The notes under the pieces were generated by a model. The model was given only the letters and a program-made list of their open reading frames with translations. It was not told the DNA's origin and did no database searches. This document shows, one piece after another, positions 1-64,000 of a DNA stretch of 64,000 nucleotides. Location: positions 38,683-102,682 of the forward strand of contig CAWACZ010000006.1 of NCBI GenBank assembly GCA_963780685.1, in the 5' to 3' direction. How positions within the stretch are numbered: position 1 is the first letter of the stretch; every line of letters starts with the position of its first letter. Source of the DNA: an uncultured Acidobacteriota bacterium. GTDB lineage: Bacteria; Acidobacteriota; Vicinamibacteria; Vicinamibacterales; CAVVIG01. The position numbers and the translations under genes are program-made.

Positions 1-3
1 GTC

Positions 4-336
4 GTGGAGACGGTCTCCAAAGACAACATCAGCGAGATTTGGGGTCCAGTCGTCGCTCGAGGGTCCGCACTCGGCACCGTTGTCGGCGGTTGGATCGGAT
101 TCGCAGTTGGTGTGGTGCCCGGTCTTGGCGGCGCTTCGGAGGAAGTCACGTGGCTCGTCTTGATAGGCGCGACCGCTGCCGGCGGGTACCTCGGGTTTCG
201 CTGGTCCAGTCATGAAACCGAGGGCCTGTTCAAAGGCGTGAATGGCTACCGCCTGAACTTCGAGAGCGCCCAGTGGGAATGGACGGAAGTCCGGGTAGTC
301 AGTGTCGTTGGCCCCGGTGGAGGGCTGAAGGGTTGA
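4..336 (+). CDS. hypothetical glycine-rich membrane protein (may continue upstream of the window)
   Basis: The frame is open from base 1. It has two Gly/Ala-rich hydrophobic segments (GTVVGGWIGFAVGVVPGLGG; WLVLIGATAAGGYLGF). No family recognised. Confidence 0.3.
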   Translation: METVSKDNISEIWGPVVARGSALGTVVGGWIGFAVGVVPGLGGASEEVTWLVLIGATAAGGYLGFRWSSHETEGLFKGVNGYRLNFESAQWEWTEVRVVSVVGPGGGLKG

Positions 337-340
337 ATAG

Positions 341-535
341 GCAGCAACTGCTGAAGCTGGCCTTGACGGCGCATTTGGTTGTTCCGACGAAGACGGAGCC
401 TTTCCTGGAGTTATTGCGTTTGGCGGTTCCGAAGGAGGAATGGCCGAGGGCTACCTCGACTTGCTCGTGCCGGAAGGGTTCGCGTGTCTGGCCTTGGCCT
501 ATTTCCTGATCGGAACCTTTCCCCGCATGGCGTGA
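341..535 (+). pseudogene. fragment of a BAAT/acyl-CoA thioester hydrolase-like (dienelactone-hydrolase fold) gene
   Basis: Start-less frame between TAG 338-340 and TGA 533-535. It reads ...DGAFPGVIAFGGSEGGMAEGYLDLLVPEGFACLALAYF..., resembling the PGVI-x-GG...GFA-LALAYF block of that family. Only ~65 codons remain. Confidence 0.3.
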
Positions 536-796
536 CATTTCCGCTGGCGTTCGATCTCGGCGGCAGTCCCGAGGCCGCCAGCGCAGCTCATTCCTCCGCG
601 TGGCGGCAAGTGGTCAGCCATCTGAAACTCGGTCTCGCCCGAACTGGACATTGACGAAGAGCATGCTCACCCTTGCGCTCGACGGCATCCCGGCGCCATC
701 ATGAGGCCCGCCGCAGGCTGGCCGAGATCGCTCGAGCGCGACGATGGACAGCCCGCAGTCCATGCTCATCAACGGCCAGGACCTGTTTCGACATCT

Positions 797-2077
797 ATGA
801 CGCGTAGTGAAGAGGAGCATGCTTCAACCGTGTCCTGGATGCACACGGCCGCAACGTTCAGCCGGCGATCGTTCTTGACGATGGGTGTCAGCCTGGCGGG
901 CGGCGTCGCCCTTGGCGCACCCTGGACGCTCGAAGCATTCCCGCGTTTGCGCGTGACTGGCTTCGAGCTTCTGCCGGTGCGGGCCACAGAACGGACGGTG
1001 TGGCTGATCGTCCGGTTGCGGACCGATGCGGGACTAACCGGCCTTGGAGAAGCCTCGGACGCGTTCGGATTTGCCAACACCACGAAGGAAGATGCCGCGC
1101 GCATGGAAACAGAATTGCGCCGGTTCTTCGGCTTCATCGACGGGAAGTCGCCCCTGGACATCGGCGCCTATCGGCAGAAGGGCGAGCGTCTCGCCGCGGA
1201 GGGAGGGCTGATCTCGGCCACCGCATACAGCGCGATCGAGCAGGCGATGTGGGACCTCGCTGGGAAGGCGCTGGACGTGCCAACCTATACCTTGTTCGGC
1301 GGGAGGGTGAGAGACACGCTGCACGTCTATGCCAACGTCAATCGCGCGACGAAGCCGCGCACGCCGGCGGGATTTGCCGCGGCGGCGACGGCAGCGGTGC
1401 GCGATGGGTTCCGAGCCGTCAAAGCGGCGCCGTTCGACGGTTTTCCTTCGCTCGGTTCACCGACGTCCGCCATCGACACTGCGGTTGAGAATGGGATTGC
1501 CTGCGTGGCTGCCATGCGCGATGCCATTGGCCCGGGCGTCGAGTTGATGGTCGATTGCCACAGCTTCTTCGATGTCCCGCTCGCCGAGCGCGTGGCTGCG
1601 AGGCTCGAGCCGTATGAGTTGGCCTGGTACGAGGAACCGGTGCCGCCCGAGAGAATTGAAGACACCCGCGAGATCCGCCGACGGATCCGTCAACCGATGG
1701 CCGGCGGCGAGATTCTGTACGGTGTCGCTGGATTCGCGTCCCTGAGCCGCAATCAGGCGGTCGACGTGATCATGCCGGACGTCAAGCACTGTGGTGGGTT
1801 GCTTGAATTGACGCGAATCGCCGCGGTTGCCGAGAACGATGGCGTCGCCGTCGCCCCACACAACCCGAGCGGTCCGGTATCGACTGCCGCCAGCATCCAA
1901 GTTTGCGCCGTGCTGAAAAACTTTCGCCTGCTCGAGTTCCAATGGGGAGAGGTCGAGTGGCGCCACGATATCCTCAGCCCGCCCGAGCGGTTCGAGAGCG
2001 GCGCAATTCGGGTATCGGAGCGGCCCGGGCTTGGCGTCGAACTCAACGAAACAGTCGTCCGCGCACACTTGATGTGA
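797..2077 (+). CDS. enolase-superfamily enzyme (mandelate racemase/muconate lactonizing, galactonate-dehydratase-like) with a Tat-type signal
   Basis: The 458-aa ORF (701..2077) contains SRRSFLTMGVSLAGG near the N-terminus. It then shows MR/MLE-like blocks (VKAAPFDG, MVDCHS, LAWYEEPVPP, IMPDVKHCGG, APHNPSGPV). The start is probably ATG 797 or 839. Confidence 0.85.
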   Translation: MTRSEEEHASTVSWMHTAATFSRRSFLTMGVSLAGGVALGAPWTLEAFPRLRVTGFELLPVRATERTVWLIVRLRTDAGLTGLGEASDAFGFANTTKEDAARMETELRRFFGFIDGKSPLDIGAYRQKGERLAAEGGLISATAYSAIEQAMWDLAGKALDVPTYTLFGGRVRDTLHVYANVNRATKPRTPAGFAAAATAAVRDGFRAVKAAPFDGFPSLGSPTSAIDTAVENGIACVAAMRDAIGPGVELMVDCHSFFDVPLAERVAARLEPYELAWYEEPVPPERIEDTREIRRRIRQPMAGGEILYGVAGFASLSRNQAVDVIMPDVKHCGGLLELTRIAAVAENDGVAVAPHNPSGPVSTAASIQVCAVLKNFRLLEFQWGEVEWRHDILSPPERFESGAIRVSERPGLGVELNETVVRAHLM

Positions 2078-2084
2078 GGCCAGA

Positions 2085-2447
2085 ATGCCGACACATATTG
2101 CGAAGCCGACTGTTATCCAAGCCGCCGGCAATCTGCCGAAGCGGATCGAAGAATTTGCCGGCCGCGTCAACTCTGGCCATGCTTCGGTGAGCGTGGCACG
2201 GATGGTCTCGCCAGCCGGCTGGCAGGAGCCAGGGCAGCGGCCGGACTTCGAGGAGATCACCGTCGTGCTGCGCGGCGCGCTGCGAGTGGAACATGATGGC
2301 GGCGCTCTCACGGTGCGGGCTGGAGAAGCGGTGGTGGCGCATCCAGGCGAATGGGTCCGCTACAGCACTCCGGAACCTGGCGGCGCCGAGTACGTGGCCG
2401 TCTGTCTGCCGGCGTTCTCGCCAGAGACAGTCCGCCGCGACGCGTGA
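2085..2447 (+). CDS. cupin domain protein
   Basis: 120 aa starting 8 nt after the upstream stop. Cupin-like beta-barrel pattern (ITVVLRGALRVEHDGGALTVRAGEAVVAHPGEWVRYS). Confidence 0.65.
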   Translation: MPTHIAKPTVIQAAGNLPKRIEEFAGRVNSGHASVSVARMVSPAGWQEPGQRPDFEEITVVLRGALRVEHDGGALTVRAGEAVVAHPGEWVRYSTPEPGGAEYVAVCLPAFSPETVRRDA

Positions 2448-2515
2448 CAATCGACGGCCCTGGCCGTTTCGATCTTCACGGCCATGGACCGTGCGGTTAG
2501 TTGCGGGGCCGTCTG

Positions 2516-3301
2516 ATGACATCGATTGGATTCCCAACAACGCTCCATCAGCAGGTGGCGCACCTTACCGACGAGTTTTTCAATGCTCGTCCGCAGCGGG
2601 TCGACACCGTCCTGGTCGTGAACTCGTGCGCACGAGGGCGAGCAGTGCCGGAGAGCGACCTGGATCTGGCCGTGCTGGTCACCCCGAGCGCAACCGCTCA
2701 GGATGTTCAGAACCTGGAAACAACGTGGCGAGCATTCGTGGCCTCGGACCCCGTGATGATCGAGTTCCGACAGTCCGGTCGCTTTACTCAGGTGCATCTG
2801 GACCTCTTCGACGGACGTTTCGTGCCAACCGATTGGGACGATGGCGGCGGTCCGGATGCCTTCGAAGTGGAGATCGGCAATCGCCTGGCTTATGCAGTAC
2901 CTCTTGGTGAGCCAGGTATCTATTTTCACCAGCTGCAGTCGAAGTGGCTGCCGTTCTACGACGAGGAGCTCTGTATTCGCCGGCTGGCCATGGTGCGAGA
3001 GGCGTGCGCTTACGATCTCGAGCGCGTGCCGTTTTTTCTCAATCGAGGGTTGAACTTCGCGGCCTTCGACTATCTGTACAAGGCGTTCCAGGAATTCCTT
3101 CAAGCGCTCTTCATCGGGCGTCGGACGTATCCGCTGTCGTACACCAAATGGATCAAGGAACAAGTCGCGAACCGACTGAACCTGCCCGAGTTGTATCAAG
3201 CGCTGCCACCACTTCTCTCGGTTCGGAATCTCGACAGCGATGAAGTTGGCGACAAGGCGAGGGCGTTACGCCAGCTGCTCGACCGATGGATTCAGACGTG
3301 A
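2516..3301 (+). CDS. nucleotidyltransferase (Pol-beta-fold NTase) domain protein
   Basis: N-terminal CARGRAVPESDLDLAVLV fits the G[GS]-x(9-13)-DxD NTase signature. A helical C-terminal domain follows. Start is 2501 or 2516. Confidence 0.65.
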   Translation: MTSIGFPTTLHQQVAHLTDEFFNARPQRVDTVLVVNSCARGRAVPESDLDLAVLVTPSATAQDVQNLETTWRAFVASDPVMIEFRQSGRFTQVHLDLFDGRFVPTDWDDGGGPDAFEVEIGNRLAYAVPLGEPGIYFHQLQSKWLPFYDEELCIRRLAMVREACAYDLERVPFFLNRGLNFAAFDYLYKAFQEFLQALFIGRRTYPLSYTKWIKEQVANRLNLPELYQALPPLLSVRNLDSDEVGDKARALRQLLDRWIQT

Positions 3302-3337
3302 GTGAGTCAAGGCCAGGAAAGGAGCTGGTGGGAGTCG

Positions 3338-4321
3338 ATGCGGATTCTTGTGACTGGAAGCGCGGGGCACCTGGGTGAGGCACTCGTTCGGACGCTGAGG
3401 GACCGCGGACACGACGTCGTCGGGCTCGACCTTCTGGATTCTCGCTTTACCACTCACGTCGGCTCGATTACGACTCCTGACGTCGTTCACACGTGCATGC
3501 GTGGCGTCGATTGCGTGATTCATGCGGCCACGCTGCACAAGCCCCACGTCGCAACACACCCACGGAGCGCATTCGTCGAGACGAATGTCTCAGGAACGCT
3601 CAACGTGCTCGAGGCGGCGCTCGGAAGCGGCGTCGCCGGAATTGTATTCAGCAGCACGACGAGCGCTTTCGGCTCGGCGTTGACCCCGGCCCTGGGCGAA
3701 CCCGCGGCCTGGATTACCGAGAACGTTGAAGCGATCCCGAGGAACATCTACGGCGTCACGAAAAAAGCTGCCGAGGATCTCTGCGAGCTCTTTTTCAGAG
3801 CGAAAGGCCTGCCGTGCGTGATTCTGCGCACCTCGCGGTTCTTTCCGGAAGCAGACGACAACGCCAAGCTCCGGTGCCAGTATGACGACCTGAATCTCAA
3901 GGCGAATGAGTACCTGTATCGCCGTCTCGATCTTGCAGACGCAGTCGACGCGCACATCCTGGCCGCGGAACGGGCTTCAACCATCGGTTTTGCCAGGTAC
4001 ATCGTGAGCGCGACAACTCCATTTGAACCGGAGCATCTCGCCAGGCTGCGCACGGATGCCCCAGGCGTCGTTCAGAATCTGTTTCCCGATTATGAGAAGG
4101 CGTACAGCCCGCGCGGGTGGAGAATGCTCACGGGGATCGACAGAGTCTACGTCAACCGCCGGGCTCGGGCCGAGCTCGGTTGGACGCCGCGTTTCGACTT
4201 CGGAAAGGTTCTCGACCAGCTGCAACGCGGAGAGGACATATTCAGTCCCCTTGCCCGAGCCGTCGGGAGCAAGGGGTACCATGCGCAGAGCTTCCAGGAG
4301 GGACCGTACCCTGTAGAGTAG
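3338..4321 (+). CDS. NAD-dependent epimerase/dehydratase (extended SDR)
   Basis: MRILVTGSAGHLGEALV Rossmann motif, plus YGVTKKAAE (the YxxxK catalytic pair). Confidence 0.85.
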   Translation: MRILVTGSAGHLGEALVRTLRDRGHDVVGLDLLDSRFTTHVGSITTPDVVHTCMRGVDCVIHAATLHKPHVATHPRSAFVETNVSGTLNVLEAALGSGVAGIVFSSTTSAFGSALTPALGEPAAWITENVEAIPRNIYGVTKKAAEDLCELFFRAKGLPCVILRTSRFFPEADDNAKLRCQYDDLNLKANEYLYRRLDLADAVDAHILAAERASTIGFARYIVSATTPFEPEHLARLRTDAPGVVQNLFPDYEKAYSPRGWRMLTGIDRVYVNRRARAELGWTPRFDFGKVLDQLQRGEDIFSPLARAVGSKGYHAQSFQEGPYPVE

Positions 4322-4454
4322 CCTCGGGGCCGCGGATGAACCAGATGAAGTTGCCACGGTCACGCCGCCCCGTTGCCGATATCGGGCCGAGGACTTCGAA
4401 GGCCATCGGGGTTCTTTACACAGTTGGACCCGTGGCTGCGCCCAGGACTGAGCG

Positions 4455-5006
4455 TTGAGAGCCATGGATTCGGATTTCCATTTTGGACCAGCTCGAAGAG
4501 GCGAGCAGACCGTGTACGGCGCTCGGATGCCTGACCGATCGTTGACCAGCATCTTGGAGTGGGCCAACTTCATGCGCAGTCAGGGTGTGACCCGAGTATG
4601 CTGCCTCCTCGACGATGGGCAGGTGGCTGATTTCCCGGTCAGCCTCGAGGCTGAGTACAAAAAGCTGTTCGGCGCAGCCCGCATTCTGATGCAGCCAATC
4701 GCCGACCATCATCTCTGCTCAGGGCAAGTGCTCAACGACAACATCCTGCCATTCCTGCGCGCTGCCGACATGGGCGGTGAACGCGTGGTCGTCCATTGCT
4801 GGGGCGGCAACGGCCGGACCGGTCACGTGCTCGCGGCGTGGCTCGTTGCGGCACGAGGGCTGCCGCCGCCGGAGGCCATTGAGGCAGTGGAAGCAGCCGG
4901 ACGACTGCCGCGGGAGGCCATTCTGGCAGGCAACGCGGTGCTTGACGAGTTGATGGAACTGCTGACGAGCTGCAGACCTGACACGCAACGCAGTCCGAGA
5001 GCGTGA
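4455..5006 (+). CDS. dual-specificity/tyrosine phosphatase-like protein
   Basis: VVVHCWGGNGRTGHVLAAWL matches the HCx5R(S/T) P-loop of Cys-based phosphatases. Confidence 0.7.
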   Translation: MRAMDSDFHFGPARRGEQTVYGARMPDRSLTSILEWANFMRSQGVTRVCCLLDDGQVADFPVSLEAEYKKLFGAARILMQPIADHHLCSGQVLNDNILPFLRAADMGGERVVVHCWGGNGRTGHVLAAWLVAARGLPPPEAIEAVEAAGRLPREAILAGNAVLDELMELLTSCRPDTQRSPRA

Positions 5007-5077
5007 GACGTCGGCCCGCAATCGTAATCGCGGCAACTCAAGAACGGATATCCAAGGTGGAGGCCGGAGGAGCCATC

Positions 5078-6095
5078 ATGAGTCGAGTGTTCCTAATCGC
5101 TCTTGTCCTGCTGGCGACGACCGAGACCACGTGGACGCAGCAGCCACGGACGCACGATCTGCGTCTGGCGCCCGAGCACATACACTGGGGCTACTACGAT
5201 GCGCGTGTGCCGCCAGTACCTGCGGATCGGTTCCGGCGACCGCGTACGGGTCGAAACGATGGTCGCGGGCGGACTGCAGCGGGTCAGGTTGGCGGGCATC
5301 AGCGAGTCTGAGATTCCGGAGGCTCTGAAGACCATCGAGCTGCGTGTCACCGAGCGGGGTCCCGGGGCGCATCCATTGACCGGACCGATCCTGGTCGAGG
5401 GCGCCGAGCCCGGTGACGCGCTCGAAATACGTATTCTGGCGATCGAGTTTCTACATCCGTTCGGCGTCGTTGCATTCAGTCCCGGCGGCGGCGTCATTCC
5501 AAGTGACTTTCCCTACGCGCATTTCCGGCTGCTGCGCTGGCAGCTCGGTTCGGACCGCGTCGAGTTCGGTTCCAGCGTCTCGCTCAGGCTCGCGCCTTTC
5601 TTCGGCTCGATTGGGGTCGCACCACCGCCGCTCGTCGGCAGAATCTCGAGCCGGCCGCCAGCGTGGCATGGTGGCAATCTCGACAACAAGGATCTCGTGG
5701 CGGGGTCTACTTTGTATCTGCCCGTGCACGTGCCAGGTGCCCTCCTTTCGATCGGCGACGGCCACGGCATGCAGGGTGATGGCGAAGTGACGGGCACGGC
5801 CCTGGAGACGTCGCTTCGGGGCACATTCGAGGTGCGCGTTCGCAAGGGTCAGCGGCTGCGCTGGCCCCGTGCGGAGACCCCAACGCACTACATCAGCATG
5901 GGACTCGACGAGGATCTCGACGAGGCGACACGACTCGCCACTCGTGAACTGGTCGAGTTTCTCGTCGCGGAGAAAGGGCTGTCACGGGACGATGCGTACG
6001 TGTTGTGTTCCCTGGCGGCCGATCTGCACGTGACGCAGGCTGTTGATCAGACGAAGGGCGTGCACGCGACGATCGCGAAGTCGCTCTTCAAGTAG
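5078..6095 (+). pseudogene. acetamidase/formamidase family protein with signal peptide, one +1 frame disruption
   Basis: The signal peptide and N-terminus (MSRVFLIALVLLATTE...HIHWGYYDARVPPV) lie in the frame of ORF 5003..5311. The rest (LRIGSGDRVRVETM...GDGHGMQGDGEV...) lies in ORF 5103..6095. The switch is at gtacc 5216-5220. Confidence 0.8.
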
Positions 6096-6098
6096 CGG

Positions 6099-7145
6099 TT
6101 GGTTTTCCTTCCAATCCTTTCGATCGGTTGCATATCACATGTGACTTATACGACCTCCGATCGCATTGCTGGCTGCCTGAAGGGCATCGCCGCCGGGGAT
6201 GCCGTCGGCAAGCAAACGGAGATGCTCTCGCCCGAGAACGTGCGGCGTTGGTATCCGCACGGAATCCGAGGCTTCGAGGGACCGCCCGGCGCCATCATTC
6301 CTCGATACGTGGGCAATTCAAGACACGAGTGGCGGATCGGCGAGACCACGGATGACACCGAGCGGACCGTTGCTGTTGCTCGAGCGATCATTGCCGAACG
6401 TCGTGTGTCGCATGAAAGCATCGGTCGGGAAATGCTTGGATGTACCAAATGCGTGCATCCCGGTGTGCAATCGTTGTGGGAGTTTCACCAAGCCGCCGAT
6501 CCCATGCGGATCGCAACGACCCACGACGGGTGTGGGGCAGCGATTCGTGTGGCGCCCGTTGGCATCTTCTATCGTTCGGACTGTTTGGACGAATTGGTGA
6601 GTGGCGCCCGCGAGGCATCCATCTCGACACACGGCGGCTCGTTGGCTATCGCTGCCGCCGCAGCGACTGCCGCAGCGGTTTCGGCAGCCATCGATGCAGT
6701 CCCTCAGCATCAGATTCTCGAGCTTGCCGGGCGGGCCGCGACGATGGCAGAGATCCGATGGTCGGGCCGAGCCGCGGTCGTTTTCGCGACCGCCCTGCGC
6801 GCCGTGCACGAAGACCTGGCCAGCTTACCTGCACTGCAAGCACAAGAAGTGGCAGCGCGCTGCTTTCCGGATCGGCCGCTGACGATCGTGCCCTTGGCGC
6901 TGGCGCTCGCCGCGCTCCTGCCGTCGGCGGAAACCGCGATTCTTCTGGCCGCGAACATCGGTGGAGACAGCGATTCGGTCGCCTCTGTTGCCGGCGGGAT
7001 TCTCGGGGCGCTGCACCCGTCCACGGTCAATCAACGCTGGCACGAGGTCGTCGAACGCGTCAACGAGCACGACCTTGTGGCCCTTGCCGGAGAACTTGCC
7101 TCGCTCCGACGCGGATGTTCAGATTCGGGAATCCGTGGCGCCTGA
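6099..7145 (+). CDS. ADP-ribosylglycohydrolase family protein
   Basis: N-terminal DRIAGCLKGIAAGDAVGKQTE and C-terminal NIGGDSDSVASVAGGILGA are typical ARH metal-site blocks. The real start may be GTG 6141. Confidence 0.85.
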   Translation: MVFLPILSIGCISHVTYTTSDRIAGCLKGIAAGDAVGKQTEMLSPENVRRWYPHGIRGFEGPPGAIIPRYVGNSRHEWRIGETTDDTERTVAVARAIIAERRVSHESIGREMLGCTKCVHPGVQSLWEFHQAADPMRIATTHDGCGAAIRVAPVGIFYRSDCLDELVSGAREASISTHGGSLAIAAAAATAAAVSAAIDAVPQHQILELAGRAATMAEIRWSGRAAVVFATALRAVHEDLASLPALQAQEVAARCFPDRPLTIVPLALALAALLPSAETAILLAANIGGDSDSVASVAGGILGALHPSTVNQRWHEVVERVNEHDLVALAGELASLRRGCSDSGIRGA

Positions 7146-7257
7146 CAAGCGACTTGCAGCCGACCCGGCACAGTGCGACCATGACGCGCCGCGGACGCCT
7201 TTTCCCGTCGGGCAGTTCAGGTCGGCACGTGCGAGCTTAGTGCCGGCTAAACACGAT

Positions 7258-8358
7258 ATGAGGGTTGGAAGCGCGATGCGGTTCGTCCCGTACGGCCAGA
7301 TCGGTTCGGTTCCCAATGTGATCGTCGATGGGGCCGGAACCGACAACACGCTGTTGACGTTGTCGCACTGGCCGAGGAGTGGCACGCCGGCGGAGCTAAA
7401 AGCCGATACGTCGACGGCGATCGTGTTCAACTACTTGGACTCACCCAAGTTCCACGTCGAGGCCGACGTCGTGTCGAATAACCACTTCGACGAGGACGGA
7501 CTGATTGGCATCTTTGCGATGCTCGAACCAGCGCTGGCGCAGCGTCATCGCGACCTGCTCGTGGATGTCGCTCAGGCTGGAGATTTCGGGATCTTCACGA
7601 AGCGCGAGGCAGCACGGATCGCCTTCACCTTGTCTGCCTACGCAGACGCCGATACGTCTCCACTTCCGAAGAGTCTCTTCGAGCTTTCGTATCCCAAGCT
7701 TGCCGGCGAGCTGTATGTGCGGCTTCTCGAGCTTCTCCCGAGGCTGCTCACGAGTGTGAATGATTACCGGGCGCTTTGGGAGAGTGAGGACGCCAAGCTG
7801 ACAACGAGCGAGAAGCTCATCGAGGGCGGGCTCATTACAATCGATGAGCAGCCTGATCTCGATTTGGCCATCGTTCGTTTGCCCGAGGATCTGACTCGTC
7901 GCCCCGTGCATCGATTCACACAGCAACGATTGGCCGAGTGTCATCCGTTCGCGCTTCACAACAGAACTGTCTGCAGTCGCTTGCTCGTTCTGCAGGACTG
8001 CCGGGTTGAATTGCAGTATCGGTACGAAAGCTGGGTCCAAATGGCATCGAGACGGCCATCCCTGCGTGTGGATCTGTCCGGATTGGCAGATGAGCTGAAT
8101 CGCGAAGAGGCGAGCGGGGGACGCTGGGTCTTCGACGGCGTCGATCAGATCACTCCCAGGCTGCACCTGGAGGGAAGCCCCAGCACGTCCGTCCCAGTGG
8201 AGACGATTGTGAAACGGGTCGAGCATCATTTGCGGACGGGTCCATCGGCTTGGAATCCGTACCGATTGACCATCGGTGGTCCTGTTCGCGGCCTCACCAC
8301 CCGATGGAACAGTTGGCGCCCGAAGCGAAAGGGCAGGTGGGGCAGGTGGGTCGGGTAG
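7258..8358 (+). CDS. conserved hypothetical protein (no family recognised)
   Basis: Long ORF with protein-like composition from ATG 7258 or 7276 (MRFVPYGQIGSVPNVIVDG...NNHFDEDGLIGIFAML...). The last ~25 codons run into a 9-mer G-rich tandem repeat that supplies the TAG. Confidence 0.55.
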   Translation: MRVGSAMRFVPYGQIGSVPNVIVDGAGTDNTLLTLSHWPRSGTPAELKADTSTAIVFNYLDSPKFHVEADVVSNNHFDEDGLIGIFAMLEPALAQRHRDLLVDVAQAGDFGIFTKREAARIAFTLSAYADADTSPLPKSLFELSYPKLAGELYVRLLELLPRLLTSVNDYRALWESEDAKLTTSEKLIEGGLITIDEQPDLDLAIVRLPEDLTRRPVHRFTQQRLAECHPFALHNRTVCSRLLVLQDCRVELQYRYESWVQMASRRPSLRVDLSGLADELNREEASGGRWVFDGVDQITPRLHLEGSPSTSVPVETIVKRVEHHLRTGPSAWNPYRLTIGGPVRGLTTRWNSWRPKRKGRWGRWVG

Positions 8359-8385
8359 GGCCTGAAGCGTGAAGAGGACATTCGT

Positions 8386-9903
8386 ATGAAGCGATGTGTG
8401 CTGGTCCTGCTGGTCGGTCTGTGGACCGCGGTCGCAGTGGCTCAGACGAATCCCGCTGCGTTGGCCGCGCGTGCCTGGCGGCAGCAGCACGAGCGCGCCA
8501 TCGTCGACGAGTTCATCAGTCTTCTTTCAATCCCGAACATCGCCAGCGACCGCGACAACATCCAACGCAACGCGGAGGCCATCGCAGCAATGCTGCAGCG
8601 ACGGGGCATTGCGCCGAAACTGGTGTCGGTGCCGGGAGGCAACCCGATGGTGTTCGGCGAAGTCCGCACGCCGGGCGCCACTCGCACGATCGTCTTTTAC
8701 GCGCACTACGATGGCCAGCCGCTCGACCCGAAAGAATGGACCTCGCCACCATTCGAACCGGTCCTGCGCAGTCAGGCGTTGGAAAGCGGGGGCCGAGTCA
8801 TCCCGCTTCCATCTGCGGGAACGCCGTTCGATCCGGAGTCGCGCCTCTATGCCCGGTCGGCTGCGGACGACAAAGCACCGATCATCGCCCTGATGGCAGC
8901 CCTCGACGCGATTCGCGCGGCGGGACTGCAAACGAAATCCAACATCAAGTTTGCGTTCGAGGGCGAGGAGGAGGCGGGCTCGATCAACCTGGAGAGAACC
9001 TTGGCGGCGAACAAGGAATTGTTTTCGGGCGACCTCTGGCTGATGTGCGACGGACCCGTTCATCAAACCCGTCGTCAGTCCCTCATGTTTGGCGCGCGTG
9101 GCATCACGGCGGTGGACATCACCGTCTACGGACCGCGGGCCGAGCTGCACAGCGGTCACTATGGCAACTGGGCCCCCAATCCAGCCCTGATGCTGGCGCG
9201 GTTGCTCGCGACGATGAAGGACGAGAGTGGTCGCGTTCTCGTTGATCGCTTCTACGATGGCATCGAACCGCTTGGAGAGGCGGAGAAGCGCGCCATCGCC
9301 GAAGCGCCTGATATGGACGCGGCTCTGATGAAGGAATTCTGGCTGGGCTCGACCGAGAACTCTCCGAAGCGGCTCGTCGAGCTGATTGCGCTCCCCTCGC
9401 TGAACGTTCGAGGAATGGCCAGCTCGCGGGTTGGCGACCAGGCGTCGAACGTGATTCCTTCCTCTGCCACGGCCACCATTGACATGCGTCTGGTCAAGGG
9501 CATGGACCGTCGGAGGACCGAAGAACGGCTGCTCGAGCACGTGCGCAGGCAAGGGTTCTTCGTCGTGGATACCGAGCCGGGCATGGCCATCCGCTCGGCG
9601 CACCGGAAGGTCGCCAGAGTGACGGGACGACCTGGAGGCTACAACGCGGCCAGGACGTCGATGGATCTCGAGATTTCTCGAGAAGTGATTCGTACGGTCG
9701 AGAGCGCGCGGGGGCCGACCGTGAAGGTGCCAACGATGGGAGGTGGATTGCCGTTGGAGAGCGTCGAGCGGCCGCTCGGCACGCGGACGATCGTGGTACC
9801 AATTGGCAATCACGATAACAATCAGCACAGTTTCGACGAGAACCTCAGAATCCAGAATCTGTGGGATGGAATTGAACTGATGGCCGCGCTGTTGACGATG
9901 TGA
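8386..9903 (+). CDS. secreted M20 family metallopeptidase (dipeptidase-like)
   Basis: Signal peptide MKRCVLVLLVGLWTAVAVAQ. M20 blocks are present (FYAHYDGQP, SAADDKAPI, FEGEEEAGS, HSGHYGNW). Confidence 0.9.
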   Translation: MKRCVLVLLVGLWTAVAVAQTNPAALAARAWRQQHERAIVDEFISLLSIPNIASDRDNIQRNAEAIAAMLQRRGIAPKLVSVPGGNPMVFGEVRTPGATRTIVFYAHYDGQPLDPKEWTSPPFEPVLRSQALESGGRVIPLPSAGTPFDPESRLYARSAADDKAPIIALMAALDAIRAAGLQTKSNIKFAFEGEEEAGSINLERTLAANKELFSGDLWLMCDGPVHQTRRQSLMFGARGITAVDITVYGPRAELHSGHYGNWAPNPALMLARLLATMKDESGRVLVDRFYDGIEPLGEAEKRAIAEAPDMDAALMKEFWLGSTENSPKRLVELIALPSLNVRGMASSRVGDQASNVIPSSATATIDMRLVKGMDRRRTEERLLEHVRRQGFFVVDTEPGMAIRSAHRKVARVTGRPGGYNAARTSMDLEISREVIRTVESARGPTVKVPTMGGGLPLESVERPLGTRTIVVPIGNHDNNQHSFDENLRIQNLWDGIELMAALLTM

Positions 9904-9913
9904 ACAGGTGAGT

Positions 9914-10012
9914 ATGGTCGCCTCGATTGGAGTCCCGCAGCTGCTTTTGATCCTTCTTGTGGTGCTGACCGCCTGGGCACTTTACCGGCCTGGCGGTCCG
10001 TTTTCTGGGTGA
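9914..10012 (+). CDS. possible 32-aa membrane peptide with a TatA-like N-terminus
   Basis: ATG 9914 is preceded by aggtga. MVASIGVPQLLLILLVVL resembles the TatA/E start, but the FG-amphipathic helix is absent. Too short for the ORF track. Confidence 0.2.
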   Translation: MVASIGVPQLLLILLVVLTAWALYRPGGPFSG

Positions 10013-10082
10013 CAACACGTCGGCGGCAGGCGACTACAATGATCGCGTAGGTCACGTGCGGGACCTTGGCAGGGAGACTTCA

Positions 10083-11055
10083 ATGATGCGTGCCTGGCAG
10101 ATGAGGGCGATGGTCGCGGCGGTGGTTGCGGTGTCCGTGTCGTCGTGTGCGCGGCAGGTGGAGGGCGACCGTATCGCCGTCTTCACAAAGAACCAGACCA
10201 ATCCCTTTTTCCAAACAGTGCGTCTTGGCGCGGACAGCGCAGCCAGGCAGATGAAGGCGACCGTCGTGCACTACATTCCCACGCAGCCGGACAGCATCCC
10301 TGAGCAGATGAGCCAGATCGAAGATGTCGTCACCAAGCGTCCGAGTGCAGTGGTCTTTATTCCCGTCGACTCGAAGGCCATGGTTCCCGGCGTGCAGAAG
10401 ATGAACGCTGCCGCCATTCCGGTCGTCAACATCGTCGACCATTCACTAGGAGGAGAGCTCCTGAGCTGGGTGGGCTCCGATCGAGTACAGCATGGGGCTG
10501 CTGACCGGGCGGTACCTGCTGCAGAAGATGAACGGCCAGGGCAACGTCATCATCATCGAGGGAGTGCGCGGATCGCTCGGAAGCAACGAACGAGTGCGCG
10601 GCTTCCAGAAAGCACTCGAGGAATTCCCTCAGGCCAAGCTCCTTTCCTCGCAACCCGGAAACTTCCAGCGGCTTCAGGCGCTGCAGGTGACCGAAAACCT
10701 GCTGCAGGCGCACCCGGTGGTCGATGGCATCATGGCCGCCAATGACGCCATGGCCCTCGGGGTGATCGAAGCCTTGGACGCGACGAACCGAAAAGCGCTC
10801 GTTGTCGGCCTCAACGGGACGAAGGAAGCGATCGACGCCATCAAAGCGGGCAAGCTCCTGGCGTCTGGAGAGTTCAACGGCTACTTGCAGGGCTGCATCG
10901 GCACGATGGCCGCCATTCGCCACGTTCGCAAGTTGCCGGTCCCGAAGTCCTTCAGCTTCCCGCCGCGCGTCATCGACAGCACCAACTACCATGGGCTGGA
11001 TGTACCGGAATCGGAGCGCGAGTGCCCCGAATGGGAGACGGTGATTAAGGGATAG
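10083..11055 (+). pseudogene. sugar ABC transporter periplasmic binding lipoprotein (ribose-binding-like), one +1 frame disruption
   Basis: Lipobox VSVSSC. The N-lobe is in ORF 10056..10745 up to SWVGSD. The remainder (MGLLTGRYLL...NVIIIEG...GIMAANDAMALG) is in ORF 10492..11055. The switch is near 10480-10490. Confidence 0.85.
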
Positions 11056-11163
11056 GGGCTGGGGGATAGGGGCTGGGGACTAGGGGCTGGGGGCTAGGGG
11101 CTGGGGGCTGGGGGCAGGGGCTGGGCTGGGTAGAGCTGGGGGCAGAGGCTGGGCGGGCTGGGC
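11052..11163. repeat. G-rich tandem heptamer/14-mer array (TAGGGGC TGGGGGC)n
   Basis: Direct reading: gataggggctggggg ataggggctgggg actaggggctggggg ctaggggctggggg... The first TAG (11053-55) is the stop codon of the upstream gene. Confidence 0.9.
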
Positions 11164-11164
11164 T

Positions 11165-11312
11165 TAAAGCATTTTCCGGTTGTACGTAGTGGGGAAAAAA
11201 GGCGCGAGAAGAGACGCTACCGCACGCTCCAGCCTTCAGGCGGACAGCCGCTGAAGGAGGTGTCGGCTGGCGAAAAGCCGGAATCGACGCGTCACACGGC
11301 AATGGAAACCGC
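11165..11312. mobile_element. small MITE-like element, copy 1 (~148 bp)
   Basis: It shares its termini taaagcattttccggttgtacgtagtg ... cacggcaatggaaaccgc, and the internal gccttcaggcggacagccgc, with 52631..52730. Confidence 0.7.
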
Positions 11313-11363
11313 CCAGTGAGAGTTAGAGGCGGACAGTAGCGAAGTGAACAGAGGGCAAAGAAT

Positions 11364-11548
11364 ACCGGACGAGGCTAGTTGAACTGAACGATGAGCAAGT
11401 TGGTAAGACCGCGCGCAGCGAAGCGTGAACGGAGCGCGGGTTCGGGTCGACGTGACGGCCGACGCGCAGCTGACGACCTCCGCGTGTCGGCTCTCGGCGC
11501 ACATGTGGCCAACGCTCAGCCGCACAAGCTTTCGGCTCATTGAATTTG
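11364..11548 (-). mobile_element. solo arm (~185 nt) of the foldback element
   Basis: Aligns by eye to 13535..13722 and, inverted, to 52449..52640 (...caagttggtaagaccgcgcgc...gggtcgacgtgacggcc...ggccaacgctcagc...ggctcattgaattt). It ends 7 nt before the stop of the gene at 11555. Confidence 0.75.
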
Positions 11549-11554
11549 AAGGTG

Positions 11555-12535
11555 CTAGGCGAACAGCGATGGTTGGCCGCCTGTGTGCCAGAAGAGGATC
11601 GTTTCCCGCGCTCCGAACCGTCCTGTCCGGATGTAGTCGATCAAGCCGGCCATCGCCTTTCCGGTATAGACAGGGTCGAGGAAAAACCCTTCGGTCCTCG
11701 CTGCGAGCTGAATCGCGTCTCGCGCCGCGGCCGTAGGCCGGCCGTATCCCGCCCCGACGTAGTCGCCGTCGACCACCGTTGGAACGCCGCCTCCGAGCGA
11801 GGCGGGATCGGCGCCGAGCAAGCTCGCCACTCCGGCGACGTTGTGTTCGATCTGCGTCCGTATGGCGCCGACCTGTTCGTCGGCGCTGATTCCGATGATG
11901 CCGGTCTGGAGCCCGAGAAGGCGGCACGCAGCCACGAGGCCCGCCTGTGTTCCGCCCGATGACGTTGCATGGACGATGACGTCGGGAGCGGGGACTTGCT
12001 CGAGGAGCTCGAGCATCGCCAGGGCGAAAGCGCAGGCACCGAGCGGCGTCGAACCACCAACAGGAATGACGAACGGGCGGCGGCCGGCACGACGCAGACG
12101 CTCGGCTGCGTCGTCCATGGCCCGATTGCGCGCCTCGCGCGAATCGACGAAGACGACCTCGGCGCCCAGCAACTCGTCGAGCAGCGCGTTGCCGGACGGG
12201 GCCGCCGGCCGCGGGCCGCTGAGCACGAGAACGGCCTTCATGCCCAGCATCGCCGCCGCTGCCGCAGTGACGCGCGCGTGGTTCGACTGGATTGCCCCCG
12301 CCGTCACGAGCGTGTCGGCGCCTTCCCGCTGCGCGGCCGCGGCGAGCAGCGCGAGCTTGCGGACCTTGTTGCCCCCAAACGCGAAATCGAGCACGTCGTC
12401 GCGTTTGACGAGAAGACTGGGTCCGCCGCCGATTGCGTTCGACAGCCGCGTCATCGGCAGCACCGGTGAAGGGCGCGATGCGAGCGGGACGCGTGGAATA
12501 CGGGATGCCGCAGCGCGGAGCTCGTCGATGGTCAC
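11555..12535 (-). CDS. PLP-dependent D-cysteine desulfhydrase / ACC deaminase family protein
   Basis: KRDDVLDFAFGGNKVRKLALL (the GGNKxRKL motif), then TAGAIQSNHARVTAAAA, and family-like sequence along the full 326 aa. Confidence 0.9.
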   Translation of the reverse strand: MTIDELRAAASRIPRVPLASRPSPVLPMTRLSNAIGGGPSLLVKRDDVLDFAFGGNKVRKLALLAAAAQREGADTLVTAGAIQSNHARVTAAAAAMLGMKAVLVLSGPRPAAPSGNALLDELLGAEVVFVDSREARNRAMDDAAERLRRAGRRPFVIPVGGSTPLGACAFALAMLELLEQVPAPDVIVHATSSGGTQAGLVAACRLLGLQTGIIGISADEQVGAIRTQIEHNVAGVASLLGADPASLGGGVPTVVDGDYVGAGYGRPTAAARDAIQLAARTEGFFLDPVYTGKAMAGLIDYIRTGRFGARETILFWHTGGQPSLFA

Positions 12536-12566
12536 GTCATCATCTTATTTCGGTGGACGCGATCTT

Positions 12567-12971
12567 TCATGAATTCCACGGCAGTCGACGACCGCTGCGG
12601 CGCAAAATCAGCGCGCGGAGTATCTCATACAGCAGGTCCGCTGCCGGTGCAGAGTTCAGCAGAAACGAATCAGCACCCGCCCGGTGTGCTGCTTCACGCT
12701 CTTCGGGAGCTGACGCGACGATAATCGACGCCGCGTGATCGGCCAAACCGCGCAACTCGGGCACGATCGATCCGCTGTCGTGAACCGACGCGATCACTAC
12801 CACAACCTCTGGTGTAATCTGCTGAAAGTAGTCCACTGCTTTGGCAAGTTCTCGGCAGTGATAGACAATCAGTCCATTCGCGCGCAACAGGTCGACATCG
12901 GCGAGCTGCGATCTGTCGCTTTCCAGCAATAAAACAGTCCCGCGCATCTGGTGGCCATGACATTTTCGCAC
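12567..12971 (-). CDS. receiver-like (CheY-fold) protein lacking the canonical phospho-acceptor Asp and conserved Lys
   Basis: Receiver-like beta/alpha pattern: TVLLLESD...PEVVVVIASVHDSG...SIIVASA...GADSFLLNSAP. Ile/Ala sits where the phospho-Asp is expected and Asn where the Lys is expected. Confidence 0.55.
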   Translation of the reverse strand: MRKCHGHQMRGTVLLLESDRSQLADVDLLRANGLIVYHCRELAKAVDYFQQITPEVVVVIASVHDSGSIVPELRGLADHAASIIVASAPEEREAAHRAGADSFLLNSAPAADLLYEILRALILRRSGRRLPWNS

Positions 12972-13061
12972 CGCTGCCGCGCCGCAACGAGTGGCCCGGG
13001 CCCGATGCGCGCCGCATCCGTGGCGTGCGATTCAGGTTGGCGGTGCATGGCGACAGCAAAT

Positions 13062-13735
13062 GCTAATGCCGTTCTGAAATTCGTGGCCGACCGCACAACG
13101 GTCAGCTGAGCGACGCGACCCGCGGCCGGGAAGCATCTCGGGCCGTCGCGCCGTTTCCGTCAGCCCGAAAAACGGCGTTACGCTCGCTTTCCTTCCGCTG
13201 GCGCGACCGTCCTACTGCTTCGCGGCATCGCTCCGATCAACGACTACCGCCTCGGGCAACGCCTTGGTCCGAGTGACCTCGCGGCAGACGGCCGCGCAGG
13301 ACTCGGCTTCACGCCGTTTTTCCTGCACGGTGGCGGGCTGACTCCAAACGGCGCGCCGCCCGAGACGCTTCCCGCCAGTGCCCGGAGCCGAGGACGGTGA
13401 TGCGGAGGGTCGTCGGCTGGCGCAAGGGCCGTGAAGTCGAACCGTCACGCTTCAGGAAAACCCGCGCGCAGTGAGTTCCGTCGCGGCGGTCTTTCACGAT
13501 GTCACCCGAGGGCCCCAAGCATCCCGGACGGGGCTAGTTGATCTGAGCGATGCCGCAAGTTGGTAGGACCGCCGCGCAGCGATAGAGTGGCGAACGGAGC
13601 GCGGGTTTTCCGGGTCGACGATGACGGCCCGACGCGCCAGCTGACGGCCCTCCGCCGTGGCGCCAAATGCGGCCAACGCTCAGCAGCACAAGCTTTCGGC
13701 TCATTGAATTTCCGACAGGCATGGCAATGCCTGCT
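13062..13735 (-). mobile_element. foldback element, full copy (~670 bp), inverted relative to the copy at 52.4 kb
   Basis: Ends are taatgccgttctgaaattc (13064) and gaatttccgacaggcatggc (13706). The interior is collinear with the reverse complement of 52432..53224, minus the nested insertion. Confidence 0.8.
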
Positions 13736-13802
13736 GTTGAGCGGTCATCGTCACCAACGACCGTCCACCCACATTGATGCGCGCAGGAAGCGACGTAAGT
13801 AT

Positions 13803-15443
13803 TCACGATCTCATGAGGAGCCGACGGAACACCTCGTCGAGGGCTGCTTTCGGGCGTTGCGAGGTGGTCTTGGCCCGCCACGCGACAAAGCCGTCGGGTC
13901 GGATGAGTACCGCCCCTGAAGGCATCAGACCGTAGGCGGCCGCGAACTCACCCTGAGGAGCCGCGAGGTCTGGTCCGCCCACCAGGTGCGTGTCCAGCTC
14001 GAGTCCTGTGAAATCTCCGGCGCTCGCTCGCGCAGCATCAATCCACGTGGCGCCTTCGGCACCAGCGAGGAGCACGAACGAGCGGCCGAACAGATCGATG
14101 GTCGACGTCCTTTGCCCACGCCATTCGAGCCACATGTGCGGAGCACGCGAGCCGGGCCGGCCGTGCGATTCGTGCGGGCTCTCGTGTCCCCGATCCAGGT
14201 CGTCTTCCGAGACGATGGCTTCGGAGCGATACAGATACCCGAGCTCGATGTGGAAATCGTCGACCTGGGGCTGATAGTCCTTCGCGCCCAGGTAGGTCGC
14301 AGAACGGGTTACGTAGCGTGTGTACGCCTGCTCGACGGTGAACTTGCCGACCGGCTTGCGCTCCGCCTCGTAGGTTTCGAGTAACTCGCCGCCTGCGACG
14401 CCTTTCAGCACCAGCGCCAGCTTCCACGCCAGGTTATGGCCGTCGTGAATGCCCGTGTTGCCGCCGTATCCACCGTTTGGTGGCATCAGGTGTGCCGAGT
14501 CGCCGGCCAGAAAAACCCGCCCGTCGCGAAAGCGCCGTGCGACATCGGAGGTCGCCCTCCAACGCGCCACGCCGTCGATCGTCACCGGCAGATCGGGAAC
14601 GCCTGCGCCTGCGCGAACCAGCTCGATGAGACGCTCCTGGCGAACATCGGATGCAGGGCTTGCGGCCTCGGGGCGTGACGTGTCGCCGGCTGTATTGACG
14701 ACGAGAAAGCCGGAATTCTGGTCCTTGTCGAGGCGGAAGAAGCCCGCCAGCACCGAATTGGTGACGTAGATGACGCTCAGGTTCTTGCCGACGAGCAGCG
14801 GCGCCACCGGGGCATGGAAATAGATCGTGATGCTGTTCGAGAACACGCCGCGGCCGTCGAACTCGATACCGGCGAGTTCCCGCACCCGGCTGTGGGCGCC
14901 GTCCGCGCCGACGAGGTACTTGGCCCGCAGCCGACGCTCCGTGCCGGTGTCGAGCTCCTTCACTGTCGCGGTGATGCTGCTTCCATCCTGCTCGATTCCG
15001 ATGACCTCCGTTCCCTCCATGACGCGGGCGCCCGCCTGTTCCGCTCGCGCCCGGAGAATCGGTTCGAGGCCGGGTTGAGTGATGAACAGCCGGCGACACG
15101 GGCTCAGCGCGTCGACGCCCTCGTTGAGGCTGGGAATGAAGCCGGCGATTTGCTTACCGGCAAGGGAGTCCATCAGTACGACGGCCCCCTCCGGTTCGAA
15201 TTCTTTCAGCGACTGGCGGCGCACCTCGGGCTCGATGCCGGCCGAGCGGAAGAGCTCGAGCGTTCGCATGTGAAAAAATGCCGCGCGCGGAACGGGCGAC
15301 CCTCCACGCAGGCGTTCGACGGCAAGGGAGGCAATGCCGTGTTGCGCCAGGAACATGGCGGTCGACAAGCCGACCAGGCCACCACCCGCGATGAGGACGG
15401 GAGCATCCATCTCGATTCCGGCCGAGTCGCCGTGTCCACTCAT
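13803..15443 (-). CDS. FAD-dependent aromatic-ring monooxygenase (PheA/TfdB-type)
   Basis: VLIAGGGLVGLSTAMFLAQHGI dinucleotide fold. GDSAHLMPPNGGYGGNTGIHDGHNLAWKL FAD/substrate block. ~150-aa C-terminal thioredoxin-like extension. Confidence 0.9.
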   Translation of the reverse strand: MSGHGDSAGIEMDAPVLIAGGGLVGLSTAMFLAQHGIASLAVERLRGGSPVPRAAFFHMRTLELFRSAGIEPEVRRQSLKEFEPEGAVVLMDSLAGKQIAGFIPSLNEGVDALSPCRRLFITQPGLEPILRARAEQAGARVMEGTEVIGIEQDGSSITATVKELDTGTERRLRAKYLVGADGAHSRVRELAGIEFDGRGVFSNSITIYFHAPVAPLLVGKNLSVIYVTNSVLAGFFRLDKDQNSGFLVVNTAGDTSRPEAASPASDVRQERLIELVRAGAGVPDLPVTIDGVARWRATSDVARRFRDGRVFLAGDSAHLMPPNGGYGGNTGIHDGHNLAWKLALVLKGVAGGELLETYEAERKPVGKFTVEQAYTRYVTRSATYLGAKDYQPQVDDFHIELGYLYRSEAIVSEDDLDRGHESPHESHGRPGSRAPHMWLEWRGQRTSTIDLFGRSFVLLAGAEGATWIDAARASAGDFTGLELDTHLVGGPDLAAPQGEFAAAYGLMPSGAVLIRPDGFVAWRAKTTSQRPKAALDEVFRRLLMRS

Positions 15444-15462
15444 GTCATCACCTTGCTGCGCT

Positions 15463-16211
15463 CTACCTTCCGCCCGTCACGTCCACGAACGCGCCTGTCG
15501 TGAAAGAAGCCTCTTCGGACAGCAGCCAGAGAATGGCCTTCGCGACCTCGTCCGGATTCCCGCCGCGTTTCATCGGCACGAACGCCTTGACGCGATCGAC
15601 GCGATTCGGCTCGCCGCCGCTCGCATGAAGCTCCGTGTAGATGAATCCGGGCCGAACGGCGTTCACCCGGATCCCTTCCTCCGCAACCTCTCGCGCGAGT
15701 CCGATGGTCAACGTGTCCATCGCCCCCTTCGAGGCGGCATAGTCGACGTATTCTCCTGGAGAGCCGAGCCGCGAGGCCCCGGACGACACGTTGACAATCG
15801 CGCCCGCCGGCGCCGCCGCGCTTCGTGGACATCCGGCGCACGGCCTCGCGAGCGCAGACAAAAGCGCTGACGACATTGGTCGCCAGGACTCGTTGCACGC
15901 GCGCGGCAGTCCATCTGCTCGACGCGCATCTGAGTCTCCACGATCCCGACATTGTTCACGAGCGCTGTCAGCGTGCCGAGCTTTGCGTCGCAGGTCTCGA
16001 ACAGGCGCACGACGTCCGCCTCCACCGAAACGTCGGCCGCCACCGCAATCGCGCTCCTCCCCTGGGCCTCGACGGCCTTGACGACGCGCTCGGCCGCGTC
16101 GCGTTGTCGACGATAGTTCACGCACACCGAGTATCCGCGCTCGGCGGCCAGTTGCGCGGTGGCGGCTCCGATGCCGCGACTGCCGCCAGTGACGAGGAGG
16201 ATTTTATTCAC
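15463..16211 (-). pseudogene. short-chain dehydrogenase/reductase, two +1 frame disruptions
   Basis: The protein runs through three frames: VNKILLVTGGSRGIGAATA...NNVGIVE (frame of 15708..16415), then AARVQRVLATNVVSAFVCAREAVRRMSTKRGGAGG (frame of 15440..15952), then AIVNVSSGASRLG...YAASKGAMD (frame of 15463..16125). GTG 16211 overlaps the upstream TGA. Confidence 0.8.
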
Positions 16212-16717
16212 GCTGCCGAGAATTCGGGCCGATATCGCACCACGCCGCCCGAGTGCGGCAGAGACCCAGTTCGCAGCTCCAGAACCATGAACGCCTCGCG
16301 TGGAACCGTGTGTTCGTATCGAAGGCCTTTGGTGTCCGCCGGCACGAAGCCGAACCTGGGGTAGTACTCGGGATGCCCGACGACGACGAGAGCATCGTGT
16401 CCGAGCGACCGACAAAGGTCGATACCTGCGCGTACGAGCTGCGAACCGATGCCTTGACGCTGCAGCTCCGGCAACACCGCGACCGGGCCGAGGCCGAAAG
16501 CGACGGTCTCAGGCCCGGTTCCCTCGATCTGAACGGGGCTGAACAGAATGTGACCGACGATCCGATCGCCGTCCGAGGCGACCAGGGAGATCGTGTCCGG
16601 CGATCCACGCAGCGCGTCGACAATCGCTGCTTCAATCGGCCCGCCAAAGGCACGTTGGTTGACGGTCCGCACGCCGTCGACGTCGCGCGGCTCCTCAGGT
16701 CGGACGCTGACGCTCAT
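16208..16717 (-). CDS. GNAT family N-acetyltransferase
   Basis: MSVSVRPEEPRD...VAVLPELQRQGIGSQLV (the Q/RxxGxG/A acetyl-CoA motif). ATGA overlap with the upstream peptidase gene. Confidence 0.85.
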   Translation of the reverse strand: MSVSVRPEEPRDVDGVRTVNQRAFGGPIEAAIVDALRGSPDTISLVASDGDRIVGHILFSPVQIEGTGPETVAFGLGPVAVLPELQRQGIGSQLVRAGIDLCRSLGHDALVVVGHPEYYPRFGFVPADTKGLRYEHTVPREAFMVLELRTGSLPHSGGVVRYRPEFSAA

Positions 16718-18201
16718 CGTCCCGCAGGAGACTGCGCCCTTGCCAGCTCTGACACGACGTCCCAGGCAAAGCGGACGAAGCGGTGCAGCTCGCTCTCGAG
16801 AATGCGCTCCTGATCGCTGTGGGCTCCAAAACCCTTTGGCCCGTCTTCGACGTCGGCTGCAGGGCCGATTCCGAAGCACTGGACGCCCTTGGCCCGCAGC
16901 TGCGCCATGTCGCTCGCGCCGGTCGACATGATGGGAATGGCGACGGTCCGGTAGCGCGCGTTCACCGCCGATTCGATGACCTTGAAGGCCTCGGAGTCGA
17001 GTCGCGCCGCGGTCGTCGACCGGGGCCGTTCCACTCGCGGTCCATAACGCACGTCGACGGCAGCATCGTTCACCACGCTTCTGAGGGTATCGAGAAACTC
17101 CTCCGGATCCTGGTCTGGCACCATCCGCACATCCAGCGTCGCCTTCGCCTCGGACGGGATGACGTTGACGCGATACCCGCCATCGATGATGGTGGGCGAC
17201 ACCGATGTATGGAGCATCGAGGCATGATTGGGTTCGTTGTTCTGAAAATACGCCAAAGCCTCGGCGGCCTCTTTCGTGCCTGGCGACAGCACAGCCCGAT
17301 AGAGGGCGGCCTGCTCAGGCGCCGACACCGCGGCGAGACGCGTGAAATACGACCTCGTGACCTCGTTCAACCGGATCGGAGCCTGCCACGCTGCCACCGC
17401 CGCCACGGCAGCGGCGAGGCGGGCGACTGGATTGTCGACGAGCGGGACCGAGGCATGGCCGGACGTCCCGCGTGCCGTCAGCTGAACCGAACGCGCATGC
17501 TTTTCGAGCGCCTGAATGCCGGCAAAGGTGACCGTTCCGCCGGCTCGCCGGACTCCGCCGCCCTCGGCCAGACAATACTCCGCGTCGATCTCGGCGTAGT
17601 GGCGCTCGATCATGAAGTTGATCCCGACGTTGGGCTCGCCTTCCTCGCCGGCTTCGGCCAGGAAGATCACGTCCCGATCGAGCGGCAGACTCTGTCGTTT
17701 CAGCAGCAACATCACCATCAGCGAGGCGACCACATTATCTTTGTCGTCGAGGGTGCCTCGACCGTAGACGTATCCGCTGTCGCGCGCTGCAGCGAAAGGA
17801 GGAAACGTCCATTTCGCAGCGTCCACCGAGACGACGTCGGTATGCGCCATCATCAGAAGCGGCCGCTTCCGTCCGGTGCCTTTGAGCCTGGCGACGAGAT
17901 TCGCCCGCGCGGGATCCAACGCGAACGTTCGAACTGCAATACCTTCCTTCTCGAGCACGCCTTTCAGATATTCGACAGCACGCGATTCGTTGCCGGGCGG
18001 GCTACTGGTGTCGAGGCGCAGCAACGATTGGAAATGTTGGAGCGTTTCCTCCTCGATTCGAGTCCAGTCCGAAGGCGGGCTCTGTCCCTGCGCTCCTCGA
18101 TCGTCGAGCGAGAGCGCCATCAGAATCAGGGCTGCGGCCGCAAGTCGATGAATGGTCCACCGAAAGCGCGCTCCATTCCTCGCCGTCTTATGCATCTTCA
18201 C
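16714..18201 (-). CDS. secreted M20/M28-type metallopeptidase
   Basis: Signal-like N-terminus, then MMAHTDVV, GTLDDKDNV and FLAEAGEEGE blocks. Confidence 0.9.
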   Translation of the reverse strand: MKMHKTARNGARFRWTIHRLAAAALILMALSLDDRGAQGQSPPSDWTRIEEETLQHFQSLLRLDTSSPPGNESRAVEYLKGVLEKEGIAVRTFALDPARANLVARLKGTGRKRPLLMMAHTDVVSVDAAKWTFPPFAAARDSGYVYGRGTLDDKDNVVASLMVMLLLKRQSLPLDRDVIFLAEAGEEGEPNVGINFMIERHYAEIDAEYCLAEGGGVRRAGGTVTFAGIQALEKHARSVQLTARGTSGHASVPLVDNPVARLAAAVAAVAAWQAPIRLNEVTRSYFTRLAAVSAPEQAALYRAVLSPGTKEAAEALAYFQNNEPNHASMLHTSVSPTIIDGGYRVNVIPSEAKATLDVRMVPDQDPEEFLDTLRSVVNDAAVDVRYGPRVERPRSTTAARLDSEAFKVIESAVNARYRTVAIPIMSTGASDMAQLRAKGVQCFGIGPAADVEDGPKGFGAHSDQERILESELHRFVRFAWDVVSELARAQSPAGR

Positions 18202-18853
18202 GCCGGTCCACCTCCGGGCGCTGCAAGACCGTCACAATTTCCGTGATACTTCCCAGGACTTGCCGGGCGCCGACAAAGTTGCTTCGACAGGTCAGCGCAG
18301 TCGGCACGACGATGCAGCCGATCCCGGCGGCCCTGGCCGCCGCCAGGCCGCGTTCCGAGTCTTCGACTGCCAGGCACTCCTCGGCGCTGAAGCCGCTTCG
18401 CTCTACAGCCTTCAAGTAGGGCTCCGGGTGCGGCTTGACACGAGTGTAGTCGCTTCCGGTCAGCACGAAATCAAAGTACTTCAGCAGCCCGGATGCCCGA
18501 TGGATGACGTCGAAGTGATCCTTCCGGGAGCTCGTGACAACTCCCATCACATAGTGTCCATGTAGAGCTGCGAGCACGCCTGCGACGCCGTCAATCAGAA
18601 GAGGCGCACGGCCAAGCCACTCGCCATAGAGAGTGTTCCGCTCGGTCCGCAGCCGTTCGATGTCGCTGGCGGTGAAGCCTTTCTCTTCCGCGAGGTGCCA
18701 AGCTCCTCTTCCTTGGACGAGGAACAGCTCCAGGTATTGCTCCGGCGTCAAGGTGATGCCGATCGTCGAGAGGACATGTTGCGTGGCCTGAAAGTAGATG
18801 TGCTCGGTATTCACCAGCACGCCGTCGTTGTCCCAGAAGATGGCTTTGATCAT
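18188..18853 (-). CDS. HAD superfamily hydrolase (beta-phosphoglucomutase-like subfamily)
   Basis: MIKAIFWDNDGVLVNTE (the DxDG motif I), VTSS (motif II), and EDSERGLAAARAAG (motif IV). Confidence 0.85.
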   Translation of the reverse strand: MIKAIFWDNDGVLVNTEHIYFQATQHVLSTIGITLTPEQYLELFLVQGRGAWHLAEEKGFTASDIERLRTERNTLYGEWLGRAPLLIDGVAGVLAALHGHYVMGVVTSSRKDHFDVIHRASGLLKYFDFVLTGSDYTRVKPHPEPYLKAVERSGFSAEECLAVEDSERGLAAARAAGIGCIVVPTALTCRSNFVGARQVLGSITEIVTVLQRPEVDRREDA

Positions 18854-18961
18854 TCGAGAGCAGCCTCCATGCGCCGGCGTCCACCGATCGCTCGGACGAG
18901 AAGGCGGGAAAAGTCTGCTACACTCGCGCGACCATTCGCAAGTTGAACGCTGAAGCGGAAC

Positions 18962-20234
18962 ATGCAGGTCGCCACAGAAGTCACAGAGCGCGTCTTCGCC
19001 AAAATCACCTGGCGACTGATGCCATTTCTCATCGTCGCCTACGTCCTGAACTATCTCGATCGAAACAATGTCGGCTTTGCCGCGTTGACGATGAACCAAG
19101 AGCTCGGGTTGACGCCGCTGCAGTTCGGCAATGCGAGTGGCATCCTCTTTCTCGGCTACTGCTTCTTCGAAATACCCAGCAACATCGCCTTGTATCGCGT
19201 CGGGGCGCGGATCTGGCTCTCGAGGATCATGATCACCTGGGGACTCGTCTCCGCCGCGACCATCTTCGTAACGGGTGCCAACAGTCTGTATCTCCTCCGG
19301 TTCCTGCTTGGTGTGGCGGAGGCGGGATTTTTTCCTGGCGTCGCCTACTACCTCGGGACCTGGTTCCCGACCGAGTACCGCACACGGGCGATCGCCTGGT
19401 TCATGGTCGCCATCCCCGTGTCTTCGGTGATCGGCGGTCCCATCTCGGGCTTGCTATTGGCGATGGACGGTGTGGCGGGGCTGGCGGGGTGGAAGTGGTT
19501 GTTTCTCGTCGAGGGGCTGCCGGTCTGCCTGTTGGGAGTGGCCGCACTCTGGGTGCTCGCGGACCGGCCGGAGGATGCGAAGTGGCTGACCGAGGAAGAG
19601 CGGCAGATCGTTCGCGATCGCCTCGCCAGCGAGCGCCGCGAGCGCGAGGTCAAACACCTTCTTCCGGCCTTGAAAGATACACGCGTGCTGGTCCTCGCCG
19701 GCGTCCAGTTCGGCTTTCTCGTTGGATCGGTACGGCGTCGGACTGTTCCTGCCACAGATACTGAAAGAAGGCCAGCTGTCCGACATCGAAGTCGGATTCG
19801 TCTCGAGTGCCTGCTACGTCGTGGCGTCGGTTGGCATGATCGCGTGGGCGACACACGTCGAGCGACACGGCGGACGGGTAGGCAACCTCACCCTCACGTG
19901 CCTCGTCGCGGCCGTCGGATTTCTCGGCGCGATCTATTCGAGTCGATTCTGGGTCTCGATCGTCTGGCTGACGGTCGCGCTCACGGGAATCAACGCGGCT
20001 CGTGGGCTGTTTTGGACGATACCGCCGCGATTTCTGACAGGGATGGCGGCAGCCGGCGGCCTGGCCTTCATCAACTCAATCGGGACCATGGGCGGGTTCG
20101 TCGGACCGATCGTGATGGGATGGCTGACCGATCGATCCGGCTCGTTTTTCGCCGGACTCGCCGCCATGGGGGCGTTCCTGCTGCTCGCGGCCGCGTTGTC
20201 CTGGTCGCTGAAGCTGTTCGTGAAGCAGGATTAG
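18962..20234 (+). pseudogene. MFS transporter (anion:cation symporter-like), one +1 frame disruption
   Basis: TM1-6 are in ORF 18962..20278 up to GVQFGFLVGS. TM7-12 (YGVGLFLPQIL...GGFVGPIVMGWLTD) are in ORF 19722..20234. The switch is at cggtacgg 19729-19733. Confidence 0.85.
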
Positions 20235-20240
20235 CAAGAG

Positions 20241-20432
20241 CAGCTTCCAGCTCCCAGCTTTCAGCTCTCAGCAAGTAGCGCAGGCCCTCAGGCCTGCTTG
20301 CGACGGGCAGCCCTGACCAGCCTCCGCCAAGGCTACGGCGGTCCGCCGAAGCTTCAGCGAAGGCGGAAGGGCTGCGTTACGTCGGCGCGATTTCTTCACA
20401 GGGTCTGAGAGCTGGCAGCTGGAAGCTGGCAG
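20241..20432. repeat. composite palindrome: heptamer array, 106-nt REP/MITE-like core, inverted heptamer array
   Basis: Left array (cagcttc cagctcc cagcttt cagctct cagcaag) at 20241-75. Core gtagcgcag...ctgcgttac at 20275-20380. Right array (ctgagag ctggcag ctggaag ctggcag) at 20405-32. It fills the gap between two convergent genes, so it is a bidirectional terminator candidate. Confidence 0.85.
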
Positions 20433-20852
20433 CTATTTCTTAAACGTAATCGTCCTCAAGAAATTTCGGTCCGCCTTGAGCTCCTCCTGTCCCGCCGGAA
20501 ACTTATTCACCTGGAGCATGTAGGCGACGATGTCGGTGGAGGACTGGGTGGTGAGACTGCCGACGTTATCGGCCGGCATCGACGTCCGAATTCGATCGAC
20601 GAGGTCGGCCATGTTCTGACCGTCCCATCGGTCGAGAAACTCGCCCCCCGCGAGCGAAGGCGCCTGGTCGCTGCCGCTCAGGTCCGCTAGATGGCACGCG
20701 CTGCAAACCTGGCCGTAAGTAGTCTGGCCGCGTTGGGCCTGCAACTCGCTATAAATACCCGCCGACAGGCTCGGTCCCTGGCCCGCGTAGCCGGTCGACA
20801 GTAAGCAAAGCATTGCGGCCGCAACTGGTGCGGTGTGTTTGAATGCGATCAT
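20433..20852 (-). CDS. class I c-type cytochrome with signal peptide
   Basis: Signal peptide MIAFKHTAPVAAAMLCLLSTGYAG, and a single CSACH haem-binding motif. Confidence 0.8.
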   Translation of the reverse strand: MIAFKHTAPVAAAMLCLLSTGYAGQGPSLSAGIYSELQAQRGQTTYGQVCSACHLADLSGSDQAPSLAGGEFLDRWDGQNMADLVDRIRTSMPADNVGSLTTQSSTDIVAYMLQVNKFPAGQEELKADRNFLRTITFKK

Positions 20853-20938
20853 GGAAATGTTCCCTTTTCACCAAAAAGTCTATCGCAGCTTCGACCGCGG
20901 CCTCTTGCAGCGCAGGCCTTTAGGCCTGCCTCTTCGAA

Positions 20939-21979
20939 TCACCTTACCTGAGACGAGTCTCTGTCCGTCGCTGCTCGGTCGTCGTCGGCGTTGTCCTCCG
21001 CGCGCCCGGCCCTCAGGATGGCTTCCAGGCCGAGGTTCCCTTCGTGGCAGGCGTATTCATAGGGCCGTTGGCTGTCGTCCTTTTTCGCCAGGTTCATCGC
21101 GAAAGTCCAGGGCCGCCTCCAGGTGTGCGGGTCTTCGAAGGTGACGGACCATTCGAGCACATCGGGCGCGGTTGGCTTGAAGCGCTCGACCATTCGAAGA
21201 TGCTCGCTGGAACCTCGGTACGGCGTCCTGTCGGTGAAGTTGGTCGTTTCGACTACCAGCGTGCTGCCATCCCATCGACCACGCGCGTCGCCGAGATACA
21301 TGTGAATGCCTTGTCCGACGTGCGGCCGTCCATCAAGCGGGATGACGCGCGTCTCGTTGACCATTTCGTACTGGATCGCAACGTAACCTGGCCCCTGATG
21401 GATCTGATAGGCATTGCCGTAAATGGCCGGCATCATGGAGCCGGGCAGGCCGCGCGTGATGCATCGATCGTACAGGCTGCGATCCTCGTAGGAATCCGCG
21501 GGCCCGCGGCCGCGCCCGGATTCCGACCGATCGGCTGCCCGCTGCCGGGCTTCGTCGGTCTGAGGAGGAATCTTGCCGTCTGGTGGGTCCGTCACGAGCC
21601 ACGCGCGGCTGTTCTTCGGAAAGTGATTCTCGAACCAATGGAGCGGGCTTCTCAGCTCCCATCGCTGCCGGTCGGCCTCGATCCGTTGGTCGCTGCGCTG
21701 GTTGCGAAGCGCTGCGAGCTCGGCGTCCGTGATCTCTTCGAGCCGGCGCCCTTCGAATTGTGCCGGTCGCTCGAAGGGAATAAGGCTCTCGTCGTTGTTG
21801 GTGAAGACACCGGAAATGTCCGGATCGCCCCATGGCGTCCGACTGGGCATATACGGTTTCGGGGGAGCTGCCGTACGAGTCGGGGAGGGTCCTTGAGCGA
21901 AAAGTGGAGCGACGCTCGAACCGACCAGCATCGTGGCGACCAACACGCCGGCTGACGCGAGGACGCGCTGACGGCACAT
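20939..21979 (-). CDS. secreted conserved hypothetical protein, paralog A of a three-member family
   Basis: Signal peptide. Blocks shared with 30372..31430 and 48759..49595: TPWGDPD(I/L)(S/Q)G, RCITRG, IPLDGRPH, GRWDGSTLVVETTNF, YEYACHEGN. Confidence 0.7.
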   Translation of the reverse strand: MCRQRVLASAGVLVATMLVGSSVAPLFAQGPSPTRTAAPPKPYMPSRTPWGDPDISGVFTNNDESLIPFERPAQFEGRRLEEITDAELAALRNQRSDQRIEADRQRWELRSPLHWFENHFPKNSRAWLVTDPPDGKIPPQTDEARQRAADRSESGRGRGPADSYEDRSLYDRCITRGLPGSMMPAIYGNAYQIHQGPGYVAIQYEMVNETRVIPLDGRPHVGQGIHMYLGDARGRWDGSTLVVETTNFTDRTPYRGSSEHLRMVERFKPTAPDVLEWSVTFEDPHTWRRPWTFAMNLAKKDDSQRPYEYACHEGNLGLEAILRAGRAEDNADDDRAATDRDSSQVR

Positions 21980-21993
21980 GCAGGAATTATAGG

Positions 21994-22014
21994 GCAGACT
22001 TCAGACTTCAGACT
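21994..22014. repeat. heptamer array (CAGACTT)x3
   Basis: cagacttcagacttcagactt. This is the reverse complement of the array at 22978..23027. Confidence 0.85.
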
Positions 22015-22085
22015 TCTGACCTGGTACATAATGCGCAGCCGTAACGATCGGCCTTGGAAACTCGGGTGGCGAGGGGATCAATTAG

Positions 22086-22994
22086 ATGGAAGGACAGCTT
22101 CTCGGATTTATCGGCATTGGCAGGATGGGCGGGCCGATGTCGTCCAGGCTGATAGATGCCGGCTATTCGTTGTGCGTTTTCGATACGAATCCGGATGCGG
22201 TGAAGCCACTCGCTGCCCGGGGCATCGAGGTCGTGGCCTCACCCGCAGAGGTGGCGTCGATTGCGCAAATCGTGCTGATGAGCCTGCCAACTCCGAGTGT
22301 GGTCCAAGCCGTCGCTCTGGGCGAACAGGGCATCGTCCACGGATCGAAGGTGCGGACGCTTGTCGACCTGTCGACCACTGGACCCGGCGTGGCAAGTGTC
22401 GTCAGTAAGGGAGTGGCCGAACGCGGGATCACGCTCGTCGACTCGCCCGTGAGCGGCGGCGTTGCGGGAGCGAAAGCCGGGACGCTGGCGGTGATGGTGT
22501 CGTGTCCGAAGCCAGCGCTCGAGCAGGTCGAACCGATCCTCAAGCACCTGGGGCGTCTTTTCTATACTGGCGACAAACCGGGACTCGCGCAAACGGCCAA
22601 GCTGGCCAACAACCTGCTTGCTGCGGCGGCGCTGGTGGTCTCGTCCGAGGCACTGGCGATGGGCGTCAAGGCTGGCCTGGACCCCAACGTGCTTCTGGAC
22701 ATCATCAATGCCGGAAGCGGCCGCAACAGCGCCACGCAGGACAAGTTTCCGCGATCGATTCTGCCCGGAACGTTCGATTTCGGCTTCGCGACGGGGCTCT
22801 CGTACAAGGACGTCAAGTTGTGCATCGACGAAGCCGAGGCACTTGGCGTGCCGATGGTGGTAGGTTCCGCGGTCCGGCAAATGCTGGCGGTGACGAACGC
22901 CCGATTTGGAGCCACCTCCGACTTCACGTGCATCGCGAAGGTTGTCGAAGAATGGGCGGGGGTGGAAATACGGAACAAGAAGTCTGAAGTCTGA
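22086..22994 (+). CDS. 3-hydroxyisobutyrate dehydrogenase / beta-hydroxyacid dehydrogenase family
   Basis: LGFIGIGRMGGPMSSRLIDAG NAD fold, DSPVSGG, and KLANNLLAAAA blocks. The last codons (KKSEV*) are encoded by the heptamer array. Confidence 0.9.
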   Translation: MEGQLLGFIGIGRMGGPMSSRLIDAGYSLCVFDTNPDAVKPLAARGIEVVASPAEVASIAQIVLMSLPTPSVVQAVALGEQGIVHGSKVRTLVDLSTTGPGVASVVSKGVAERGITLVDSPVSGGVAGAKAGTLAVMVSCPKPALEQVEPILKHLGRLFYTGDKPGLAQTAKLANNLLAAAALVVSSEALAMGVKAGLDPNVLLDIINAGSGRNSATQDKFPRSILPGTFDFGFATGLSYKDVKLCIDEAEALGVPMVVGSAVRQMLAVTNARFGATSDFTCIAKVVEEWAGVEIRNKKSEV

Positions 22995-23027
22995 AGTCCG
23001 AAGTCTGAAGTTAAGTCTGAAGTCTGA
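22978..23027. repeat. heptamer array (AGTCTGA)n, about 7 units
   Basis: agtctga agtctga agtccga agtctga agtta agtctga agtctga. The second unit supplies the TGA stop at 22992-94. It is followed by gtagcgcagcc...cctgtgaagaaa (solo REP end plus inverted flank). Confidence 0.9.
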
Positions 23028-23190
23028 AGTAGCGCAGCCCTTTGAGAGCCTGTGAAGAAACACTTCAACCGCCGAGTTCGCAGAGGAAGAATCCTCTGGA
23101 ATTCTCGGCGATCTTTGCGCGCTCTGCGGTAGACCCGGGGGGCATTTCCACGGCCTCTTTAGGGCTAAGGGCATCGAAAAGGAAGGCCCA

Positions 23191-24694
23191 ATGTCGACTG
23201 TGACTGCACCCGCTCTCGTGCAATACAAGATGTACATCGGCGGCGAGTGGGTGGATAGCGAGTCGGGCCAGAGCTTCGAGAGCGACAATCCCTACACCGG
23301 CCGGCCTTGGGCACAGATCCCTCGGGGGACGGCCGCTGATGCCGACCGCGCCGCCCGAGCGGCGCATCATGCGTTCACTTCCGGCGATTGGCCGAAGCTG
23401 ACGCCGTCGCGTCGGGGCGCGCTTCTTCGTCGGCTCGGCGACCTGGTGGCCGATCGGTCGAAGGCGCTCGCTGAAATCGAGGTACGCGACAACGGCAAGC
23501 TGTACGCCGAAATGCACGGGCAGGTCGCGTACATGGCCCACTGGTTCCACTATTACGCAGGTCTGGCCGACAAGATCGAGGGTTCGGTCATTCCCCTCGA
23601 CAAGACCGACTACCTCAACTACACGCGCCTCGAACCTCTCGGCGTCGTGGCGGCCATAGTCCCCTGGAATTCTCCGTTGCTGCTCGCCGCGTGGAAGCTT
23701 GCTCCCGCGCTCGCGGCCGGCAATACCGCAGTCATCAAGCCGTCCGAGTACACATCCGCGTCGATTCTCGATTTCATGAAGCTGGTCGAAGATGCCGGCT
23801 TTCCGCCCGGCGTCGTGAACGTCGTGACCGGCTTCGGGACCGAGGTCGGCATGCCGCTGGTCGAGCATCCGCTCGTGGCCAAGGTGGCGTTCACCGGATT
23901 CTGACGCGACCGGCCAGCGGATCTACGAAGCGGCGGCGCGCGGGATGAAGCGGGTCACGATGGAGCTCGGTGGCAAGTCGCCGAACATCGTCTTCGAGGA
24001 CGCGGATCTTGACGATGCGGTCAAGGGAGTCGTGTCGGGTATTTTGGCGGCCACCGGTCAAACGTGCGTCGCCGGTTCGAGACTCCTTCTCCAGGACACC
24101 GTTCACGATCGATTCGTCGAGAAGCTGGTCGCGTTGTTCAGGACCGCCAAGATGGGCGACCCAATGAGCCCGCAGACACAGATAGGGCCGATCGCCAACA
24201 GACCTCAGCTCGAGAAGATCTTGAAGTACATCGAGATCGCCAAAGGCGAGAATGCCACGCTCGTTCTGGGTGGGGGCCGCGCCTCTCGACCCGAATGCGG
24301 AGATGGCTGGTTCGTCGAGCCGACGATCTTCGATGGCGTGAAGAACAGCATGCGCATTGCACAGGAAGAGGTGTTTGGTCCCGTACTGTCGGTGCTTACG
24401 TTCAAGGACGAGGACGAAGCCGTCGCTGTCGGGAACGACGTCGCCTATGGCCTTGCGGCTGGAGTGTGGACGCAAAACATCCGCCGCGCCCTGACCATGG
24501 CGGCGCGGCTTCAGGCCGGGACCGTCTGGGTGAATACGTATCGCGCCAATAGCTGCATGTCGCCGTTCGGAGGCTACAAGCGGTCGGGATTCGGGCGCGA
24601 AGGCGGGAAGGACATGATCTACGAATACCTGCAGACGAAGAGCGTTTGGATCTCGACCGCGACGGACGTACCGAATCCGTTCGTGCAGCGCTAG
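23191..24694 (+). pseudogene. NAD(P)-dependent aldehyde dehydrogenase, one +1 frame disruption
   Basis: ORF 23191..23904 ends ...HPLVAKVAFTGF*. The next frame continues SDATGQRIYEAAARGMKRVTMELGGKSPNIVF...GQTCVAGSR. The FTGS motif is restored by removing one nt at 23898-23900. Confidence 0.9.
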
Positions 24695-24838
24695 AGGCTG
24701 GAGGCTAGAGGCTGGAGGCTCGGGGCTACTAAGTAGCGCAGCCCTTCCGCCTTCGCTGAAGCTTCGGCGGACCGCCGTAGCCTTGGCGGAGGCTGGTCAG
24801 GGCTGCCCGGCGAAGCAGGCCTTAAAGGCCTGCGCTAC
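24691..24838. repeat. heptamer array (CTAGAGG CTGGAGG)n followed by the 106-nt REP/MITE-like core in inverted orientation
   Basis: The array at 24691-24732 contains the TAG stop (24692-94). The core at 24733-24838 is the near-exact reverse complement of 20275-20380. Confidence 0.85.
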
Positions 24839-24879
24839 AGCGATTTCTTCACAGGCTGTGGGAGCTGGAAGCTGATGCT

Positions 24880-25668
24880 GTGACCACACCGAACGGAAAA
24901 TGTGCGCTCATCACCGGATCGGTGCAAGGCCTCGGTCTGGCGACCGCCGGTCGAATGGCCCAAGCCGGCTTCAACGTCGTGCTCAATGGCTTTGCCGATC
25001 CTTCACGCGTCGACGCGATTCGGTCGCAAATCGAAGATCGTCATGGCGTTCGCACGTTCTACAGTGGCGCGGACCTTCGAAATCCCGGAGAGATCGAGCG
25101 GATGGTTGCCTCGACTCTGGAGACCTTCGGCTCGATCGACGTCGTCGTGAACAACGCCGTCGTGCGCCACTCGGCGCCCGTCGAAGTGTTTCCACTCGCG
25201 AAATGGGACGAGGCGCTCGCCGTGAATTTGTCGGCGGCCTTCCACACCATTCGCCTGGCCTTGCCAGAAATGCGGCGCAAGAACTGGGGGCGGATCATTA
25301 ACGTCTCATCAATCTACGGGCTTCGCGCCGCAGCCGAGCGCGTCGGGTACGTCACCACGAAGACCGCGCTGATCGGCCTGACCCGGGCCGTCGCCCTGGA
25401 GACACTCGGAGAGCACATTACGTGCAACGCCATCTGTCCAGGAACGACCCGGACGCCAGTGCACGACGCGAGGATCGACGAAATGATGGCGGCCGACGGT
25501 CTCTCCCGCGACGAAGCCGAGCAACGGTTCCTGGTGGGGAAGCAGCCCACCGGGCGCTGGATTGAAGCGGAGAACGTCGCGGCGTTGATCGTCTTCTTGT
25601 GCGGACCGGAAAGCGACCACATCACGGGCTCGGTCCTGCCGATGGACGATGGCTGGTCTGCCGGCTGA
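24880..25668 (+). CDS. 3-hydroxybutyrate dehydrogenase-like classical SDR
   Basis: KCALITGSVQGLGLATA (TGxxxGxG), NNAVV, S...YVTTK catalytic residues, and C-terminal ITGSVLPMDDGWSA. Confidence 0.85.
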   Translation: MTTPNGKCALITGSVQGLGLATAGRMAQAGFNVVLNGFADPSRVDAIRSQIEDRHGVRTFYSGADLRNPGEIERMVASTLETFGSIDVVVNNAVVRHSAPVEVFPLAKWDEALAVNLSAAFHTIRLALPEMRRKNWGRIINVSSIYGLRAAAERVGYVTTKTALIGLTRAVALETLGEHITCNAICPGTTRTPVHDARIDEMMAADGLSRDEAEQRFLVGKQPTGRWIEAENVAALIVFLCGPESDHITGSVLPMDDGWSAG

Positions 25669-25930
25669 GGCGTTCGAGTCGTTCGTCAAGAACAGGCGAT
25701 TGCCAGCTGGCCACGCGAGCGCAGCAACGACTTCTTGGGATCGATGACAGGCTCTCGAGGCAGCTTCGTCCGCGGCGGCGGCGGGCCGGGGATGAACCGC
25801 TTGACGCGTGCGCGAGCCGGCCGCTCCTGTGTAAGAATCTTCACGGACGGGTGACCGGAAACCATTGGAAATCTCGCCCTTGGTCTCGGGGCGTCGGATG
25901 GACGGCGTCTGGTCCGTGAGCTGATCCCAT

Positions 25931-26584
25931 ATGGCCGTGTACTCGCAGGGACTGATTCACCGGCTCCTCACAGGATTCGTCCGCCTGGCCGGCGGTCTGC
26001 GGCCTTTCGAATCGCCCTGGGACCGCGTGGCCTTGCGAGTGCCTGTTGCGGCATTCGGTCCGGGTTCCCGCCGTCATTTTGCTCACTACTTCGAAGGCGA
26101 GAGCGGTGTCCGCATCGAGTCCATCGACGGAATCGTCGAATGGCTGCTGACCTGCGAGTACGTCACGGACAGCCGCCTGTTCAACGAGCCCGATCGCTGG
26201 CAGCACCCGAGCAGCTTCGAAGAGCTGCGTCGCGGCGACTGCGAGGATTTTGCGCTGTGGACGTGGCGCAAGCTGGCCGAGCTGGAGATTGACGCGGAGT
26301 TCTACGTCGGCCGTGTGCTCTTGAACGACGAGCCGCACGTCCTCCGCCAGCACGCGTGGGTGGTCTTCTGCGTGGACGATGTGGAGTACCTGTTCGAGCC
26401 CGCTGCGCGGGACCGGGGACGAATGATTCGCGAGCTGAGCGACGCGATGAACGACTATGTCCCGCATTTCGCCGTCGACCGACGGCTTCGCACGTTCGCC
26501 TTCGGGGGCTATGTCGCCGATTCGGACAGCGTCCGGCCACGAACCGACGCGATTGCTCCCCAGGTCTCCCCAGGTCAAAACTGA
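25931..26584 (+). CDS. transglutaminase-like cysteine peptidase family protein
   Basis: The RRGDCEDFALWTWRKL block (catalytic Cys context) followed by HAWVVF (His) fits the papain-like transglutaminase fold. The antisense ORF 25841..26578 is judged spurious. Confidence 0.55.
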   Translation: MAVYSQGLIHRLLTGFVRLAGGLRPFESPWDRVALRVPVAAFGPGSRRHFAHYFEGESGVRIESIDGIVEWLLTCEYVTDSRLFNEPDRWQHPSSFEELRRGDCEDFALWTWRKLAELEIDAEFYVGRVLLNDEPHVLRQHAWVVFCVDDVEYLFEPAARDRGRMIRELSDAMNDYVPHFAVDRRLRTFAFGGYVADSDSVRPRTDAIAPQVSPGQN

Positions 26585-26599
26585 AGAGCGCCTGCAGCG

Positions 26600-27248
26600 C
26601 TATTGAACGACCGTTCGTCGCATCTTCAGATCCACCTCGAGCTGAATGTCATCGTTGACGCTGACGAGTCCCAGCAGCTTGGGAATGGTGAGCTTGAACT
26701 TGGAGAATGGAAATCGGGTAGTGGCACGACCGGTGACGACATCGGTCCCGAGGTTGCCGGTGACGTTCCAGGATACCTCTGACGTCACGCCATGAACGGC
26801 GAGGTCGCCGATCAGCTGGAACGAGACGCTCCCAGTCGAAGGAAGCGGAAAGGTCAGGCCTTCGGTTCGCCGCGCCTGGAACTCGGCGATCGGGAATCGA
26901 TCGGTTTGCAGTGTTCGTTCACGGGAGGTACGCGTCGCGTCGCTGTTCGTCGCTCTTCAAGGTGCGCAGATCGATGCGCAGTCTGGACTGGTCGGCCTCG
27001 ATCGACCCGTCCGCCGAAAAGTGGAGACGTCCGGTCACGGTCTGCGTCGTACCGACCGCGTCGTTCGGAAAATTGAGCCGGGCGAGCTGTTCACGCACTC
27101 GATACGATGCCGAGCTGCCCGGCGCGACATCGAGCCGGACCGCGCCAGCCCGAGACGGAATCGAATGATTCTGCGCCCACAGCGGCGGAACACCGGCACC
27201 GAGCACAGCGAAGGTCAACAGTCCCGCGAGATGCCAGCGATGTCTCAT
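26600..27248 (-). pseudogene. YceI-like periplasmic protein, one +1 frame disruption
   Basis: The signal peptide and N-terminal half are in ORF 26919..27446 from MRHRWHLAGLL to ...DEQRRDAYL. The rest (RERTLQTDRFPIAEF...GDLAVHGVTSEVSWNVTG...) is in the frame of ORF 26600..26788. The switch is at GGTAC 26926-26930. Confidence 0.75.
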
Positions 27249-27367
27249 GCCGCGCCCTCCGCCAGAATAGACGCCGCCCCCGCCACAGTGGTTGCACGTG
27301 GTCGGTGCGTGAAGACCGGCGGATGCCTCCTCAGCGGTGCGACATGTCGCTGAAGGGAAATTCTGCC

Positions 27368-27715
27368 ATGTACGAGCGTCGCAAGCACCGTATGTTGGCA
27401 TGGCCGGCCTTCCTCCGGCGGGCTGGACGGCACCTGCTGTGGGCACTTGTGATCATCGCGTGTGGCGTGGCTGTGGGTACGGTCGGCTATCACACGGCGG
27501 GACGACTCGCGTGGCTCGATGCGTTTCTCAACGCCTCGATGATTCTCAGCGGCATGGGGCCGGTCGATCAGATGAAGACGCCGGCCGGCAAGTGGTTTTC
27601 AGCCCTCTACGCGCTCTTCAGCGGCCTCGTGTTCATCGGCGCCAGCAGTGTCATCGTTGCGCCGTGGGTGCATCGCCTTTTCCACTGGATTCACATCGAG
27701 GATCGGTCATCATGA
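27368..27715 (+). CDS. small membrane protein with 3 predicted TM segments
   Basis: Three predicted TM segments: HLLWALVIIACGVAVGTVGY, WLDAFLNASMILSGMGPV, FSALYALFSGLVFIGASSVIVAPW. Start is ATG 27344 or 27368. Confidence 0.45.
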   Translation: MYERRKHRMLAWPAFLRRAGRHLLWALVIIACGVAVGTVGYHTAGRLAWLDAFLNASMILSGMGPVDQMKTPAGKWFSALYALFSGLVFIGASSVIVAPWVHRLFHWIHIEDRSS

Positions 27716-27986
27716 TCCGCTGCCACACTCTCGATCCTTTCACTCGTCGCGACGCCGCCGTCCGCCCCGCTCTCCGAGGTTTCAGCGAGCCCGGCGAGAC
27801 CCACGCCCGACGAAGGGTGTGAGCCAGGTACACCGGAACGCTCGCGCCGAGCCACACGCGGGCCGCGCGCGCTACGAGCCGTCTGAGCGGCGGCCTCGTG
27901 AGGACTACGTAGGCGGCAGCCACCGCGGCTGCCGCCAGCACTCCGTTCGCGATCGTGCGAGCAGTCGTGGACGTCACATCCTTCAA
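27651..27986 (-). CDS. small membrane protein (C-terminal extent uncertain)
   Basis: ATGA-coupled to the upstream YtxH-like gene. One TM segment (IANGVLAAAAVAAAYVVL). The tail overlaps the convergent gene and may be over-extended. Confidence 0.35.
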   Translation of the reverse strand: MKDVTSTTARTIANGVLAAAAVAAAYVVLTRPPLRRLVARAARVWLGASVPVYLAHTLRRAWVSPGSLKPRRAGRTAASRRVKGSRVWQRIMMTDPRCESSGKGDAPTAQR

Positions 27987-28297
27987 CTCTCCAATCGTCC
28001 ATTCGTGCGGGCGCTCGTGGCCTCGCCGATGTTCCGCTGCGCTTCCTCCACTCCGCGAGACACGGTCTCCCGCGCTTTTCCGTACACCTCACGTCCACGT
28101 TCGGCCATGGTTTCCGCGGTCTTGGATGCGCGCCGATAACCCTCCGATGCTCGTTCGCCGATCTGGCCTCTCAGCTCCGAACCGGATCGCGGAGCGAAGA
28201 GCATGCCCAAACCAGCACCCAGAACCGTGCCCGCCAACAGGCCCACGACGAAGGCGCCACCGCCTTCGTGCCTCAAACGATCGTCTCCTTCTGGCAT
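27983..28297 (-). CDS. YtxH-like (general stress, Gly-zipper TM plus helical) protein
   Basis: GAFVVGLLAGTVLGAGLGMLFAPRSGSELR followed by a charged helical region is typical of the YtxH family. Confidence 0.6.
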   Translation of the reverse strand: MPEGDDRLRHEGGGAFVVGLLAGTVLGAGLGMLFAPRSGSELRGQIGERASEGYRRASKTAETMAERGREVYGKARETVSRGVEEAQRNIGEATSARTNGRLES

Positions 28298-28705
28298 AGC
28301 TCCCTCCTTCTACGGTCCGACATTTCCCGGAGAGTTTTTCGCGTGGCCGACCTACTGCGAAGTTCAGAAGCGCCTTACCTTCGAGCGCGTGATTCGATCG
28401 CAGCCCACTCGCAGCACGTCGACATGGCCGACGGGTATGTGAATGGCACCGGGTGCGAAACGGATCGTATAACACTGTGAAGCGAGTCTCTCCACCGGTC
28501 GAGCCAAGCCCGGCCTTGGTCGGAATTTTCGCGTAGTCCTGGGACCTCAACTGTCGAGGTGGCGATGCAGGGCGTGCGTCGTGCATCGACTCCGGGGAGA
28601 TCGCCGGGCCACGGCGCGTCGGCGCTCAGGTGGGCGATTTCGAAGGTTGCGAGGCGGGACTGACTTCAGGAAGAGTAGAGTTCTTAACACCAGCGAGGAG
28701 GTTCC

Positions 28706-28909
28706 ATGGCAGTTGCGCGTGTCACCGAAATCACCTCGGCATCCAACAAGAGCTTCGAGGACGCCATCGAAGTCGGTGTCTTGCGAGCCCACAAAACACT
28801 CCGAAACGTCAGCGGCGCATGGATCCAGAACCAGAAAGTCGTCGTCGAGAAAGGCAAGATTGTCGAGTATCGCGTGAACATGAAAGTGACGTTCATTCTC
28901 GAAAAGTAG
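28706..28909 (+). CDS. dodecin family flavin-binding protein
   Basis: 67 aa, MAVARVTEITSASNKSFEDAIEVGV...GKIVEYRVNMKVTFILE. A strong RBS gaggagg lies 5 nt upstream. Confidence 0.85.
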   Translation: MAVARVTEITSASNKSFEDAIEVGVLRAHKTLRNVSGAWIQNQKVVVEKGKIVEYRVNMKVTFILEK

Positions 28910-30223
28910 TGGGGGTTGCATCGCCGGCGGTGAACTGACGACCTCGCGTCTCGGGTCCCAGCCAAATCATCAGCGTCGCCAACAGCCCCGACGCCAACAT
29001 TGCCGTCGTCATGGCATTCACGAGCGGGACGCCCCTGTCCTGCATCATGCCCAGCACCAGCGGCATCACGGCGCCGATGGCTGCGCCGGCGTGATAGGTG
29101 AACCCCGGACCTACGCCGCGGGTGGACGTCGGAAACCGCTCGCTGACGTAGGCGGGCGCCATGCCCCAAATGCCCATGCCAAACGCGCCCATCATCAGTG
29201 CGCCGAGCCACAAGGTCGTGGGCGTCTCGGCATGCAAGTACAACGGCAGCGACGCCATGCCAAGCGCCATCGTGATAGTGACCGCCCCACGACGGCCGAG
29301 CGCGGTCTCCGAAAGCCTGCCCCAGCCGGCCGTGCCGACGATGGCGCCGACGTTGAACGCCGCCAGGTAGGGAAGCATCGGTCGCCCGATTCGCGCAGGA
29401 ACGTCGGATACCAGTAGTTGACCGAATAGTAGACGCACATGAACGCCCCGATCACCGCGGTCGTCTGGATCGTCGTGCCGATCAGATCTCTTTGAAAGAT
29501 CCGCACCAGCGATATTTTCGGCTCGGTGCTCTGGCGGCCGGTCCGCGCGGCCTCCTTCACGATTCGCTGCTGCTCGAGCCAGATCGGGCTCTCCTGAACG
29601 TTTCGTCGAATCCAGAGCGTGAGGAGCGCCGGAACGATGGCGATCCAGAACATCGCGCGCCACGCCAGATCTGGCGTTCCACTGAACAAGGGGTAGACGA
29701 ACTGAAATGTGGCCGCGGCCAGCAGGTATCCCCAGTACCAGCCTCCCAGCAGCAGCCCGGACGCGAGACCACGCAACTTCGTCGGCCAATGCTCGAGGAC
29801 GAGCGGCATACCCGCCGCCCACTCGCCGCCCATGCCGATGCCAAACAGCGCGCGCAAGGCGAACAGCATCGTGTAGGACGTCGAGAAGCCGCTCAGGAAT
29901 GCGAAGAGCGAGAACCACAGCACCGAAAGCATCAGAGGCAGCTTGCGGCCCCACTTATCCGCGATGGTGCCGGCCGCCGCGCCACCGACGAGACGCATGA
30001 TGAGCGTGACCGTCCCGAGCGCGCCCGCCAGCGCGCGGTCCACGGTGAAGCTGTTCTGGATGTCGATGAGGATGAACGTCATGATGTTGAAGTCGAACGC
30101 ATCGACGACCCAGCCGAGAAAGACGGCCCAGAAGGCACGCCACTGATCGCGGCTGACCTGCAAGTACCACGCTTTCGCAGGTGTGTCGATCGGTACGACG
30201 TCAACGACTTCGTGAGTGCTCAC
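28893..30223 (-). pseudogene. MFS transporter (sialate/aromatic-acid transporter-like), one frame disruption needing +1 nt
   Basis: TM1-7 are in ORF 29195..30223 up to YWYPTFLRESG. The remainder (RPMLPYLAAFNVGAIVG...SERFPTSTRGVGPGF...) is in ORF 28893..29954. The switch is near 29380-29395. Confidence 0.85.
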
Positions 30224-30371
30224 TACAGGGATGTGCCGGCTGATTCACTGGTGTGACAACTGCCGAGCCCGCCGAGCTCGCTGAGAATTCTTAACCGAAC
30301 ACATTCTCGGCGAACTCTGCGGTCTCAGCGGTGAATTCGTGAGTAGTCCTGATTCATCGTCTTACAGCCCA

Positions 30372-31430
30372 CTAGCGCTGGCTTCGTGCGGCCTTTTCGT
30401 CAGCCCGCGCGCCACTGAGCATGTTGGCCATCCCGTAGTTCCCTTCGTGGCACGCGTATTCGTAGATCATGTGATAGCCAGGCTTGGTGGTGAGATCGAG
30501 CGCCACCTTCCACGGTCTCGTGTAAGTCGCGGGATCGTCGACGGTGAACTGGTACTGAAGCGTATTCGCATCGACCCGGGTGAAGCGCTCGACAAGGCGG
30601 AGATTCCGGCTGTGGATCGCGCCGCCGCCGTTGCCGCCAAGTCCGGTCAGGTCTGTGAAGTTGGTCGACTCGACCACCAGGGTATTGCCCTCCCAATGGC
30701 CGCGCGGATCGCCCATGTACATGTCGAGATTCCTACCGACGTGCGCGCGCGTCTCGAGTGGAACTAGGCGCGCCTCGTGAATCATTTCGTTCCGGATGAC
30801 GACATATCCGGGACCCTGGATGATGTTCGTACCGTTGCCGTAGATGACCGGGAGAATCGAGCCGACCACCCCGCGTGTGATGCATCGATCGTAGTTGCTA
30901 TGGAACTCGTACGAATCCTGCTCGTGAGCCAGCCGGATCGCCCGCCGCTCGGCAGTACGCTTCTGGCCCTCCGGTGTCATGGGTGGAATGCGGCCGTCGG
31001 CCGGTTCGACAACGAGCGAAGTCGCGCGTGACGGCTTGGCCGGCCGGTCGAGCCAATGCCGCGGGGCGTTGTTGGCGGCGGTGTCTTGCGCGAAGGGCGT
31101 CTCCGGGAATTCGCCCTGGTCCTTTGCGAGCTGCTCGGCATTGGCGCGTTCCCTGGCGGCATATTCCTCGTCGTTGAGCACCGTACGTCCAGCGAATTGA
31201 GGAGGACGCTCGAAGGGGACGCCGATCGAGTTGTCGCTGGTGTAAGTGCCTTGAAGATCCGGGTCGCCCCACGCGGTCCGCGGTGGGGTCCATTTTGCCG
31301 ATGATTTCGCCGCGGCAGTCGGTTGAGAACCTGGGGTCGTGCTTTGAGCCGCCAGAGACGCGACGTAGATCGATCCGATTGCTGCGACGATCGCGATCGC
31401 GCTGATTGAGGTCGACAATCGATTCCGCAT
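30372..31430 (-). CDS. secreted conserved hypothetical protein, paralog B
   Basis: Signal peptide from MRNRLSTSISAIAIVAA. Shared blocks: TAWGDPDLQGTYT, RCITRG, VPLETRAH, GHWEGNTLVVESTNF, YEYACHEGNYG. Confidence 0.7.
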   Translation of the reverse strand: MRNRLSTSISAIAIVAAIGSIYVASLAAQSTTPGSQPTAAAKSSAKWTPPRTAWGDPDLQGTYTSDNSIGVPFERPPQFAGRTVLNDEEYAARERANAEQLAKDQGEFPETPFAQDTAANNAPRHWLDRPAKPSRATSLVVEPADGRIPPMTPEGQKRTAERRAIRLAHEQDSYEFHSNYDRCITRGVVGSILPVIYGNGTNIIQGPGYVVIRNEMIHEARLVPLETRAHVGRNLDMYMGDPRGHWEGNTLVVESTNFTDLTGLGGNGGGAIHSRNLRLVERFTRVDANTLQYQFTVDDPATYTRPWKVALDLTTKPGYHMIYEYACHEGNYGMANMLSGARADEKAARSQR

Positions 31431-31617
31431 CTGACCCTCTCTCGTCTCAATCATCTTCAGGCCGCTTCGGCTTTTACAGTCGACCAGCCTAGCACAAGAG
31501 ATCGCTCTTGAAGGCGCGAGCTGATGCCGATCGGCTGGCGGGCGCGCCAATGGCGCTTCCCATGCCGATTGTCTTCGGCTGGACGCGCGCATGGGTCACG
31601 GTACTAGCAGGTGTGGA

Positions 31618-32463
31618 TCAGGGCACCGCTCGCATTGAAATGTGAAGCGCGTTCAGGCTCGAGCCGACGACGCGGGCCGCGCGTTCCTCGCTTTGATACC
31701 CGTCCTTGGTGACGCGTATGTGCCTGGTCCCAGGTGGCAGATGACGAATGCTGACGGGCGTCAAGCCCCGCCCGATTCCATCGACTGTCACTCTCGCTCC
31801 CGCCGGCTCGGAGGTAATGAGTAGCTCGGTGGTCAGCGGTTGAGCGACGCGCGGTTCGACGACGGCCTCTGTTGATGCGGGTTGAGAAAGCGGGCCACCC
31901 GTTGTCGCGACTGACGAGTCGGGCGACGGCTCATGCGCCGGTGCAGCTCGCTGTGCCTCTTCCGCCGCCCCCGGCGGTGGTAGCGGCTCAGGATCGATGG
32001 CGCCCTGCGGCTGCGGAGTGCTGAGATCCAAATCTTCGCCTCCCCGCGTTGCCAGGGCCAACGTAAGTGCCACCCCGAGCAGGGCGAGTGCCACCAGAAC
32101 ACTTTTCCGCAAAGCCGTCGTATGGCCGCCCGCCGGTTTGGGCGTCACCGCGGCTGCCTCGGCATTCAAGGCACGCTCGAGTTGGGCGAGCGCATGCTGA
32201 TCGAAATGGACCGCTCGGGCGTAAGCGCGAATCTCAGCGCGCCTGTAGAGCCCGGCAGGCACGATCCCGAGGTTGTCGGATTCCAACGCCTGAAGATGAC
32301 GTAGAGGAATCCTGGTCTCGTCCGCGATTTGCCGAAGGGACAGCCCGCGGCGTTCGCGGCTGTTCCGGAGGAGTTCGCCGAGCGCAATGCTCTCGTGCGG
32401 CTTCGTCGCTGTTGGGTTGTCGAGAGGATGGGTGTCGGAACGATCGGAGGCCAGCATCGCCAT
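31618..32463 (-). CDS. HTH (RodZ/XRE-like) domain protein with TM segment and C-terminal PEGA domain
   Basis: LRNSRERRGLSLRQIADETRIPLRHLQALE is the HTH. LVALALLGVALTLALA is the TM segment. SEPAGARVTVDGIGRGLTPVSI...VTKDGYQS is the PEGA-like domain. Confidence 0.6.
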   Translation of the reverse strand: MAMLASDRSDTHPLDNPTATKPHESIALGELLRNSRERRGLSLRQIADETRIPLRHLQALESDNLGIVPAGLYRRAEIRAYARAVHFDQHALAQLERALNAEAAAVTPKPAGGHTTALRKSVLVALALLGVALTLALATRGGEDLDLSTPQPQGAIDPEPLPPPGAAEEAQRAAPAHEPSPDSSVATTGGPLSQPASTEAVVEPRVAQPLTTELLITSEPAGARVTVDGIGRGLTPVSIRHLPPGTRHIRVTKDGYQSEERAARVVGSSLNALHISMRAVP

Positions 32464-32707
32464 TGGAGTCAGTTCCCCGAGCTGTAGCGACGCGATGTCG
32501 CAATTCCAATACCAGCGAAAACGAGCCTGATATTGGGAAAAGTCCAATCAAAAGGCTGCCTCGCTTGGCGTTGACCATCGTGGTGAGGCATTCGATGACG
32601 CAGAAATAGGTCAAATGTCTGCCGATCAATGAACTACTCACTCGTTTGCATCCTCGACGTCTTCCTGCTGAGCGTCGCTGCATGACGGCCCACTGCCCTC
32701 GAGTCGA

Positions 32708-34118
32708 GTGAGGGCAGAACCGCATTCGTGGTCTAATGTGTCCGCTGTGCGCGCGTTGATTGGTGCTTTCGGCCTCGCCTTTGCCGTGTCTATCGGGGCA
32801 GCAATGCAGGATCCGACGCTCGTGACCAACCCTCCGGAGCGCTTCTCCATGCGAGTCGTCGCGTCTGGCCTCGACGGTCCCTGGGAGCTCACGTGGGGCC
32901 CGGATGGGCAGTTGTGGGTGACCGAGCGGAAGGCCAGGCGCGTAATCCGCATCAACCCGACCGACGGCACCCGTAGCACGCTGCTCACACTGCACGAGGT
33001 CCATCAGAGCGTTCCGCAGGACGGGCTACTCGGCATGGCGCTGCACCCCGACTTTCTTCGCGGCAGCGATTTCGTATTTCTTGCGTTCACTTACGACGAT
33101 GCTCCGGGACCCGCACTGGCGCGGCGGATGGCCATCCGCAGATATCAGTACCGACCAGACGGCGCGAAGACTGACGAAACCCGAAGACGTGCTGACCGGC
33201 CTGCCGACGCATGACGACCACGTCGGTGGCCGACTGGCCATCGGTCCCGATCGCAAGCTCTACCTGAGCATTGGCGATCAAGGGAGCAATTTCGCCGGCA
33301 ACCGCTGTAATGCCAACCACGCCCAGGATTTGCCGACGTCGGCTCAGGTCCGTGCCAAGGACTGGTCGCACTACCAGGGCAAGATCCTGCGGATCAATCT
33401 CGACGGGTCGATTCCGCCGGACAACCCTGAGATCGACGGCGTCCGCAGCCATGTGTTCTCTTACGGCCACCGCAACCAGCTCGGGTTGGTCTTCGGGCCG
33501 CAGGGGTTCTTGTACGAGTCCGAGCACGGGCCCAGCACGGATGACGAGGTCAACCTCGTCGAGAGCGGCCGGAACTACGGCTGGCCGAACGTCGCGGGAT
33601 ATCGCGACGACAAGGCCTACGTGTACGCCAACTGGTCGGCCTCCAAGACACAACGGTGCAGCGATCTACCTCCAGACAACACCGTTCCGGCATCTGTCCC
33701 CACAGTGAACGAGACGGCATGGAACGACGCTCGCTTTGCAGGGCCACTTCGCACGTTCTTTACGGTCGAGACCGGCTACGACATCCGTGCCATCGGGAGC
33801 GCCACGATTGCCCCTGGAGGGATTGACATCTACACATCGAACGTCATTCCAGGCTGGCGCAATTCGTTGTTATCGCTCAGCCTGATCAGAGGCGCAGTCT
33901 TTCGACTGAAGCTCAGTGACGACGGCCGGTCGGTGATGGGGGCACCGACCGAGATGATTCCGACGGCGAATCGCTATCGCGACATCGCCTTGAATCCGGA
34001 CGGGCGGACGATCTATCTGGCAACCGATTCCGAGGGTCCGAGCCGCGACCCATCGGGCGCCCGGCGGGTACTGGCGCACCCGGGTAGCATCCTGGAGTTC
34101 ACGTACACGGCGAATTGA
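32708..34118 (+). pseudogene. PQQ-dependent soluble sugar (glucose/sorbosone) dehydrogenase, one +1 frame disruption
   Basis: The N-terminal part is in ORF 32708..33214 (GLDGPWELTWGPDGQLWVTER...GLLGMALHPDF) up to RRYQY. The rest (DQTARRL...HVGGRLAIGPDRKLYLSIGDQG...HGPSTDDEVNLVESGRNYGWP) is in ORF 33081..34118. The switch is at gtacc 33148-33152. Confidence 0.85.
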
Positions 34119-34609
34119 CCCCGCCGAGGCCGCTCCTAGTGACTCTTGCTCCACTCCTCGCCTGGATTCAGGACTCCGGATTGGCGTTGGCCATTCGAGA
34201 ATCTCTGTTGACGACCGCCTCTCTGAGTGCGGTCCACCTGCTTGGCGTCACGCTGGTGGGAGGTGGAGCGCTCGTGTCCGGCTTGCGGTTCGGAGGAGTA
34301 CTGCTCGCGGATCGCCCTGTCCATGAGGTTGCACGACCCGCGGCCCGCGCAATCCTAATCGGACTCTCGATCAGTGCTGCAACCGGACTGCTTCTCTTTG
34401 CGCCGCGGGCCTTTGCGGCCGCAGGCAACACCTTCTTTCGATGGAAGATGCTCCTGCTCCTCTGTGCGGCGGTGTGTCAGCTGCTGGTGTATGTCCGTGT
34501 CTCGCGAGCGAGCGGCGACACACGGTTGACGCGCTTCATCGCCTTGCTAGCATCGGCGCTCTGGATCGGTGTCGTTGCCGCGGGTTGCGCCTACATCCTC
34601 CTCGAGTAG
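34115..34609 (+). CDS. 4-TM membrane protein, paralog 1
   Basis: ATGA/TGA-coupled to the dehydrogenase gene. Same architecture as 34735..35241 (W...IRES/ET.W....H.LG...R.(F/L)G). Confidence 0.5.
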   Translation: MTPPRPLLVTLAPLLAWIQDSGLALAIRESLLTTASLSAVHLLGVTLVGGGALVSGLRFGGVLLADRPVHEVARPAARAILIGLSISAATGLLLFAPRAFAAAGNTFFRWKMLLLLCAAVCQLLVYVRVSRASGDTRLTRFIALLASALWIGVVAAGCAYILLE

Positions 34610-34734
34610 GTGGTGGCCGTACACGATGAACTCGTACCACGCATCATGTTCACCGCAGACAACTCCTCAGCGATCTCGGTGCGCTCGGCGGTTGCCCCCA
34701 CGCTACCGGGCTTTGAATAGAGGTCTCACGTCAA

Positions 34735-35241
34735 ATGTCTCTAGCATCGATTGCTGAGTGGCTGGAAGGCACAGCCGTCGGAGTGCTCGTCAGGGAGACG
34801 GTGTGGGGGTTCCCTATCGTCGTTGCGATTCACATCCTTGGCCTGATGCTCTCTGTGGGCATGGTGATCTGGTTCGACTTGCGGCTACTCGGTGTCACAC
34901 TACGAAACTACCGCGTGTCGACTCTTTACCGCCGGATCATTCCCTGGGCAGGTGCCGGCTTCGCGTTGATGTTCGTGAGCGGAGGCATGCTCCTCGTGGG
35001 ATATGCGACGGCCGCGTACGGCAACACGTACTTCCGCATCAAAGCCGCGGCGCTGGTGCTGGCCGGCCTGAACGCGTTCATCTACCACGCCCTCACTGAA
35101 CGAACGATCAGTCGCTGGAACGACGCCGCGCGGCCACCGATCCCGGCACGGATCGCGGGATTGACCTCGATCCTGCTGTGGATGCTCGTCATTCTCGCAG
35201 GGCGCATGATGTCGTACACCATGTTTTCGGGTCCCAACTGA
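34735..35241 (+). CDS. 4-TM membrane protein, paralog 2
   Basis: LVRETVWGFPIVVAIHILGLMLSVG...DLRLLG...YFRIKAAALVLAGLN. No family recognised with confidence. Confidence 0.5.
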   Translation: MSLASIAEWLEGTAVGVLVRETVWGFPIVVAIHILGLMLSVGMVIWFDLRLLGVTLRNYRVSTLYRRIIPWAGAGFALMFVSGGMLLVGYATAAYGNTYFRIKAAALVLAGLNAFIYHALTERTISRWNDAARPPIPARIAGLTSILLWMLVILAGRMMSYTMFSGPN

Positions 35242-35255
35242 AACTACGAATCCAT

Positions 35256-35298
35256 GAATTTGAGGATTTGAGAATCTGGGGATTTGAGAATTTAGAAG
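35256..35298. repeat. AT-richer tandem repeat (GGATTTGAGAATYTRG)x~2.5
   Basis: gaatttgag gatttgagaatctgg ggatttgagaatttag, lying just after the stop of the upstream gene. Confidence 0.7.
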
Positions 35299-35390
35299 CG
35301 CTCCCTACTTGCTTGCAGAGTGAGCTTGGTGCAGTGTGAAGAGCTCGTGTCGTGCGTGATTGCGGCAGTCGCCCGAGCAAGGAGTACGAG

Positions 35391-37009
35391 ATGGCCATTC
35401 CGCCCGGTGTCAGTCAACGAGATTGGACCGCCGCTCTGGACCAGTTCACGCAGACAGTCGGCGCGACTTGGTTGTTCACGAGCGACGACGATATCGCTCT
35501 GTATCGGGATGCGTACTCGCCTCTCTGGGGGGAACCCGAGGAACGGCTCGTTTCGGCGGCGGTCGCGCCCGATACGGCCGAGCAGGTGTCGCGAATTGTC
35601 CAAATCGCAAATCGGGTCAAGATTCCGCTCTTTCCGATCTCGACCGGCAAGAACCTCGGCTACGGCGGTTCCGCTCCGAACCTCTCCGGAAGCGTCGTCG
35701 TCGACCTCAAGCGAATGAACCGTGTCATCGAGGTCGACGACAAACGACATTTCGCCATCGTCGAACCCGGAGTTGCGTACTTCGATCTGTACAGGCACAT
35801 CCAGGATCGCGGGCTGAAGGTGTGGATCGACTGCCCCGATCCCGGGTGGGGCAGTCCGGTCGGCAACGCTCTGGACCACGGGGTGGGATACACGTTCGGC
35901 GCGTTTCGCGACCACTTTCACTCGCATTGCGGCATGGAGGTGGTCCTGCCGAACGGCGATATCGTTCGCACCGGGATGGGTGCTCTGCCTGGTTCGAAGA
36001 CCTGGGCCGAGTACCGCTATGGGTTCGGCCCGACGGTGGACGGACTCTTCGCGCAAGGGAACCTCGGCATCGTCACGAAGATGGGATTTCATCTGCTACC
36101 GGCGCCCGAGGCGTACCAGAACAGCGTCGTCACGGTACCCAGGCGCAACGACATTGTGGCGCTTGTCGAGATCATCAACGAGCTCGAGCACGGAGGACTG
36201 ATCGGCATGCCGGTGTACGGGAGTCCACTGGGTGGATTTGGCCCTCCCTCTCCTGAGGTAGCCGCGTTGATCAACAAGCCGGGTGGAGCGACCGCGCAAG
36301 AGTTCGACCAGTACGCGCAGCGTCAGAACCGCGGATCGTGGAGCTGCCGAATGCAGTTCTACGGATCGCCGAAGGTGGTGGCCTCGCACCTCGACCACGC
36401 CAAGGATCGATTCACGGCAACCGTGCCCGGCGTCACGTTTCAGGATGGCGAGCTTCTTCAGTTCCCGATAACGAAGGAGCAGGCAGATCGCGCTCACAAG
36501 GTCGCGTTGGGAATTCCCAATATGGCCATCTTCTCGATTGGCGCGCGGACCGAACTGAACCCGTCACCATCGGACGGGCATTTGTGGTTCTCGCCGATCA
36601 TTCCCAAAACCGGGGATGCCGTTCTGGAAGCCCAGCGAGTCTTCATGGACGCTTTCAAGCAGCTCGGCATTCCTTCGATGGTCTCGCCGTTTACGATGCC
36701 GGCCACGTGGATGTTTCGGGCGTTCATCTTCATCATGGCATTTCCGATCTCGCGGACGAATATCGAGCAGAATAAGAAGTCACGAGAGGCGTTCCGCTAC
36801 CTGGTGAAAGTCGCCGCTGAACACGGCTGGGGCGAGTACCCGAACGGCCCCTGCCTTCCAGGACGATGTAATGGCCGCTTACTCGGTACAGCAACCACGC
36901 GCTGCTTCGCCTCCACGAGACCATCAAAGACGCCGTGGATCCCAACGGCATCATGGCGGCGGGGCGATCGGGAATCTGGCCGAAACAATTGAGGAGATCT
37001 CGCGGATGA
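35391..37009 (+). pseudogene. FAD-linked oxidase of the vanillyl-alcohol oxidase / p-cresol methylhydroxylase flavoprotein type, two +1 frame disruptions near the 3' end
   Basis: PCMH-type FAD domain (PISTGKNLGYGGSAP, VEPGVAYFDLY). The C-terminus is readable only as ...AAEHGWGEY | RTAPAFQDDVMAAYS | (Y/V)SNHALLRLHETIKDAVDPNGIMAAGRSGIWP, with switches at 36836-41 and 36885-89. The TGA overlaps the next ATG. Confidence 0.85.
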
Positions 37010-37377
37010 GCAGCGCCCTCAGACTCGAGTTGGTCGTCGTCGTCGGTCTCGTCGTGTCGTCGACAGCTTTCGCACAGAACGACGCCGCAATGCAGAAGGG
37101 AAACGACGCGTACCAATACTGGTGCGCCACGTGTCATGGCGCAGGTCCTGGCCACCCGGGGACGACGGCTCTAGCGGCCAAATACAAGGGAGCACGTCCA
37201 GGACCGTTGGAAGACCGGACGGATCTCTCACCTCAAGGGATCCAGTTCGCTGTCCGCCGAGGCATCTCGATCATGCCGTTCTTCAGGAAGACCGAGCTGA
37301 CGGACGCCGACCTGGAGGCGGTGATCGCATATCTCACGCGCAACCGCGCTGCGACGTCTGCTACGGGTGTGCGATGA
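37006..37377 (+). CDS. small c-type cytochrome (flavocytochrome c partner subunit) with signal peptide
   Basis: MSSALRLELVVVVGLVVSSTAFAQ signal and a CATCH haem motif. ATGA overlaps on both sides. Confidence 0.8.
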   Translation: MSSALRLELVVVVGLVVSSTAFAQNDAAMQKGNDAYQYWCATCHGAGPGHPGTTALAAKYKGARPGPLEDRTDLSPQGIQFAVRRGISIMPFFRKTELTDADLEAVIAYLTRNRAATSATGVR

Positions 37378-38933
37378 AACGGCTCGCGGCGGATCCGCCA
37401 TCCCTCCATTACGGAGGCGGTGCGATGAGGCTTGGTCCGCGGTCACATGTCTCCCGCCGAGAGTTCGTGATGACGGGGCTGGTGGCTGCTGCATGGTCCG
37501 CGCTGCGTGCGTCCGCTCAATCGCTGGATCTGACGAGCCTGACGTTGAAGGAGGCGTCGGAGCTCGTCCGCCGGCGGCGCGTGTCGCCCGTCGCGCTCAC
37601 CGAAGCCTGCCTGACACGGATCGAGCGGCACGATCGCGCAATCAACGCCTTCATAACCGTGACGCGCGAGCAGGCAATGGCAGCGGCTCGTCAGATGGAG
37701 CAAGAGATCGGGCGAGGCCGGTGGCGCGGGCCGCTCCACGGCATTCCAGTCGCGCTCAAGGACAACATCGACACGGCGGGGGTCCTGACGACCGCGGCGA
37801 GCGCCGTGTTCAAGGATCGCGTGCCCGCCGAGGACGCGGAAGTCGTCGTGCGGTTGAACAAGGCCGGCGCCGTTCTCGTCGGAAAGCTGAACCTTCACGA
37901 GTTCGCGCTTGGCGGAACGTCGGCCGTCACCTACTTCGGCCCGGTTCGCAACCCGTGGGCTCTCGACCGCGTCGCTGGCGGATCGTCCGGGGGCTCCGCT
38001 GCTGCCGTGGCCGCGGACATGTGTTTCGGTTCGCTCGGCACGGACACCGGCGGATCGATCCGGATTCCAGCCTCCTTGTGCGGCATCGTCGGATTCAAAC
38101 CGACGTACGGCCGCGTGAGTAGCCGCGGCGTCATTCCAATGGCCTGGACGCTGGACCACGTGGGGCCGATGTGCAAGACGGTCGAGGATGCCGCGCTGAT
38201 GCTGTCCGCGATCGCCGGTTACGACCCGCTCGATCCCACCTCGGTCGACGCGCCGGTGCCGGACTACAGCCGCGCGATCCGCATGGACGCGTCGAAGCTG
38301 CGCGTGGGCGTGCCGCGGACCCCGTTTTTCGAGAACCTCAACCCTGAAGTCGCCAAGACGGTCGAGGCCGCGATCGACGTTCTGCGCAAGCTGACCGCCG
38401 GAGTCAGGGAGGTCGAAGTCCCGGCGGCGGGAAATATCGCCGAGGTGTGGAATCCGGAAATCTACTCCTATCACCTGCCGTGGATCACCAAGACGCCCGA
38501 GCTGTACCAGGCGGCGACGCGCAATCTGATTCAGGGGGCGGGCACGGCCAATGCGGCGACCTACGCGCAGGCCCGACGCCATGTGGACGTCGTGCGTCGT
38601 GAAATCAAGGAGGTCTTCGCCACAGTCGACGTGCTCGTCACGCCGACGCAGCGCGGCATCGCGCAGCCGATCGCGCCACCGCAGCCGCCTCCCGCGGGCG
38701 GCCGGGGGGGCGCGCCGGCAGCGGGCCCGGGGGGCGGAGGACTTGTCAACACCGCTGCGTTCGACATCTACGGTCTGCCGACGATCTCCGTACCGTGCGG
38801 GTTCTCGTCCACGGGCCTGCCGATCGGCCTGCAGATCAGCGGTAACCACTTCGCGGAGTCGACGGTGCTCGCGCTGGCGCACGCCTATGAGCAGGCAACC
38901 GGGTGGCATCGGCGGCGTCCCGCGTTGGAGTGA
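37374..38933 (+). CDS. amidase-signature (GatA-like) amidase with Tat signal
   Basis: SRREFVMTGLVAAAWSAL. AS blocks are present (GIPVALKDNIDTAG, GGSSGGSAAAVAA, GTDTGGSIRIPA). Start is ATG 37374 or 37425. Confidence 0.9.
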   Translation: MKRLAADPPSLHYGGGAMRLGPRSHVSRREFVMTGLVAAAWSALRASAQSLDLTSLTLKEASELVRRRRVSPVALTEACLTRIERHDRAINAFITVTREQAMAAARQMEQEIGRGRWRGPLHGIPVALKDNIDTAGVLTTAASAVFKDRVPAEDAEVVVRLNKAGAVLVGKLNLHEFALGGTSAVTYFGPVRNPWALDRVAGGSSGGSAAAVAADMCFGSLGTDTGGSIRIPASLCGIVGFKPTYGRVSSRGVIPMAWTLDHVGPMCKTVEDAALMLSAIAGYDPLDPTSVDAPVPDYSRAIRMDASKLRVGVPRTPFFENLNPEVAKTVEAAIDVLRKLTAGVREVEVPAAGNIAEVWNPEIYSYHLPWITKTPELYQAATRNLIQGAGTANAATYAQARRHVDVVRREIKEVFATVDVLVTPTQRGIAQPIAPPQPPPAGGRGGAPAAGPGGGGLVNTAAFDIYGLPTISVPCGFSSTGLPIGLQISGNHFAESTVLALAHAYEQATGWHRRRPALE

Positions 38934-38991
38934 GACGCAGAGGCGGAGTCCATGTCCGCGAAGGCGTCCTTCTTCGTCGTGATGCTCTGCG

Positions 38992-40221
38992 CTATTGACG
39001 TGCGATGTTCTTGAGCACCTTGCCGCCTTTCATGACAAACACCACCCGGCGGAGGGCGGTGATGTCGGTGAGTGGGTCGCCATCGACGGCGATTAGGTCA
39101 GCCTCATATCCTGGCGCAATCACGCCGATCGTGTCCTTCATCCCGAGCGCTTCGGCGGCGAGCGACGTCGCGCCGATGATCGCGTTCATCGCCGACTGAC
39201 CACCGTTCTGGACGCGGTACACAATCTCTCGCGCGTTCTGCCCGTGCGCGCCGGCGCCGGCATCGGTGCCCATGATCAACTTGAGACCATTGACAGTTAT
39301 CGCTCGCTTGAACATGGCCAGGCTCAGCGGCACCCCTTCTTCCATGAGGGCGAAACCAGACTGAGTGAAGTTGCCGATGCCCAGATAGCGATCCTTGTTC
39401 TCGATATAGTTCTGCAGCAGAAGCCCGATGTTTGGCTCGAAGAACGTGCCGTGCGCCGCCATGAGCGCCAACGTGTCGTCGGTCACCTGCGTTCCGTGCG
39501 TGACGGCCCAACAGCCTGCGATCGCGGCGGCCTTCACGGCGGAATCGGCGTGCGCGTGCACCCACGTGCGCTTGCCGAGCTTCTTCGCTTCGTCGCACGC
39601 GGCATCGAGGTGCGCCTGCGTCAAGGTTTGTCCTCCGCCGTCACGGATGCTGCGCGAGGCGAAAATCTTCACCACATCGGCACCGTCAGCGACGATCTGG
39701 CGGACGAATTCACGGATCTGATCCGGTGTGCCGGTGCTCTCGTTGACCGGCGCAATCGAAGTCAGGAGCCGCGGTCCGGGCAACACGCCTCTCGCAATCG
39801 CGGCGCGCATGGGGAGATCCAGGCGTGAGCCGATGCTCTGGGCGGTCGTGAAGCCGTTGAGAAGCATCGTGTACGCGTTTTCCGCCTCGTACAGCATCGA
39901 CTCGTCTGGTGTCTCGCCGTCACTCGTGGCCCTGCCGTCCGTGCCGAAGTGCGTGTTCATGTGGACGTGCGTGTCGATCAAACCTGGCAACAGCGTGAGC
40001 TGAGACAGGTCGTACGAAACGCGCCGGTGGGGCGCTTGTCCGGTGCTCTTGATCTTGCCGTTCTCTACGATTACCGTCGCCGAGCGTAACACTCCCCCCT
40101 TCCCGTCGAGGAGCGCTCCCGCCCGAAGCACCACTTCCTGTGCCGTCACCGGTAGGGTGATTGCCGATACAAGCAGGCAGACCGCAAACCCGCGGGCGGC
40201 TGATCTCGTTGTCGCGTGCAT
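38992..40221 (-). CDS. secreted metal-dependent amidohydrolase (imidazolonepropionase/prolidase-like TIM barrel)
   Basis: Signal peptide. PGLIDTHVHM (the HxH motif), VHAHA, and GTDAG blocks. Confidence 0.85.
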   Translation of the reverse strand: MHATTRSAARGFAVCLLVSAITLPVTAQEVVLRAGALLDGKGGVLRSATVIVENGKIKSTGQAPHRRVSYDLSQLTLLPGLIDTHVHMNTHFGTDGRATSDGETPDESMLYEAENAYTMLLNGFTTAQSIGSRLDLPMRAAIARGVLPGPRLLTSIAPVNESTGTPDQIREFVRQIVADGADVVKIFASRSIRDGGGQTLTQAHLDAACDEAKKLGKRTWVHAHADSAVKAAAIAGCWAVTHGTQVTDDTLALMAAHGTFFEPNIGLLLQNYIENKDRYLGIGNFTQSGFALMEEGVPLSLAMFKRAITVNGLKLIMGTDAGAGAHGQNAREIVYRVQNGGQSAMNAIIGATSLAAEALGMKDTIGVIAPGYEADLIAVDGDPLTDITALRRVVFVMKGGKVLKNIARQ

Positions 40222-40318
40222 GTTGCTCCCTTCACCGTCTCGGCCGATCCAGCGGGGGATTACGCTTCGAGAAATCGAACGGGCGCAGGTCGAAGCTGTG
40301 CCGCGTGACCGGTGTTGT

Positions 40319-40728
40319 CTAGGCCGAACGCCTGCGCAAGCGATGGGCGTGGCGTTTCAGAGGGAACGCCTCTCGCGCAGAACGGACGAACTCCCGGACG
40401 TGCTTGGACGAGTCGTTCCGACGCCAGGCGATGAGGACATCGAGGCGCGCGTTCGGCTCGTCGAGAGGGACGACGGCAACTCCGCTGGCGCGATGCGATT
40501 GAGTGAATGGACTGGCGATGCCCAGATCGTAGGGAATCGTTTGGCGCCCTCGCACGTGATCTCCGCCCCCGTCCGGCGTCGGGCGAACAACGTGACGCCG
40601 AGCTCGTGTTCCAACTGCCGCACTTGCCGCGTCAAGGGTGGCTGTGAAATGTGCAAACGCTGAGCGGCCCGGGTGAAATTTCGCTCCTCGGCCACAGTGA
40701 CGAATGCACGCAGATGGCGAAAATCCAC
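40319..40728 (-). pseudogene. LysR-family regulator remnant (internal deletion plus frame change)
   Basis: An intact HTH (MDFRHLRAFVTVAEERNFTRAAQRLHISQPPLTRQVRQLEHELGVTLF) is joined, in another frame, directly to the last ~65 aa of an effector domain (...VVPLDEPNARLDVLIAWRRND...). About 160 aa of a normal LysR protein are missing. Confidence 0.75.
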
Positions 40729-40914
40729 GGCCGCGATCTTACCTCAAGAGCTGACGTCGATCGGCGATGCCCGGTGAGACTGGAGCGAGGGTCGAGCTAT
40801 GCCGCGGAGGTTTTTGACAACGCAGATTCGGTATTGTTCACGGCTTGGCTCGCTCGGACGATCGCAGCGGGTGGGTTGGGTGACTTCCAGCCGTTGGCGA
40901 GTGATTCTGGCTTG

Positions 40915-43900
40915 TCACGCCCCCCGTCCTAGGCGCGCGAGGGCCTGGTCCGCGGCATTGACGCCGCCCTCGTGGGCCTCTTCGAACAGCGACAATCCGC
41001 TCACGTCCGAGTGCGCGAAGAAGAGGCCTTCCTCGCCCGCACTCAACCGCTGACGACCGGCCGCCGTGAGAAACCCTACCGTCGGCCGGATCATGCCGTG
41101 GCCAAAGCGCATGATGTCGACACGTGACACACAATCGTCGATGTCGGCGTGCGCGCGGCGGAGGTCCGCGAGAATGCGTGGGGTGAGCGTCTCCCAGGTC
41201 TGTTCCTGCAGCCAGAGCCGATTCGCGCTCGGCGATCCGTCGGCGAGCGCCCAATAGTAAGTCCAGATGGTTCGAGGCATCTTCGTCGCGAGCGACTGGT
41301 GCGTCGCGACCACGTAACCGAGGGCGGCCGAACCAAAGATCACGTTGTCCCACGCCGGCTCGACGCCAGACGATCGAGGCCAGCGATCGAGCACAAGATT
41401 CGCTGTCAGCCACGGTGAGTATTCGAACCCGGGCGAGGGATAACTGCCACCCATGAGGCGCGGGAGCAGAAACGCCGGCGCGGCATAGATCACATTCTCC
41501 GTCGTCCACACGCCGGTGTCGGCGGTCACCGTCCAGGCTGGGCCCTGCCGTTCGAAGTGCTCGACCATCGCCGACGTTTCGACGTAGGCGCCCAGCCGCT
41601 CGAGGAGACGCCGGACGATCCACCCGTTGCCCTCGGGCCAGGTCAGCGGGCCGGTCTCCTCAACCTGGCGGCCGGCATGATAGTGAACGCCGGCCCAGGC
41701 GGACACTCCGGACAGAAGAGCGCCGTAATCGTCACGACACCCGTACTCGACCCACCAGCGCAGGTAGGGAGAATCGAAGCCTTCCCGATCCAGCCAGGCG
41801 GCCATCGACATGGCGTCGAGCCGTGCGATCTCAGGTGCGCGGGCGTGCTTTGCTCGGCCACGCGACGACGGTATCGTGAAGGCACCCGTTTCCCGGAAGG
41901 CTCGCATCCGATCGTCGAAGCGTACGAACTGTTCGCGGTCGCGCGCAGTTGGACCCACCTGCGGCTCGAGTCCATCCTGCCAACGCCCGTGAATAAAGAG
42001 ACGCTCCTGGGGGGCAAAGCACAACGCCTTCTCGCTCCACTTTTCCCCGTCGAGGACGCCCAGATCCCGAAAGAACGAACGGATATCCGACGCATCGGGG
42101 CCTGGAATCGGGACGTAGTGTGCGGCCCAGGGGTATGGCGAGATCTCGTGCTCGTCCCACCGGGAGTTGCCGCCGGCACGCTCCTCCATCTCGAGCACGA
42201 CGAAGTCAGTGAAGCCACGCTGGTGGAGGCGCCAGGCGGCGCTGAGGCCGGCGATGCCACCGCCCACGATGACGACCCGGCTCCGCCCGCTCCGGCCTCT
42301 TGGGCCTGGGGCGATTGCTGATCGCAGCCGATGGCCTCGACCTCCGCCATCGTCGACGATCCTGCCGGTGGGGCCCCGCCGGCTCTTGCACGACAGGCCG
42401 ACGAGCGCCGCGCTCAAGAACAAGCGGCGCGAGATACCTACGCGATTTATGGCGTTCCACTCGTTCTCGTAGTAGTGGACGAGTGCCTGGTTGTGCAGGC
42501 GATTCACCTCGACGGTTACTGGCTTCATGTCGAGAGGGAATTCGAAGAGGGCTTCGAGCGTCTCCCTCGTAAGAAAGCGAAGGCCATCGGGCAGCGTCTC
42601 GGGTCGGCGGTACTGCGACCTGGCCGCGAGCACGAAGCCCCACTCCCCAAACGACGGGACATAGACGTGATAAGGAGTCGCCTGGAAGCCTGCGTCCTCG
42701 ACGGTGCGGACGACGCACCAGAACGATCGAGGCGCGAAGAGGGGCGAGGTGCTCTGCACGGCGAACGCGCCGTTCTCGCCCAGTCGTCGTCCCAGCAGAC
42801 GATAGAAGAGCGATGTGTACAGCTTGCCGAGCGAGAAGTTCGACGGGTCCGGAAGGTCCACGACCGCGAAGTCATAGATCTCGGTGGCCTTCTCCAGCCA
42901 CACCATCGCATCCGCCGAGACGACCTGCACGCGCGGGTCGCGAAAGGCCCCGCCGTTGAGCGCGGCGAGCTGCGGATGCACGGTGAAGAGCCGCGGCATC
43001 TCCGGATCGAGATCGACGAGCGTCACCTGTTCGACTTGGGGATATTTCAGGATCTCGCGTAAGGCGAGACCGTCGCCGCCTCCGAGCACGAGCACCCTTC
43101 TCGCACGCCTCGCTGCCAGCCCGGGATGGACAAGGGTCTCGTGGTACCGATACTCGTCGCGTGAGCTGAACTGAAGGTGTGAATTGAGAAACAACCGAAG
43201 ATCGTTCCGCCACGCCGTCACGACGATCCGCTGATACGGCGTCGTTCGAGCCAGAATCACCTCGTCGGCGTAGAGGCCGCTTTCGGCCACGTCGAGCACA
43301 CGCTCTGCCGAGAACATGCCGCCGACGAGCAGCGCGATCACCAGCGCCGCCGCGACGCCAAGCGACCGCCGATGCGGCATCGCGTCCCGAAACAGGTAGA
43401 GCGTCCAGAGCGCGACAATCGCATTGACCAGGCCGAAGAGCATGGCCGCACGCAGAAGCCCGAGCTGCGGCACGAGAATCGTCGGGAACAAGACGGATGC
43501 GACGAGCGCCCCGAGGTAATCGAAGGTCAGGACGTGGGCGACCACGTCCTTGAACTCGAAGCGGTCGCGCAGAATCCGCATCAGCAACGGGATCTCGAGG
43601 CCGACGAGCGTGCCCACGACGAGGACCAAGGTATAGAGGATGGGGCGGAATACATCGGTCCAGCCGAACACGAGGAAGAGTACGGCGGACGAAAACCCGC
43701 CGACGAGCGCGATGAGAATCTGGACGATCACGAACTGCCGCACGACCCCTCGTGTCACGTATCGTGACAGCCAGGAGCCGACGCCCATCGCGAAGAGATA
43801 GGCGCCAATCACGGTGGAGAACTGGGTGACGCTGTCCCCAAGCAGATAACTGGCCAGCGCGCCCGCCACGAGCTCGTAGACCAGCCCGCACGTTGCAATG

Positions 43901-43956
43901 AGGAGGACCGCCGCTAGCAGCGCTGGTGCCATGAAATCCGAAGGCCCGACGATCAC
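40915..43956 (-). CDS. fusion protein: polytopic-membrane spermidine-synthase-like aminopropyltransferase plus FAD-dependent amine oxidoreductase
   Basis: ~200-aa multi-TM N-terminus. SpeE-like core (VLVLGGGDGLALREILK, DLPDPSN). Internal RRLFLSAALVGLSC, then VVIVGGGIAGLSAAW and an oxidoreductase domain. One frame without a stop (1013 aa). Start is GTG 43956 or ATG 43933. Confidence 0.85.
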   Translation of the reverse strand: MIVGPSDFMAPALLAAVLLIATCGLVYELVAGALASYLLGDSVTQFSTVIGAYLFAMGVGSWLSRYVTRGVVRQFVIVQILIALVGGFSSAVLFLVFGWTDVFRPILYTLVLVVGTLVGLEIPLLMRILRDRFEFKDVVAHVLTFDYLGALVASVLFPTILVPQLGLLRAAMLFGLVNAIVALWTLYLFRDAMPHRRSLGVAAALVIALLVGGMFSAERVLDVAESGLYADEVILARTTPYQRIVVTAWRNDLRLFLNSHLQFSSRDEYRYHETLVHPGLAARRARRVLVLGGGDGLALREILKYPQVEQVTLVDLDPEMPRLFTVHPQLAALNGGAFRDPRVQVVSADAMVWLEKATEIYDFAVVDLPDPSNFSLGKLYTSLFYRLLGRRLGENGAFAVQSTSPLFAPRSFWCVVRTVEDAGFQATPYHVYVPSFGEWGFVLAARSQYRRPETLPDGLRFLTRETLEALFEFPLDMKPVTVEVNRLHNQALVHYYENEWNAINRVGISRRLFLSAALVGLSCKSRRGPTGRIVDDGGGRGHRLRSAIAPGPRGRSGRSRVVIVGGGIAGLSAAWRLHQRGFTDFVVLEMEERAGGNSRWDEHEISPYPWAAHYVPIPGPDASDIRSFFRDLGVLDGEKWSEKALCFAPQERLFIHGRWQDGLEPQVGPTARDREQFVRFDDRMRAFRETGAFTIPSSRGRAKHARAPEIARLDAMSMAAWLDREGFDSPYLRWWVEYGCRDDYGALLSGVSAWAGVHYHAGRQVEETGPLTWPEGNGWIVRRLLERLGAYVETSAMVEHFERQGPAWTVTADTGVWTTENVIYAAPAFLLPRLMGGSYPSPGFEYSPWLTANLVLDRWPRSSGVEPAWDNVIFGSAALGYVVATHQSLATKMPRTIWTYYWALADGSPSANRLWLQEQTWETLTPRILADLRRAHADIDDCVSRVDIMRFGHGMIRPTVGFLTAAGRQRLSAGEEGLFFAHSDVSGLSLFEEAHEGGVNAADQALARLGRGA

Positions 43957-43960
43957 CGCG

Positions 43961-44173
43961 TCAGTGAATGGCCGCGGCGATGATGAGGCAGAGGCCGATC
44001 GAGACCAGCCCGATGAACATGGCCAATGCCGTGTTCTGATGCTCGACGATCTCGCGCCACAGCGAATACGGCGTCAACCGATCGAGGACGACGAACGAGA
44101 CGGCGAACACCACGATGCCGAGCAACGCAAACACCACGGACGCCACCAGATTCGCGTAGACGTCAGCCACCAT
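43961..44173 (-). CDS. DUF350 (YjfL-like) small membrane protein
   Basis: 70 aa with 3 TM segments. Strong RBS aggaggaaag. Sequence pattern NLVASVVFALLGIVVF...NTALAMFIGLVSIGL. Confidence 0.75.
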   Translation of the reverse strand: MVADVYANLVASVVFALLGIVVFAVSFVVLDRLTPYSLWREIVEHQNTALAMFIGLVSIGLCLIIAAAIH

Positions 44174-44174
44174 G

Positions 44175-44360
44175 TCACTTTCCTCCTGGATAGCGCGGCG
44201 ATGCCCCGTATACGGGACGATAGGCGCCCGGGTTGTCGCGAACCGAGCGCGGGACGTTATCGACGCGAGTGACGCCCGCCAGCGACCAGCCGCGGTACTC
44301 CGCTGTGCCGAGCAGGCTCAAGACGAGCGCACCGTAAATCAGATACCCCAGTCGCCACAT
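44175..44360 (-). CDS. 61-aa membrane peptide
   Basis: TAATG overlap with the upstream gene, and the stop lies 1 nt before the DUF350 ATG. One TM segment (LGYLIYGALVLSLLG). Confidence 0.5.
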   Translation of the reverse strand: MWRLGYLIYGALVLSLLGTAEYRGWSLAGVTRVDNVPRSVRDNPGAYRPVYGASPRYPGGK

Positions 44361-46281
44361 TAGTCGTCATCCTCCTCGTCATTCTCCCCGTGGGCGTCAC
44401 TCTGGCTCCAGCGCTCGCGCTCGAACGCGAGGTGTCGCCAGGTGACGACGACCGGCGGGATCGCCAACAGCAACAGGGCCAGACCGTAGAAAATCCAGAC
44501 CGGCCTGTCGCGCTGCACCCGGATCGAATATTCCACGGGCGAGCGGTTTGCCGGGTCGCCGTCGGGTTCGACCCGCAGGTAGTAGCGACCGGCCGGCACG
44601 CTCGGCACGAGCACGCCGCCACGAGGCGACCCCGAGGCCCACGACTCGCCGTCTTCGACGCCGAAGTAGTACTCCAGCTCGCGGTCGAAGTCCAATGCGA
44701 CGCTCGTCTCGTCGTTGATGAGGGCGAGGCTCACGTGCAGCCAGTTGTTGGTCAGGTTGGTGTCGAGTGAGACATCGACGTTCGACGTGCGTCCCTCGAT
44801 CGTGAAGGGCTCGGTGACGAATGCGGCATTCGGGGAAGTCGGATCGAAGTGAAATCGACCCGTGAAGACCGTCGAGCCAGACCCGAACAGCCTGACGATG
44901 GCGACGAGGAGCACGAGCGCAGCGAGCGCGGCGAACGTGCGCCAGTACGGCCCGACCTTCTCTTTGAACGGCGACGGCTGGTTGGCGAACACGCCAACGG
45001 TGGCGGGCGGCTGCCCCTCGAGCGAGAAGGCGCGCCACACGTAGTTGCCGGGCACGTACATGCCGAGCGACCAGGTCGCCTCCGAGGCAGTCCCCTCGCG
45101 CGACAGCAGGAAAGGCGGCGCGACGTAATCCTCGACCTGCGCCGTCTCTCCCACTTTCACGACCCATGGAAACTCGCCCAGGACGAAAGCCGTTCGTGCG
45201 TGCGCCGACTGGAAGAGTTTGAACGTTCGTCCCTGCAGCTGGCGTATCGCCCGGTGCCCGACGCCATGCTCGCTCGGCGTCTCGTCCAACACGGCGATAT
45301 CCGTCCAGTGGCCGTCGTACTCGCTGAGATAACGAAATCCCTGCTGTGGATTGAACAGGACGTATTCGTCCCACCCATACGTGACGCCTTCCACGTCGAT
45401 GGTCCGGTGCTGGAATCCGACGACTTCGTAACGCGCCCCATGCCACTCGCCGCTCGTCCCGAGCGGAATCGTCGGCGCCATCTGCTCTCGATTGGTGACC
45501 CGCTGCAGAATTCCGACGTTCGCATCCGTCGCGTCGGCAATCGACCCGCAGCTGCCGCACACGACCGACTGCGAATGCCCGACGGCTCTGAGAACGAGAG
45601 GTGCGCCACACTGGCCGCAGTTGAGCGCGCCGACCGGGACCGATTTCGAGCGGTCGACGTCGCGGAGATTGTGGAGCGAAAGCGCGTCGAATGACACCCT
45701 CCGGCCGGCAAAGAACGTCGGAGGATCGTCCGTGTAGTCGATCGTGGCGACCGCCGAGTCGGCCGAACGCAGATCAGCGAAACGCGCGAGCTGGCGATTC
45801 CACGACTCGAACGGAAGCTCGCCCTCTGTGCCTCGATAGCGGGCATCGGTGATGGTGACGACTTCGAAGCGCTGGTTCCCCAAACCGACGCTCGTGCCGA
45901 GCGCGATGGCGGCGGCCGGTGGAAGTGCGATGGGTTCCGACACTCGCTCGTACACGGCGTAGCGGAGCTGGGCATCCGAAAGCCAACCCGTGCGGCCACC
46001 CTCAAAAAGCAGGTGCCACTCGCTCCACGCACCGCCGTCGGTACTCATAGGCGATGCGCCCGATGACGGTGAAACTGCGCCCCTCGAAGCGCCCGGTCGT
46101 ACCCGAGCTGGATGGGTGAGGTGTCGGGCGGTGGATCGCTGACCGTCCCGACCCGTTCGAGATCCACATCGTGTCGGACGATGATGGATCGACAATGCGG
46201 GCAGACGGTCTGGACGGATCCCGACCAGGCAAACGTCAGGGGGCCATTGCAGTTCGGACAGCCGGCCGCCGCGCGGCTCAT
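44360..46281 (-). pseudogene. tandem DUF4178 protein with two zinc ribbons, C-terminal TM and acidic tail; two +1 frame disruptions near the 5' end
   Basis: Readable as MSRAAAGCPNCNGPL...CPHCRS...PIQLG (frame of 46045..46281) | TTGRFEGRSFTVIGRIAYEY (frame of 46002..46232) | DGGAWSEWHLLFEGGRTGWLSDAQ... (frame of 44360..46513). A second CGQCGAP...CGSCGS ribbon and a second DUF4178-like repeat follow. Switches at 46099-104 and 46040-44. Confidence 0.8.
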
Positions 46282-46667
46282 GACGACCCGGCCGACGCTG
46301 TGCCGACCTCAGACGTCGACCCACTGCCGTACGAGCGCTCGATCCGTCTGACGTGCACCTCCCGCGCACCGACGATGCGACGGACGATGCGCTCGGGCTG
46401 CCACTCAGGGCGCGCGACACAGCAGAATACGTTGAGACAAAGACTGGCGTGCTCGGGGAACGTGTGACACGCCAGGTGTGATTCGGCGAGCACCTGCAGG
46501 CCAGTGAGACCACCTGTGTGTGGAAATCGGTGCCAGGCCGCCGGTCCCACGGGCGTCAGTCGCACGGCTTCGACCAGCGCGGCAAAGAGCCGTTCGAGCG
46601 TGCGCGCGTCGCGCAACGACTCGACGTCACAGCCCGTCGCGTCCACGACCCATTCGATGCCTGTCAT
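46278..46667 (-). CDS. small (class 1) pyruvoyl S-adenosylmethionine decarboxylase proenzyme
   Basis: ~130 aa. VLAESHLACHTFPEH contains the ES self-cleavage site and HT(F/W)PE motif. ATGA overlap with the DUF4178 gene. Confidence 0.85.
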   Translation of the reverse strand: MTGIEWVVDATGCDVESLRDARTLERLFAALVEAVRLTPVGPAAWHRFPHTGGLTGLQVLAESHLACHTFPEHASLCLNVFCCVARPEWQPERIVRRIVGAREVHVRRIERSYGSGSTSEVGTASAGSS

Positions 46668-46966
46668 GCGCCCGTGCCTGGATCCTGACGCCTCAACGCC
46701 GCGCGTACGCGCACGTTCCTGAACGAGAACTGTGGACAGCAGTCCCAGTCCGCGGAAATTCGGCCATCGCAACCGGTCGTCATCAAGTGCGGATGGATTT
46801 CAAGTCCGACGAGGCCTCGCCAAGGGCGGCGACGCTACACTCTACTACCACGATAGACCGTTGGCAAAGCCAAGGAGACCCGAAACGATGAAACAATCCC
46901 GGTCCGGAGCTGGTCGACGAGATTTGCCTCGAAACGAGAAGTTGGCTCAGCATATGAAGTGAGCCT

Positions 46967-47861
46967 ATGCGCGGAACACTTACGGACAACCGGCTCCTGG
47001 ACGGCCGTGCCGTCCGCGACCGCATTCTCGGGGACGTGGCCGAGCGCGTGCGCGAGGCGGCAGCGACGCACACCATCGGCCGCCTCGTGTCGATCAGCAT
47101 CGGCGAGCACAAGGAAGCGGCGGTCTACGTTCGCGGGCAGGCGAGCGCCGCGAAAAAGGTCGGTCTCCGCTTCGATGACCAGACCTGGCCAAGCACACTC
47201 AGTCATCAGGAGTGCAAGGCGCGGAATCGTGCGAATGAACGATGATCCTGAGATCCTCGGCGTCATCTTGCAGCGGCCAGTGCCCGAGCATATCCACGGC
47301 CGCTCGCTCGCATCCGCGATCCATCCCTTGAAAGACATCGAAGGCATGAACCCTGCCTCGATCGGCGACATCATCTACAACGAGCTCGCGCTGGCGCCCT
47401 GTACGGCCGCGGCGTCAGTCGAGCTGATTAAAGCGACCGGTCTCAACCTGCACGGGCTCGAGGTCGTGATGGTCGGCCACTCCGAAATTGTCGGGAAGCC
47501 CGCCGCGCTGATGCTGATGGCGCAAGGGGCGACCGTGACCGTGTGCCACCATTTGACGCGGTCGGTGGCCGCACATTCGCGTCGTGCGGATGCTGTGCTC
47601 GTCGCGGTCGGCAAGCCGAGGTTTCTGCACGCTGACATGGTGAAGCCCGGCGCCGCCGTCATCGACATCGGCATCAACCTGGTCACCGGCCCGGACGGTG
47701 AGACGATGATCGTGGGCGATGTCGATACCGATGGCGTCAAAGAGGTGGCGAGCTGGGTCACCCCGGTGCCGGGTGGCGTCGGCCCGGTGACCGTCGCCAT
47801 GTTCATGCGGAACGCGATCGCCGCGCACACGAAACAGCTCGCCGCCGGCTGGCTCGGCTGA
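46967..47861 (+). pseudogene. folD: bifunctional methylene-THF dehydrogenase/cyclohydrolase, one +1 frame disruption
   Basis: The N-terminus (LLDGRAVRDRILGDV...YVRGQASAAKKVGL) is in ORF 46967..47245. The rest (DDPEILGVILQRPVP...VVMVGHSEIVGKPAALML...TPVPGGVGPVTVAM) is in ORF 46959..47861. The switch is about 47215-47240. Confidence 0.9.
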
Positions 47862-47883
47862 ATCGGGCTGGCGCTGTCGGGGT

Positions 47884-48165
47884 TCACAACAACTCGGAAA
47901 CGATACGCGTCCATTCCGCATCGAGCGAGTCGGTTGCTTCAGGCTTGCGGGCCCGCCGGTACCAATATCGGGCGTTGGAACGGTCGCCCTCTTTCCGATG
48001 GAGATACGCGTGCACCCACGCGCCATTCTCATCGTCGACATCCTGCGCGATCGCGTGCGCCGTCTGCCAGTCGCCGCGCGCGTCGTGCCAGAGCGCACGT
48101 AACAGCGGCGCGACATCGGGCGCGTTGGCGGTTGCGAGCGTCCGTTTGAAGTCGTCGAGGGTCAT
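47884..48165 (-). CDS. small hypothetical protein (~93 aa)
   Basis: From MTLDDFKRTLATANAPD...AWVHAYLHRKEGD...ARYWYRRA. Protein-like composition, no family recognised. Confidence 0.4.
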   Translation of the reverse strand: MTLDDFKRTLATANAPDVAPLLRALWHDARGDWQTAHAIAQDVDDENGAWVHAYLHRKEGDRSNARYWYRRARKPEATDSLDAEWTRIVSELL

Positions 48166-48214
48166 TGGGCACGCAAGCTGATCGCTCGCAGCGGTGCAGC
48201 CGTCAAGAAGTGCT

Positions 48215-48649
48215 CTATAAGTACCCAACCGAAGGGTCCAAGGCAATCGCGCTTCGGCTGAATACGCCGCTGCCATGCCCCAGCAAGCGTCCCGCTCCGT
48301 CCAGGAGATCCGCTTCCGCCAGAAACAAGCGTCCGCTCTCATGCCGCAGACGCCCGATTGAGTGCAGCTCTCCGTCGGTGACCGGGCGGGTGAGGTGGAT
48401 CGTGAACGAGACGGTCAAAACGAACACTTCGCGCACGCGCGAGTTCACGGCAAAGAAGGCCGCGTCGTCGAGCATCCGGAAATACACGGAGCCGTGCACC
48501 GCGTGCGCGGCGTGAAAAAACTCAGGCCGCGTGGCCAGCCGCACCTCGGCTTGGCCGTCGGCGACAGTGATTCGAGTGCCAAACCACTGCGTGATTGGAG
48601 CGGAGGCGTACAGCCGCTCGAGTTTGCGGTAGTGCTCGGTGTCGCTCAT
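48215..48649 (-). CDS. PaaI-type hotdog-fold thioesterase
   Basis: HAVHGSVYFRMLDDAAFFA...GRLFLAEADLLDGAGRLLGHGSGVF fits the PaaI/YdiI pattern. Confidence 0.75.
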   Translation of the reverse strand: MSDTEHYRKLERLYASAPITQWFGTRITVADGQAEVRLATRPEFFHAAHAVHGSVYFRMLDDAAFFAVNSRVREVFVLTVSFTIHLTRPVTDGELHSIGRLRHESGRLFLAEADLLDGAGRLLGHGSGVFSRSAIALDPSVGYL

Positions 48650-48758
48650 GGAATTGGAGCCTCCGAGGAGTAATCTTCACGAAACACTAATCGAAAGCCA
48701 GGCCGTTCATCTACGATTGAGCGTGCGCATTCGATTCACAACCCTGAGGAGGTTCGAC

Positions 48759-49595
48759 ATGCGGTGTCTGCTCGTTTGGCTGTTCGCGCTCGTGATGAGT
48801 ACATCAGCCGGAGCGCAGTGGCTGCACCATCCTGATCCGACGATTCCGCGCCTCAAGGACGGGAAGGCAGACCTGTCGGCTCCTGTGCCACGGACGTCTG
48901 ACGACCGGCCCGATCTTTCCGGTGTTTGGCAGGTCGAGCCGTCGCCTCCCGAGGAGATCCAGCGCGTCTTCGGCGAGAACTCGGCCGGCACGGCGGTGCT
49001 GGATGCCGGTGTTCCTCGCGTCAAGTACCGGCTGAATATCCTGGCGGATTTCAAGCGCGACGAGGAGCCGATGCGACCCGAGGCCGCCGCGTTGTTCCGA
49101 CAGCGACTCGAAACTCTCGGGAAAGACATGCCCACATCGCATTGCCTGCCGGGAGGCGTGCCGTTTTCCACCCAGATCGCGCCGTTCAAATTCGTTCAGA
49201 CGCCGCGCCTGATCGTCATGCTGCTCGAAGACAACAACCCTCCGCGACAGATTTATCTCGACGGACGCCCGCTGCCCACAGATCCCCATCCGACGTGGAT
49301 GGGCTACTCGTCGGGAAAGTGGCAAGGCGACACGTTGGTCGTCGATTCGGCGGGGTTCAACGACAGGACGTGGCTTGATGGCTTCGGCCACCCGCACAGC
49401 GAAGCACTGCATCTGGTCGAGCGGTTCCGACGGCGCGACTTCGGTCACATGGACATCGAGGTCACCGTCGATGATCCGAAGATGTACACCCGGAGCTTCA
49501 CGGTCAAGTTCTCAGCACGGTTGTTGCCTGATACCGACATTTTGGAGTCGGTGTGCGCTGAGAACGAAAAGGATCGAGTGCACCTGGACCGGTAG
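48759..49595 (+). CDS. secreted conserved hypothetical protein, paralog C
   Basis: Signal peptide MRCLLVWLFALVMSTSAGAQ. Shared blocks: CLPGGVP, IYLDGRPLP, GKWQGDTLVVDSAGFND, ESVCAENEKD. Confidence 0.7.
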   Translation: MRCLLVWLFALVMSTSAGAQWLHHPDPTIPRLKDGKADLSAPVPRTSDDRPDLSGVWQVEPSPPEEIQRVFGENSAGTAVLDAGVPRVKYRLNILADFKRDEEPMRPEAAALFRQRLETLGKDMPTSHCLPGGVPFSTQIAPFKFVQTPRLIVMLLEDNNPPRQIYLDGRPLPTDPHPTWMGYSSGKWQGDTLVVDSAGFNDRTWLDGFGHPHSEALHLVERFRRRDFGHMDIEVTVDDPKMYTRSFTVKFSARLLPDTDILESVCAENEKDRVHLDR

Positions 49596-49663
49596 CCCCC
49601 ACCGGCTATAATCGGCCGCACTCTCACTCCACGCGCCGCTTGAGCTCCTCGCTCACGAACGCC

Positions 49664-52325
49664 ATGACTACGGAAATCCGAATGGAACAGATTGGGCCGT
49701 ACCAGATTGAGGCCAAGCTGGGAGAAGGCGGCATGGGCGTGGTGTTTCGCGCGCTCGACACCAAGCTGCAGCCGGCCGGTCGCGATCAAGTTTCTCTCCG
49801 AGCACCTCGCCGACGCGGCCGGCCGGCGCCGGTTCCAGCGAGAAGCGCAAATGGCGTCCTCGCTGAATCATCCCCACATTCTTACGGTTCACGACATCGG
49901 CGAACTCGACGGCCGCCAGTACCTGGTCACCGAATATATCGACGGAGGCACGCTGAAGGACTGGGCGAGTGGCGGGAAGCGCACGTGGCGGGAGATCGTC
50001 GAGCTTCTGGTGGGCGTGGCCGATGGCCTGGCCACAGCCCATGCCGCCGGCATTCTGCATCGCGACATCAAGCCTGAAAACATCCTGATTACCACCACCG
50101 GATATGCCAAGCTCGCCGACTTCGGCCTGGCGAAAGTCGCAGACGTTGCCTCACCCGATGCGGCCACCCGTCCGGAAGGAGCAACCAGGCCGGGCGTCGT
50201 GGTCGGCACCATTGCCTACATGTCTCCGGAGCAAGCATCGGGAGGGCCGCTGGATGCCCGCAGCGACATCTTCTCGTTCGGCGTGGTGCTCTACGAAATG
50301 CTCGCGCGGCGCAAACCGTTTGCCGCTGCCACGGAGTTGGAGCTTCTGCACACGATCATCCACGGGAAGCCGCGACCGCTGGGCAACGATGTCTTCCCGG
50401 GGCTCCGAGCCGTTGTGGAAAAAGCACTGGAGAACGATCCACGCGACCGCTATCAGTCGATGCGGGAGATGCGTGGTGGATCTGCGTCGTCTCATCCGGC
50501 AGAGCGAGGAGATCCATTTACCTGCGGCGCCGGTTCAGGCACGCGCCTGGAAGCGGATCGCCGTTGTAGCCGGCCTCACCGCGATCCTGGTGGCGACCCT
50601 TGGGATCTGGCTATGGATGCGTCCATCCGAGCAGCCCGCATCGCCCTCGGAGTGGGTGCAGCTGACGAACTTCCCCGATTCCGTGACCCAACCCGCGCTC
50701 TCTTCAGACGGGCGCATGCTGACGTTCATCCGCGGGCCGAGCTCGTTCATCACGACAGGGCAGGTCTACGTGAAGCTGCTGCCGGACGGCGAGCCAAAGC
50801 CGTTGACTGACGACGACCTGACCAAGATGAGCCCCGTGTTTTCCCGGACGGATCTCGCATCGCCTACACCACCAGCAGCCCATGGGACACGTGGGTCGTC
50901 CCGGTGTTGGGCGGAGCGCCGCGACGATGGCTGCCGAACGCATCGGGGCTGGTGTGGAGCGGCCGGCGCAGCATCGTGTTTTCGGAGGTCGTCGACCGTC
51001 TCGAAGGCAACCACATGAAGGTGGTCGCAGCCGAAGAAAGCCGGGCAGGGCAACGCGACGTGTATGTGCCATCGCCGAAAGGTGCGATGGCGCACCGGTC
51101 GTTTCCATCACCGGACGGCAAGTGGTTGATTTTGGCCGAAATGACCGACAGGGGCGTGTGGCTTCCATGCCGCCTGGTGCCTGAAGACGGCAGCTCGATT
51201 GGACAGCCGATCGGCCCGCCCGACGCGGCGTGCTGGTTTGCCGCGTGGACACCAGACGGCAAGTGGATGTACGTCAGCTCGAACACCGGCGCCGGAACAT
51301 TTCACATCTGGCGCCAGCGTTTCTCGGCGAGCGGCTCCTCCTCGGCTCCCGAGCAGGTGACGTCAGGCCCGACGAGCGAAGAGGGCATCGCGATGGCGTC
51401 GGACGGCCGTTCGTTCATCACGGCCGTTGGCTTGGACCAGAGCGCCGTCTGGGTTCACGACTCGCGAGGGGAGCGGCAAATCTTCGTCGAAGGCCGCGCG
51501 TCTACGCCCAAGTTCAGCCCTGATGGCAAGACGCTGTTCTTCGTGGCTCAGAAGGGAACCTTCAACGAGCTTTGGTTCGCGGACGTCGCCTCAGGTCGTG
51601 CCGAGGCCCTGCTGCCGAATTTCGCCCTCGGATCCGGCGGGGTCGCAGGGGTCTACGATGTTTCTCCCGACGGCCGCCAGATCGTCGTGCAGGCCCGCGA
51701 TGTCGAAGGCAAAGACCGTGTCTGGCTTGCTCCCGTCAACCGGCGCTCGCCGCCTCGACCGATACCGAACGTGGAGGGTGATGGTCCGGTCTTTGGACCA
51801 GACGGAGAGATCTTCTTCAGGGCCAGGGAAGGGGACTATGGATTCGCGTATCGCGTGCGCGAGGACGGAAGCGGTTTGCGAAAAGCGATTGATTACCCCG
51901 TTATCGAGACAGGGAGCGTTTCCCGGGATGGCAAATGGCTCGTCAGCTATGCACGCTACGCGCGAGCCGGTGAAGAGCCCATGGGCGCCACGGTAGCGTT
52001 CCCGCTGGACGGCGGGCCCGCCAAGCGAATCTCCCCTCCCGGCAGCCCGCTGAGTTGGTCGCCAGACGGGAGGTTCCTGTTCCTGTCGGACTCGACCTCG
52101 TCGTATGGCGGGAGTGTGAGACGCACGTATGTGATTCCGCTGCCGTCGGGCCGTATCTGGCCGGAGATGCCGGCTGACGGCTTTCAGACGGCGTCGGACG
52201 TCGCGAAACTATCCGGTGTGCGTGTGATCGACGAGGCTTCTGTGGTGCCCGGTCCAACAGCGGACGTGTATACGTTCTCGCGCGAGACGATCCAGCGTAA
52301 CTTGTATCGCATTCCTATACGGTGA
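49664..52325 (+). pseudogene. Ser/Thr protein kinase, TM segment, TolB-like beta-propeller; three frame disruptions
   Basis: The N-terminus ...IGPYQIEAKLGEGGMGVVFRALDTKLQ is followed by three frame changes (at ~49770, ~50470 and ~50845). The segments after each change read RPVAIKFL...HRDIKPENIL...DFGLAK...YQSMREM, then VVDLRRL...TM...DGRMLTF...KMSPVFS, then PDGSRIAYT...PDGKW repeats. Confidence 0.85.
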
Positions 52326-52422
52326 GAGGTGATTAAGCGATCCGAGTCGCAGCACCGTCTCGGTGCCCCGGCGACCGTTTTGGAGGGCCGATGGCGCTGA
52401 CTCCAGGCAGCGGCCGAATACA

Positions 52423-53233
52423 GGCCCAAAAGGTAATGCCGTTCGGAAATTCAATGAGCCGAACGCTTGTGCTGCTGAGCGTTGGCCACATTTGGCGCCG
52501 AGGGCCGACACGGCGGAGGGTCGTCAGCTGGCGCGTCGGGCCGTCACGTCGACCCGGAAAACCCGCGCTCCGTTCGAAACTCTGGCGCTGCGCGGCGGTC
52601 TTACCAACTTGCGGCATCGCTCAGATCAACTAAAGCATTTTCCGGTTGTACGTAGTGTCCGCCTTCAGGCGGACAGCCGCGAAGTCCGGCTAAAGCCGGA
52701 CACTACGTACTACACGGCAATGGAAACCGCTCTAGCCCCGTCCGGGAGGCTTGGGGCCCTCAGGTGACCTCGCGAGAGACCGCCGCGAACTCACTCACTG
52801 CGCGCGGGTTTTCCTGACGCGTGACGGGTCGACTTCACGGCCCTTGCGCCAGCCGACGACCCTCCGCCGTCTCCTGTTCCCCCAGCCGCCCGCGACGGCT
52901 CGGAGCCGTGGCGGGAAGCGTCGCGGGCCGCGCGCCGTTTGGAGTCAGCCCGCCACCGCTGCCGGAAAAACGGCGTGAAGCCGAGGCCTGCGCGGCCGTC
53001 TGCCGCGAGGTCACCCGGACCGAGGCGTTGCCCGAGGCGGGACTCGTTGATCGGAGCGATGTCGCGAATCAGCAGGACGGCCGCGCCAGCGAAAGGGCGG
53101 CGAGCGCAACGCCGTTTTTCGGGCTGACGGAACCGGCGCGACGGCCCGCGATGCTTCCCGCCGCGGGTCGCGGCGCGCCACTGACCGCTGTGCGGTCAGT
53201 CACGAATTTCCGAACGGCATTACCCTTTAGGGC
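52423..53233 (+). mobile_element. foldback element, full copy with nested MITE (~0.8 kb)
   Basis: Perfect 21-bp terminal inverted repeats: ggtaatgccgttcggaaattc (52432-52) and gaatttccgaacggcattacc (53204-24), with imperfect extension to ~30 bp. The interior consists of four ~55-65-nt related units in + - + - orientation. Confidence 0.85.
52631..52730. mobile_element. small MITE-like element, copy 2 (100 bp), inserted inside the foldback element
   Basis: Absent from the otherwise collinear copy at 13.5 kb (empty site ...gatcaactagcccc...). A 14-bp perfect stem gtacgtagtgtccg/cggacactacgtac encloses two further hairpins. Confidence 0.8.
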
Positions 53234-53335
53234 TGCTTGGTCGGCGGGCGCGGGCAGGCCTGAAGGCCTGCGCTACAAAAGGCCGCGGTTACGAGAGGCC
53301 GCGGCGACGTCAGCTTCTGCAGCCAGCGCCGATCG

Positions 53336-54793
53336 TTACGCCACGATCTGCGGGATCAACTCGCCGTACACATCGGTCAATCTCACGTCCCGCCCGTTGA
53401 AGCGATAGGTGAGTCTGGTGTGATCGATCCCCAGCAAATGCAGAATCGTCGCGTGGAGATCGTGATAGCTGATCGGCTGTTGCTCGGCCTTATATCCGAA
53501 GTCGTCGCTGGCGCCGATCGCCTGGCCGCCCTTGATCCCCGCTCCGGTCATCCATACGGTCATCGCTCCAGGATTGTGATCCCGGCCGACACCCCGCTGA
53601 GAAATCGGCATGCGCCCGAACTCGCTGTGCCAGATGACCAGCGTCGAGTCGAGTAGCCCCCGCGCCTTCAGGTCGGTCAGCAGGCCGGCGATCGGGAGGT
53701 CGGATTCGGCGGCGTGCTTGGTATGGTTCGCCTTGACGCCCTCGTGTGCGTCCCAGGTGTCGTAGGACTGATTCCCCATGCCGCCGTGGAACAGCTGCAC
53801 GAACCGTACACCGTTTTCCACGAGCCGCCTGGCCAGCAGGCACTGCCTGCCGAAGGGCTCGGTGACCTCGTTGTCCAAGCCGTAAAGCTTCTTGGTGGCG
53901 TCGGTCTCGGTCTCGAGGTTCACGACCGTCGGGGCGCAGCCTTGCATCCGATATGCGAGCTCGTAGGACGAAATCCGCGCGGCGAGATCCGAGCTGCCGG
54001 GATGCTGCGCCATGTGCAGTTCGTTCAGCCGGGCAAGCGTATCGAGCCGCGCGCGCTGCTGGTCCGCCGTGACCCCCGCGGGCGGCTTCAAGTCGACGAT
54101 CGGATCGCCGCTGGCCCGGAATGGCGTGCCCTGATAGGCAGCGGGTAGGAATCCGGACGTCCAGACCTGCGGGCCGCCGATCGGGCCGCCGCGGTAGTCG
54201 TGCAGCACGACAAAGCCAGGCAGTCCCGAGCTTTCGGATCCCAGCCCGTAAGTCAGCCACGAGCCCATCGCCGGAAAGCCGGATCGAATCTGGCCCGACT
54301 GCATCTCCAGGTGCGCCAGCGTGTGATCGTTGGACCTTCCGTACACCGACCGCAAGAACGCGATCTCGTCGACGTGCTTGGCGACGTTGGGGAACAGCTC
54401 CGACACCTCCATGCCCGACTGTCCGTACTTCTTGAAGGTAAATGGGCTTGGCATCAGCGGTCCGGGGTAGCCCTGGCGCACGACGACCTCGCCCTTGCCG
54501 GTCAAAGGCTGGCCCGCATATTTGTCGAGCGCGGGTTTCGGGTCGAAGGTATCGACCTGGCTCACGCCGCCGCTCATGAAGAGCGAGATCACGGCCCTGG
54601 CGCGCGGCTTGAAATGTGGCGGCTTCACGGCGAACGGGTTGCCCGAGCCGACCGGCGCGCTGCACGCGTCCGAAGCGGCGGCCAGGAGATCGTCTTGGTT
54701 CAGCAAGTGCGCAAGCGCCAGGCCGCTGATTCCACCGCCCGAGTGAAACAGAAAGTCGCGCCGAGACCAGTGGTACTTGACGTGAGTGCACAT
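53336..54793 (-). CDS. DUF1501 family protein (sulfatase/phosphatase-like fold) with Tat signal
   Basis: MCTHVKYHWSRRDFLFHSGGGISGLAL. Blocks FMSGGVSQVDTFDPKP and WHSEFGRMP...GRDHNP are typical of DUF1501. Confidence 0.9.
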   Translation of the reverse strand: MCTHVKYHWSRRDFLFHSGGGISGLALAHLLNQDDLLAAASDACSAPVGSGNPFAVKPPHFKPRARAVISLFMSGGVSQVDTFDPKPALDKYAGQPLTGKGEVVVRQGYPGPLMPSPFTFKKYGQSGMEVSELFPNVAKHVDEIAFLRSVYGRSNDHTLAHLEMQSGQIRSGFPAMGSWLTYGLGSESSGLPGFVVLHDYRGGPIGGPQVWTSGFLPAAYQGTPFRASGDPIVDLKPPAGVTADQQRARLDTLARLNELHMAQHPGSSDLAARISSYELAYRMQGCAPTVVNLETETDATKKLYGLDNEVTEPFGRQCLLARRLVENGVRFVQLFHGGMGNQSYDTWDAHEGVKANHTKHAAESDLPIAGLLTDLKARGLLDSTLVIWHSEFGRMPISQRGVGRDHNPGAMTVWMTGAGIKGGQAIGASDDFGYKAEQQPISYHDLHATILHLLGIDHTRLTYRFNGRDVRLTDVYGELIPQIVA

Positions 54794-54798
54794 TGCAG

Positions 54799-57450
54799 TT
54801 ACTCCGCGTACAGGAACTCGCTCAGGTTCATGAGGACGTTCGTAAAGTCGACGAGCGTGCGTCCTTCGACGAGCTCGCGAGCCACGGTCAACTCCCTGGG
54901 CGAGGGGGGGCGAGACAGCGCCATCCGATAAGCGGTGTCGATCTGTTTGACCGGGTCGTCGCCAGCTGACGTCTTCACGCGGTCGGCGAACAACTGTGCC
55001 TGTCGTGCGACGAACTCGTTGTTCATCAACGTCAGCGCCTGCGTCGGAACCGTGGAGACGTTCCGGGCACCGTAGGACACGTTCAAGTCGGGCAGGTCGA
55101 ACACCTGCATCATCGGGAATGGCAGGTTGCGCTTCGTGTAGGTGTAGATGCTGCGGCGCCAGACCGCCGGGCCGTCTGGCTGATTCCGATAGATGCCGTG
55201 CGTGGCCCCGAAGCTGACGGCCTTGAGCAGTTCTTCCTGGATATGCGGGAAGATCGGCGGCCCGAACATCGTCAGATCGATCGTCCCGGCCACGGACATG
55301 ATGCTGTCGCGGATGATTTCTGCGTCCAGCCGCTGCACGCGGAATCGCCACAAATACGTGTCGTCCGGATCCGTCGCAGCCGCGGTGGCGTCGTTGTACT
55401 TGGAAGCCATTTGATAGGCCTCTGAAGTCATGATCAAGCGATGCATCTGCTTGATGCTCCACCCGCGGTCGATGAATTCCACGGCCAGCCAGTCGAGCAA
55501 TTCCGGATGTGTCGGCAGGTCGCCCATCTTGCCGAAATTGTCGAGGGAGGCGACGATTCCGCGGCCGAAGTGATGGGCCCAGATTCGGTTGACCATGACG
55601 CGCGCCGGCAGCGGGTTCTCTCGGGACGTCAGCCACTGCGCGAGCGCCAGCCTGCGACCGGAGGTGTGGCCGTCAGGCCTCGGCATCTCGGTCGGCGGAT
55701 TACCGTAAGTCGCTGCGGTGACGAATCCCGGCTTCATCAACGCGCCCCTGGCGTTCATGTCGCCGCGAAGCAGCAAGTACGAAGGAGGCACTTCATAGCG
55801 GCCGGGGCCGGTGTGGAGGTAGCTTCCCTTGAGCTGCGCCAGCAGGGCCGCTCGCTCTCTTGCTGCGACAGTGCCCTCGGTCACGCGTTCCGAGGAAAAT
55901 CGATAGTCGCCGTCCGTCACGATGTCGGCTACCGGCAACGGCTCCGGCCGATCTTTGTCGATCTCCCTGATTTGCGCCTCGAGTGCCTTCCGTCGCTCGA
56001 GGTCCTCCGGCGTCATCGCCTCGTCGACCTTGATACTGATGAACGCGCTCTTCAGCACCTGGTCCGCGAGCAGCTTCTCGCCTTCCGTCCGCTCGGCTTC
56101 CGGCTTGGCGACCGCCGCCTGGACGTTCAGAGGGAAGTCGCGCTTGATGGCTTCAGCCCGCAGCCGCTCGCGGTACGGAGCCTCAATCTTCCGCATCTCG
56201 GCGCGGAGCGGCGCCTGCTTCGCGTTGACCTCTGCGACTTTCTTGTCGTACGCGTCGACCTGCTCTTTGGGCACCAGGGGATAGGGGGTCTCGACGTACC
56301 CGAACAACGATGCCTGGAGGGCGTAATAGTCGCGCTGCAGAATCGGATCGAACTTGTGATTGTGACAGCGCGCGCACTGCAGGGTCAGGCCGAGCGTTCC
56401 CTTGCCGATCGTCGCGATCATGTCGTCGAGATAATCAAATCGATACTGCGGGTTGTCCCCTTCGCGCACGTCGACGCGAGGACCGAGGCGAAGGAACGCC
56501 GTGGCGATGTAGCTCTCGGTGGTCCGCTTGTCCAATTCGTCGCCGGCGATCTGTTCCGTGAGGAACACGTTGTAGGGCGTGTCCGCGTTCAGCGAGCGAA
56601 TCACGTAGTCGCGATAGCGCCACATGTTGGGCCGATCGTGGTCGTTCTCGTAGCCGTCGGTGTCCGCGTACCGGGCGAGGTCCAGCCAGTGCCGGGCCCA
56701 TCGTTCTCCGTAGTGTGGCGAGGCCAACAACTTGTCGATGAGCCGCTCCCACGCGCCAGGAGCTTTGTCGTTGAGAAACTCGGCCGCCTGCTCGGGAGTG
56801 GGCGGGAGACCGATCAGATCGAGATAGGCGCGCCGCAACAACGTGAACCGATCGGCTCGCGGCGCGGCCTTCAGGCCCTTCTGCCGCCTCGCCTGCTCCA
56901 GGAACCGATCGATCGGATTCTTCAGGTGCGCGGCAACGAGCGGAACGGGGGCTTTGGTCGGCAGCTTGAACGCCCAATAGTCCCTGGCGCCGGGCGGTAG
57001 TTGTGCGTTCTCGGGAGAAACTGCCGCACTGGCAGCGCTCGTTGGTGCGCTCTTGACTGGCTCGCCGGCGGCGGCGTCCCAGTGAGCGCCTTCGTCGATC
57101 CAGGTCTTGATGACCGCAATCTGCTGCTCGGTGAGCGAGTTCCCGTCCAGAGGCATGCCCGGCTTTTCAAGTCCCGCCACGAGGCGATACAACCTGCTAT
57201 CGATCGCTTTTCCGGGGACGATGGCGGGTCCATGGTCTCCGCCTTTGAGTGCGCTCTCACGTGTACTCAAATCGAGCTGCGACAGGTGAGTGGTTGCGTT
57301 GTGACAGGCCCAGCAGCTTGCTTCGAAGATCGGCTTGATGTCTTTGTTGAACGAGGTGGGTTCCTGAGCTCGCGGCGAGATTGCCGTGAAGGCGGAAACG
57401 CCGATGGCCAACCCGCCAACGATCAACGGTAAGAGCGCTCGCCTTGTCAC
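54799..57450 (-). CDS. PSCyt (CxxCH) plus DUF1549 plus DUF1553 protein
   Basis: Signal peptide, CWACHN haem-like motif, and long DUF1549/DUF1553-type body (CARCHNHKFDP). Its stop lies 5 nt upstream of the DUF1501 start. Confidence 0.9.
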   Translation of the reverse strand: MTRRALLPLIVGGLAIGVSAFTAISPRAQEPTSFNKDIKPIFEASCWACHNATTHLSQLDLSTRESALKGGDHGPAIVPGKAIDSRLYRLVAGLEKPGMPLDGNSLTEQQIAVIKTWIDEGAHWDAAAGEPVKSAPTSAASAAVSPENAQLPPGARDYWAFKLPTKAPVPLVAAHLKNPIDRFLEQARRQKGLKAAPRADRFTLLRRAYLDLIGLPPTPEQAAEFLNDKAPGAWERLIDKLLASPHYGERWARHWLDLARYADTDGYENDHDRPNMWRYRDYVIRSLNADTPYNVFLTEQIAGDELDKRTTESYIATAFLRLGPRVDVREGDNPQYRFDYLDDMIATIGKGTLGLTLQCARCHNHKFDPILQRDYYALQASLFGYVETPYPLVPKEQVDAYDKKVAEVNAKQAPLRAEMRKIEAPYRERLRAEAIKRDFPLNVQAAVAKPEAERTEGEKLLADQVLKSAFISIKVDEAMTPEDLERRKALEAQIREIDKDRPEPLPVADIVTDGDYRFSSERVTEGTVAARERAALLAQLKGSYLHTGPGRYEVPPSYLLLRGDMNARGALMKPGFVTAATYGNPPTEMPRPDGHTSGRRLALAQWLTSRENPLPARVMVNRIWAHHFGRGIVASLDNFGKMGDLPTHPELLDWLAVEFIDRGWSIKQMHRLIMTSEAYQMASKYNDATAAATDPDDTYLWRFRVQRLDAEIIRDSIMSVAGTIDLTMFGPPIFPHIQEELLKAVSFGATHGIYRNQPDGPAVWRRSIYTYTKRNLPFPMMQVFDLPDLNVSYGARNVSTVPTQALTLMNNEFVARQAQLFADRVKTSAGDDPVKQIDTAYRMALSRPPSPRELTVARELVEGRTLVDFTNVLMNLSEFLYAE

Positions 57451-57769
57451 AGCTCGACTCCCTTTCTCCGCGCGTAACGTTGAAACGCCGGGCGCCGGGA
57501 TGTACCTGATCGAAGGTATGTTACTCCGATCACCGGGGTTCGGCTGAGGTTCGTCGCATCGTCTCGCTCATCTCAAGCGCGCAGTCCTTTTGAGAGTGAA
57601 AAATAGCGTAGGGCAGCCCTTTCAAGGCTGCCAACGGAGCGAGCGTCCTGCAGCCTCATCACTCACAGAAGCTTCGCCTTGCACGCTATATGATGACACC
57701 AAACTTCGAGACGCCGTGGCGTGCGTCACTGAGTGATCCCGCTCGTGGTGCCAACAGAACAAGCCATCG

Positions 57770-60403
57770 ATGCTGAAACCCGGTGACCTGCTCGGGCCCT
57801 ATGAAATCGTGGCTCCGCTTGGAGCGGGCGGAATGGGCGAAGTGTATCGTGCGCGCGACACTCGCCTGAATCGCACGGTCGCCATCAAAGTTCTCCCCGA
57901 ACAGCTCGCCGGCGACCGGCAGTTCCGCGAGCGATTCGACCGCGAGGCCCAGGCGATCTCCGCGCTCGACCATCCGCATATCTGCGCCCTGTACGACGTC
58001 GGCGAACAGAGCGGCACGGCCTTCCTGGTCATGCAGTACCTCGAAGGCGACACGCTCGCCGACCGATTGAAGAAGGGGCCCTTGCCGTTCGAGCAGGGCA
58101 TCGAATACGCGATCCAGATTGCCGGCGCCTTGGACAAGGCCCACCGGGCGGGCATCGTTCACCGCGATTTGAAGCCTGGCAACATCATGTTGACGAAGTC
58201 CGGGGCCAAGCTGCTCGACTTCGGCCTGGCGAAGACTTCGGCTGGAACGGCCGCCTCTGGCCTATCCATGCTGCCGACGACGCCGCCTGGATTGACCGCG
58301 CAAGGGACGATTCTCGGAACCTTCCAATACATGGCGCCCGAACAGCTCGAAGGCCGGGAGGCGGATGCACGAACGGACATTTTTGCGTTCGGCGCAGTCG
58401 TCTACGAAACGCTGACCGGCAGGAAGGCGTTCGAAGGAAAGAGCCAGGCGAGCCTCATCTCCGCCATCATGTCATCGCAGCCGAAGGCATTGTCGTCCTT
58501 TCAAACGCTTGCGCCCCCCGCGCTGGATCAACTGCTCGCCCGTTGCCTCGCCAAAGATGCGGACGACCGATGGCAATCTGCGCGCGACGTAAAATCGCAG
58601 CTCGAGTGGGTTACCGGGCCTGGATCAAAGGGCGTCGAGCCAATCGCGGCCGCGAAAGCCTCGCGCCATCGAATCGCCTGGATCGTCGCTGCTTCGGCAC
58701 TCGCCGGCCTGCTGGTGCTTGGGGGTGCGTTCGCCCTGCGACGCGCGCCAGACACGCCGGCGAAGGCCGTTCAATTCGTCGTCCTTCCTCCTGACAACGC
58801 GAGTTTCGTGGACGACGCCGGTCTTCAGGCCGTCTCGCCGGACGGCAAACAGATCGTGTTTGTAGCCGCGGCCGGTGGCGCTCCGACGCTGTGGATCCGA
58901 TCGCTCGATTCGCTCGTGTCCCGTCCTCTCGCCGGTACCGAGGCGGCAGCTCTCCCATTCTGGTCGCCAGACAATCGTTCGTTAGGCTTCTTCGCGCGCG
59001 GCAAGCTGAAAACAATCGATGTGTCCGGCGGGTCGCCGCAAACCCTCGCTGATGCACCGTTCGCCCTCGGCGGAACGTGGGGACGCGATGGCGTGATCGT
59101 GTTCTCGCCGAACCTGGCGAGCCCTCTTTCGCAGGTTCCTGCCGCAGGCGGCAACGTCAAGCCAGCCAGTAAACTGAATCAACAAGCAGGCCAGTCGCTG
59201 CACATGGGTCCATCGTTCCTGCCGGACAGCCGGCGGTTTCTGTTCTGGACGGGACCAGGGGAACCCGGTGTGTACGTCGGCTCGCTTGATTCCGATGAGA
59301 TGAACCTGGTCCTCCGTGCCGATTCTGCGGCAACCTACTCGCCGCCGGGCTACCTGCTCTTCATGCGTGAATCGACGGTCATGGCCCAGCCCTTCGATGC
59401 GTCACGAGTGTCGACGACAGGCGAACCGCAGCGTATCGCCGAGCAAGTCGCCCGCTTCATCAGCCAGCCAGGCTTTTCAGTCTCTCAGAATGGCGTTCTC
59501 GCGTTTCGTCCAGCCAGCGCAGGCCAGACCGAGCTCGTCTGGGTCGACCGTACGGGCAAGCGACTCGCCGCGGTTGCGCCGCCCGGCGAGTACAACAATT
59601 TTGCGTTGTCGCCCGACGAAAACCATGTCGCGTTCGATCGGGATATCGCCACGTCAGCTCCCGACGTATGGGTGATGGACTTGCGTCGCCAGGTGACCGA
59701 GAGATTCACCTTCGCTCCATCCGTGGATAACGTTCCACTGTGGTCGGCGGACGGTCGGAACGTGGTGTTTGCTTCCACTCGTGGCGTCGGGCTCGACATT
59801 TATCAGCGATCGTCCAATGCAAGCGGGCCCGAAGAGCTACTTCTCAAGCTCGATGCGCCACCCATCCTGATGCCCTCAGACTCGTCGTCCGACGGTCGGT
59901 ATCTGACGTACTACAGCACCGATCTCAAAACGAGGAATGATATCTGGGCCCTTCCACTCTCGGGTGATCGAAAGCCGTTTCCCGTTGTACGCGGTGAGTT
60001 CAACGAGACCGAGAGCCAGTTCTCGCCGGACACGAAGTGGATCGCCTATGTCTCGGACGAGTCAGGCTCTCCGCAGGTCTACGTGCAGTCGTTTCCGACG
60101 GTCACCGGTAGATGGCAGATTTCAACGGAGGGAGGCTCTCAGCCGAGATGGCGTCGGGATGGAAAGGAGCTCTTCTATCTCTCGCCGTCTGGCATGCTGA
60201 TGGCGGTCAGCGTCAAGAGCGGCGCAACCGTCGAGGCCGATGCTCCTCGGCCGCTGTTCGAGACGAAGCTCGATAGAACGGTGCTGCGGCAGTCTTATGC
60301 AGTTTCGGCCAATGGAATGCGATTCCTGTTGAACCTTCCGATCGAGCGCGCGACGCCACCGTTGACCGTTTTGCTCAACTGGCCGGCGCTGCTGAAGAAA
60401 TAG
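57770..60403 (+). CDS. Ser/Thr protein kinase, TM segment, TolB-like beta-propeller (intact, 877 aa)
   Basis: GAGGMGEVYRARD...AIKVL, HRDLKPGNIML, DFGLAK, APE. One TM segment (IAWIVAASALAGLLVLGGAFAL). Repeated SPDG/SADG propeller blades. Confidence 0.9.
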   Translation: MLKPGDLLGPYEIVAPLGAGGMGEVYRARDTRLNRTVAIKVLPEQLAGDRQFRERFDREAQAISALDHPHICALYDVGEQSGTAFLVMQYLEGDTLADRLKKGPLPFEQGIEYAIQIAGALDKAHRAGIVHRDLKPGNIMLTKSGAKLLDFGLAKTSAGTAASGLSMLPTTPPGLTAQGTILGTFQYMAPEQLEGREADARTDIFAFGAVVYETLTGRKAFEGKSQASLISAIMSSQPKALSSFQTLAPPALDQLLARCLAKDADDRWQSARDVKSQLEWVTGPGSKGVEPIAAAKASRHRIAWIVAASALAGLLVLGGAFALRRAPDTPAKAVQFVVLPPDNASFVDDAGLQAVSPDGKQIVFVAAAGGAPTLWIRSLDSLVSRPLAGTEAAALPFWSPDNRSLGFFARGKLKTIDVSGGSPQTLADAPFALGGTWGRDGVIVFSPNLASPLSQVPAAGGNVKPASKLNQQAGQSLHMGPSFLPDSRRFLFWTGPGEPGVYVGSLDSDEMNLVLRADSAATYSPPGYLLFMRESTVMAQPFDASRVSTTGEPQRIAEQVARFISQPGFSVSQNGVLAFRPASAGQTELVWVDRTGKRLAAVAPPGEYNNFALSPDENHVAFDRDIATSAPDVWVMDLRRQVTERFTFAPSVDNVPLWSADGRNVVFASTRGVGLDIYQRSSNASGPEELLLKLDAPPILMPSDSSSDGRYLTYYSTDLKTRNDIWALPLSGDRKPFPVVRGEFNETESQFSPDTKWIAYVSDESGSPQVYVQSFPTVTGRWQISTEGGSQPRWRRDGKELFYLSPSGMLMAVSVKSGATVEADAPRPLFETKLDRTVLRQSYAVSANGMRFLLNLPIERATPPLTVLLNWPALLKK

Positions 60404-60404
60404 C

Positions 60405-61301
60405 TCACTTCTTCACGATCTTCTTGACGGATCGGCTCGCGGGGTTGGCCACATAGAGGTGTCCTTGCGCGTCCAGGGTCACACCGTGCGGCCGCCCACC
60501 GATGCCCGTCACCCGATCGATCACCTTGCCGTCCCTCATGATCGTGATCGACTCCGAGTCGACGTGGCTCACGTAGAGCGTATCGTCGGGGGTGATGAAC
60601 ATCGAGCCGCGGGGCTTGGACGGGAAGTCGGTCCACTGCTCGAGGAACTTTCCGCTCTGATCGAACACCTGAATCCGGCTGTTCTCCGCGTCGGCCACGA
60701 TTACACGGCCGCGGGAGTCGACGACCACGGCATGCGGAACGTTGAACTGCCCGGGCTCCGATCCTTTCGTTCCCCCGATGACGCTGCGGAACGTGCCGTC
60801 GCCCGCGAAGCGAACGATACGCGAGTTGCGATAGCCATCAGCGACAAGTACATCCCCATCCGGCAGCACGAAGACGTCGGCGGGGCCGTCGAACGCCGTC
60901 TTCGAGTCGTTGCCGCCGGCGACTCCGCGCTGGCCGAGCGTCAGCTGCAGCTTCCCGTCAGGGGACCACTTCTGAACGAAGTTGTCGGCATTGTCGGTCA
61001 CCCAGAGAAACCCGTTGCGGTCGATCCGGAGCCCGTGAGCTACGCGAAAGAGGTTTTCTCCCCACGTTCGCACCACGTTGCCGTCCGGCGTCAGCACGAC
61101 GAAGAACGGCGTCGCTCGGCGAAGGACGACGATCTGGCCTTCGGGCGTGGTAGAGATCTGAGAAGCCGCCTCCCACTCCAGGCCGGCTGGCAGACGTCCC
61201 CACGACACCGCCTCCCAGTTGCTTTCGGAGGGCCCACGCGATTGCGCATCCAGTGATGTGGTCAGTACTGCGACAGCGATGAGCGGCAGAAGCCTTTTCA
61301 T
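60405..61301 (-). CDS. secreted NHL-repeat six-bladed beta-propeller protein
   Basis: Signal peptide MKRLLPLIAVAVLTTSLDAQ. Repeated NHL-like units are present (F..PHGL.ID..G.LWVTD; VADGYRNSRIVRF; VADAENSRIQVF). Its stop is 1 nt from the convergent kinase stop. Confidence 0.8.
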   Translation of the reverse strand: MKRLLPLIAVAVLTTSLDAQSRGPSESNWEAVSWGRLPAGLEWEAASQISTTPEGQIVVLRRATPFFVVLTPDGNVVRTWGENLFRVAHGLRIDRNGFLWVTDNADNFVQKWSPDGKLQLTLGQRGVAGGNDSKTAFDGPADVFVLPDGDVLVADGYRNSRIVRFAGDGTFRSVIGGTKGSEPGQFNVPHAVVVDSRGRVIVADAENSRIQVFDQSGKFLEQWTDFPSKPRGSMFITPDDTLYVSHVDSESITIMRDGKVIDRVTGIGGRPHGVTLDAQGHLYVANPASRSVKKIVKK

Positions 61302-61477
61302 GTTGGACCCGGCGGGGACCTTATCATGGACACGGCTCGTTCCGCCCTCGATTGCAGCCGAGCCGGTCCGGGCGCCCGAATCTGCACGGCCTTCGGCCCA
61401 ATCCTCGGTAGAAACCGCTTGCACGCCCTACCGGAAACAATTACGTTTGAGGCCTCACAAGCACGGGAGGGCAGTTG

Positions 61478-63869
61478 ATGACGAATAGCTGGCCGGCGTG
61501 GCTTGCCGGCTGCGTGGCGATGTCGCTGGCAACTGCGGCTTCCCTCGATGCCGGCAGGCCGCAGCCGCAGGGCGCCGTCACCTCTCCTGAATCAGCGGCA
61601 TCGGCACAAGCGACGATCAATCGGTACCTGTGTCGCGTGCCACAACGAAAGAGTCAAGACGGCAGGGTTGGCCCTGGACGTGGCAGGCATCGACCGCGTC
61701 GGCGAGCACGCCGACGTGTGGGAACAAGTCGTCCGGAAGCTTCGCGGGCGAATGATGCCTCCGGTGGGACGTCCGAGACCGGACGAAGCCTCATACGACG
61801 CCGTCGTTTCGTATCTCGAAGCCTCCCTCGATCGGGCTGCGGCCGCGGCGCCAAATCCGGGCCGGACCGAAACGTTCCGCAGGCTCAATCGAACCGAGTA
61901 CCAGAACGCGATTCGCGACCTGCTCGCCCTCGATGTCGATGTCTCGTCGCTCCTCCCGAAAGACGATGTGAGTCACGGCTTCGACAATGTCGGCACCGGC
62001 CAATTGTCGCCGACGCTGCTGGAGCGATATCTGGCCGCGGCGCAGAAGGTCAGCCGGCTCGCAGTGGGGAGCCCGCTGTCGTCGCCGGCCAGCCACATCG
62101 TCGTGCTCCCGGCGGACCTCACTCAGGAGGATCACGCAGACGGTCTCCCGTTCGGCACGCGCGGCGGGACGATGGTGCGCTACACATTCCCGCTCGACGG
62201 CGCCTACGAGATTCAGGTTCGCCTGTCGCGCGACCGCAACGAGAACGTCGAGGGACTCACCGAGCCGCATCAGGTCGAGCTCGCGCTCGACGGCACACGC
62301 GTGGAAGTGTTCACCGTGAGGCCGAACCGCAACCAGAGCGGCGCCTATTACGCGGACGAGGCAGTCGACAAGAACCTGAGAATCCGCGTGCCGGTCGGAG
62401 CCGGTCCCCACCAGCTCGCGGTCACGTTCCTGCGAAAGACGTTCGCGCTGCCGGAAACGGAGCGGCAGCCGTACCAGGCACACTTCAACATGGATCGGCA
62501 TCCACGCATTCAGCCGGCGGTGTATTCGGTGTCCATCACCGGGCCCTTCGAGCCAGGCGGGGCCGCGGACACGCCCAGCCGAAATCGGATCTTCGTGTGC
62601 CATCCCTCGGCTCCCTCGGCGGAAGCCGGCTGCGCGAAGAAGATCGTCGCAACGTTGGCGCGTCGCGCCTATCGCCGGCCCGTTTCGGATGCCGAGCTTC
62701 AGGCCCCTCTCGCTTTCTACACGGAGGCCCGCGCCGAGGGTGGGTTCGACGCCGGCATCGAGATGGCGCTCCGGGCGATTCTCGCGAGCACGGAGTTCCT
62801 GTTCCGCATCGAGCGCGATCCGCGAAATATCGCGCCAGGCACGCCCTATCGGGTCAGCGACGTGGAGCTGGCTTCGCGGCTGTCGTTCTTCCTCTGGAGC
62901 AGCGTCCCGGACGAGGAACTGCTCGACGTGGCGACTCGTGGAGCACTGAAAGAGCCGGCGGTCCTCGAACGACAGGTCCGGCGGATGCTGGCCGATTCGC
63001 GCTCTGAAGCGTTGGTCACGAACTTTGCGGGGCAGTGGCTGTACCTCAGGAATCTGGCGGCGTCGAATCCGGACGCGCGCATGTTTCCGGACTTCGACGA
63101 CAACCTGCGCCAGGCTTTCCAGCGGGAATCGGAGCTCTTCTTCGAAAGCATCGTCAAGGAAGACCACAACGTGCTCGACCTGCTGCGGGCCGACTACACG
63201 TTCGTCAACGAACGACTCGCCCGGCACTACGGGATCCCCAACGTGTACGGCAGCCGCTTCCGGCGCGTGGCGCTCGGCGACAGCGTCCGCGGCGGACTGC
63301 TCGGTCAGGGAAGCATTCTCACGGTGACGTCGTACGCGAACCGGACCTCTCCCGTGCTTCGCGGCAAGTGGGTCCTCGAGAACATCCTGGGCACGCCGCC
63401 GCCACCGCCGCCGGCGAACGTGCCGCCGCTTCCCGACAATCATGCGGGCGGCAAGGCGCTCTCGATGCGCGAGCGCATGGCGCAGCACCGGGTGAATGCC
63501 GCCTGCTCCGGTTGCCACCAACTCATGGATCCGGCAGGCCTGTCGATGGAGCATTTCGATGCGATCGGCCGCTGGCGTGCGCGTACGGAAGCAGGGACCC
63601 AAGTCGACGCATCGGGCGGTCTGCCTGACGGCTCGACGTTCGACGGTATGGCCGGGCTCCGTCGTGCGCTGCTCGGTCGTCCGGAGTTGTTCGTCTCGAC
63701 GCTCACCGAAAAGCTGCTGACGTACGCATTGGGCCGTGGGCTCGAGTCCTACGATGCCCCGGCAGTCCGTGACATTACGAGAAATGCGCGACTGAACGAC
63801 TACCGGTTCTCGTCGCTGGTGCTCGGTATCGTCACGAGCTCCCCGTTCCAGATGAGGAGGTCGCAATGA
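61478..63869 (+). pseudogene. DUF1592/DUF1588/DUF1595-type protein with N-terminal CxxCH, one +1 frame disruption
   Basis: The signal peptide and ...SAQATINRY are in ORF 61475..63007. CVACHNERVKTAGLALD and the rest are in ORF 61503..63869. The switch is at GGTACC 61623-28. A second CSGCH motif lies near the C-terminus. Confidence 0.85.
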
Positions 63870-64000
63870 TCGTCACGAAGATGGCCCTGCCGCGCCGCAC
63901 GTTCCTTCGCGGAATGGGCACCGCGCTGGCGTTGCCGTTGCTCGATGCGATGGTGCCGGCCGCGTCCGTCCTCGCGCAGACGGCTGCGAGTCCCGTGCGC
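63866..64000 (+). CDS. DUF1552 family protein with Tat signal (3'-truncated by window end)
   Basis: ATGA overlap with the upstream gene. MIVTKMALPRRTFLRGMGTALALPLLDAMVP is the usual DUF1552 N-terminus and the usual partner of DUF1592 proteins. Confidence 0.7.
   Translation, partial: MIVTKMALPRRTFLRGMGTALALPLLDAMVPAASVLAQTAASPVR

Follow-up and report, generated by a model that had tools for sequence, protein, structure and literature searches.

Classical homopolymer errors of long reads arise in long runs and are mostly deletions. Bacterial methylation causes systematic errors in R10.4.1 reads that persist in assemblies (PMC11610603, PMC12392509). These modification-linked Nanopore errors are strand-dependent, survive consensus building and Medaka, and vanish from orthogonal data (PMC11610603, PMC12392509, PMC11649196). 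They are mainly substitutions, C-to-T and G-to-A (PMC11610603, PMC12392509), and a GTAC-specific +1 insertion was not described in the literature examined on such errors. GTAC itself is listed among the methylated motifs of Helicobacter pylori J99, in the 6mA block of the table (PMC12679398).

In the window, i.e. the whole stretch of 64,000 nucleotides analyzed here, frame breaks were re-derived from a codon-usage map and then fixed with homologues. Nineteen frame-breaking 1-nt indels were located across 14 of about 58 genes (Table 1). The broken-looking genes make up about a quarter of the contig's genes, and nearly half of the lesions lie beside GTAC. All lesions are ±1 nt, comprising 17 insertions and 2 deletions, and no nonsense, larger or IS-type lesion was found among the 19 lesions in the 14 genes. 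The 18 corrections in 13 genes counted in the preliminary description were reproduced, but its list was incomplete: the lesion at 48895, which adds a 14th gene, had been missed since, upstream of it, the shifted frame remains open.

Table 1. Frame-breaking indels located in the window (extra base in parentheses; ~, approximate limit).
Gene product	Gene	Lesion	Strand	Change and context
Acetamidase/formamidase	~5078-6095	5219..5220	+	extra C, caGTAC(C)tg; three-frame view
Ribose-type sugar-binding protein	~10056-11055	10481	+	extra T, ccGA(T)CGAgtac
Short-chain dehydrogenase	~15463-16210	15803..15807	-	extra base, CCC run gcgCCCgcc
Short-chain dehydrogenase	~15463-16210	15907..15909	-	extra base in cggCAGtcc
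MFS transporter	18962-20234	19728..19729	+	extra G, tc(G)GTACgg
Aldehyde dehydrogenase	~23191-24694	23899..23902	+	extra A or T, cggATTCtga
YceI-like protein	~26600-27245	26923..26927	-	extra base in GGGAG adjoining GTAC 26928
Second MFS transporter	~28893-30223	29386..29390	-	missing base; gap vs L003-L005, junction, frames
PQQ/GSDH-type sugar dehydrogenase	~32747-34118	33151..33152	+	extra C, caGTAC(C)ga
PCMH/VAO-type flavoprotein	35391-37009	36840..36842	+	extra C, gaGTACC(C)ga
PCMH/VAO-type flavoprotein	35391-37009	36884..36885	+	extra G, tc(G)GTACag
DUF4178 protein	44360 to ~46283	46039..46040	-	+ strand extra G, tc(G)GTACtc
DUF4178 protein	44360 to ~46283	46103..46105	-	+ strand extra C, tcGTACC(C)ga
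FolD	~46967-47861	47223..47226	+	extra G or A in gcGGAAtcg; frame view
258-aa hypothetical protein	~48818-49595	48895	+	extra C, cggA(C)GTCtg
Ser/Thr kinase with PD40/Tricorn repeats	~49650-52325	49771..49773	+	extra base in gcaGCCggccgg
Ser/Thr kinase with PD40/Tricorn repeats	~49650-52325	50467..50472	+	extra base in ggAGATGCgtgg
Ser/Thr kinase with PD40/Tricorn repeats	~49650-52325	50842..50846	+	missing C, tttTCCCGgac
DUF1592/PSD-family haem protein	61478-63869	61628	+	extra C, cgGTAC(C)tgtg

Ten sites had been claimed to lie exactly on GTAC. When the switch points were placed with homologues, eight were confirmed, while 10485 proved to be off the motif and 26926 is ambiguous. For the acetamidase, alignments to PDB entries 5ubu and 3b9t are ungapped through PPV/LRIGSGD, across PPVLRIGSGDRVRVET. 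The MFS transporter is matched by 28 homologues ungapped at the site (FGFLVGS/YGVG), with FGF(T/L)xGSYG(V/I)G in P0273, P0275 and P0288. The sugar dehydrogenase shows a DNA gap against L003 (88% identical), which bears an intact 457-aa gene without the extra base, and its tblastn junction falls at residues 154/155. At the first flavoprotein site, L088 and L089 have GAGTACCGAAC and L087 has GAGTACCGGAC; at the second, where the tblastn junction is at residues 511-513, L088 has TACTC-GTTC and L087 has TACT-GGTAC. The repaired flavoprotein is 538 aa long and 538-aa homologues match it at 87-91% identity and 100% coverage. On the coding strand, the two DUF4178 lesions read gaGTAC(C)ga (46039..46040) and ctcG(G)GTACga (46103..46105). 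The corresponding protein alignments are ungapped (IAYEY/DGGAWSEW and PIQLG/TTGRFEG, respectively), and more than 20 homologous loci together with the DNA of L010 and L011 support both junctions. As for the DUF1592/PSD protein, [RQK/L]-Y-C-x-x-C-H was present in 66/66 homologues and the Pfam PSCyt1 domain begins at the first Cys of YCxxCH. Its relatives have CGGTACTGC at the site, L096 has AATCGGTACTGC, and the codon-model optimum for the break is at 61631.

At all eight exact sites, the C-run starting at the last base of GTAC is one C too long, the extra base being a C directly 3' of the motif or a G directly 5' of it. The 3' context is GTAC followed by GA (four sites), GTACC followed by GA (two) or GTAC followed by TG (two). 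Read in the direction of the gene, five of the extra bases follow GTAC on its 3' side and three precede it on its 5' side. Because both orientations occur, a ribosomal cause is excluded, as the preliminary description had reasoned. Its statement that an in-frame TAC (Tyr) survives the repair does not hold in general, since the codon at 5216 is GTA (Val) and the frame at 46103 is GGT-ACG. The effect is indeed partial: of the 76 GTAC flanks now reading GTAC+C or G+GTAC, 8 are spurious.

The two other claimed sites are near the motif. In the sugar-binding protein, the JGI relatives L090-L093 read GGCTCCGA-CGAGTAC, with the codons GAC GAG TAC (GSDEYS), and homologues with 94-96% aa identity have VGSDEYSMG. 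Since the four relatives read GAC GAG TAC, the extra base is T10481, 4 nt 5' of GTAC. For the YceI-like protein, a PDB search gave no match. Deletion of one base in the CCC/GGG run at 26923-25 gave a Pfam YceI score of 74.4 bits (DAYL), better than the 70.8 bits (DAYS) of the G+GTAC repair, and a further variant (DAYP) scored 70.1. The extra base is thus probably in this run, 2-4 nt from GTAC, its placement being ambiguous.

Both short-chain dehydrogenase sites are supported by DNA alignment to L088 and by a tblastn frame junction. The aldehyde dehydrogenase has a gap relative to L003-L005, in which the gene is intact (500 aa), at the FTGS/DATG motif, and the frame view of FolD gives ...SHQECKAR and then IVRMNDDPEILGVILQ across the junction. 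No GTAC is close to the sites in these three genes. The lesion of the second MFS transporter is probably a coding-strand G4 read as G3 (gaaTCGGG-CGA). At 48895, L001 (97% identical) has GGAGTCTG, and the tblastn junction falls at ORF residues 74/75. The first kinase lesion is a gap against L001, where the intact gene encodes 886 aa; the second and third, the latter a C4 read as C3, are gaps against both L001 and L002, and the junctions agree at all three. Every segment of this kinase is 93-94% protein-identical to its relative. The 9-11 indels away from GTAC would be ordinary residual long-read errors in short G/C runs, with a possible second error context after C(C/G)GA.

The association with GTAC is strong. 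The window contains 161 copies of the motif, an observed/expected ratio of 0.90 that indicates no avoidance. The comparison with permuted positions proposed in the preliminary description was run within the window, using 20,000 trials of random intervals with widths matched to the real ones. Localization intervals touched or abutted GTAC in 9/19 cases against 0.39 expected (binomial tail, P ~5e-11), and 10/19 indels lay within 5 nt of the motif against 0.78 expected.

The broken genes are under normal coding constraint, with synonymous-dominated divergence as in intact genes. Synonymous/non-synonymous codon differences from relatives were 110/20 for the aldehyde dehydrogenase, 78/16 for the sugar-binding protein, 171/57 for the PCMH gene and 87/37 for the second MFS transporter, as compared to 211/73 (PSCyt) and 36/19 (SDR) for intact genes.

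Relatives of the window from JGI metagenomes, on short contigs, have intact genes with GTAC in the same place and without the extra base, and L001 and L003 are 88-97% identical to the window at the nucleotide level. These relatives are other strains or species and, taken alone, are compatible with recent real mutations in the window's lineage. The nearest genome relatives of the window's contig (516,106 bp) are Microflora Danica (MFD) Nanopore MAGs, which were made from R10.4.1-type reads with Flye and one Medaka round, without short-read polishing (PMC12313526). The contig most likely comes from an assembly of this type. In the conserved spermidine-synthase gene, three MFD Nanopore-only MAGs (L008, L023 and L039) have TCGGTACTGG, which spans 31 nt and carries the identical G+GTAC insertion TCG(G)TACTGG at one homologous codon, and 34-37 homologues support the frameshift. 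This insertion was absent from all other homologous loci with GTACTGG at this codon, which have the 30-nt intact form: the MFD MAGs L013 and L083, plus L018, L033, L074, L034 and L035, several of them with MEGAHIT/SPAdes-style (short-read type) contig names. Moreover, L039 shows GTAC(C)GACG relative to L013, and in L010 a frameshift lies 3 nt from GTAC and leaves about 200 codons out of frame. Among 1-nt gaps between paired related MFD loci, 5/91 fell at GTAC (5.5% versus a 1.4% background), and the motif effect is therefore much weaker there than in the window.

Taken together, the observed lesion positions, motif association, ±1-only spectrum, normal constraint, intactness of metagenome and short-read-type relatives and recurrence of the same G+GTAC error in three Nanopore-only MAGs give indirect, convergent support to the motif-specific consensus error already considered in the preliminary description. 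As judged from these comparisons, the extra bases are very probably systematic long-read-only consensus errors, absent from the organism's DNA. A C-run of one or two bases beginning with the last base of GTAC would be called one C too long, turning GTAC-GA into GTACC-GA, GTACC-GA into GTACCC-GA and GTAC-TG into GTACC-TG. The motif is palindromic and both strands contribute reads, so that the + strand would show either GTAC+C or G+GTAC, and the error would be blind to gene orientation. The erroneous call would prevail in the consensus at no more than about 5-10% of sites. Such a rate points to a marginal call, perhaps with modest metagenomic coverage, and each such error would split one gene into two ORFs.

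Given an artefact, its trigger may, with somewhat better than even chances, be a candidate base modification at GTAC outside the training of the base-caller. Such a modification would imply an active GTAC methyltransferase, as the preliminary description had noted. No methyltransferase domain was found among the scanned window proteins, a scan covering part of the genes, or among the Pfam labels precomputed for relatives' genes. A less probable but serious alternative is that the base-caller or polisher is intrinsically weak on GTACGA, GTACCGA and GTACTG and over-calls C irrespective of methylation. This would fit the narrow 3' context common to all eight exact sites, the fact that GTAC(C)GA or TCG(G)TAC is affected both in the window and in MAGs from different lineages (L008/L023, L039), and per-site rates of the same order (~2% in those MAGs, ~5% in the window). 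However, R10.4.1 isolates can be near-perfect, the errors that remain being concentrated in strains with particular methylation (PMC11649196, PMC11610603). If an ordinary k-mer outside homopolymers failed in general, this would have drawn notice, and two MFD MAGs carrying the same TCGTACTGG are correct. This alternative opposes the methylation sub-claim only; the artefact verdict is common to both.

A true in vivo hotspot of +1 insertion at GTAC, for instance through an enzyme whose repair duplicates the flanking base, with recent and widespread pseudogenization, was the other reading offered in the preliminary description and is very improbable. In its favor, the association with a palindrome on duplex DNA is very strong, related strains are free of the lesions, as expected for recent mutations, and recurrence across lineages could reflect a shared enzyme. 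Yet it would inactivate about 24% of the genes, FolD, aldehyde dehydrogenase and transporters among them, with constraint unrelaxed and not one nonsense or multi-base lesion. The identical insertion at a homologous codon occurs only in Nanopore-only MAGs and never in other homologous loci of the same sequence, and the usual long-read indels away from GTAC accompany the GTAC lesions. RsaI-type enzymes cut GT^AC and CviQI-type enzymes G^TAC, so that a cut-repair scar should destroy the site from inside; here, the site is kept and the neighboring run is longer.

Programmed recoding at signals that contain GTAC, whether through +1/-1 frameshifting on the ribosome or through slippage during transcription, would account for the intact downstream frames and conserved full-length products. 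It has a negligible probability and is effectively refuted by orthologues encoding the same proteins in one frame; in addition, the extra base is 5' or 3' of GTAC on the coding strand, slippery heptamers and long runs are absent, and in some genes two or three such events would be required. That the association is due to chance, or that real frame switches were assigned to GTAC by choice within ambiguous intervals, as happened without warrant at 2/10 sites (10485 and 26926), also has a negligible probability and is refuted, for independent homologue alignments fix eight sites to 1-2 bases and random intervals averaged the 0.39 matches given above, with a maximum of 4.

The broken genes thus almost certainly reflect a systematic error of long-read sequencing or polishing and not biology, and the pattern matters mainly as a gene-call warning and data-quality flag for such assemblies. 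Like the Nanopore modification errors at Dam GATC, Dcm CCWGG, CcrM GANTC and strain-specific motifs, it involves a short organism-dependent motif, partial penetrance and a read-strand dependence by which a palindrome is affected on either side. Those errors are chiefly substitutions, whereas the window has a +1 over-call of the C-run at GTAC; the motifs treated in these papers do not include GTAC (PMC11610603, PMC12392509, PMC11649196), and its modification in the window is only a candidate. The long-read homopolymer indels that split ORFs in MAGs are similar in that single-base changes of run length break ORFs, and several of the window's sites away from GTAC are of this type (the CCC run at 15805, C4 read as C3 at 50845 and, probably, G4 read as G3 at 29389). 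Unlike in classical homopolymer errors, however, the runs that grow longer at GTAC have 1-2 bases, and they do so only beside a specific motif. Finally, many conserved genes are frameshifted, as in the accumulation of pseudogenes in decaying bacterial genomes, but the window is without the mixed lesion types, relaxed selection or loss of coding density of such genomes, and the lesions follow the sequencing platform across assemblies.

Frame-breaking one-base indels were found at 19 positions in 14 of the ~58 genes of the window (G+C content of 63.4% over 64 kb), 17 of them being insertions and two deletions. The breaks were first mapped by codon-usage log-odds over all six frames, which delimits coding segments and frame jumps, and were placed with homologues. 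The comparison material included JGI metagenome contigs (L001 to L006, 78-97% DNA identity) spanning the window at 20.4-34.1 kb and 47.6-61.3 kb, loci L087 to L089 for the flavoprotein, L090 to L093 for the sugar-binding protein, 80 genome loci fetched around the polyamine operon and 80 metagenome loci for the DUF1592 protein. PDB alignments were used as well. The MFS transporter was compared with 150 library representatives, and these settled its junction, the DgoT alignment being too gapped to place it. Eight intact proteins of the window had exact matches in the collection on one contig only (516,106 bp, in NCBI and ENA), and no other assembly of this strain was found.

The 18 corrections in 13 genes listed in the preliminary description were reproduced by the codon map and the homologues. 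One more was added, at 48895, which had escaped notice because the shifted frame upstream stays open. Suspected frameshifts at 6883-7273, 43961-44366, 2073-3301, 18188-19453 and 34088-34118 proved to be ordinary junctions between separate genes. One more base may be missing at 30243-30244, where the window has GTGAA-TCAG and relatives have GTGAAGTCAG. The site coincides with the beginning of the second MFS gene or lies shortly before it, and the choice of start codon decides whether the gene includes it.

Ten of the frame switches had been assigned to the palindrome GTAC. According to the homologue alignments, eight of them fall exactly at a GTAC edge, with the position resolved to within one or two bases (see the table); the two at 10485 and 26926 are not exact. 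Near 10485, four relatives (94-96% identity) have GAC GAG TAC, which identifies T10481, 4 nt upstream of the GTAC, as the extra base. At 26926, the extra base may be the G adjoining GTAC, but the Pfam YceI score favours a GGG run 2-4 nt away (74.4 bits for repair in the GGG run versus 70.8 bits for repair at GTAC). The YceI protein had no match in the PDB.

Coordinates of the one-base indels and of other features of the window (slashes mark junctions; square brackets mark inserted bases)
Position	Gene or feature	Change or extent	Comparison
5219/20	acetamidase	extra base, GTAC/TG read as GTACCTG	ungapped against PDB acetamidases through PPV/LRIGSGD
19728/9	MFS transporter	extra base, GTAC/GA read as GTACCGA (19729)	homologues FGFLVGS/YGVG; library homologue P0288 identical along this stretch
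33151	PQQ/GSDH	extra base, GTAC/GA read as GTACCGA	CAGTA-CAACC in relative versus CAGTACCGACC in window
36840 and 36885	PCMH flavoprotein	extra bases, GTACC/GA read as GTACCCGA (36840) and GTAC/GA read as GTACCGA (36885)	relatives have GAGTACCGAAC, and TACTC-GTTC or TACT-GGTAC
46040 and 46103	DUF4178	extra bases, GTAC/GA read as GTACCGA (46040) and GTACC/GA read as GTACCCGA (46103)	DNA of related loci L010 and L011; >20 protein junctions; protein alignment ungapped across PIQLG/TTGRFEG…AYEY/DGGAWSEW
61628	DUF1592	extra base, GTAC/TG read as GTACCTG	Y-C-x-x-C-H in 66/66 homologues; one relative has AATCGGTACTGC
10481	sugar-binding protein	non-GTAC insertion, GA[T]CGAG	
23899-902		non-GTAC insertion, CGGA[T]TCTG	
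47223-26		non-GTAC insertion, CGG[A]ATCG	
48895		non-GTAC insertion, CGGA[C]GTC	relative has GAGTC
15805		insertion in CCC run	
29389		deletion in short G/C run	
50845		deletion in short G/C run	
13058-13722 and 52436-53228	~690-bp non-coding repeat	inverted, 39 kb apart	86-89% identity
11262-11547	~690-bp repeat	third, partial copy	
20275-20380 and 24733-24838	107-bp repeat	separate inverted pair	94% identity
34115-34609 and 34735-35241	DUF6644 paralogues	tandem	
40915-46772	polyamine gene cluster	- strand	

The association of the indels with GTAC is real. GTAC plus one flanking base on either side makes up 1.5% of the window, and 9 of the 19 localisation intervals touch this zone, when 0.39 would be expected for random intervals of equal widths (maximum of 4 contacts in 20,000 trials; binomial tail ~5e-11). 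The observation that frame switches are tied to GTAC was thus largely correct and is highly non-random. Spurious bases account for 8 of the 76 GTAC flanks currently reading +C or G+, and ~30 GTACGA/TCGTAC sites in the window are correctly read.

All eight exact cases have the same anatomy. On one strand, the C-run that opens with the final base of GTAC carries one base in excess, with GTAC followed by GA at four sites, GTACC followed by GA at two and GTAC followed by TG at two. The motif itself is intact at every one of them, with the added base falling outside. On the + strand, five sites read GTAC+C and three G+GTAC; viewed on the coding strand, the added base follows GTAC (3') five times and precedes it (5') three times, both orientations occurring regardless of gene direction. 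Therefore, neither translation nor transcription is involved, as the preliminary description had argued for the ribosome. Among the remaining indels, four insertions come directly after C(C/G)GA. They hint at what may be a second error context resembling GATC or GANTC, possibly a second modified motif, but their small number and ambiguous placement do not carry a firm claim.

Evidence on the origin of the extra bases came, unexpectedly, from a synteny scan around the spermidine-synthase gene. This gene belongs to the conserved polyamine cluster and encodes a membrane spermidine-synthase-like domain fused to an FAD amine-oxidase-like domain (1,013 aa); the cluster also holds genes for a DUF350 protein, a small membrane protein, DUF4178 and S-adenosylmethionine decarboxylase. 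In the genome scan, the fusion was found across many phyla, with DUF4178 adjoining it in >20 loci. Its closest genome relatives come from uncultured Acidobacteriota and Vicinamibacterales MAGs (82-83% protein identity), and many others belong to the "MFD…bin" MAGs from the Microflora Danica (MFD) long-read project. The MFD assemblies were produced from Nanopore reads (Medaka model r1041_e82_400bps_sup_g615) with Flye and one Medaka round, and the pipeline had no short-read polishing (PMC12313526). We infer that the window itself is of the same long-read-only Nanopore type.

At one conserved codon of the spermidine-synthase gene, ten fetched loci carry GTACTGG, in eight of them as TCGTACTGG and in two as GCGTACTGG. 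An insertion, TCG/G/TACTGG, at position 11203 of the locus breaks the frame in L008, L023 and L039, all from MFD Nanopore MAGs, which read TCGGTACTGG; each junction is backed by 34-37 homologues. The other seven are intact, namely the MFD MAGs L013 and L083 together with L018, L033, L074, L034 and L035, several of the latter five bearing MEGAHIT/SPAdes-style contig names. Independent Nanopore-only assemblies thus share the error in the same k-mer context, and other assemblies covering the homologous sequence lack it. Moreover, L039 has GTAC/C/GACG at 8721 versus GTACGACG in L013, which is 95% identical. Between related MFD locus pairs, 91 one-nt gaps were counted over 62 kb of alignment, five of them at GTAC. 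The synteny around the spermidine-synthase gene (80 genomes) did not reach the flavoprotein or the other broken genes.

An apparent double frameshift in the 1,013-aa ORF of the window was traced to its relative L010, from the MFD02242 MAG, whose spermidine-synthase ORF is wrong-framed between two indels (10794-11494). The first of these indels lies 3 nt from a GTAC and is followed by ~200 codons of arginine-rich nonsense; the wrong-frame ORF happens to stay open, and therefore the gene looks intact in the public MAG. The PSD/DUF1592-family homologue at positions 1010-1063 of L087 (ENA contig_1227) has KQDRLGCH versus [RQK]-Y-C-x-x-C-H in 66/66 others. A further assembly error, at a TAC-TGC site, may explain this replacement of the Tyr and of the first haem-binding Cys.

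The lesions in the 14 broken genes are all of ±1 nt, and nonsense, multi-base and insertion-element lesions are absent. Divergence from relatives is mainly synonymous, alike in broken and intact genes: synonymous/non-synonymous codon differences were 110/20 for ALDH, 78/16 for the sugar-binding protein and 171/57 for PCMH, compared with 211/73 and 36/19 for two intact genes. In the kinase gene, which has three indels, every segment shows 93-94% protein identity to an intact 886-aa relative. Taken together with the recurrence in Nanopore MAGs, which we regard as decisive, these features make a motif-specific consensus error, one of two explanations originally put forward, the best-supported reading.

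The other explanation was a genuine insertion hotspot, in which some activity that recognises GTAC, present in several soil Acidobacteriota lineages, would duplicate the flanking base time and again. The indels are concentrated at one motif far beyond chance, but a real hotspot is very unlikely given the ±1-only lesions, the normal constraint and the recurrence in Nanopore-only MAGs. A hotspot would also need a very recent inactivation of a large fraction of the genes, and the correlation with platform would have to be a sampling coincidence. A restriction-cut and repair scar should lie inside the site. Scars of the RsaI or CviQI type would sit at the cleavage position within the recognition site and usually destroy it, and here GTAC is preserved in 8/8 cases with the base added outside. 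Genome decay would leave mixed lesion types and relaxed selection, whereas all 19 lesions are of ±1 nt and synonymous differences predominate. Programmed ribosomal frameshifting or transcriptional slippage would call for a slippery sequence of fixed orientation and two-frame orthologues, but both orientations are seen and the orthologues are single-frame. Phase variation by slipped-strand mispairing expects a long homopolymer or tandem repeat, and the runs here are of 1-3 bases.

The window has other features. The ~690-bp non-coding repeat also occurs in the relatives L003, L005 and L090, and the window repeats gave no match to Rfam families or tRNAs. The p-cresol-methylhydroxylase-like flavoprotein and its cytochrome c partner are preceded, a short way upstream, by the two DUF6644 paralogues in tandem.

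If the extra bases are indeed consensus errors, about one quarter of the window genes are wrongly split or truncated in the public assembly, and the GTAC+C / G+GTAC signature (especially GTAC-C-GA and GTAC-C-TG), which is specific and easily searched, would explain close to half of the damage. For long-read-only MAGs of these soil lineages, this would affect gene catalogues, pseudogene counts, estimates of completeness and metabolic inference, and motif-aware or frame-aware polishing would be a cheap remedy. The finding is a data-quality issue rather than a new biological feature or mechanism, and its practical weight lies with long-read-only MAG catalogues. The consensus-error reading also carries a hint that these Acidobacteriota may have a modified GTAC.

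As to the trigger of such an error, our analysis gives methylation slightly better than even odds of being the cause. Room is left for a modification-independent k-mer weakness, favoured by the narrow 3' context of the GTAC errors and by a per-site rate of similar size in other lineages (~2% for related MFD loci, ~5% for the window). Neither the window proteins that were scanned nor the Pfam labels on the relatives' genes showed a methyltransferase domain. The GTAC count says nothing on restriction pressure: its over-representation against dinucleotide shuffles (161 versus 82) vanishes under a second-order Markov expectation, and with trinucleotide content taken into account the motif shows neither avoidance nor enrichment (observed/expected of 0.90). 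Bacterial base modifications are known to cause systematic, strand-specific R10.4.1 errors that persist in assemblies, and methylation-aware polishing helps (PMC11610603, PMC12392509, PMC11649196). Those errors are mostly substitutions, whereas the GTAC errors of the window are +1 insertions. In Helicobacter pylori J99, GTAC is among the methylated motifs recovered, in the 6mA block of the table (PMC12679398).

Follow-up and report, generated by a model that had tools for sequence, protein, structure and literature searches.

Genes and Tandem Repeat Arrays of the Window

The window, by which we mean the whole 64-kb stretch of DNA that was analyzed, carries among its genes those for a DUF6687 protein, a sugar-binding protein, an MFS transporter, a cytochrome c, a 3-hydroxyisobutyrate-dehydrogenase-like protein, an aldehyde dehydrogenase, and a short-chain dehydrogenase. 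The spacers harbor short tandem repeat arrays, which were searched for with Tandem Repeats Finder (TRF), as well as REP- and MITE-like elements (Table 1). The GC content of the window is 63%. A scan of the whole window at the Rfam gathering thresholds gave no match, and E-value scans of positions 20100-25000 and 10900-13900 yielded one chance-level match only (P26, E = 0.41); there is no known RNA family in the window. Neither in the ~800-nt repeated element nor in the 11-kb spacer was a convincing ORF found.

Table 1. Repeat arrays and dispersed elements in the window.
Position	Strand	Feature	Remarks
8331-8361	+	G-rich 9-mer array, (GGGCAGGTG)3.4	period 9; TRF
11049-11122	+	array	period 7/14; degenerate tail to 11164; TRF score 109
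11165-11312		MITE-like dispersed repeat	directly after the 11049 array; other copies at 52631-52730 and from 59970
20241-20272	+	array, (CAGCTNN)4.6	period 7/14; TRF
20275-20380	+	REPIN-like element, 106 nt	GTAG-headed REP (GTAGCGCAGGCC..GGCCTGC), two internal hairpins including CCGCCGAAGCTTCAGCGAAGGCGG, inverted GTAG head
20387-20434	+	box GCGATTTCTTCACAGG, then (AGCTGGN)3.6 array	conserved box; 89% identical copy at 24840-24874
20410-20434	+	array, (AGCTGGN)3.6	period 7; TRF
21995-22020	+	array, (CAGACTT)3.7	TRF
22979-23030	+	array, (GAAGTCT)	period 7, 7.7 copies; TRF
23029-23040	+	solo or truncated REP head GTAGCGCAGCCC	abuts the 22979 array
24690-24728	+	array, (GCTAGAG/GCTGGAG)5.6	period 7/14; TRF
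24733-24838	-	REPIN-like element, second 106-nt copy	inverted relative to the 20275-20380 copy, 90% identity
24840-24880	+	box GCGATTTCTTCACAGG and degenerate AGCTGGN run	extends to the short-chain dehydrogenase gene (GTG start, 24880)
24855-24880	+	degenerate AGCTGGN run	
35256-35297	+	array, GAATTTGA/GGATTTGA	period 8/16; TRF

Called genes make up 81% of the window, and all nine arrays lie within or at the edge of spacers, mostly directly 3′ of genes. Exceptions to this placement are the 21995 array, which is located in the divergent promoter spacer upstream of the dehydrogenase gene, and the array that stands against the start codon at 24880. Four genes have their stop codons within the first units of an array. 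The TAG at 11053-55 in the first unit of the 11049 array is the stop of the sugar-binding gene (ORF 10492..11055), the TAG at 24692-94 in the first unit of the 24690 array is that of the aldehyde dehydrogenase gene (ORF 23945..24694), and the TAG at 8356-58, within the third 9-mer of the 8331 array, is that of the DUF6687 gene. In the 3-hydroxyisobutyrate-dehydrogenase-like gene (ORF 22086..22994), which ends with the codons K K S E V, the last three codons and the TGA stop (22992-94) come from the 22979 array, whereas the closest homologs end with EIRNKK and the stop. The dehydrogenase is the only one of the four coding-end cases with a clear stop replacement (KKSEV-stop versus KK-stop). Three further arrays lie beside stops: that of the MFS gene (20232-34) precedes the 20241 array by 6 nt, that of the convergent cytochrome c gene (minus strand, 20433-35) overlaps the final unit of the 20410 array, and the 35256 array begins 15 nt past the stop of ORF 34735..35241. 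A preliminary description of this DNA had reported tandem heptamers directly at stop codons, and all the arrays and stops that it listed are present; three arrays had escaped it (21995-22020, 24855-24880, and 35256-35297).

In dinucleotide-preserving shuffles of the window, arrays with a score of at least 40 and at least 3 copies and a period of 7 occurred at a mean of 0.04 (50 shuffles, none of which reached 6), compared to 6 such arrays in the window itself. At the same cut-off, the window holds only one period-8 and one period-9 array, and among the 122 strong arrays that 824 kb of loci from many phyla contain, 69 have a period of 7, so that the special standing given to this period in the preliminary description was borne out, and other periods are not equally common. 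Within the 64 kb of the source genome, three unit families occur at more than one locus: GCTRGRG at 11049 and 24690, AGCTGGN at 20410 and 24857, and AAGTCTG at 21995 and 22979. The arrays at 21995 and 22979 are exact inverses of each other and flank the dehydrogenase gene, ~960 nt apart. The array at 11049-11164 is made up of GGGGCTRG units in heptamers and 14-mers, with ~8 good units and a degenerate tail; it contains 17 G-runs of at least 3 and three non-overlapping canonical G-quadruplex (G4) motifs of the four in the window, while the 9-mer array at 8331-8361 also carries a G4 motif. These two are the arrays with at least four units that each have a G-tract of at least 3, as in G4-forming G-rich heptamer repeats; the others do not have them. 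A position near the upstream ORF on its coding strand, which is another feature of that class, is found for the window arrays 11049 and 24690 and for metagenome GCTRGRG arrays. Going by these motifs, the G-rich arrays may form G-quadruplexes.

The placement at gene ends was also found beyond the window. In loci from multiple phyla, gene 3′ ends lie at 24 of 120 array sides, compared to 5.9% at random positions, and with a coding-potential filter, 40 of 109 metagenome GCTRGRG arrays lie at gene 3′ ends (1.9% at random). About half of the ORFs of at least 100 codons that were taken as genes look spurious by eye, and the repetition with the coding-potential filter upheld the result. The GCTRGRG arrays are strongly biased with regard to strand, whereby a gene ends on the side of the G-rich strand in 37% of cases (40/109) and on the other side in 4% (4/104; Fisher p = 6e-10). 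Low-GC loci with GCTAGGG/ACTAGGG arrays were present in the metagenome scan as well. Array pairs share a unit in 22.6% of cases within the same locus versus 2.4% between different loci.

Variation Among Orthologous Contigs

The window dehydrogenase protein had no exact database match, and orthologous loci were reached via homolog searches; they are contigs from metagenomes, referred to as L119-L125 and L127-L130. The closest protein and REP matches are from Acidobacteriota and Blastocatellia MAGs. Several genes of the window, among them the sugar-binding, MFS, and aldehyde dehydrogenase genes, are split between frames, and thus the assembly may carry indel errors. The arrays themselves are not an assembly artefact, as independent short-read metagenome contigs carry arrays at the orthologous sites.

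Arrays occupy the same three gene ends in relatives with 96-98% protein identity, with other copy numbers or other units, whereas in relatives at ~87% protein identity the gene order is kept, the spacers measure 8, 77, and 28 nt, and no arrays are present. Since the arrays vary among near-identical strains and are missing at ~87% identity, they are young, hypermutable repeats. At the 3′ site of the aldehyde dehydrogenase gene, there are 5.6 copies in the window versus at least 15 like units in L122, where the contig ends inside the array. The array-less L125 reads CGC TGA GGGGGG at this site. L125 has GCGCTGAGGGG at the position of the window GCGCTAGAGGCTGGAG, and L129 has TAGTTTGCTGGGAGGC; these array-less sequences resemble the units, which is consistent with a possible local seeding of the arrays. 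At the site of the sugar-binding gene, L127 and L128 carry ~10 units of a different unit mix that fill the entire 72-nt spacer; the MITE-like repeat is missing in L127, and L129 and L130 have no array. The length polymorphism that the preliminary description had named as a possibility is supported between strains: the arrays differ in length at the aldehyde dehydrogenase site (L122) and in composition at the sugar-binding site (L127).

The 3′ site of the dehydrogenase gene is occupied by other arrays, namely AAAGTAA in L120, TCGTTKG in L122 and L124, and an array together with its inverse in L123. The dehydrogenase protein is identical in L122, L123, and L124, yet the spacer architecture of L123 differs. 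No counterpart of the 21995 array is present in the orthologous spacers of L119-L124. The L122 ortholog of the 20387 region contains the same GCGATTTCTTCACAGG box, followed by a longer, degenerate AGCTGRG array, and in one relative an array rewrites the first codons of a gene.

REP- and MITE-Like Elements Beside the Arrays

Six of the nine window arrays are abutted by a dispersed repeat (the repeats at 11165, 20275, 20387, 23029, 24733, and 24840), and the module of box and AGCTGGN array is itself a dispersed repeat. REPs are recognized as repeated extragenic sequences with a GTAG or GTGG head and, after it, an imperfect GC-rich palindrome. The flanking 106-nt element has such a head and palindrome, and the motif GTAGCGCAGSCC gave 8 matches compared to 0.93 expected. 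Its termini GTAGCGCAG...CTGCGYTAC pair in predicted folds, as would be the case in the hairpin of an inverted REP/REPIN doublet. The core 24-mer of the element occurs at more than 118 genome loci in many phyla. Array density within 60 nt of this 24-nt hairpin core is increased ~5-fold across phyla; this is about what a shared intergenic location predicts, and a specific coupling of the arrays to the hairpin is not claimed.

Origin and Possible Function of the Arrays

Taken together, the period of 7 is non-random, the placement is intergenic and 3′ of genes, copies and units turn over at the strain level, the origin of the arrays is recent, and their stop content is at chance level. The arrays have the properties of heptanucleotide long simple-sequence repeats (SSRs) that are STRR-like in the broad sense: head-to-tail 7-nt copies beyond chance, a mainly non-coding location, polymorphism among close relatives, and, within 64 kb of the source genome, genome-specific unit families at several loci. 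With moderate confidence, we regard them as long SSRs of this kind that are born and resized in spacers and tolerated just downstream of genes. They would arise and change their size in the non-coding spacers, whereby replication slippage or template switching on the 7-nt units is the likely generating mechanism. They would persist mainly just downstream of genes, where they are presumably tolerated best, with selection as the probable cause of the 3′ placement. A growing array might reach the end of a gene or extend into its last few codons, and there it would survive only with a unit that provides an in-frame stop, so that the stop in the first units would be a by-product of tolerance and not a purpose. 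In the source lineage, the same spacers are shared by arrays and REP/MITE-like hairpin elements, and inverted array pairs are predicted to fold into long hairpins. Phase-variation (contingency-locus) SSRs are promoter or 5′ coding repeats of surface or virulence genes, whose length changes switch expression. The window arrays do not belong to this class, as they lie 3′ of metabolic and transport genes (periplasmic binding protein, MFS transporter, cytochrome c, dehydrogenases).

It had been suggested in the preliminary description that the arrays are frame-independent translation stops or terminators. As dedicated stops at the ends of genes they would intercept ribosomes whichever frame these are in, and it would fit that four genes stop within the first units, that TAG is present in all three frames of the 11-kb array, and that CTAG-containing units provide TAG on both strands. 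However, a stop triplet on either strand occurs in 42 of the units of 70 period-7 arrays compared to 41.4 expected from shuffled units, and thus a dedicated role is unsupported. In addition, the relevant strand of the units CAGCTCC, AGCTGGC, and GCTGGGG is free of stops, no more than two frames are covered by most arrays (two each in the 22979 and 24690 arrays, as had been described), and array-less relatives terminate normally. Three-frame stops follow arithmetically from a 7-nt period, as was noted earlier for TAACTGA (PMC4679880). An apparent gradient of TAG units toward the gene-proximal array end was discarded as circular, since the arrays had been classified by the stop there. Overall, we consider a dedicated stop function very improbable. 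It is also rather unlikely, though clearly less so, that the arrays act as functional RNA or DNA structures at 3′ ends, i.e., as inverted-pair hairpins or as G-quadruplexes on the mRNA strand, which would end transcription, shield the upstream mRNA from 3′ exonucleases, insulate neighboring genes, or affect ribosomes during termination, like the REPs close to stop codons in E. coli. The spacer 20235-20435 is predicted to fold into one long hairpin in which both arrays are paired, with 20241-20272 as the left arm pairing with 20410-20434 (-114.8 kcal/mol, z = -6.3, 0 of 200 shuffles as good). Canonical G4 motifs occur nowhere in the window but in the two G-rich arrays, each of which ends a gene and has them on the sense strand. 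GCTRGRG arrays strongly prefer the sense strand immediately past the gene, and their inverted partners are arranged with the G-arm first in 13 cases versus 1. Nevertheless, the 11-kb array region (z = -1.95) and the 24.7-kb composite (z = -2.77) fold little better than shuffles, close relatives have no arrays at the same genes, and the unit sequence varies at one site. As to the proposed terminator role, no hairpin-plus-U-tract terminator coincides with the arrays: a consensus scan for intrinsic (Rho-independent) terminators gave 21 matches in total compared to 12.9 +/- 4.0 expected, and of the arrays only that at 20410 contained any, which were weak and trivial. The Xanthomonas and Nostoc repeats have the same preferences as to placement, but no regulatory role of these related repeats was found in the study that describes them (PMC4692102).

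A further explanation, which we consider unlikely, is that small mobile elements contain or produce the arrays, which would be arms or flanks of REP/REPIN- or MITE-like hairpins, either carried between loci with the elements or generated at their ends, e.g., through the action of a REP-associated Y1 transposase or when forks stall at the hairpin. The dispersed repeats beside six of nine arrays and the dispersal of the box-plus-AGCTGGN module speak for it, as does the finding that an array precedes four of the five window REP heads and also those in L120, L122, and L124. Furthermore, unit families recur in both orientations within loci, and at the 3′ end of the dehydrogenase gene the GT of the REP GTAG head is matched in register by a GT in each of three different units. 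On the other hand, arrays occur without REP or MITE in L127 and L123 and at 21995, 35256, and 8331 of the window, none of 13 REP heads in other Acidobacteriota MAGs adjoins an array, the ~5-fold density near the hairpin core corresponds to intergenic co-location alone, and no RAYT (Y1 transposase) ORF stood out near the window repeats. In a wider form, to which we assign a similarly low probability, arrays, GTAG-headed REPs, and the cross-phylum 24-nt hairpin CCGCCGAAGCTTCAGCGAAGGCGG would constitute a modular mobile intergenic mosaic, in which the arrays, rather than being passive products of slippage, would form at the ends of hairpin elements or travel with them, for instance via a REP-associated Y1 transposase or hairpin template switching, and would home just past stops in a fixed strand orientation. 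If true, this would explain unit families common to distant loci, different units at one orthologous site despite identical proteins, and the same architecture across many phyla. Returning to long SSRs that are born and tolerated in spacers, local slippage alone does not account for the unit families common to separate loci, for two exactly inverse arrays with a gene between them, for the presence of three unrelated units at a single orthologous site, or for the strand bias of GCTRGRG. These observations argue for an additional means of dispersal, or else for a role at the level of RNA or transcription.

Relation to Known Repeat Systems

STRR (short tandemly repeated repetitive) heptamers were reportedly described by Mazel et al. 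in 1990 from heterocystous cyanobacteria. These heptamers stand in tandem outside coding DNA, and a genome has a few unit families of them. The unit of STRR1, CCCCAGT (reverse complement ACTGGGG), is one base from the window unit GCTGGGG. In the strict sense (CCCCAGT, TTGGTCA, or CAACAGT in a heterocystous cyanobacterium) the window arrays are not STRR, as their units differ and the 63% GC genome is not cyanobacterial; the likeness to STRR drawn in the preliminary description holds in the broad sense. According to the summaries of Mrazek, Guo and Shah (2007) in PMC4679880 and PMC4692102, long SSRs of prokaryotes are kept out of coding regions if their unit length is not divisible by three, and slippage linked to the polymerase footprint has been proposed as their cause. 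That work is a general survey, and those summaries mention neither the source lineage nor an association with REP-like elements.

Among the closest counterparts are the G-rich, G4-capable heptameric SSRs GGGAATC of Xanthomonas and GGGGA(C/T)T of Nostoc PCC 7120 (Rehm et al., 2015; PMC4692102). They are ~90% intergenic and much nearer to the upstream than to the downstream ORF, downstream arrays are on the coding strand, convergent inverted pairs are frequent, divergent spacers are under-represented, length and sequence vary largely in close relatives, and no function is identified (PMC4692102). The 11049 array and the metagenome GCTRGRG sample behave alike. Differences to what is given there are the units (GCTRGRG, AGCTGGN, GAAGTCT), the Acidobacteriota-like phylum, and the fact that several window arrays are not G-rich; likewise, an overlap with stop codons and neighboring REP/MITE-like elements are not reported for the Xanthomonas and Nostoc heptamers in the cited parts of that paper (PMC4692102). 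The TAACTGA direct repeats of marine Beggiatoaceae, some Cyanobacteria, and Bacteroidetes (MacGregor, 2015; PMC4679880), which are scattered over phyla with no known spreading mechanism, resemble the window arrays as intergenic heptamers of a genome-specific unit family, whose stop triplets result in stops in three frames. However, the Beggiatoa arrays are mostly located just upstream of start codons and the window arrays mostly just downstream of stops, and the Beggiatoa genome has one dominant AT-rich unit, whereas the window has several GC-rich ones (PMC4679880). The flanking elements, with GTAG head and imperfect palindrome, in hairpin-forming inverted doublets and in spacers beside other short repeats, are like REP/REPIN and BIME-like mosaics (Bertels and Rainey, 2011; PMC3116915), whereas the heptamer arrays themselves are not REPs. 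For the sequence of the 24-nt hairpin, nothing usable was found in the literature.

The novelty implied by the preliminary description is overstated, since an excess of heptamers, their nearness to the upstream ORF, inverted arrangement in pairs, variation between strains, and overlap with stop codons are all on record for other phyla (PMC4692102, PMC4679880). No paper on heptamer repeats in Acidobacteria was found in our literature search. The strain comparisons add that array turnover is fast and that a gene can have its final codons and its stop rewritten by an array. As they shift annotated gene ends, annotators should expect variable C-termini beside arrays, and short-read assemblies are broken by them, with contigs ending inside. 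Near-identical strains make the spread of preferred 7-mers and the facing of G-rich arrays toward the upstream gene directly testable. With GCTRGRG and related units, the arrays extend the known kind of heptamer repeats from cyanobacteria, Xanthomonas, and Beggiatoa to high-GC genomes of Acidobacteriota-like soil bacteria, and, going by the loci analyzed here, these little-understood bacterial repeats also occur in many other phyla.

Period-7 Arrays in the Window and Their Gene Context

Tandem Repeats Finder recovered every array listed in the preliminary description; further arrays lie at 21995, 24857, and 35256 (arrays are named by start coordinate; see the table). At a score of at least 40 and at least three copies, the window holds six strong arrays of period 7, one of period 8, and one of period 9. 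In 50 dinucleotide-preserving shuffles, period-7 arrays averaged 0.04 and never numbered as many as six. The same period accounts for 69 of the 122 strong arrays in 824 kb of multi-phylum loci, a set gathered originally for another purpose, so that the special position claimed for period 7 was borne out. Genes occupy 81% of the window in the codon-usage gene map, and each of the nine arrays is either confined to a spacer or runs over a gene end. A 3′ end adjoins seven of them, in five cases with the stop overlapped; another extends to a GTG start codon (24880), and the 21995 array is the sole one in a divergent spacer. This array and the 22979 array are exact inverses of each other, so that an inverse pair flanks the dehydrogenase gene.

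According to Pfam, the flanking genes encode a periplasmic sugar-binding protein, an MFS transporter, a cytochrome c, a 3-hydroxyisobutyrate-dehydrogenase-like enzyme (here "dehydrogenase"), an aldehyde dehydrogenase (AldDH), and a short-chain dehydrogenase. Several window genes, including those for the sugar-binding protein, the MFS transporter, and AldDH, are frame-split; their orthologs are intact in metagenome contigs, and the splits reflect either pseudogenes, perhaps recent ones, or indels introduced by long-read assembly. Among named organisms, Blastocatellia MAGs provide the closest protein homologs, and the REP element matches Acidobacteriota and Vicinamibacteria MAGs; both point to an Acidobacteriota-like bacterium as the source. 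The 346-aa gene upstream of the dehydrogenase gene, for which no Pfam match was found, has a paralog ~9.4 kb away (ORF 30372..31592), as indicated by the segments 20986-21303 and 30389-30724 at 74-78% identity.

Arrays and associated features in the window (arrays mostly from Tandem Repeats Finder) and in fetched genome or metagenome loci (L numbers)
Feature	Location	Remarks
11049 array, period 7/14	11049-11122	degenerate tail to 11164
20241 array, period 7/14	20241-20272	
24690 array, period 7/14	24690-24728	
20410 array, period 7	20410-20434	
22979 array, period 7	22979-23030	
8331 array, period 9	8331-8361	
21995 array, (CAGACTT)3.7	21995-22020	exact inverse of 22979 array; absent from preliminary description
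24857 array, degenerate AGCTGGN run	24855-24880	absent from preliminary description
35256 array, period 8/16	35256-35297	absent from preliminary description
Dehydrogenase 3′ site	window	(GAAGTCT)7.7
Dehydrogenase 3′ site	L120, ~1390-1420	(AAAGTAA), ~4 copies
Dehydrogenase 3′ site	L122 (~2937-3005) and L124	(TCGTTKG), ~9 copies, then REP
Dehydrogenase 3′ site	L123, ~2247-2400	(TCGTTGG)n then inverse (CCAACGA)n; no REP
REP heads	window 20275, 20369, 20907, 23029, 24733, 24827, 53265	
REP heads	L013, L037, L052, L096, L097, L212	
24-nt hairpin	20343-20366, 24747-24770	core of 106-nt element
MITE-like repeat	11165-11312	directly after 11-kb (11049) array
MITE-like repeat, copies	52631-52730, 59970-59996	
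~815-nt element	52421-53235	32-nt terminal inverted repeats
~815-nt element, partial copy	13058-13722	92% identical, inverted, ~39 kb away
Frame-split genes	10056-11055, 18962-20278, 23191-24694, 43961-46048	

Arrays Beyond the Window

The fetched loci from Bacteroidota, Verrucomicrobiota, Planctomycetota, Armatimonadota, CPR lineages, and other groups likewise contain diverse 7-mer arrays, frequently in adjacent inverted pairs. Units were shared (at most one mismatch, any rotation, either strand) by 22.6% of array pairs from the same locus vs 2.4% of pairs from different loci. A metagenome scan for three consecutive GCTRGRG units yielded at least 120 contigs with a GC content of 40%-73% among the matches listed. 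Here, an ORF of at least 100 codons ended within -12 to +20 nt of the array start in 51/109 cases on the G-rich strand, compared to 10/104 on the other side and 5.8% at random (among the matches listed), whereby about half of the ORFs so counted look spurious by eye. With a coding-potential filter the counts were 40/109 and 4/104 against 1.9% at random (Fisher p = 6e-10; same listed matches), and inverted partners of the listed arrays had the G-arm first in 13 cases vs 1. In the multi-phylum loci, with period-7 arrays pooled irrespective of unit, a gene 3′ end adjoins 20% of array sides (5.9% at random) and a start codon lies near 15% (9.7% at random). Since the suggested enrichment at gene ends was thus found and other periods are not as common, the array observation stands and is statistically solid.

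Stop Codons Within the Arrays

The stops that had been placed inside arrays (TAG 11053-55; TGA 22992-94, preceded by codons K K S E V; TAG 24692-94; TAG 8356-58) were all confirmed and lie among the first units of their arrays; also confirmed was the presence of TAG in three frames of the 11-kb array and of stops in two frames each of the 22979 and 24690 arrays. Three-frame coverage follows from the arithmetic of a 7-nt period, as already noted for TAACTGA repeats, of which 13 sets overlap the upstream stop codon (MacGregor 2015, PMC4679880). The MFS stop lies 6 nt ahead of the 20241 array, and in the 20410 array the final unit shares bases with the cytochrome c stop. The dehydrogenase ends with ...EIRNKK* in its closest homologs vs ...EIRNKKSEV* in the window, so that here the native stop was lost and the array supplies a new one. 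The TAG of the sugar-binding gene is ancestral, with the array merely beginning there. In an array-less relative the AldDH stop is TGA (GCGCTGAGGGG), in a sequence that resembles the array unit.

Orthologous Loci

Orthologous neighbourhoods, obtained from metagenomes by homolog searches and contig look-ups, keep the gene order MFS, cytochrome c, unnamed gene, dehydrogenase, aldehyde dehydrogenase, short-chain dehydrogenase. In relatives with ~87% protein identity (L125, L126, L131, L132), the spacers at the three sites measure 8, 77, and 28 nt and contain neither arrays nor REPs. In relatives with 96-98% protein identity, arrays are found at the window's sites but differ. The AldDH 3′ array comprises 5.6 GCTAGAG/GCTGGAG units in the window vs at least 15 in L122, whose contig ends inside the array; this agrees with the slippage-prone length polymorphism proposed earlier. 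At the 3′ end of the sugar-binding gene, L127/L128 carry ~10 units, a GGGGCTG/AGGCTGG mix, which make up the entire 72-nt spacer between convergent stops without the MITE-like repeat, and L129/L130 are array-less with only TAGTTTGCTGGGAGGC. The dehydrogenase 3′ end is hypervariable; the protein itself is identical in L122, L123, and L124, and in L123 the 5′ end of the AldDH gene is rewritten, with the ATG directly after CCAACGA units. Taken together, these comparisons show the arrays to be young, hypermutable, and lineage-specific.

At this orthologous site the three different units CTGAAGT (window), AAAAAGT (L120), and CGTTKGT (L122) all have GT as their bases 6 and 7, matching in register the GT of the neighboring REP GTAG head, which may be a coincidence or a hint of unit duplication from the junction. 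Short-read contigs often end inside heptamer arrays (L122, L136, L172, L186, L194, L197), so that assemblies are interrupted there and copy numbers come out too low.

Dispersed Elements in the Array-Bearing Spacers

The array pairs 20241/20410 and 24690/24857 flank a 106-nt REPIN-like element with the termini GTAGCGCAG...CTGCGYTAC, whose two copies are 90% identical, mutually inverted, and each adjoined by a conserved box GCGATTTCTTCACAGG. The element end is a REP-type sequence, with a palindrome behind a GTAG head: GTAGCGCAGGCCTTYAGGCCTGC. The head motif has 8 matches in the window vs 0.93 expected, and a solo head adjoins the 22979 array. Several Acidobacteriota MAGs share this REP family (GTAGCGCAG[GC]CC-TTYAG-GG[GC]CTGC), of which a GTAG head in L097 apparently doubles as a TAG stop (..AAGAA|GTAGCGCAGG). 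The MITE-like repeat is palindromic (TAAAGCATTTTCCGGTTGTACGTAGTG...). No intact ORF is evident in the ~815-nt element, which is present in L127 too.

The core of the 106-nt element is a 24-nt hairpin, CCGCCGAAGCTTCAGCGAAGGCGG. The exact 24-mer occurs at more than 118 genome loci (L001-L118 among the matches listed) and is identical across more than 10 phyla, including Acidobacteriota, Bacteroidota, Planctomycetota, Verrucomicrobiota, and many CPR lineages, as well as in Bradyrhizobium isolates. It often lies directly 3′ of tRNA genes and sometimes within apparent ORFs (24 nt correspond to 8 codons). It has no Rfam entry, and the sequence was not found in the literature searched. This hairpin and the dispersal of unit families are the most interesting loose ends.

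Origin of the Arrays and Comparison With Known Repeats

On balance we favor, with some reserve, the explanation that the arrays are slippage-type heptanucleotide long SSRs. They would arise in spacers by slippage and persist chiefly right after genes, and an array that occasionally overruns a stop would survive only if its unit gives a new one. Slippage leaves unaccounted for the unit families common to separate loci, the exact inverted pair ~960 nt apart, the three unrelated units at one site, and the GCTRGRG strand bias. A structural 3′-end function through hairpins or G4s is a rather unlikely alternative. For the spacer 20235-20435 between convergent genes, the predicted fold is one long hairpin with the two arrays paired to each other (-114.8 kcal/mol, z = -6.3), and the only canonical G4 motifs of the window lie in the two G-rich arrays; the predicted fold of the 24.7-kb composite is modestly better than shuffles (z = -2.8) and that of the 11-kb region not clearly better (z = -1.95). 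No hairpin-plus-U-tract terminator coincides with a window array, and no Rfam family matches the window.

It seems still less probable that REP/MITE-like mobile elements, which adjoin several arrays, brought the arrays along or gave rise to them at their ends; arrays ahead of REP heads were found only in the window's own lineage. The dedicated frame-independent stop device suggested in the preliminary description is disfavored and very improbable. A stop triplet on either strand is present in 42 of 70 period-7 units vs 41.4 expected when each unit's own bases are shuffled, and several window arrays have none on the relevant strand. We conclude that in-array stops are what a gene end tolerates rather than a dedicated device. 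The earlier interpretation was partly right: the arrays are slippage-prone and resemble the STRR heptanucleotide repeats of heterocystous cyanobacteria, but they are no stop device.

According to Mrazek et al. 2007, as cited in PMC4679880 and PMC4692102, heptanucleotide repeats are the commonest long-SSR class in most genomes rich in 5-11-nt long SSRs, and polymerase slippage was proposed as their cause. The GGGAATC arrays of Xanthomonas and GGGGAYT arrays of Nostoc (Rehm et al. 2015, PMC4692102) are ~90% intergenic, with mean distances of 28 nt to the upstream ORF and 160 nt to the downstream one, and are rare between divergent genes. Downstream arrays are mostly on the coding strand, with 70-75 convergent inverted pairs, and length and sequence differ among close species; no function was found for them. 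TAACTGA arrays are described for Beggiatoaceae, Cyanobacteria, and Bacteroidetes, with no mechanism given for their spread (MacGregor 2015, PMC4679880). The earlier suggestion that such arrays are undescribed in this kind of genome holds for the window's units and lineage, for which the literature searched contains no description, but not for the repeat class, to whose published members the window arrays correspond feature for feature.

Follow-up and report, generated by a model that had tools for sequence, protein, structure and literature searches.

The intergenic element at 52432-53224 of the window (the whole 64-kb stretch of DNA that was analysed) is, judged from its sequence, very probably a MITE: a non-autonomous, non-coding DNA transposon of about 660-690 bp that carries the ends of an IS4-family insertion sequence (IS). 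The initial annotation of this DNA had offered a non-autonomous transposon as one reading, and that suggestion has gained ground, since the element has IS4-family ends, no coding capacity, multiple copies and a presence that differs between relatives. MITEs are defined by a length of 50-1000 bp, terminal inverted repeats (TIRs), target duplications (TSDs), lack of a transposase and multiple copies (PMC4596501). In operational terms the element is a MITE: it shares its TIRs with an IS, is non-coding, is under 1 kb and occurs in dispersed copies, with evidence for TSDs and for polymorphism that is partial.

Copies, terminal repeats and a nested insertion

Copy C (52432-53224, + strand) measures 793 bp from TIR to TIR, or 691 bp minus a nested insertion, and its core ends read TAATGCC...GGCATTA (52434-53222). 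The left TIR (52432-52452, +) is GGTAATGCCGTTCGGAAATTC and the right TIR (53204-53224, -) is its perfect reverse complement, so the perfect 21-bp repeats reported in the initial annotation are real and exact at these positions. The outer bounds given there, 52423-53233, are 9 nt too wide and correspond to an extended imperfect inverted repeat of 32 nt (52421-52452 / 53204-53235, 91%). A second full-length MITE, copy B (13064-13724, - strand, 661 bp), had been described as collinear with copy C, inverted and more degenerate at its ends, and this holds at 87-89% identity. In a blastn comparison of the element with the window, 52732-53228 pairs with 13537-13058 (87%) and 52436-52632 pairs with 13722-13535 (89%); the same search also recovers several self-palindromes. 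The 21-mer GGTAATGCCGTTCGGAAATTC recurs with 2 mismatches at 13062-13082, no such occurrence being expected by chance, and the degenerate left end of copy B reads CCATGCCTGTCGGAAATTC. A solo arm at 11364-11547 (- strand) is a decayed piece of the left third of the element, 86% identical to 52447-52646 by blastn. Its terminal repeat has lost the outermost ~13 nt, and the arm has several 1-3-nt deletions. It stops ~25 nt beyond the CTAG site of the element and comes to within 8 nt of a PALP gene's stop codon (11555), in agreement with its earlier placement beside a stop codon. The tally for the 64 kb is therefore two full copies and one fragment.

Copy C also houses a secondary insertion of 102 nt (52633-52734, +), which sits at a CTAG site with CTA/CTA flanks and is built as an inverted doublet from one GTAG-type REP hairpin on the + strand (52652-52675) and one on the - strand (52684-52706). 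Four full copies (B and the metagenomic copies L040, L041 and L042 described below) do not have this segment, which identifies it as a later arrival in copy C; the initial annotation had taken copy C whole and missed the foreign sequence. The insertion is a REPIN-like doublet. A relative of it lies at 11165-11312 (+), adjoining the solo arm, and 27 nt of this relative (11165-11191) are identical to 52631-52657. Copy C is thus the best preserved copy, with perfect TIRs and a REP doublet gained later, copy B has decaying ends, and the solo arm is a dead fragment.

Two convergent genes (50904-52325, +; 53336 onward, -) have copy C between their 3′ ends, and copy B lies just beyond the 3′ end of an FAD monooxygenase gene (13803-15443, -). 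Copies occur in both orientations relative to their neighbouring genes. The proteins encoded in the flanks, among them DUF1501, a PSCyt-type neighbour and a PD40/kinase protein, are of kinds usual in soil Acidobacteriota. For the FAD monooxygenase, the best-matching homologues (90-95% identity) are from JGI soil metagenomes, and more distant named ones are from Vicinamibacterales and Acidobacteria MAGs.

The element itself has no coding capacity. No Pfam domain was found in its ORFs, 1-nt frame-breaking indels separate the copies, and the database "proteins" that match it are domain-less, all of which bears out the earlier statement that it holds no real ORF. One such spurious ORF (52821-53240), translated, served as the protein query for more copies. 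It found 13 domain-less "hypothetical proteins", and 13 was again the total when 1.84 billion representatives were scanned exhaustively with HMMER, a number that marks the family as narrow and rare in public data. Seven further copies lie on soil metagenome contigs, five of them located in this way, with unrelated neighbours in each case and with intact ends that fall exactly at the terminal repeats. Three are full copies (L040, 91-93% identity; L042, 89-92%; L041, 85-89%), and the 19-nt ends are recognisable in these as well as in copy B. L039 is a partial copy broken at the CTAG site and L038 is a copy that ends a contig. The remaining two, L033 and L034, come from a close relative (genes with 86-89% DNA identity to those of the window) whose contig stops inside a copy. 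That three copies (L038, L033 and L034) stand at contig ends is expected of a multi-copy repeat. A blastn search of PLSDB plasmids with the element gave no match, and metagenome contigs scanned with an arm 20-mer yielded one AT-rich chance match (L032) and nothing else.

An IS4-family insertion sequence with the same ends, and the REP hairpins at its target

The likely partner of the MITE was recognised through its ends. Representative genomes were scanned with the terminal-repeat query TAATGCCGTTCNGAAATTC, which returned 31 loci, mostly chance matches in unrelated phyla; the only real loci are L006, L011 and L019, each with an IS, and L012, L021, L023 and L027, which are Verrucomicrobia repeats. 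In L019, L011 and L006 the IS has as its right end exactly the 19-mer TAATGCCGTTCGGAAATTC that makes up the last 19 nt of the left TIR and stands at either end of copy C. In L019, an Acidobacteriota MAG, two inverted end matches lie 1.45 kb apart and delimit an IS at 4915-6364. Its ORF of 447 aa matches the NCBIfam model transpos_IS4_1 (NF033592, "IS4 family transposase") with 135.5 bits against a cut-off of 115, and Pfam DDE_Tnp_1 (PF01609) with 39.3 bits against a cut-off of 23. The translation also contains YASRWEHELYFREVK, which we take to be a YREK-like motif (Y-x2-R-x3-E-x6-K). Transposase homologues lie between the same ends in L011 (Acidobacteria, 85%) and L006 (Vicinamibacteria, 70%). 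By these profile matches the partner is assigned to the IS4 family, with a predicted DDE transposase. The left end of the IS, TAATGCCTTTCGGAAATTC, differs from the 19-mer by one base (G8T), and the MITE copies L042 and L033 have this T at their left ends, in keeping with an ancestral element that combined a left and a right end of the IS.

Similarity between IS and MITE is confined to the terminal 19 nt, with none beyond them at the DNA or protein level; the proposal that the MITE interior is a deleted IS was rejected on these grounds. A tblastn search with the IS transposase found no homologue in the 64-kb window, and no MITE was seen in the 8 kb around each IS in the IS-bearing MAGs. The same 19-mer occurs on four contigs of a Verrucomicrobia MAG, where L012 holds an element of ~343 bp (2561-2903) with an unrelated interior. 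The IS lineage has therefore given rise to short derivatives more than once.

The surroundings of the IS and of the MITE share a further feature, in that halves of REP hairpins adjoin the ends of copies C, L040, L033 and L042 and of the IS copies in L019 and L011. On each side of the IS in L019 stand the same 10 bp, GCCTAAAGGC, a perfect direct repeat that is the top of a GTAG-REP hairpin. When the IS and one repeat are removed, the sequence reads GCCCGGCC-TAAA-GGCCGGGC followed by CTAC, and its other strand is a GTAG-tagged REP hairpin. The IS in L011 is followed by CCCTAAAGGGCTGCGCTAC, a half hairpin of the same kind. For the MITE, the right flank of copy C (53225-53276) begins with the half REP stem CCCTTTAGGGCTGC and continues with a complete GTAG-type REP hairpin (53254-53276, GCAGGCCTGAAGGCCTGCGCTAC), a flank that we infer to be target context. 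The L033 copy is followed by GGGCTGC...GCAGGCCTGAAGGCCTGCGCTAC, L042 is preceded by GTAGCGCAGCCC, and L040 lies within a tandem array of REPs, bordered left and right by CCTAAAGGC, the right one offset by 8 nt. GTAG-type REP hairpins number 7 in the window against 1.8 in shuffles, and a 106-nt repeat (20275-20380 / 24733-24838) consists of inverted REP doublets, as does the 102-nt insertion. The conserved flanks of C, L039 and L040 had raised the option of a larger mobile unit, which was rejected: what these flanks share is REP sequence, and it is found free of the element at 20275-20313 and 24800-24838 as well.

The evidence for target duplication is partial. It is perfect over 10 bp for the L019 IS and degenerate in the MITE copies, where it is confounded by the palindromic REP target. 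Direct repeats of about 7-10 nt with 1-2 differences flank L041 (GGTT(T)CGGC), L042 (CCTTC(G)CAC) and B (GCATT(T)G), and L040 as well. The flanks of copy C, CCCAAAAGG and CCCTTTAGG, agree at 6/9 positions, a level that is indistinguishable from REP-target palindromy and looks more like an extension of the palindrome.

Taken with the ends, these flanks are consistent with mobilisation in trans. The 19-21-bp TIRs would be the binding and cleavage sites of the DDE transposase encoded by the 1.45-kb IS4-family IS. Supplied in trans, this transposase would cut the MITE out at TAATGCC...GGCATTA, and the MITE would be pasted into a new site with a target duplication of 9-10 bp. The preferred target would be the loop of a GTAG-type REP hairpin downstream of a gene, or the sequence adjoining that loop. 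Tn5 and Tn10 are the IS4-family basis for such a cut-and-paste mechanism. The trans-mobilisation and the preference for REP targets are inferred, as would be any role of the foldback discussed in the next section.

The inverted-duplicate body and rival explanations

The two halves of the element, each ~345 nt, are imperfect inverted copies of one another, with one long hairpin per half. Once the insert is removed (687 nt), the left half and the reverse complement of the right half match at 244/353 positions (~69% alike), with an alignment score of 93 compared to -13 ± 7.5 in shuffles, and copies B and L040 behave alike. Long hairpin 1 (52507-52873) has arms at 52507-52573 and 52797-52873, and its interior CTAG site took the nested insertion. 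Long hairpin 2 (52903-53169) has arms at 52903-52976 and 53109-53169 and is the best conserved part of the family. A self-palindrome spans 52763-53015 inside copy C. All of the internal inverted units listed in the initial annotation are present at these places, and its description of a symmetric interior with long helices stands, although it overlooked that the whole element is one inverted duplication. Folding of the 687-nt element gave -252 kcal/mol as DNA (z = -10.7 vs shuffles) and -429 kcal/mol as RNA (z = -10.4 vs shuffles), and in the predicted fold two hairpins of ~270 nt are closed by the terminal repeats. The body is an old inverted duplication of the ~345-nt half, and the element thus folds back into two long hairpins.

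Pairing within these hairpins is preserved somewhat above chance. Covariation was assessed in five related full copies against the MFE structure of copy C, itself one of the five, and 93.5% of cells are paired across the copies. Pairs changed on both sides number 9/255, compared to 4.1 ± 1.3 in shuffles (0/500 reach 9) and 1-3 in slid controls, and paired columns vary less (90/510) than unpaired ones (47/183). RNAalifold run on seven copies, in an alignment that is gap-ridden and includes partial copies, gave a covariation term that is a penalty (+10.8) and 2 compensatory pairs. Selection may have kept the foldback: intrastrand pairing could unite the IS4-type ends so that even a MITE of this size transposes efficiently, or the host could use the structure between convergent genes as a bidirectional barrier or to stabilise RNA. 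The only hint of this is that compensatory double changes outnumber those in the slid controls, and we regard it as unlikely.

The MITE reading also has to be weighed against that of an immobile relic, either a rearranged or internally deleted IS remnant or a replication-error palindrome, spread by segmental duplication or recombination only. The copies are 85-93% identical, hence none is recent, their target duplications are degenerate, both fragments (the solo arm and L039) break off close to the same CTAG site, and copy B and the solo arm flank a swap of gene content relative to L033: window 11095-13868 (solo arm, PALP gene, unknown ORF and copy B) is replaced in L033 by histidine-phosphatase and beta-lactamase-fold genes. 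A relic of this kind is quite unlikely all the same, considering that the copies end exactly at the terminal repeats in unrelated gene neighbourhoods of several metagenomes, and that the TIRs of copy C are perfect at 21/21 positions though its halves are only ~69% alike. A degraded remnant of a known IS, the outcome that the initial annotation had set against its own reading, is not what was found, as the interior has no IS similarity in DNA or protein. The comparison of a filled with an empty site points the same way. In L033 the element is present 7-9 nt from GGGCTGCCCGTCGCAAGCAGGCC, and the orthologous site in the window (20275-20400) has the REP pair without the element. The L033 sequence GGCATTGCC|TGAAAAGGGGCTGCCCGTCGC aligns with ...GGAGGC|TGGTCAGGGCTGCCCGTCGC in the window such that homology picks up again where the terminal repeat ends, at the one junction that is visible in a contig that ends in the element. 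Near copy C, the DUF1501 homologues are 88-89% identical and their downstream neighbourhoods are not syntenic with the copy C flank.

The initial annotation had also proposed a large structured RNA that is mobile. On such an account, a structured non-coding RNA (a gene or a domain) would have been duplicated or mobilised and its hairpins maintained for RNA function. The very stable RNA fold, the high fraction of paired cells, the nine double-sided pair changes and the lower variability of paired columns all speak for it, but the DNA fold is equally strong, as for any palindrome, and copies occur in both orientations. The 72 stem changes that depart from the Watson-Crick consensus comprise 14 G-U on the + strand, 20 C-A (G-U on the - strand), 29 mismatches and 9 compensated changes, so that most (29 mismatches and 34 wobble or C-A) break pairs. 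An RNA made from one strand would tolerate wobbles on that strand only. The wobbles are strand-symmetric (14 vs 20, p = 0.39) and the compensatory pairs are strand-neutral, which argues for a DNA-level palindrome, kept either through selection acting on hairpins in the DNA or through repair within a strand, or else for neutral decay at a slow pace. A G-U pair in the helix CTGAGCG/CGCTCAG had been taken as a weak hint of RNA-level constraint. This helix is kept in most copies, but in L033 the partner reads CGCGCCG, with two positions broken and no compensation; given this and the strand symmetry of the wobbles, the hint does not stand. The Rfam scan suggested at that time identified no family matching the element. 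There were 0 matches in the window at gathering score, and a permissive scan gave nothing in the element apart from a chance miRNA-like match on the REP doublet; its sub-threshold Acido-Lenti-1 match (22 bits vs 37) is in the flank, outside the element. A scan of the element for promoters of the sigma-70 type and for intrinsic terminators was likewise negative, and the ends of the element are transposase sites that it has in common with an IS. A structured RNA is therefore very unlikely.

The least probable account, and a highly improbable one, is a REP/BIME-like composite, in which a cluster of REP or REPIN hairpins was spread by a RAYT tyrosine transposase rather than a DDE enzyme: GTAG-type hairpins are frequent within the element and in its surroundings, both the 102-nt insert and the 106-nt repeat are inverted REP doublets, and GTAG REPs are described with their RAYTs and reviewed in PMC3733652, but the long hairpins of the element itself are without the GTAG tag, and its 19-21-bp TIRs identical to DDE-IS ends and its TSD-like flanks have no counterpart in RAYT/IS200-type elements. 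The 0.7-kb element is accordingly not itself a REP or REPIN, with GTAG hairpins inside copy C confined to a secondary insert that other copies lack; that insert and the flanking hairpin at 53254-53276 do belong to the REP/REPIN class.

Relation to known elements and significance

As a MITE, the element belongs to a new family of a well-known kind that is unusual in its size, its inverted-duplicate body and its nesting with REPs. It resembles bacterial MITEs in that its TIRs are the ends of an autonomous IS, it is non-coding and 660-790 bp long, its copies are dispersed and intergenic with TSD-like flanks, its presence differs between relatives as far as one junction shows, and it has strong secondary structure. 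Unlike the usual bacterial MITEs, it is GC-rich instead of AT-rich and at the large end of the size range. MITEs that arise by internal deletion of an IS differ from it as well, because its body is an unrelated ~345-nt unit in inverted duplicate, and unlike in the usual MITE/IS pairs the partner IS was seen in other genomes only (64 kb of the host was examined). In eukaryotic foldback (FB) transposons the terminal repeats are very long and made up of subrepeats in tandem. The element is like FB transposons by analogy only, in that the whole of it folds back and its halves are inverted copies; Tandem Repeats Finder detected no tandem array inside it, unlike the FB transposons. The REPIN concept is said to go back to Bertels and Rainey in 2011. 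The 102-nt insert and the flanking hairpins of copy C, all GTAG-tagged, are like REPINs or GTAG-REP doublets, whereas the 0.7-kb element has no GTAG hairpins of its own, has DDE-type TIRs and is both a target and a host of REPs.

A closer parallel for the choice of target is ISRm22 of Sinorhizobium meliloti, an IS4-family element with all of its copies in REP elements (Tobes & Pareja 2006, PMC1525189). Both systems have an IS4-family transposase, here that of the partner, and insertions in or next to REP hairpins. ISRm22 is an autonomous alphaproteobacterial IS, whereas the REP-associated element described here is a non-coding derivative. When the acidobacterial transposase was compared with a plasmid collection, its best matches (~30%) were to Streptomyces IS4-family transposases, with no Sinorhizobium among the matches listed. 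The present case would be a second example, from another phylum, of IS4-family elements homing to REP hairpins.

The practical value of these findings is modest and no new biological question is opened by them. They do define, for Vicinamibacteria-like Acidobacteriota, a previously undescribed MITE family and the IS4-family element that is likely to be its partner; these bacteria are dominant in soil and poorly cultured. The repeat accounts for assembly breaks in such genomes and for spurious ORFs deposited as "hypothetical proteins", with 12-13 public protein clusters that are translations of it. It also provides a case of layered selfish DNA, with a MITE placed in REP hairpins and a REP doublet placed in the MITE. 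Lastly, copy B and the solo arm flank a difference in gene content between close relatives, and the family may thus aid local rearrangement in these genomes.

Hairpins and compound repeats around the element

A family of GTAG-tagged REP hairpins occurs in the window with the layout GTAG-N-(7-8 bp GC stem)-(3-5 nt loop)-stem, as in GTAGCGCAGGCCTTCAGGCCTGC, and is counted seven times there versus 1.8 times in shuffled sequence. Hairpins of this family lie at 20275-20297 and 52652-52675 on the plus strand and at 24815-24838, 52684-52706 and 53254-53276 on the minus strand, with a variant at 20907-20929. A longer repeat of 106 nt is built with these hairpins and has two copies in the window, at 20275-20380 (-) and 24733-24838 (+), that share 90% identity. 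Each is read in the order GTAGCGCAGCCC, a 57-nt segment comprising two small hairpins, GGGCTGC, a spacer and a second REP whose tag is on the opposite strand. The 106-nt repeat is a REPIN-like inverted REP doublet whose loop is expanded. At the orthologous site of the close relative represented by contig L033, the roughly 0.7-kb non-coding foldback element (MITE) adjoins this repeat.

Short arrays of 7/14-nt units (GGGCTAG/GGGCTGG, CAGCTTCCAGCTCC, GCTAGAGGCTGGAG) were also observed immediately 3' of genes and adjoining REP hairpins, at 11049-11122, 20241-20272 and 24690-24728 in the window, and an array of the same kind is found in the relative (L033 320-380). Just outside MITE copy C, a REP hairpin and a second hairpin (GCCGCGG...CCGCGGC) are together covered by a sub-threshold Rfam match to the Acido-Lenti-1 RNA motif (RF01687) at 53253-53303 (+), which scores 22 bits (E = 0.018) against a gathering score of 37. 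The Rfam scan gave no RF01687 match at the remaining REP copies.

An internal CTAG site and differences from a close relative

The partial MITE copy on metagenome contig L039 and the solo arm are independent copies, each broken at or within about 25 nt of an internal CTAG (loci L039 1-243 and window 11313-11363). This CTAG is the site at which copy C has acquired its REP-doublet insertion. Insertion or breakage may be especially frequent there.

Gene content is swapped between the two close relatives over window 11095-13868 and L033 6886-9098. On the window side, a PALP-family gene (11555-12535) and an unknown ORF (12567-12971) lie between the solo arm and copy B. The L033 side holds two genes, one for a histidine phosphatase and one for a protein with a beta-lactamase fold. 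DNA homology with L033 ends at window 13868, within an FAD monooxygenase gene. The C-terminal ~20 residues of this protein (13803-13868) are unlike those of the 531-aa L033 orthologue, and this divergent tail borders copy B. The 546-aa form is common to two further metagenome homologues (P0001 and P0002). A Peptidase_S51 gene present in L033 is missing from the window between 9904 and 10033. Nearby, a periplasmic sugar-binding protein gene (10056-11055, +) falls into two ORFs, 10056-10745 and 10492-11055, that overlap and correspond to separate halves of Peripla_BP_4; its L033 orthologue is a single intact gene (9138-10109, 323 aa). The split reflects either a sequencing error or a frameshift that has made the gene a pseudogene.

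The MITE terminal sequence in Verrucomicrobia

In the Verrucomicrobia MAG JAHEOI01, four contigs carry the 19-nt terminal sequence of the MITE (L012 2561-2903, L021 4777, L023 1311 and L027 1486). The first of these loci is an element of about 343 bp with an unrelated interior. These results suggest that another phylum also has related IS4-type ends and short derivatives.
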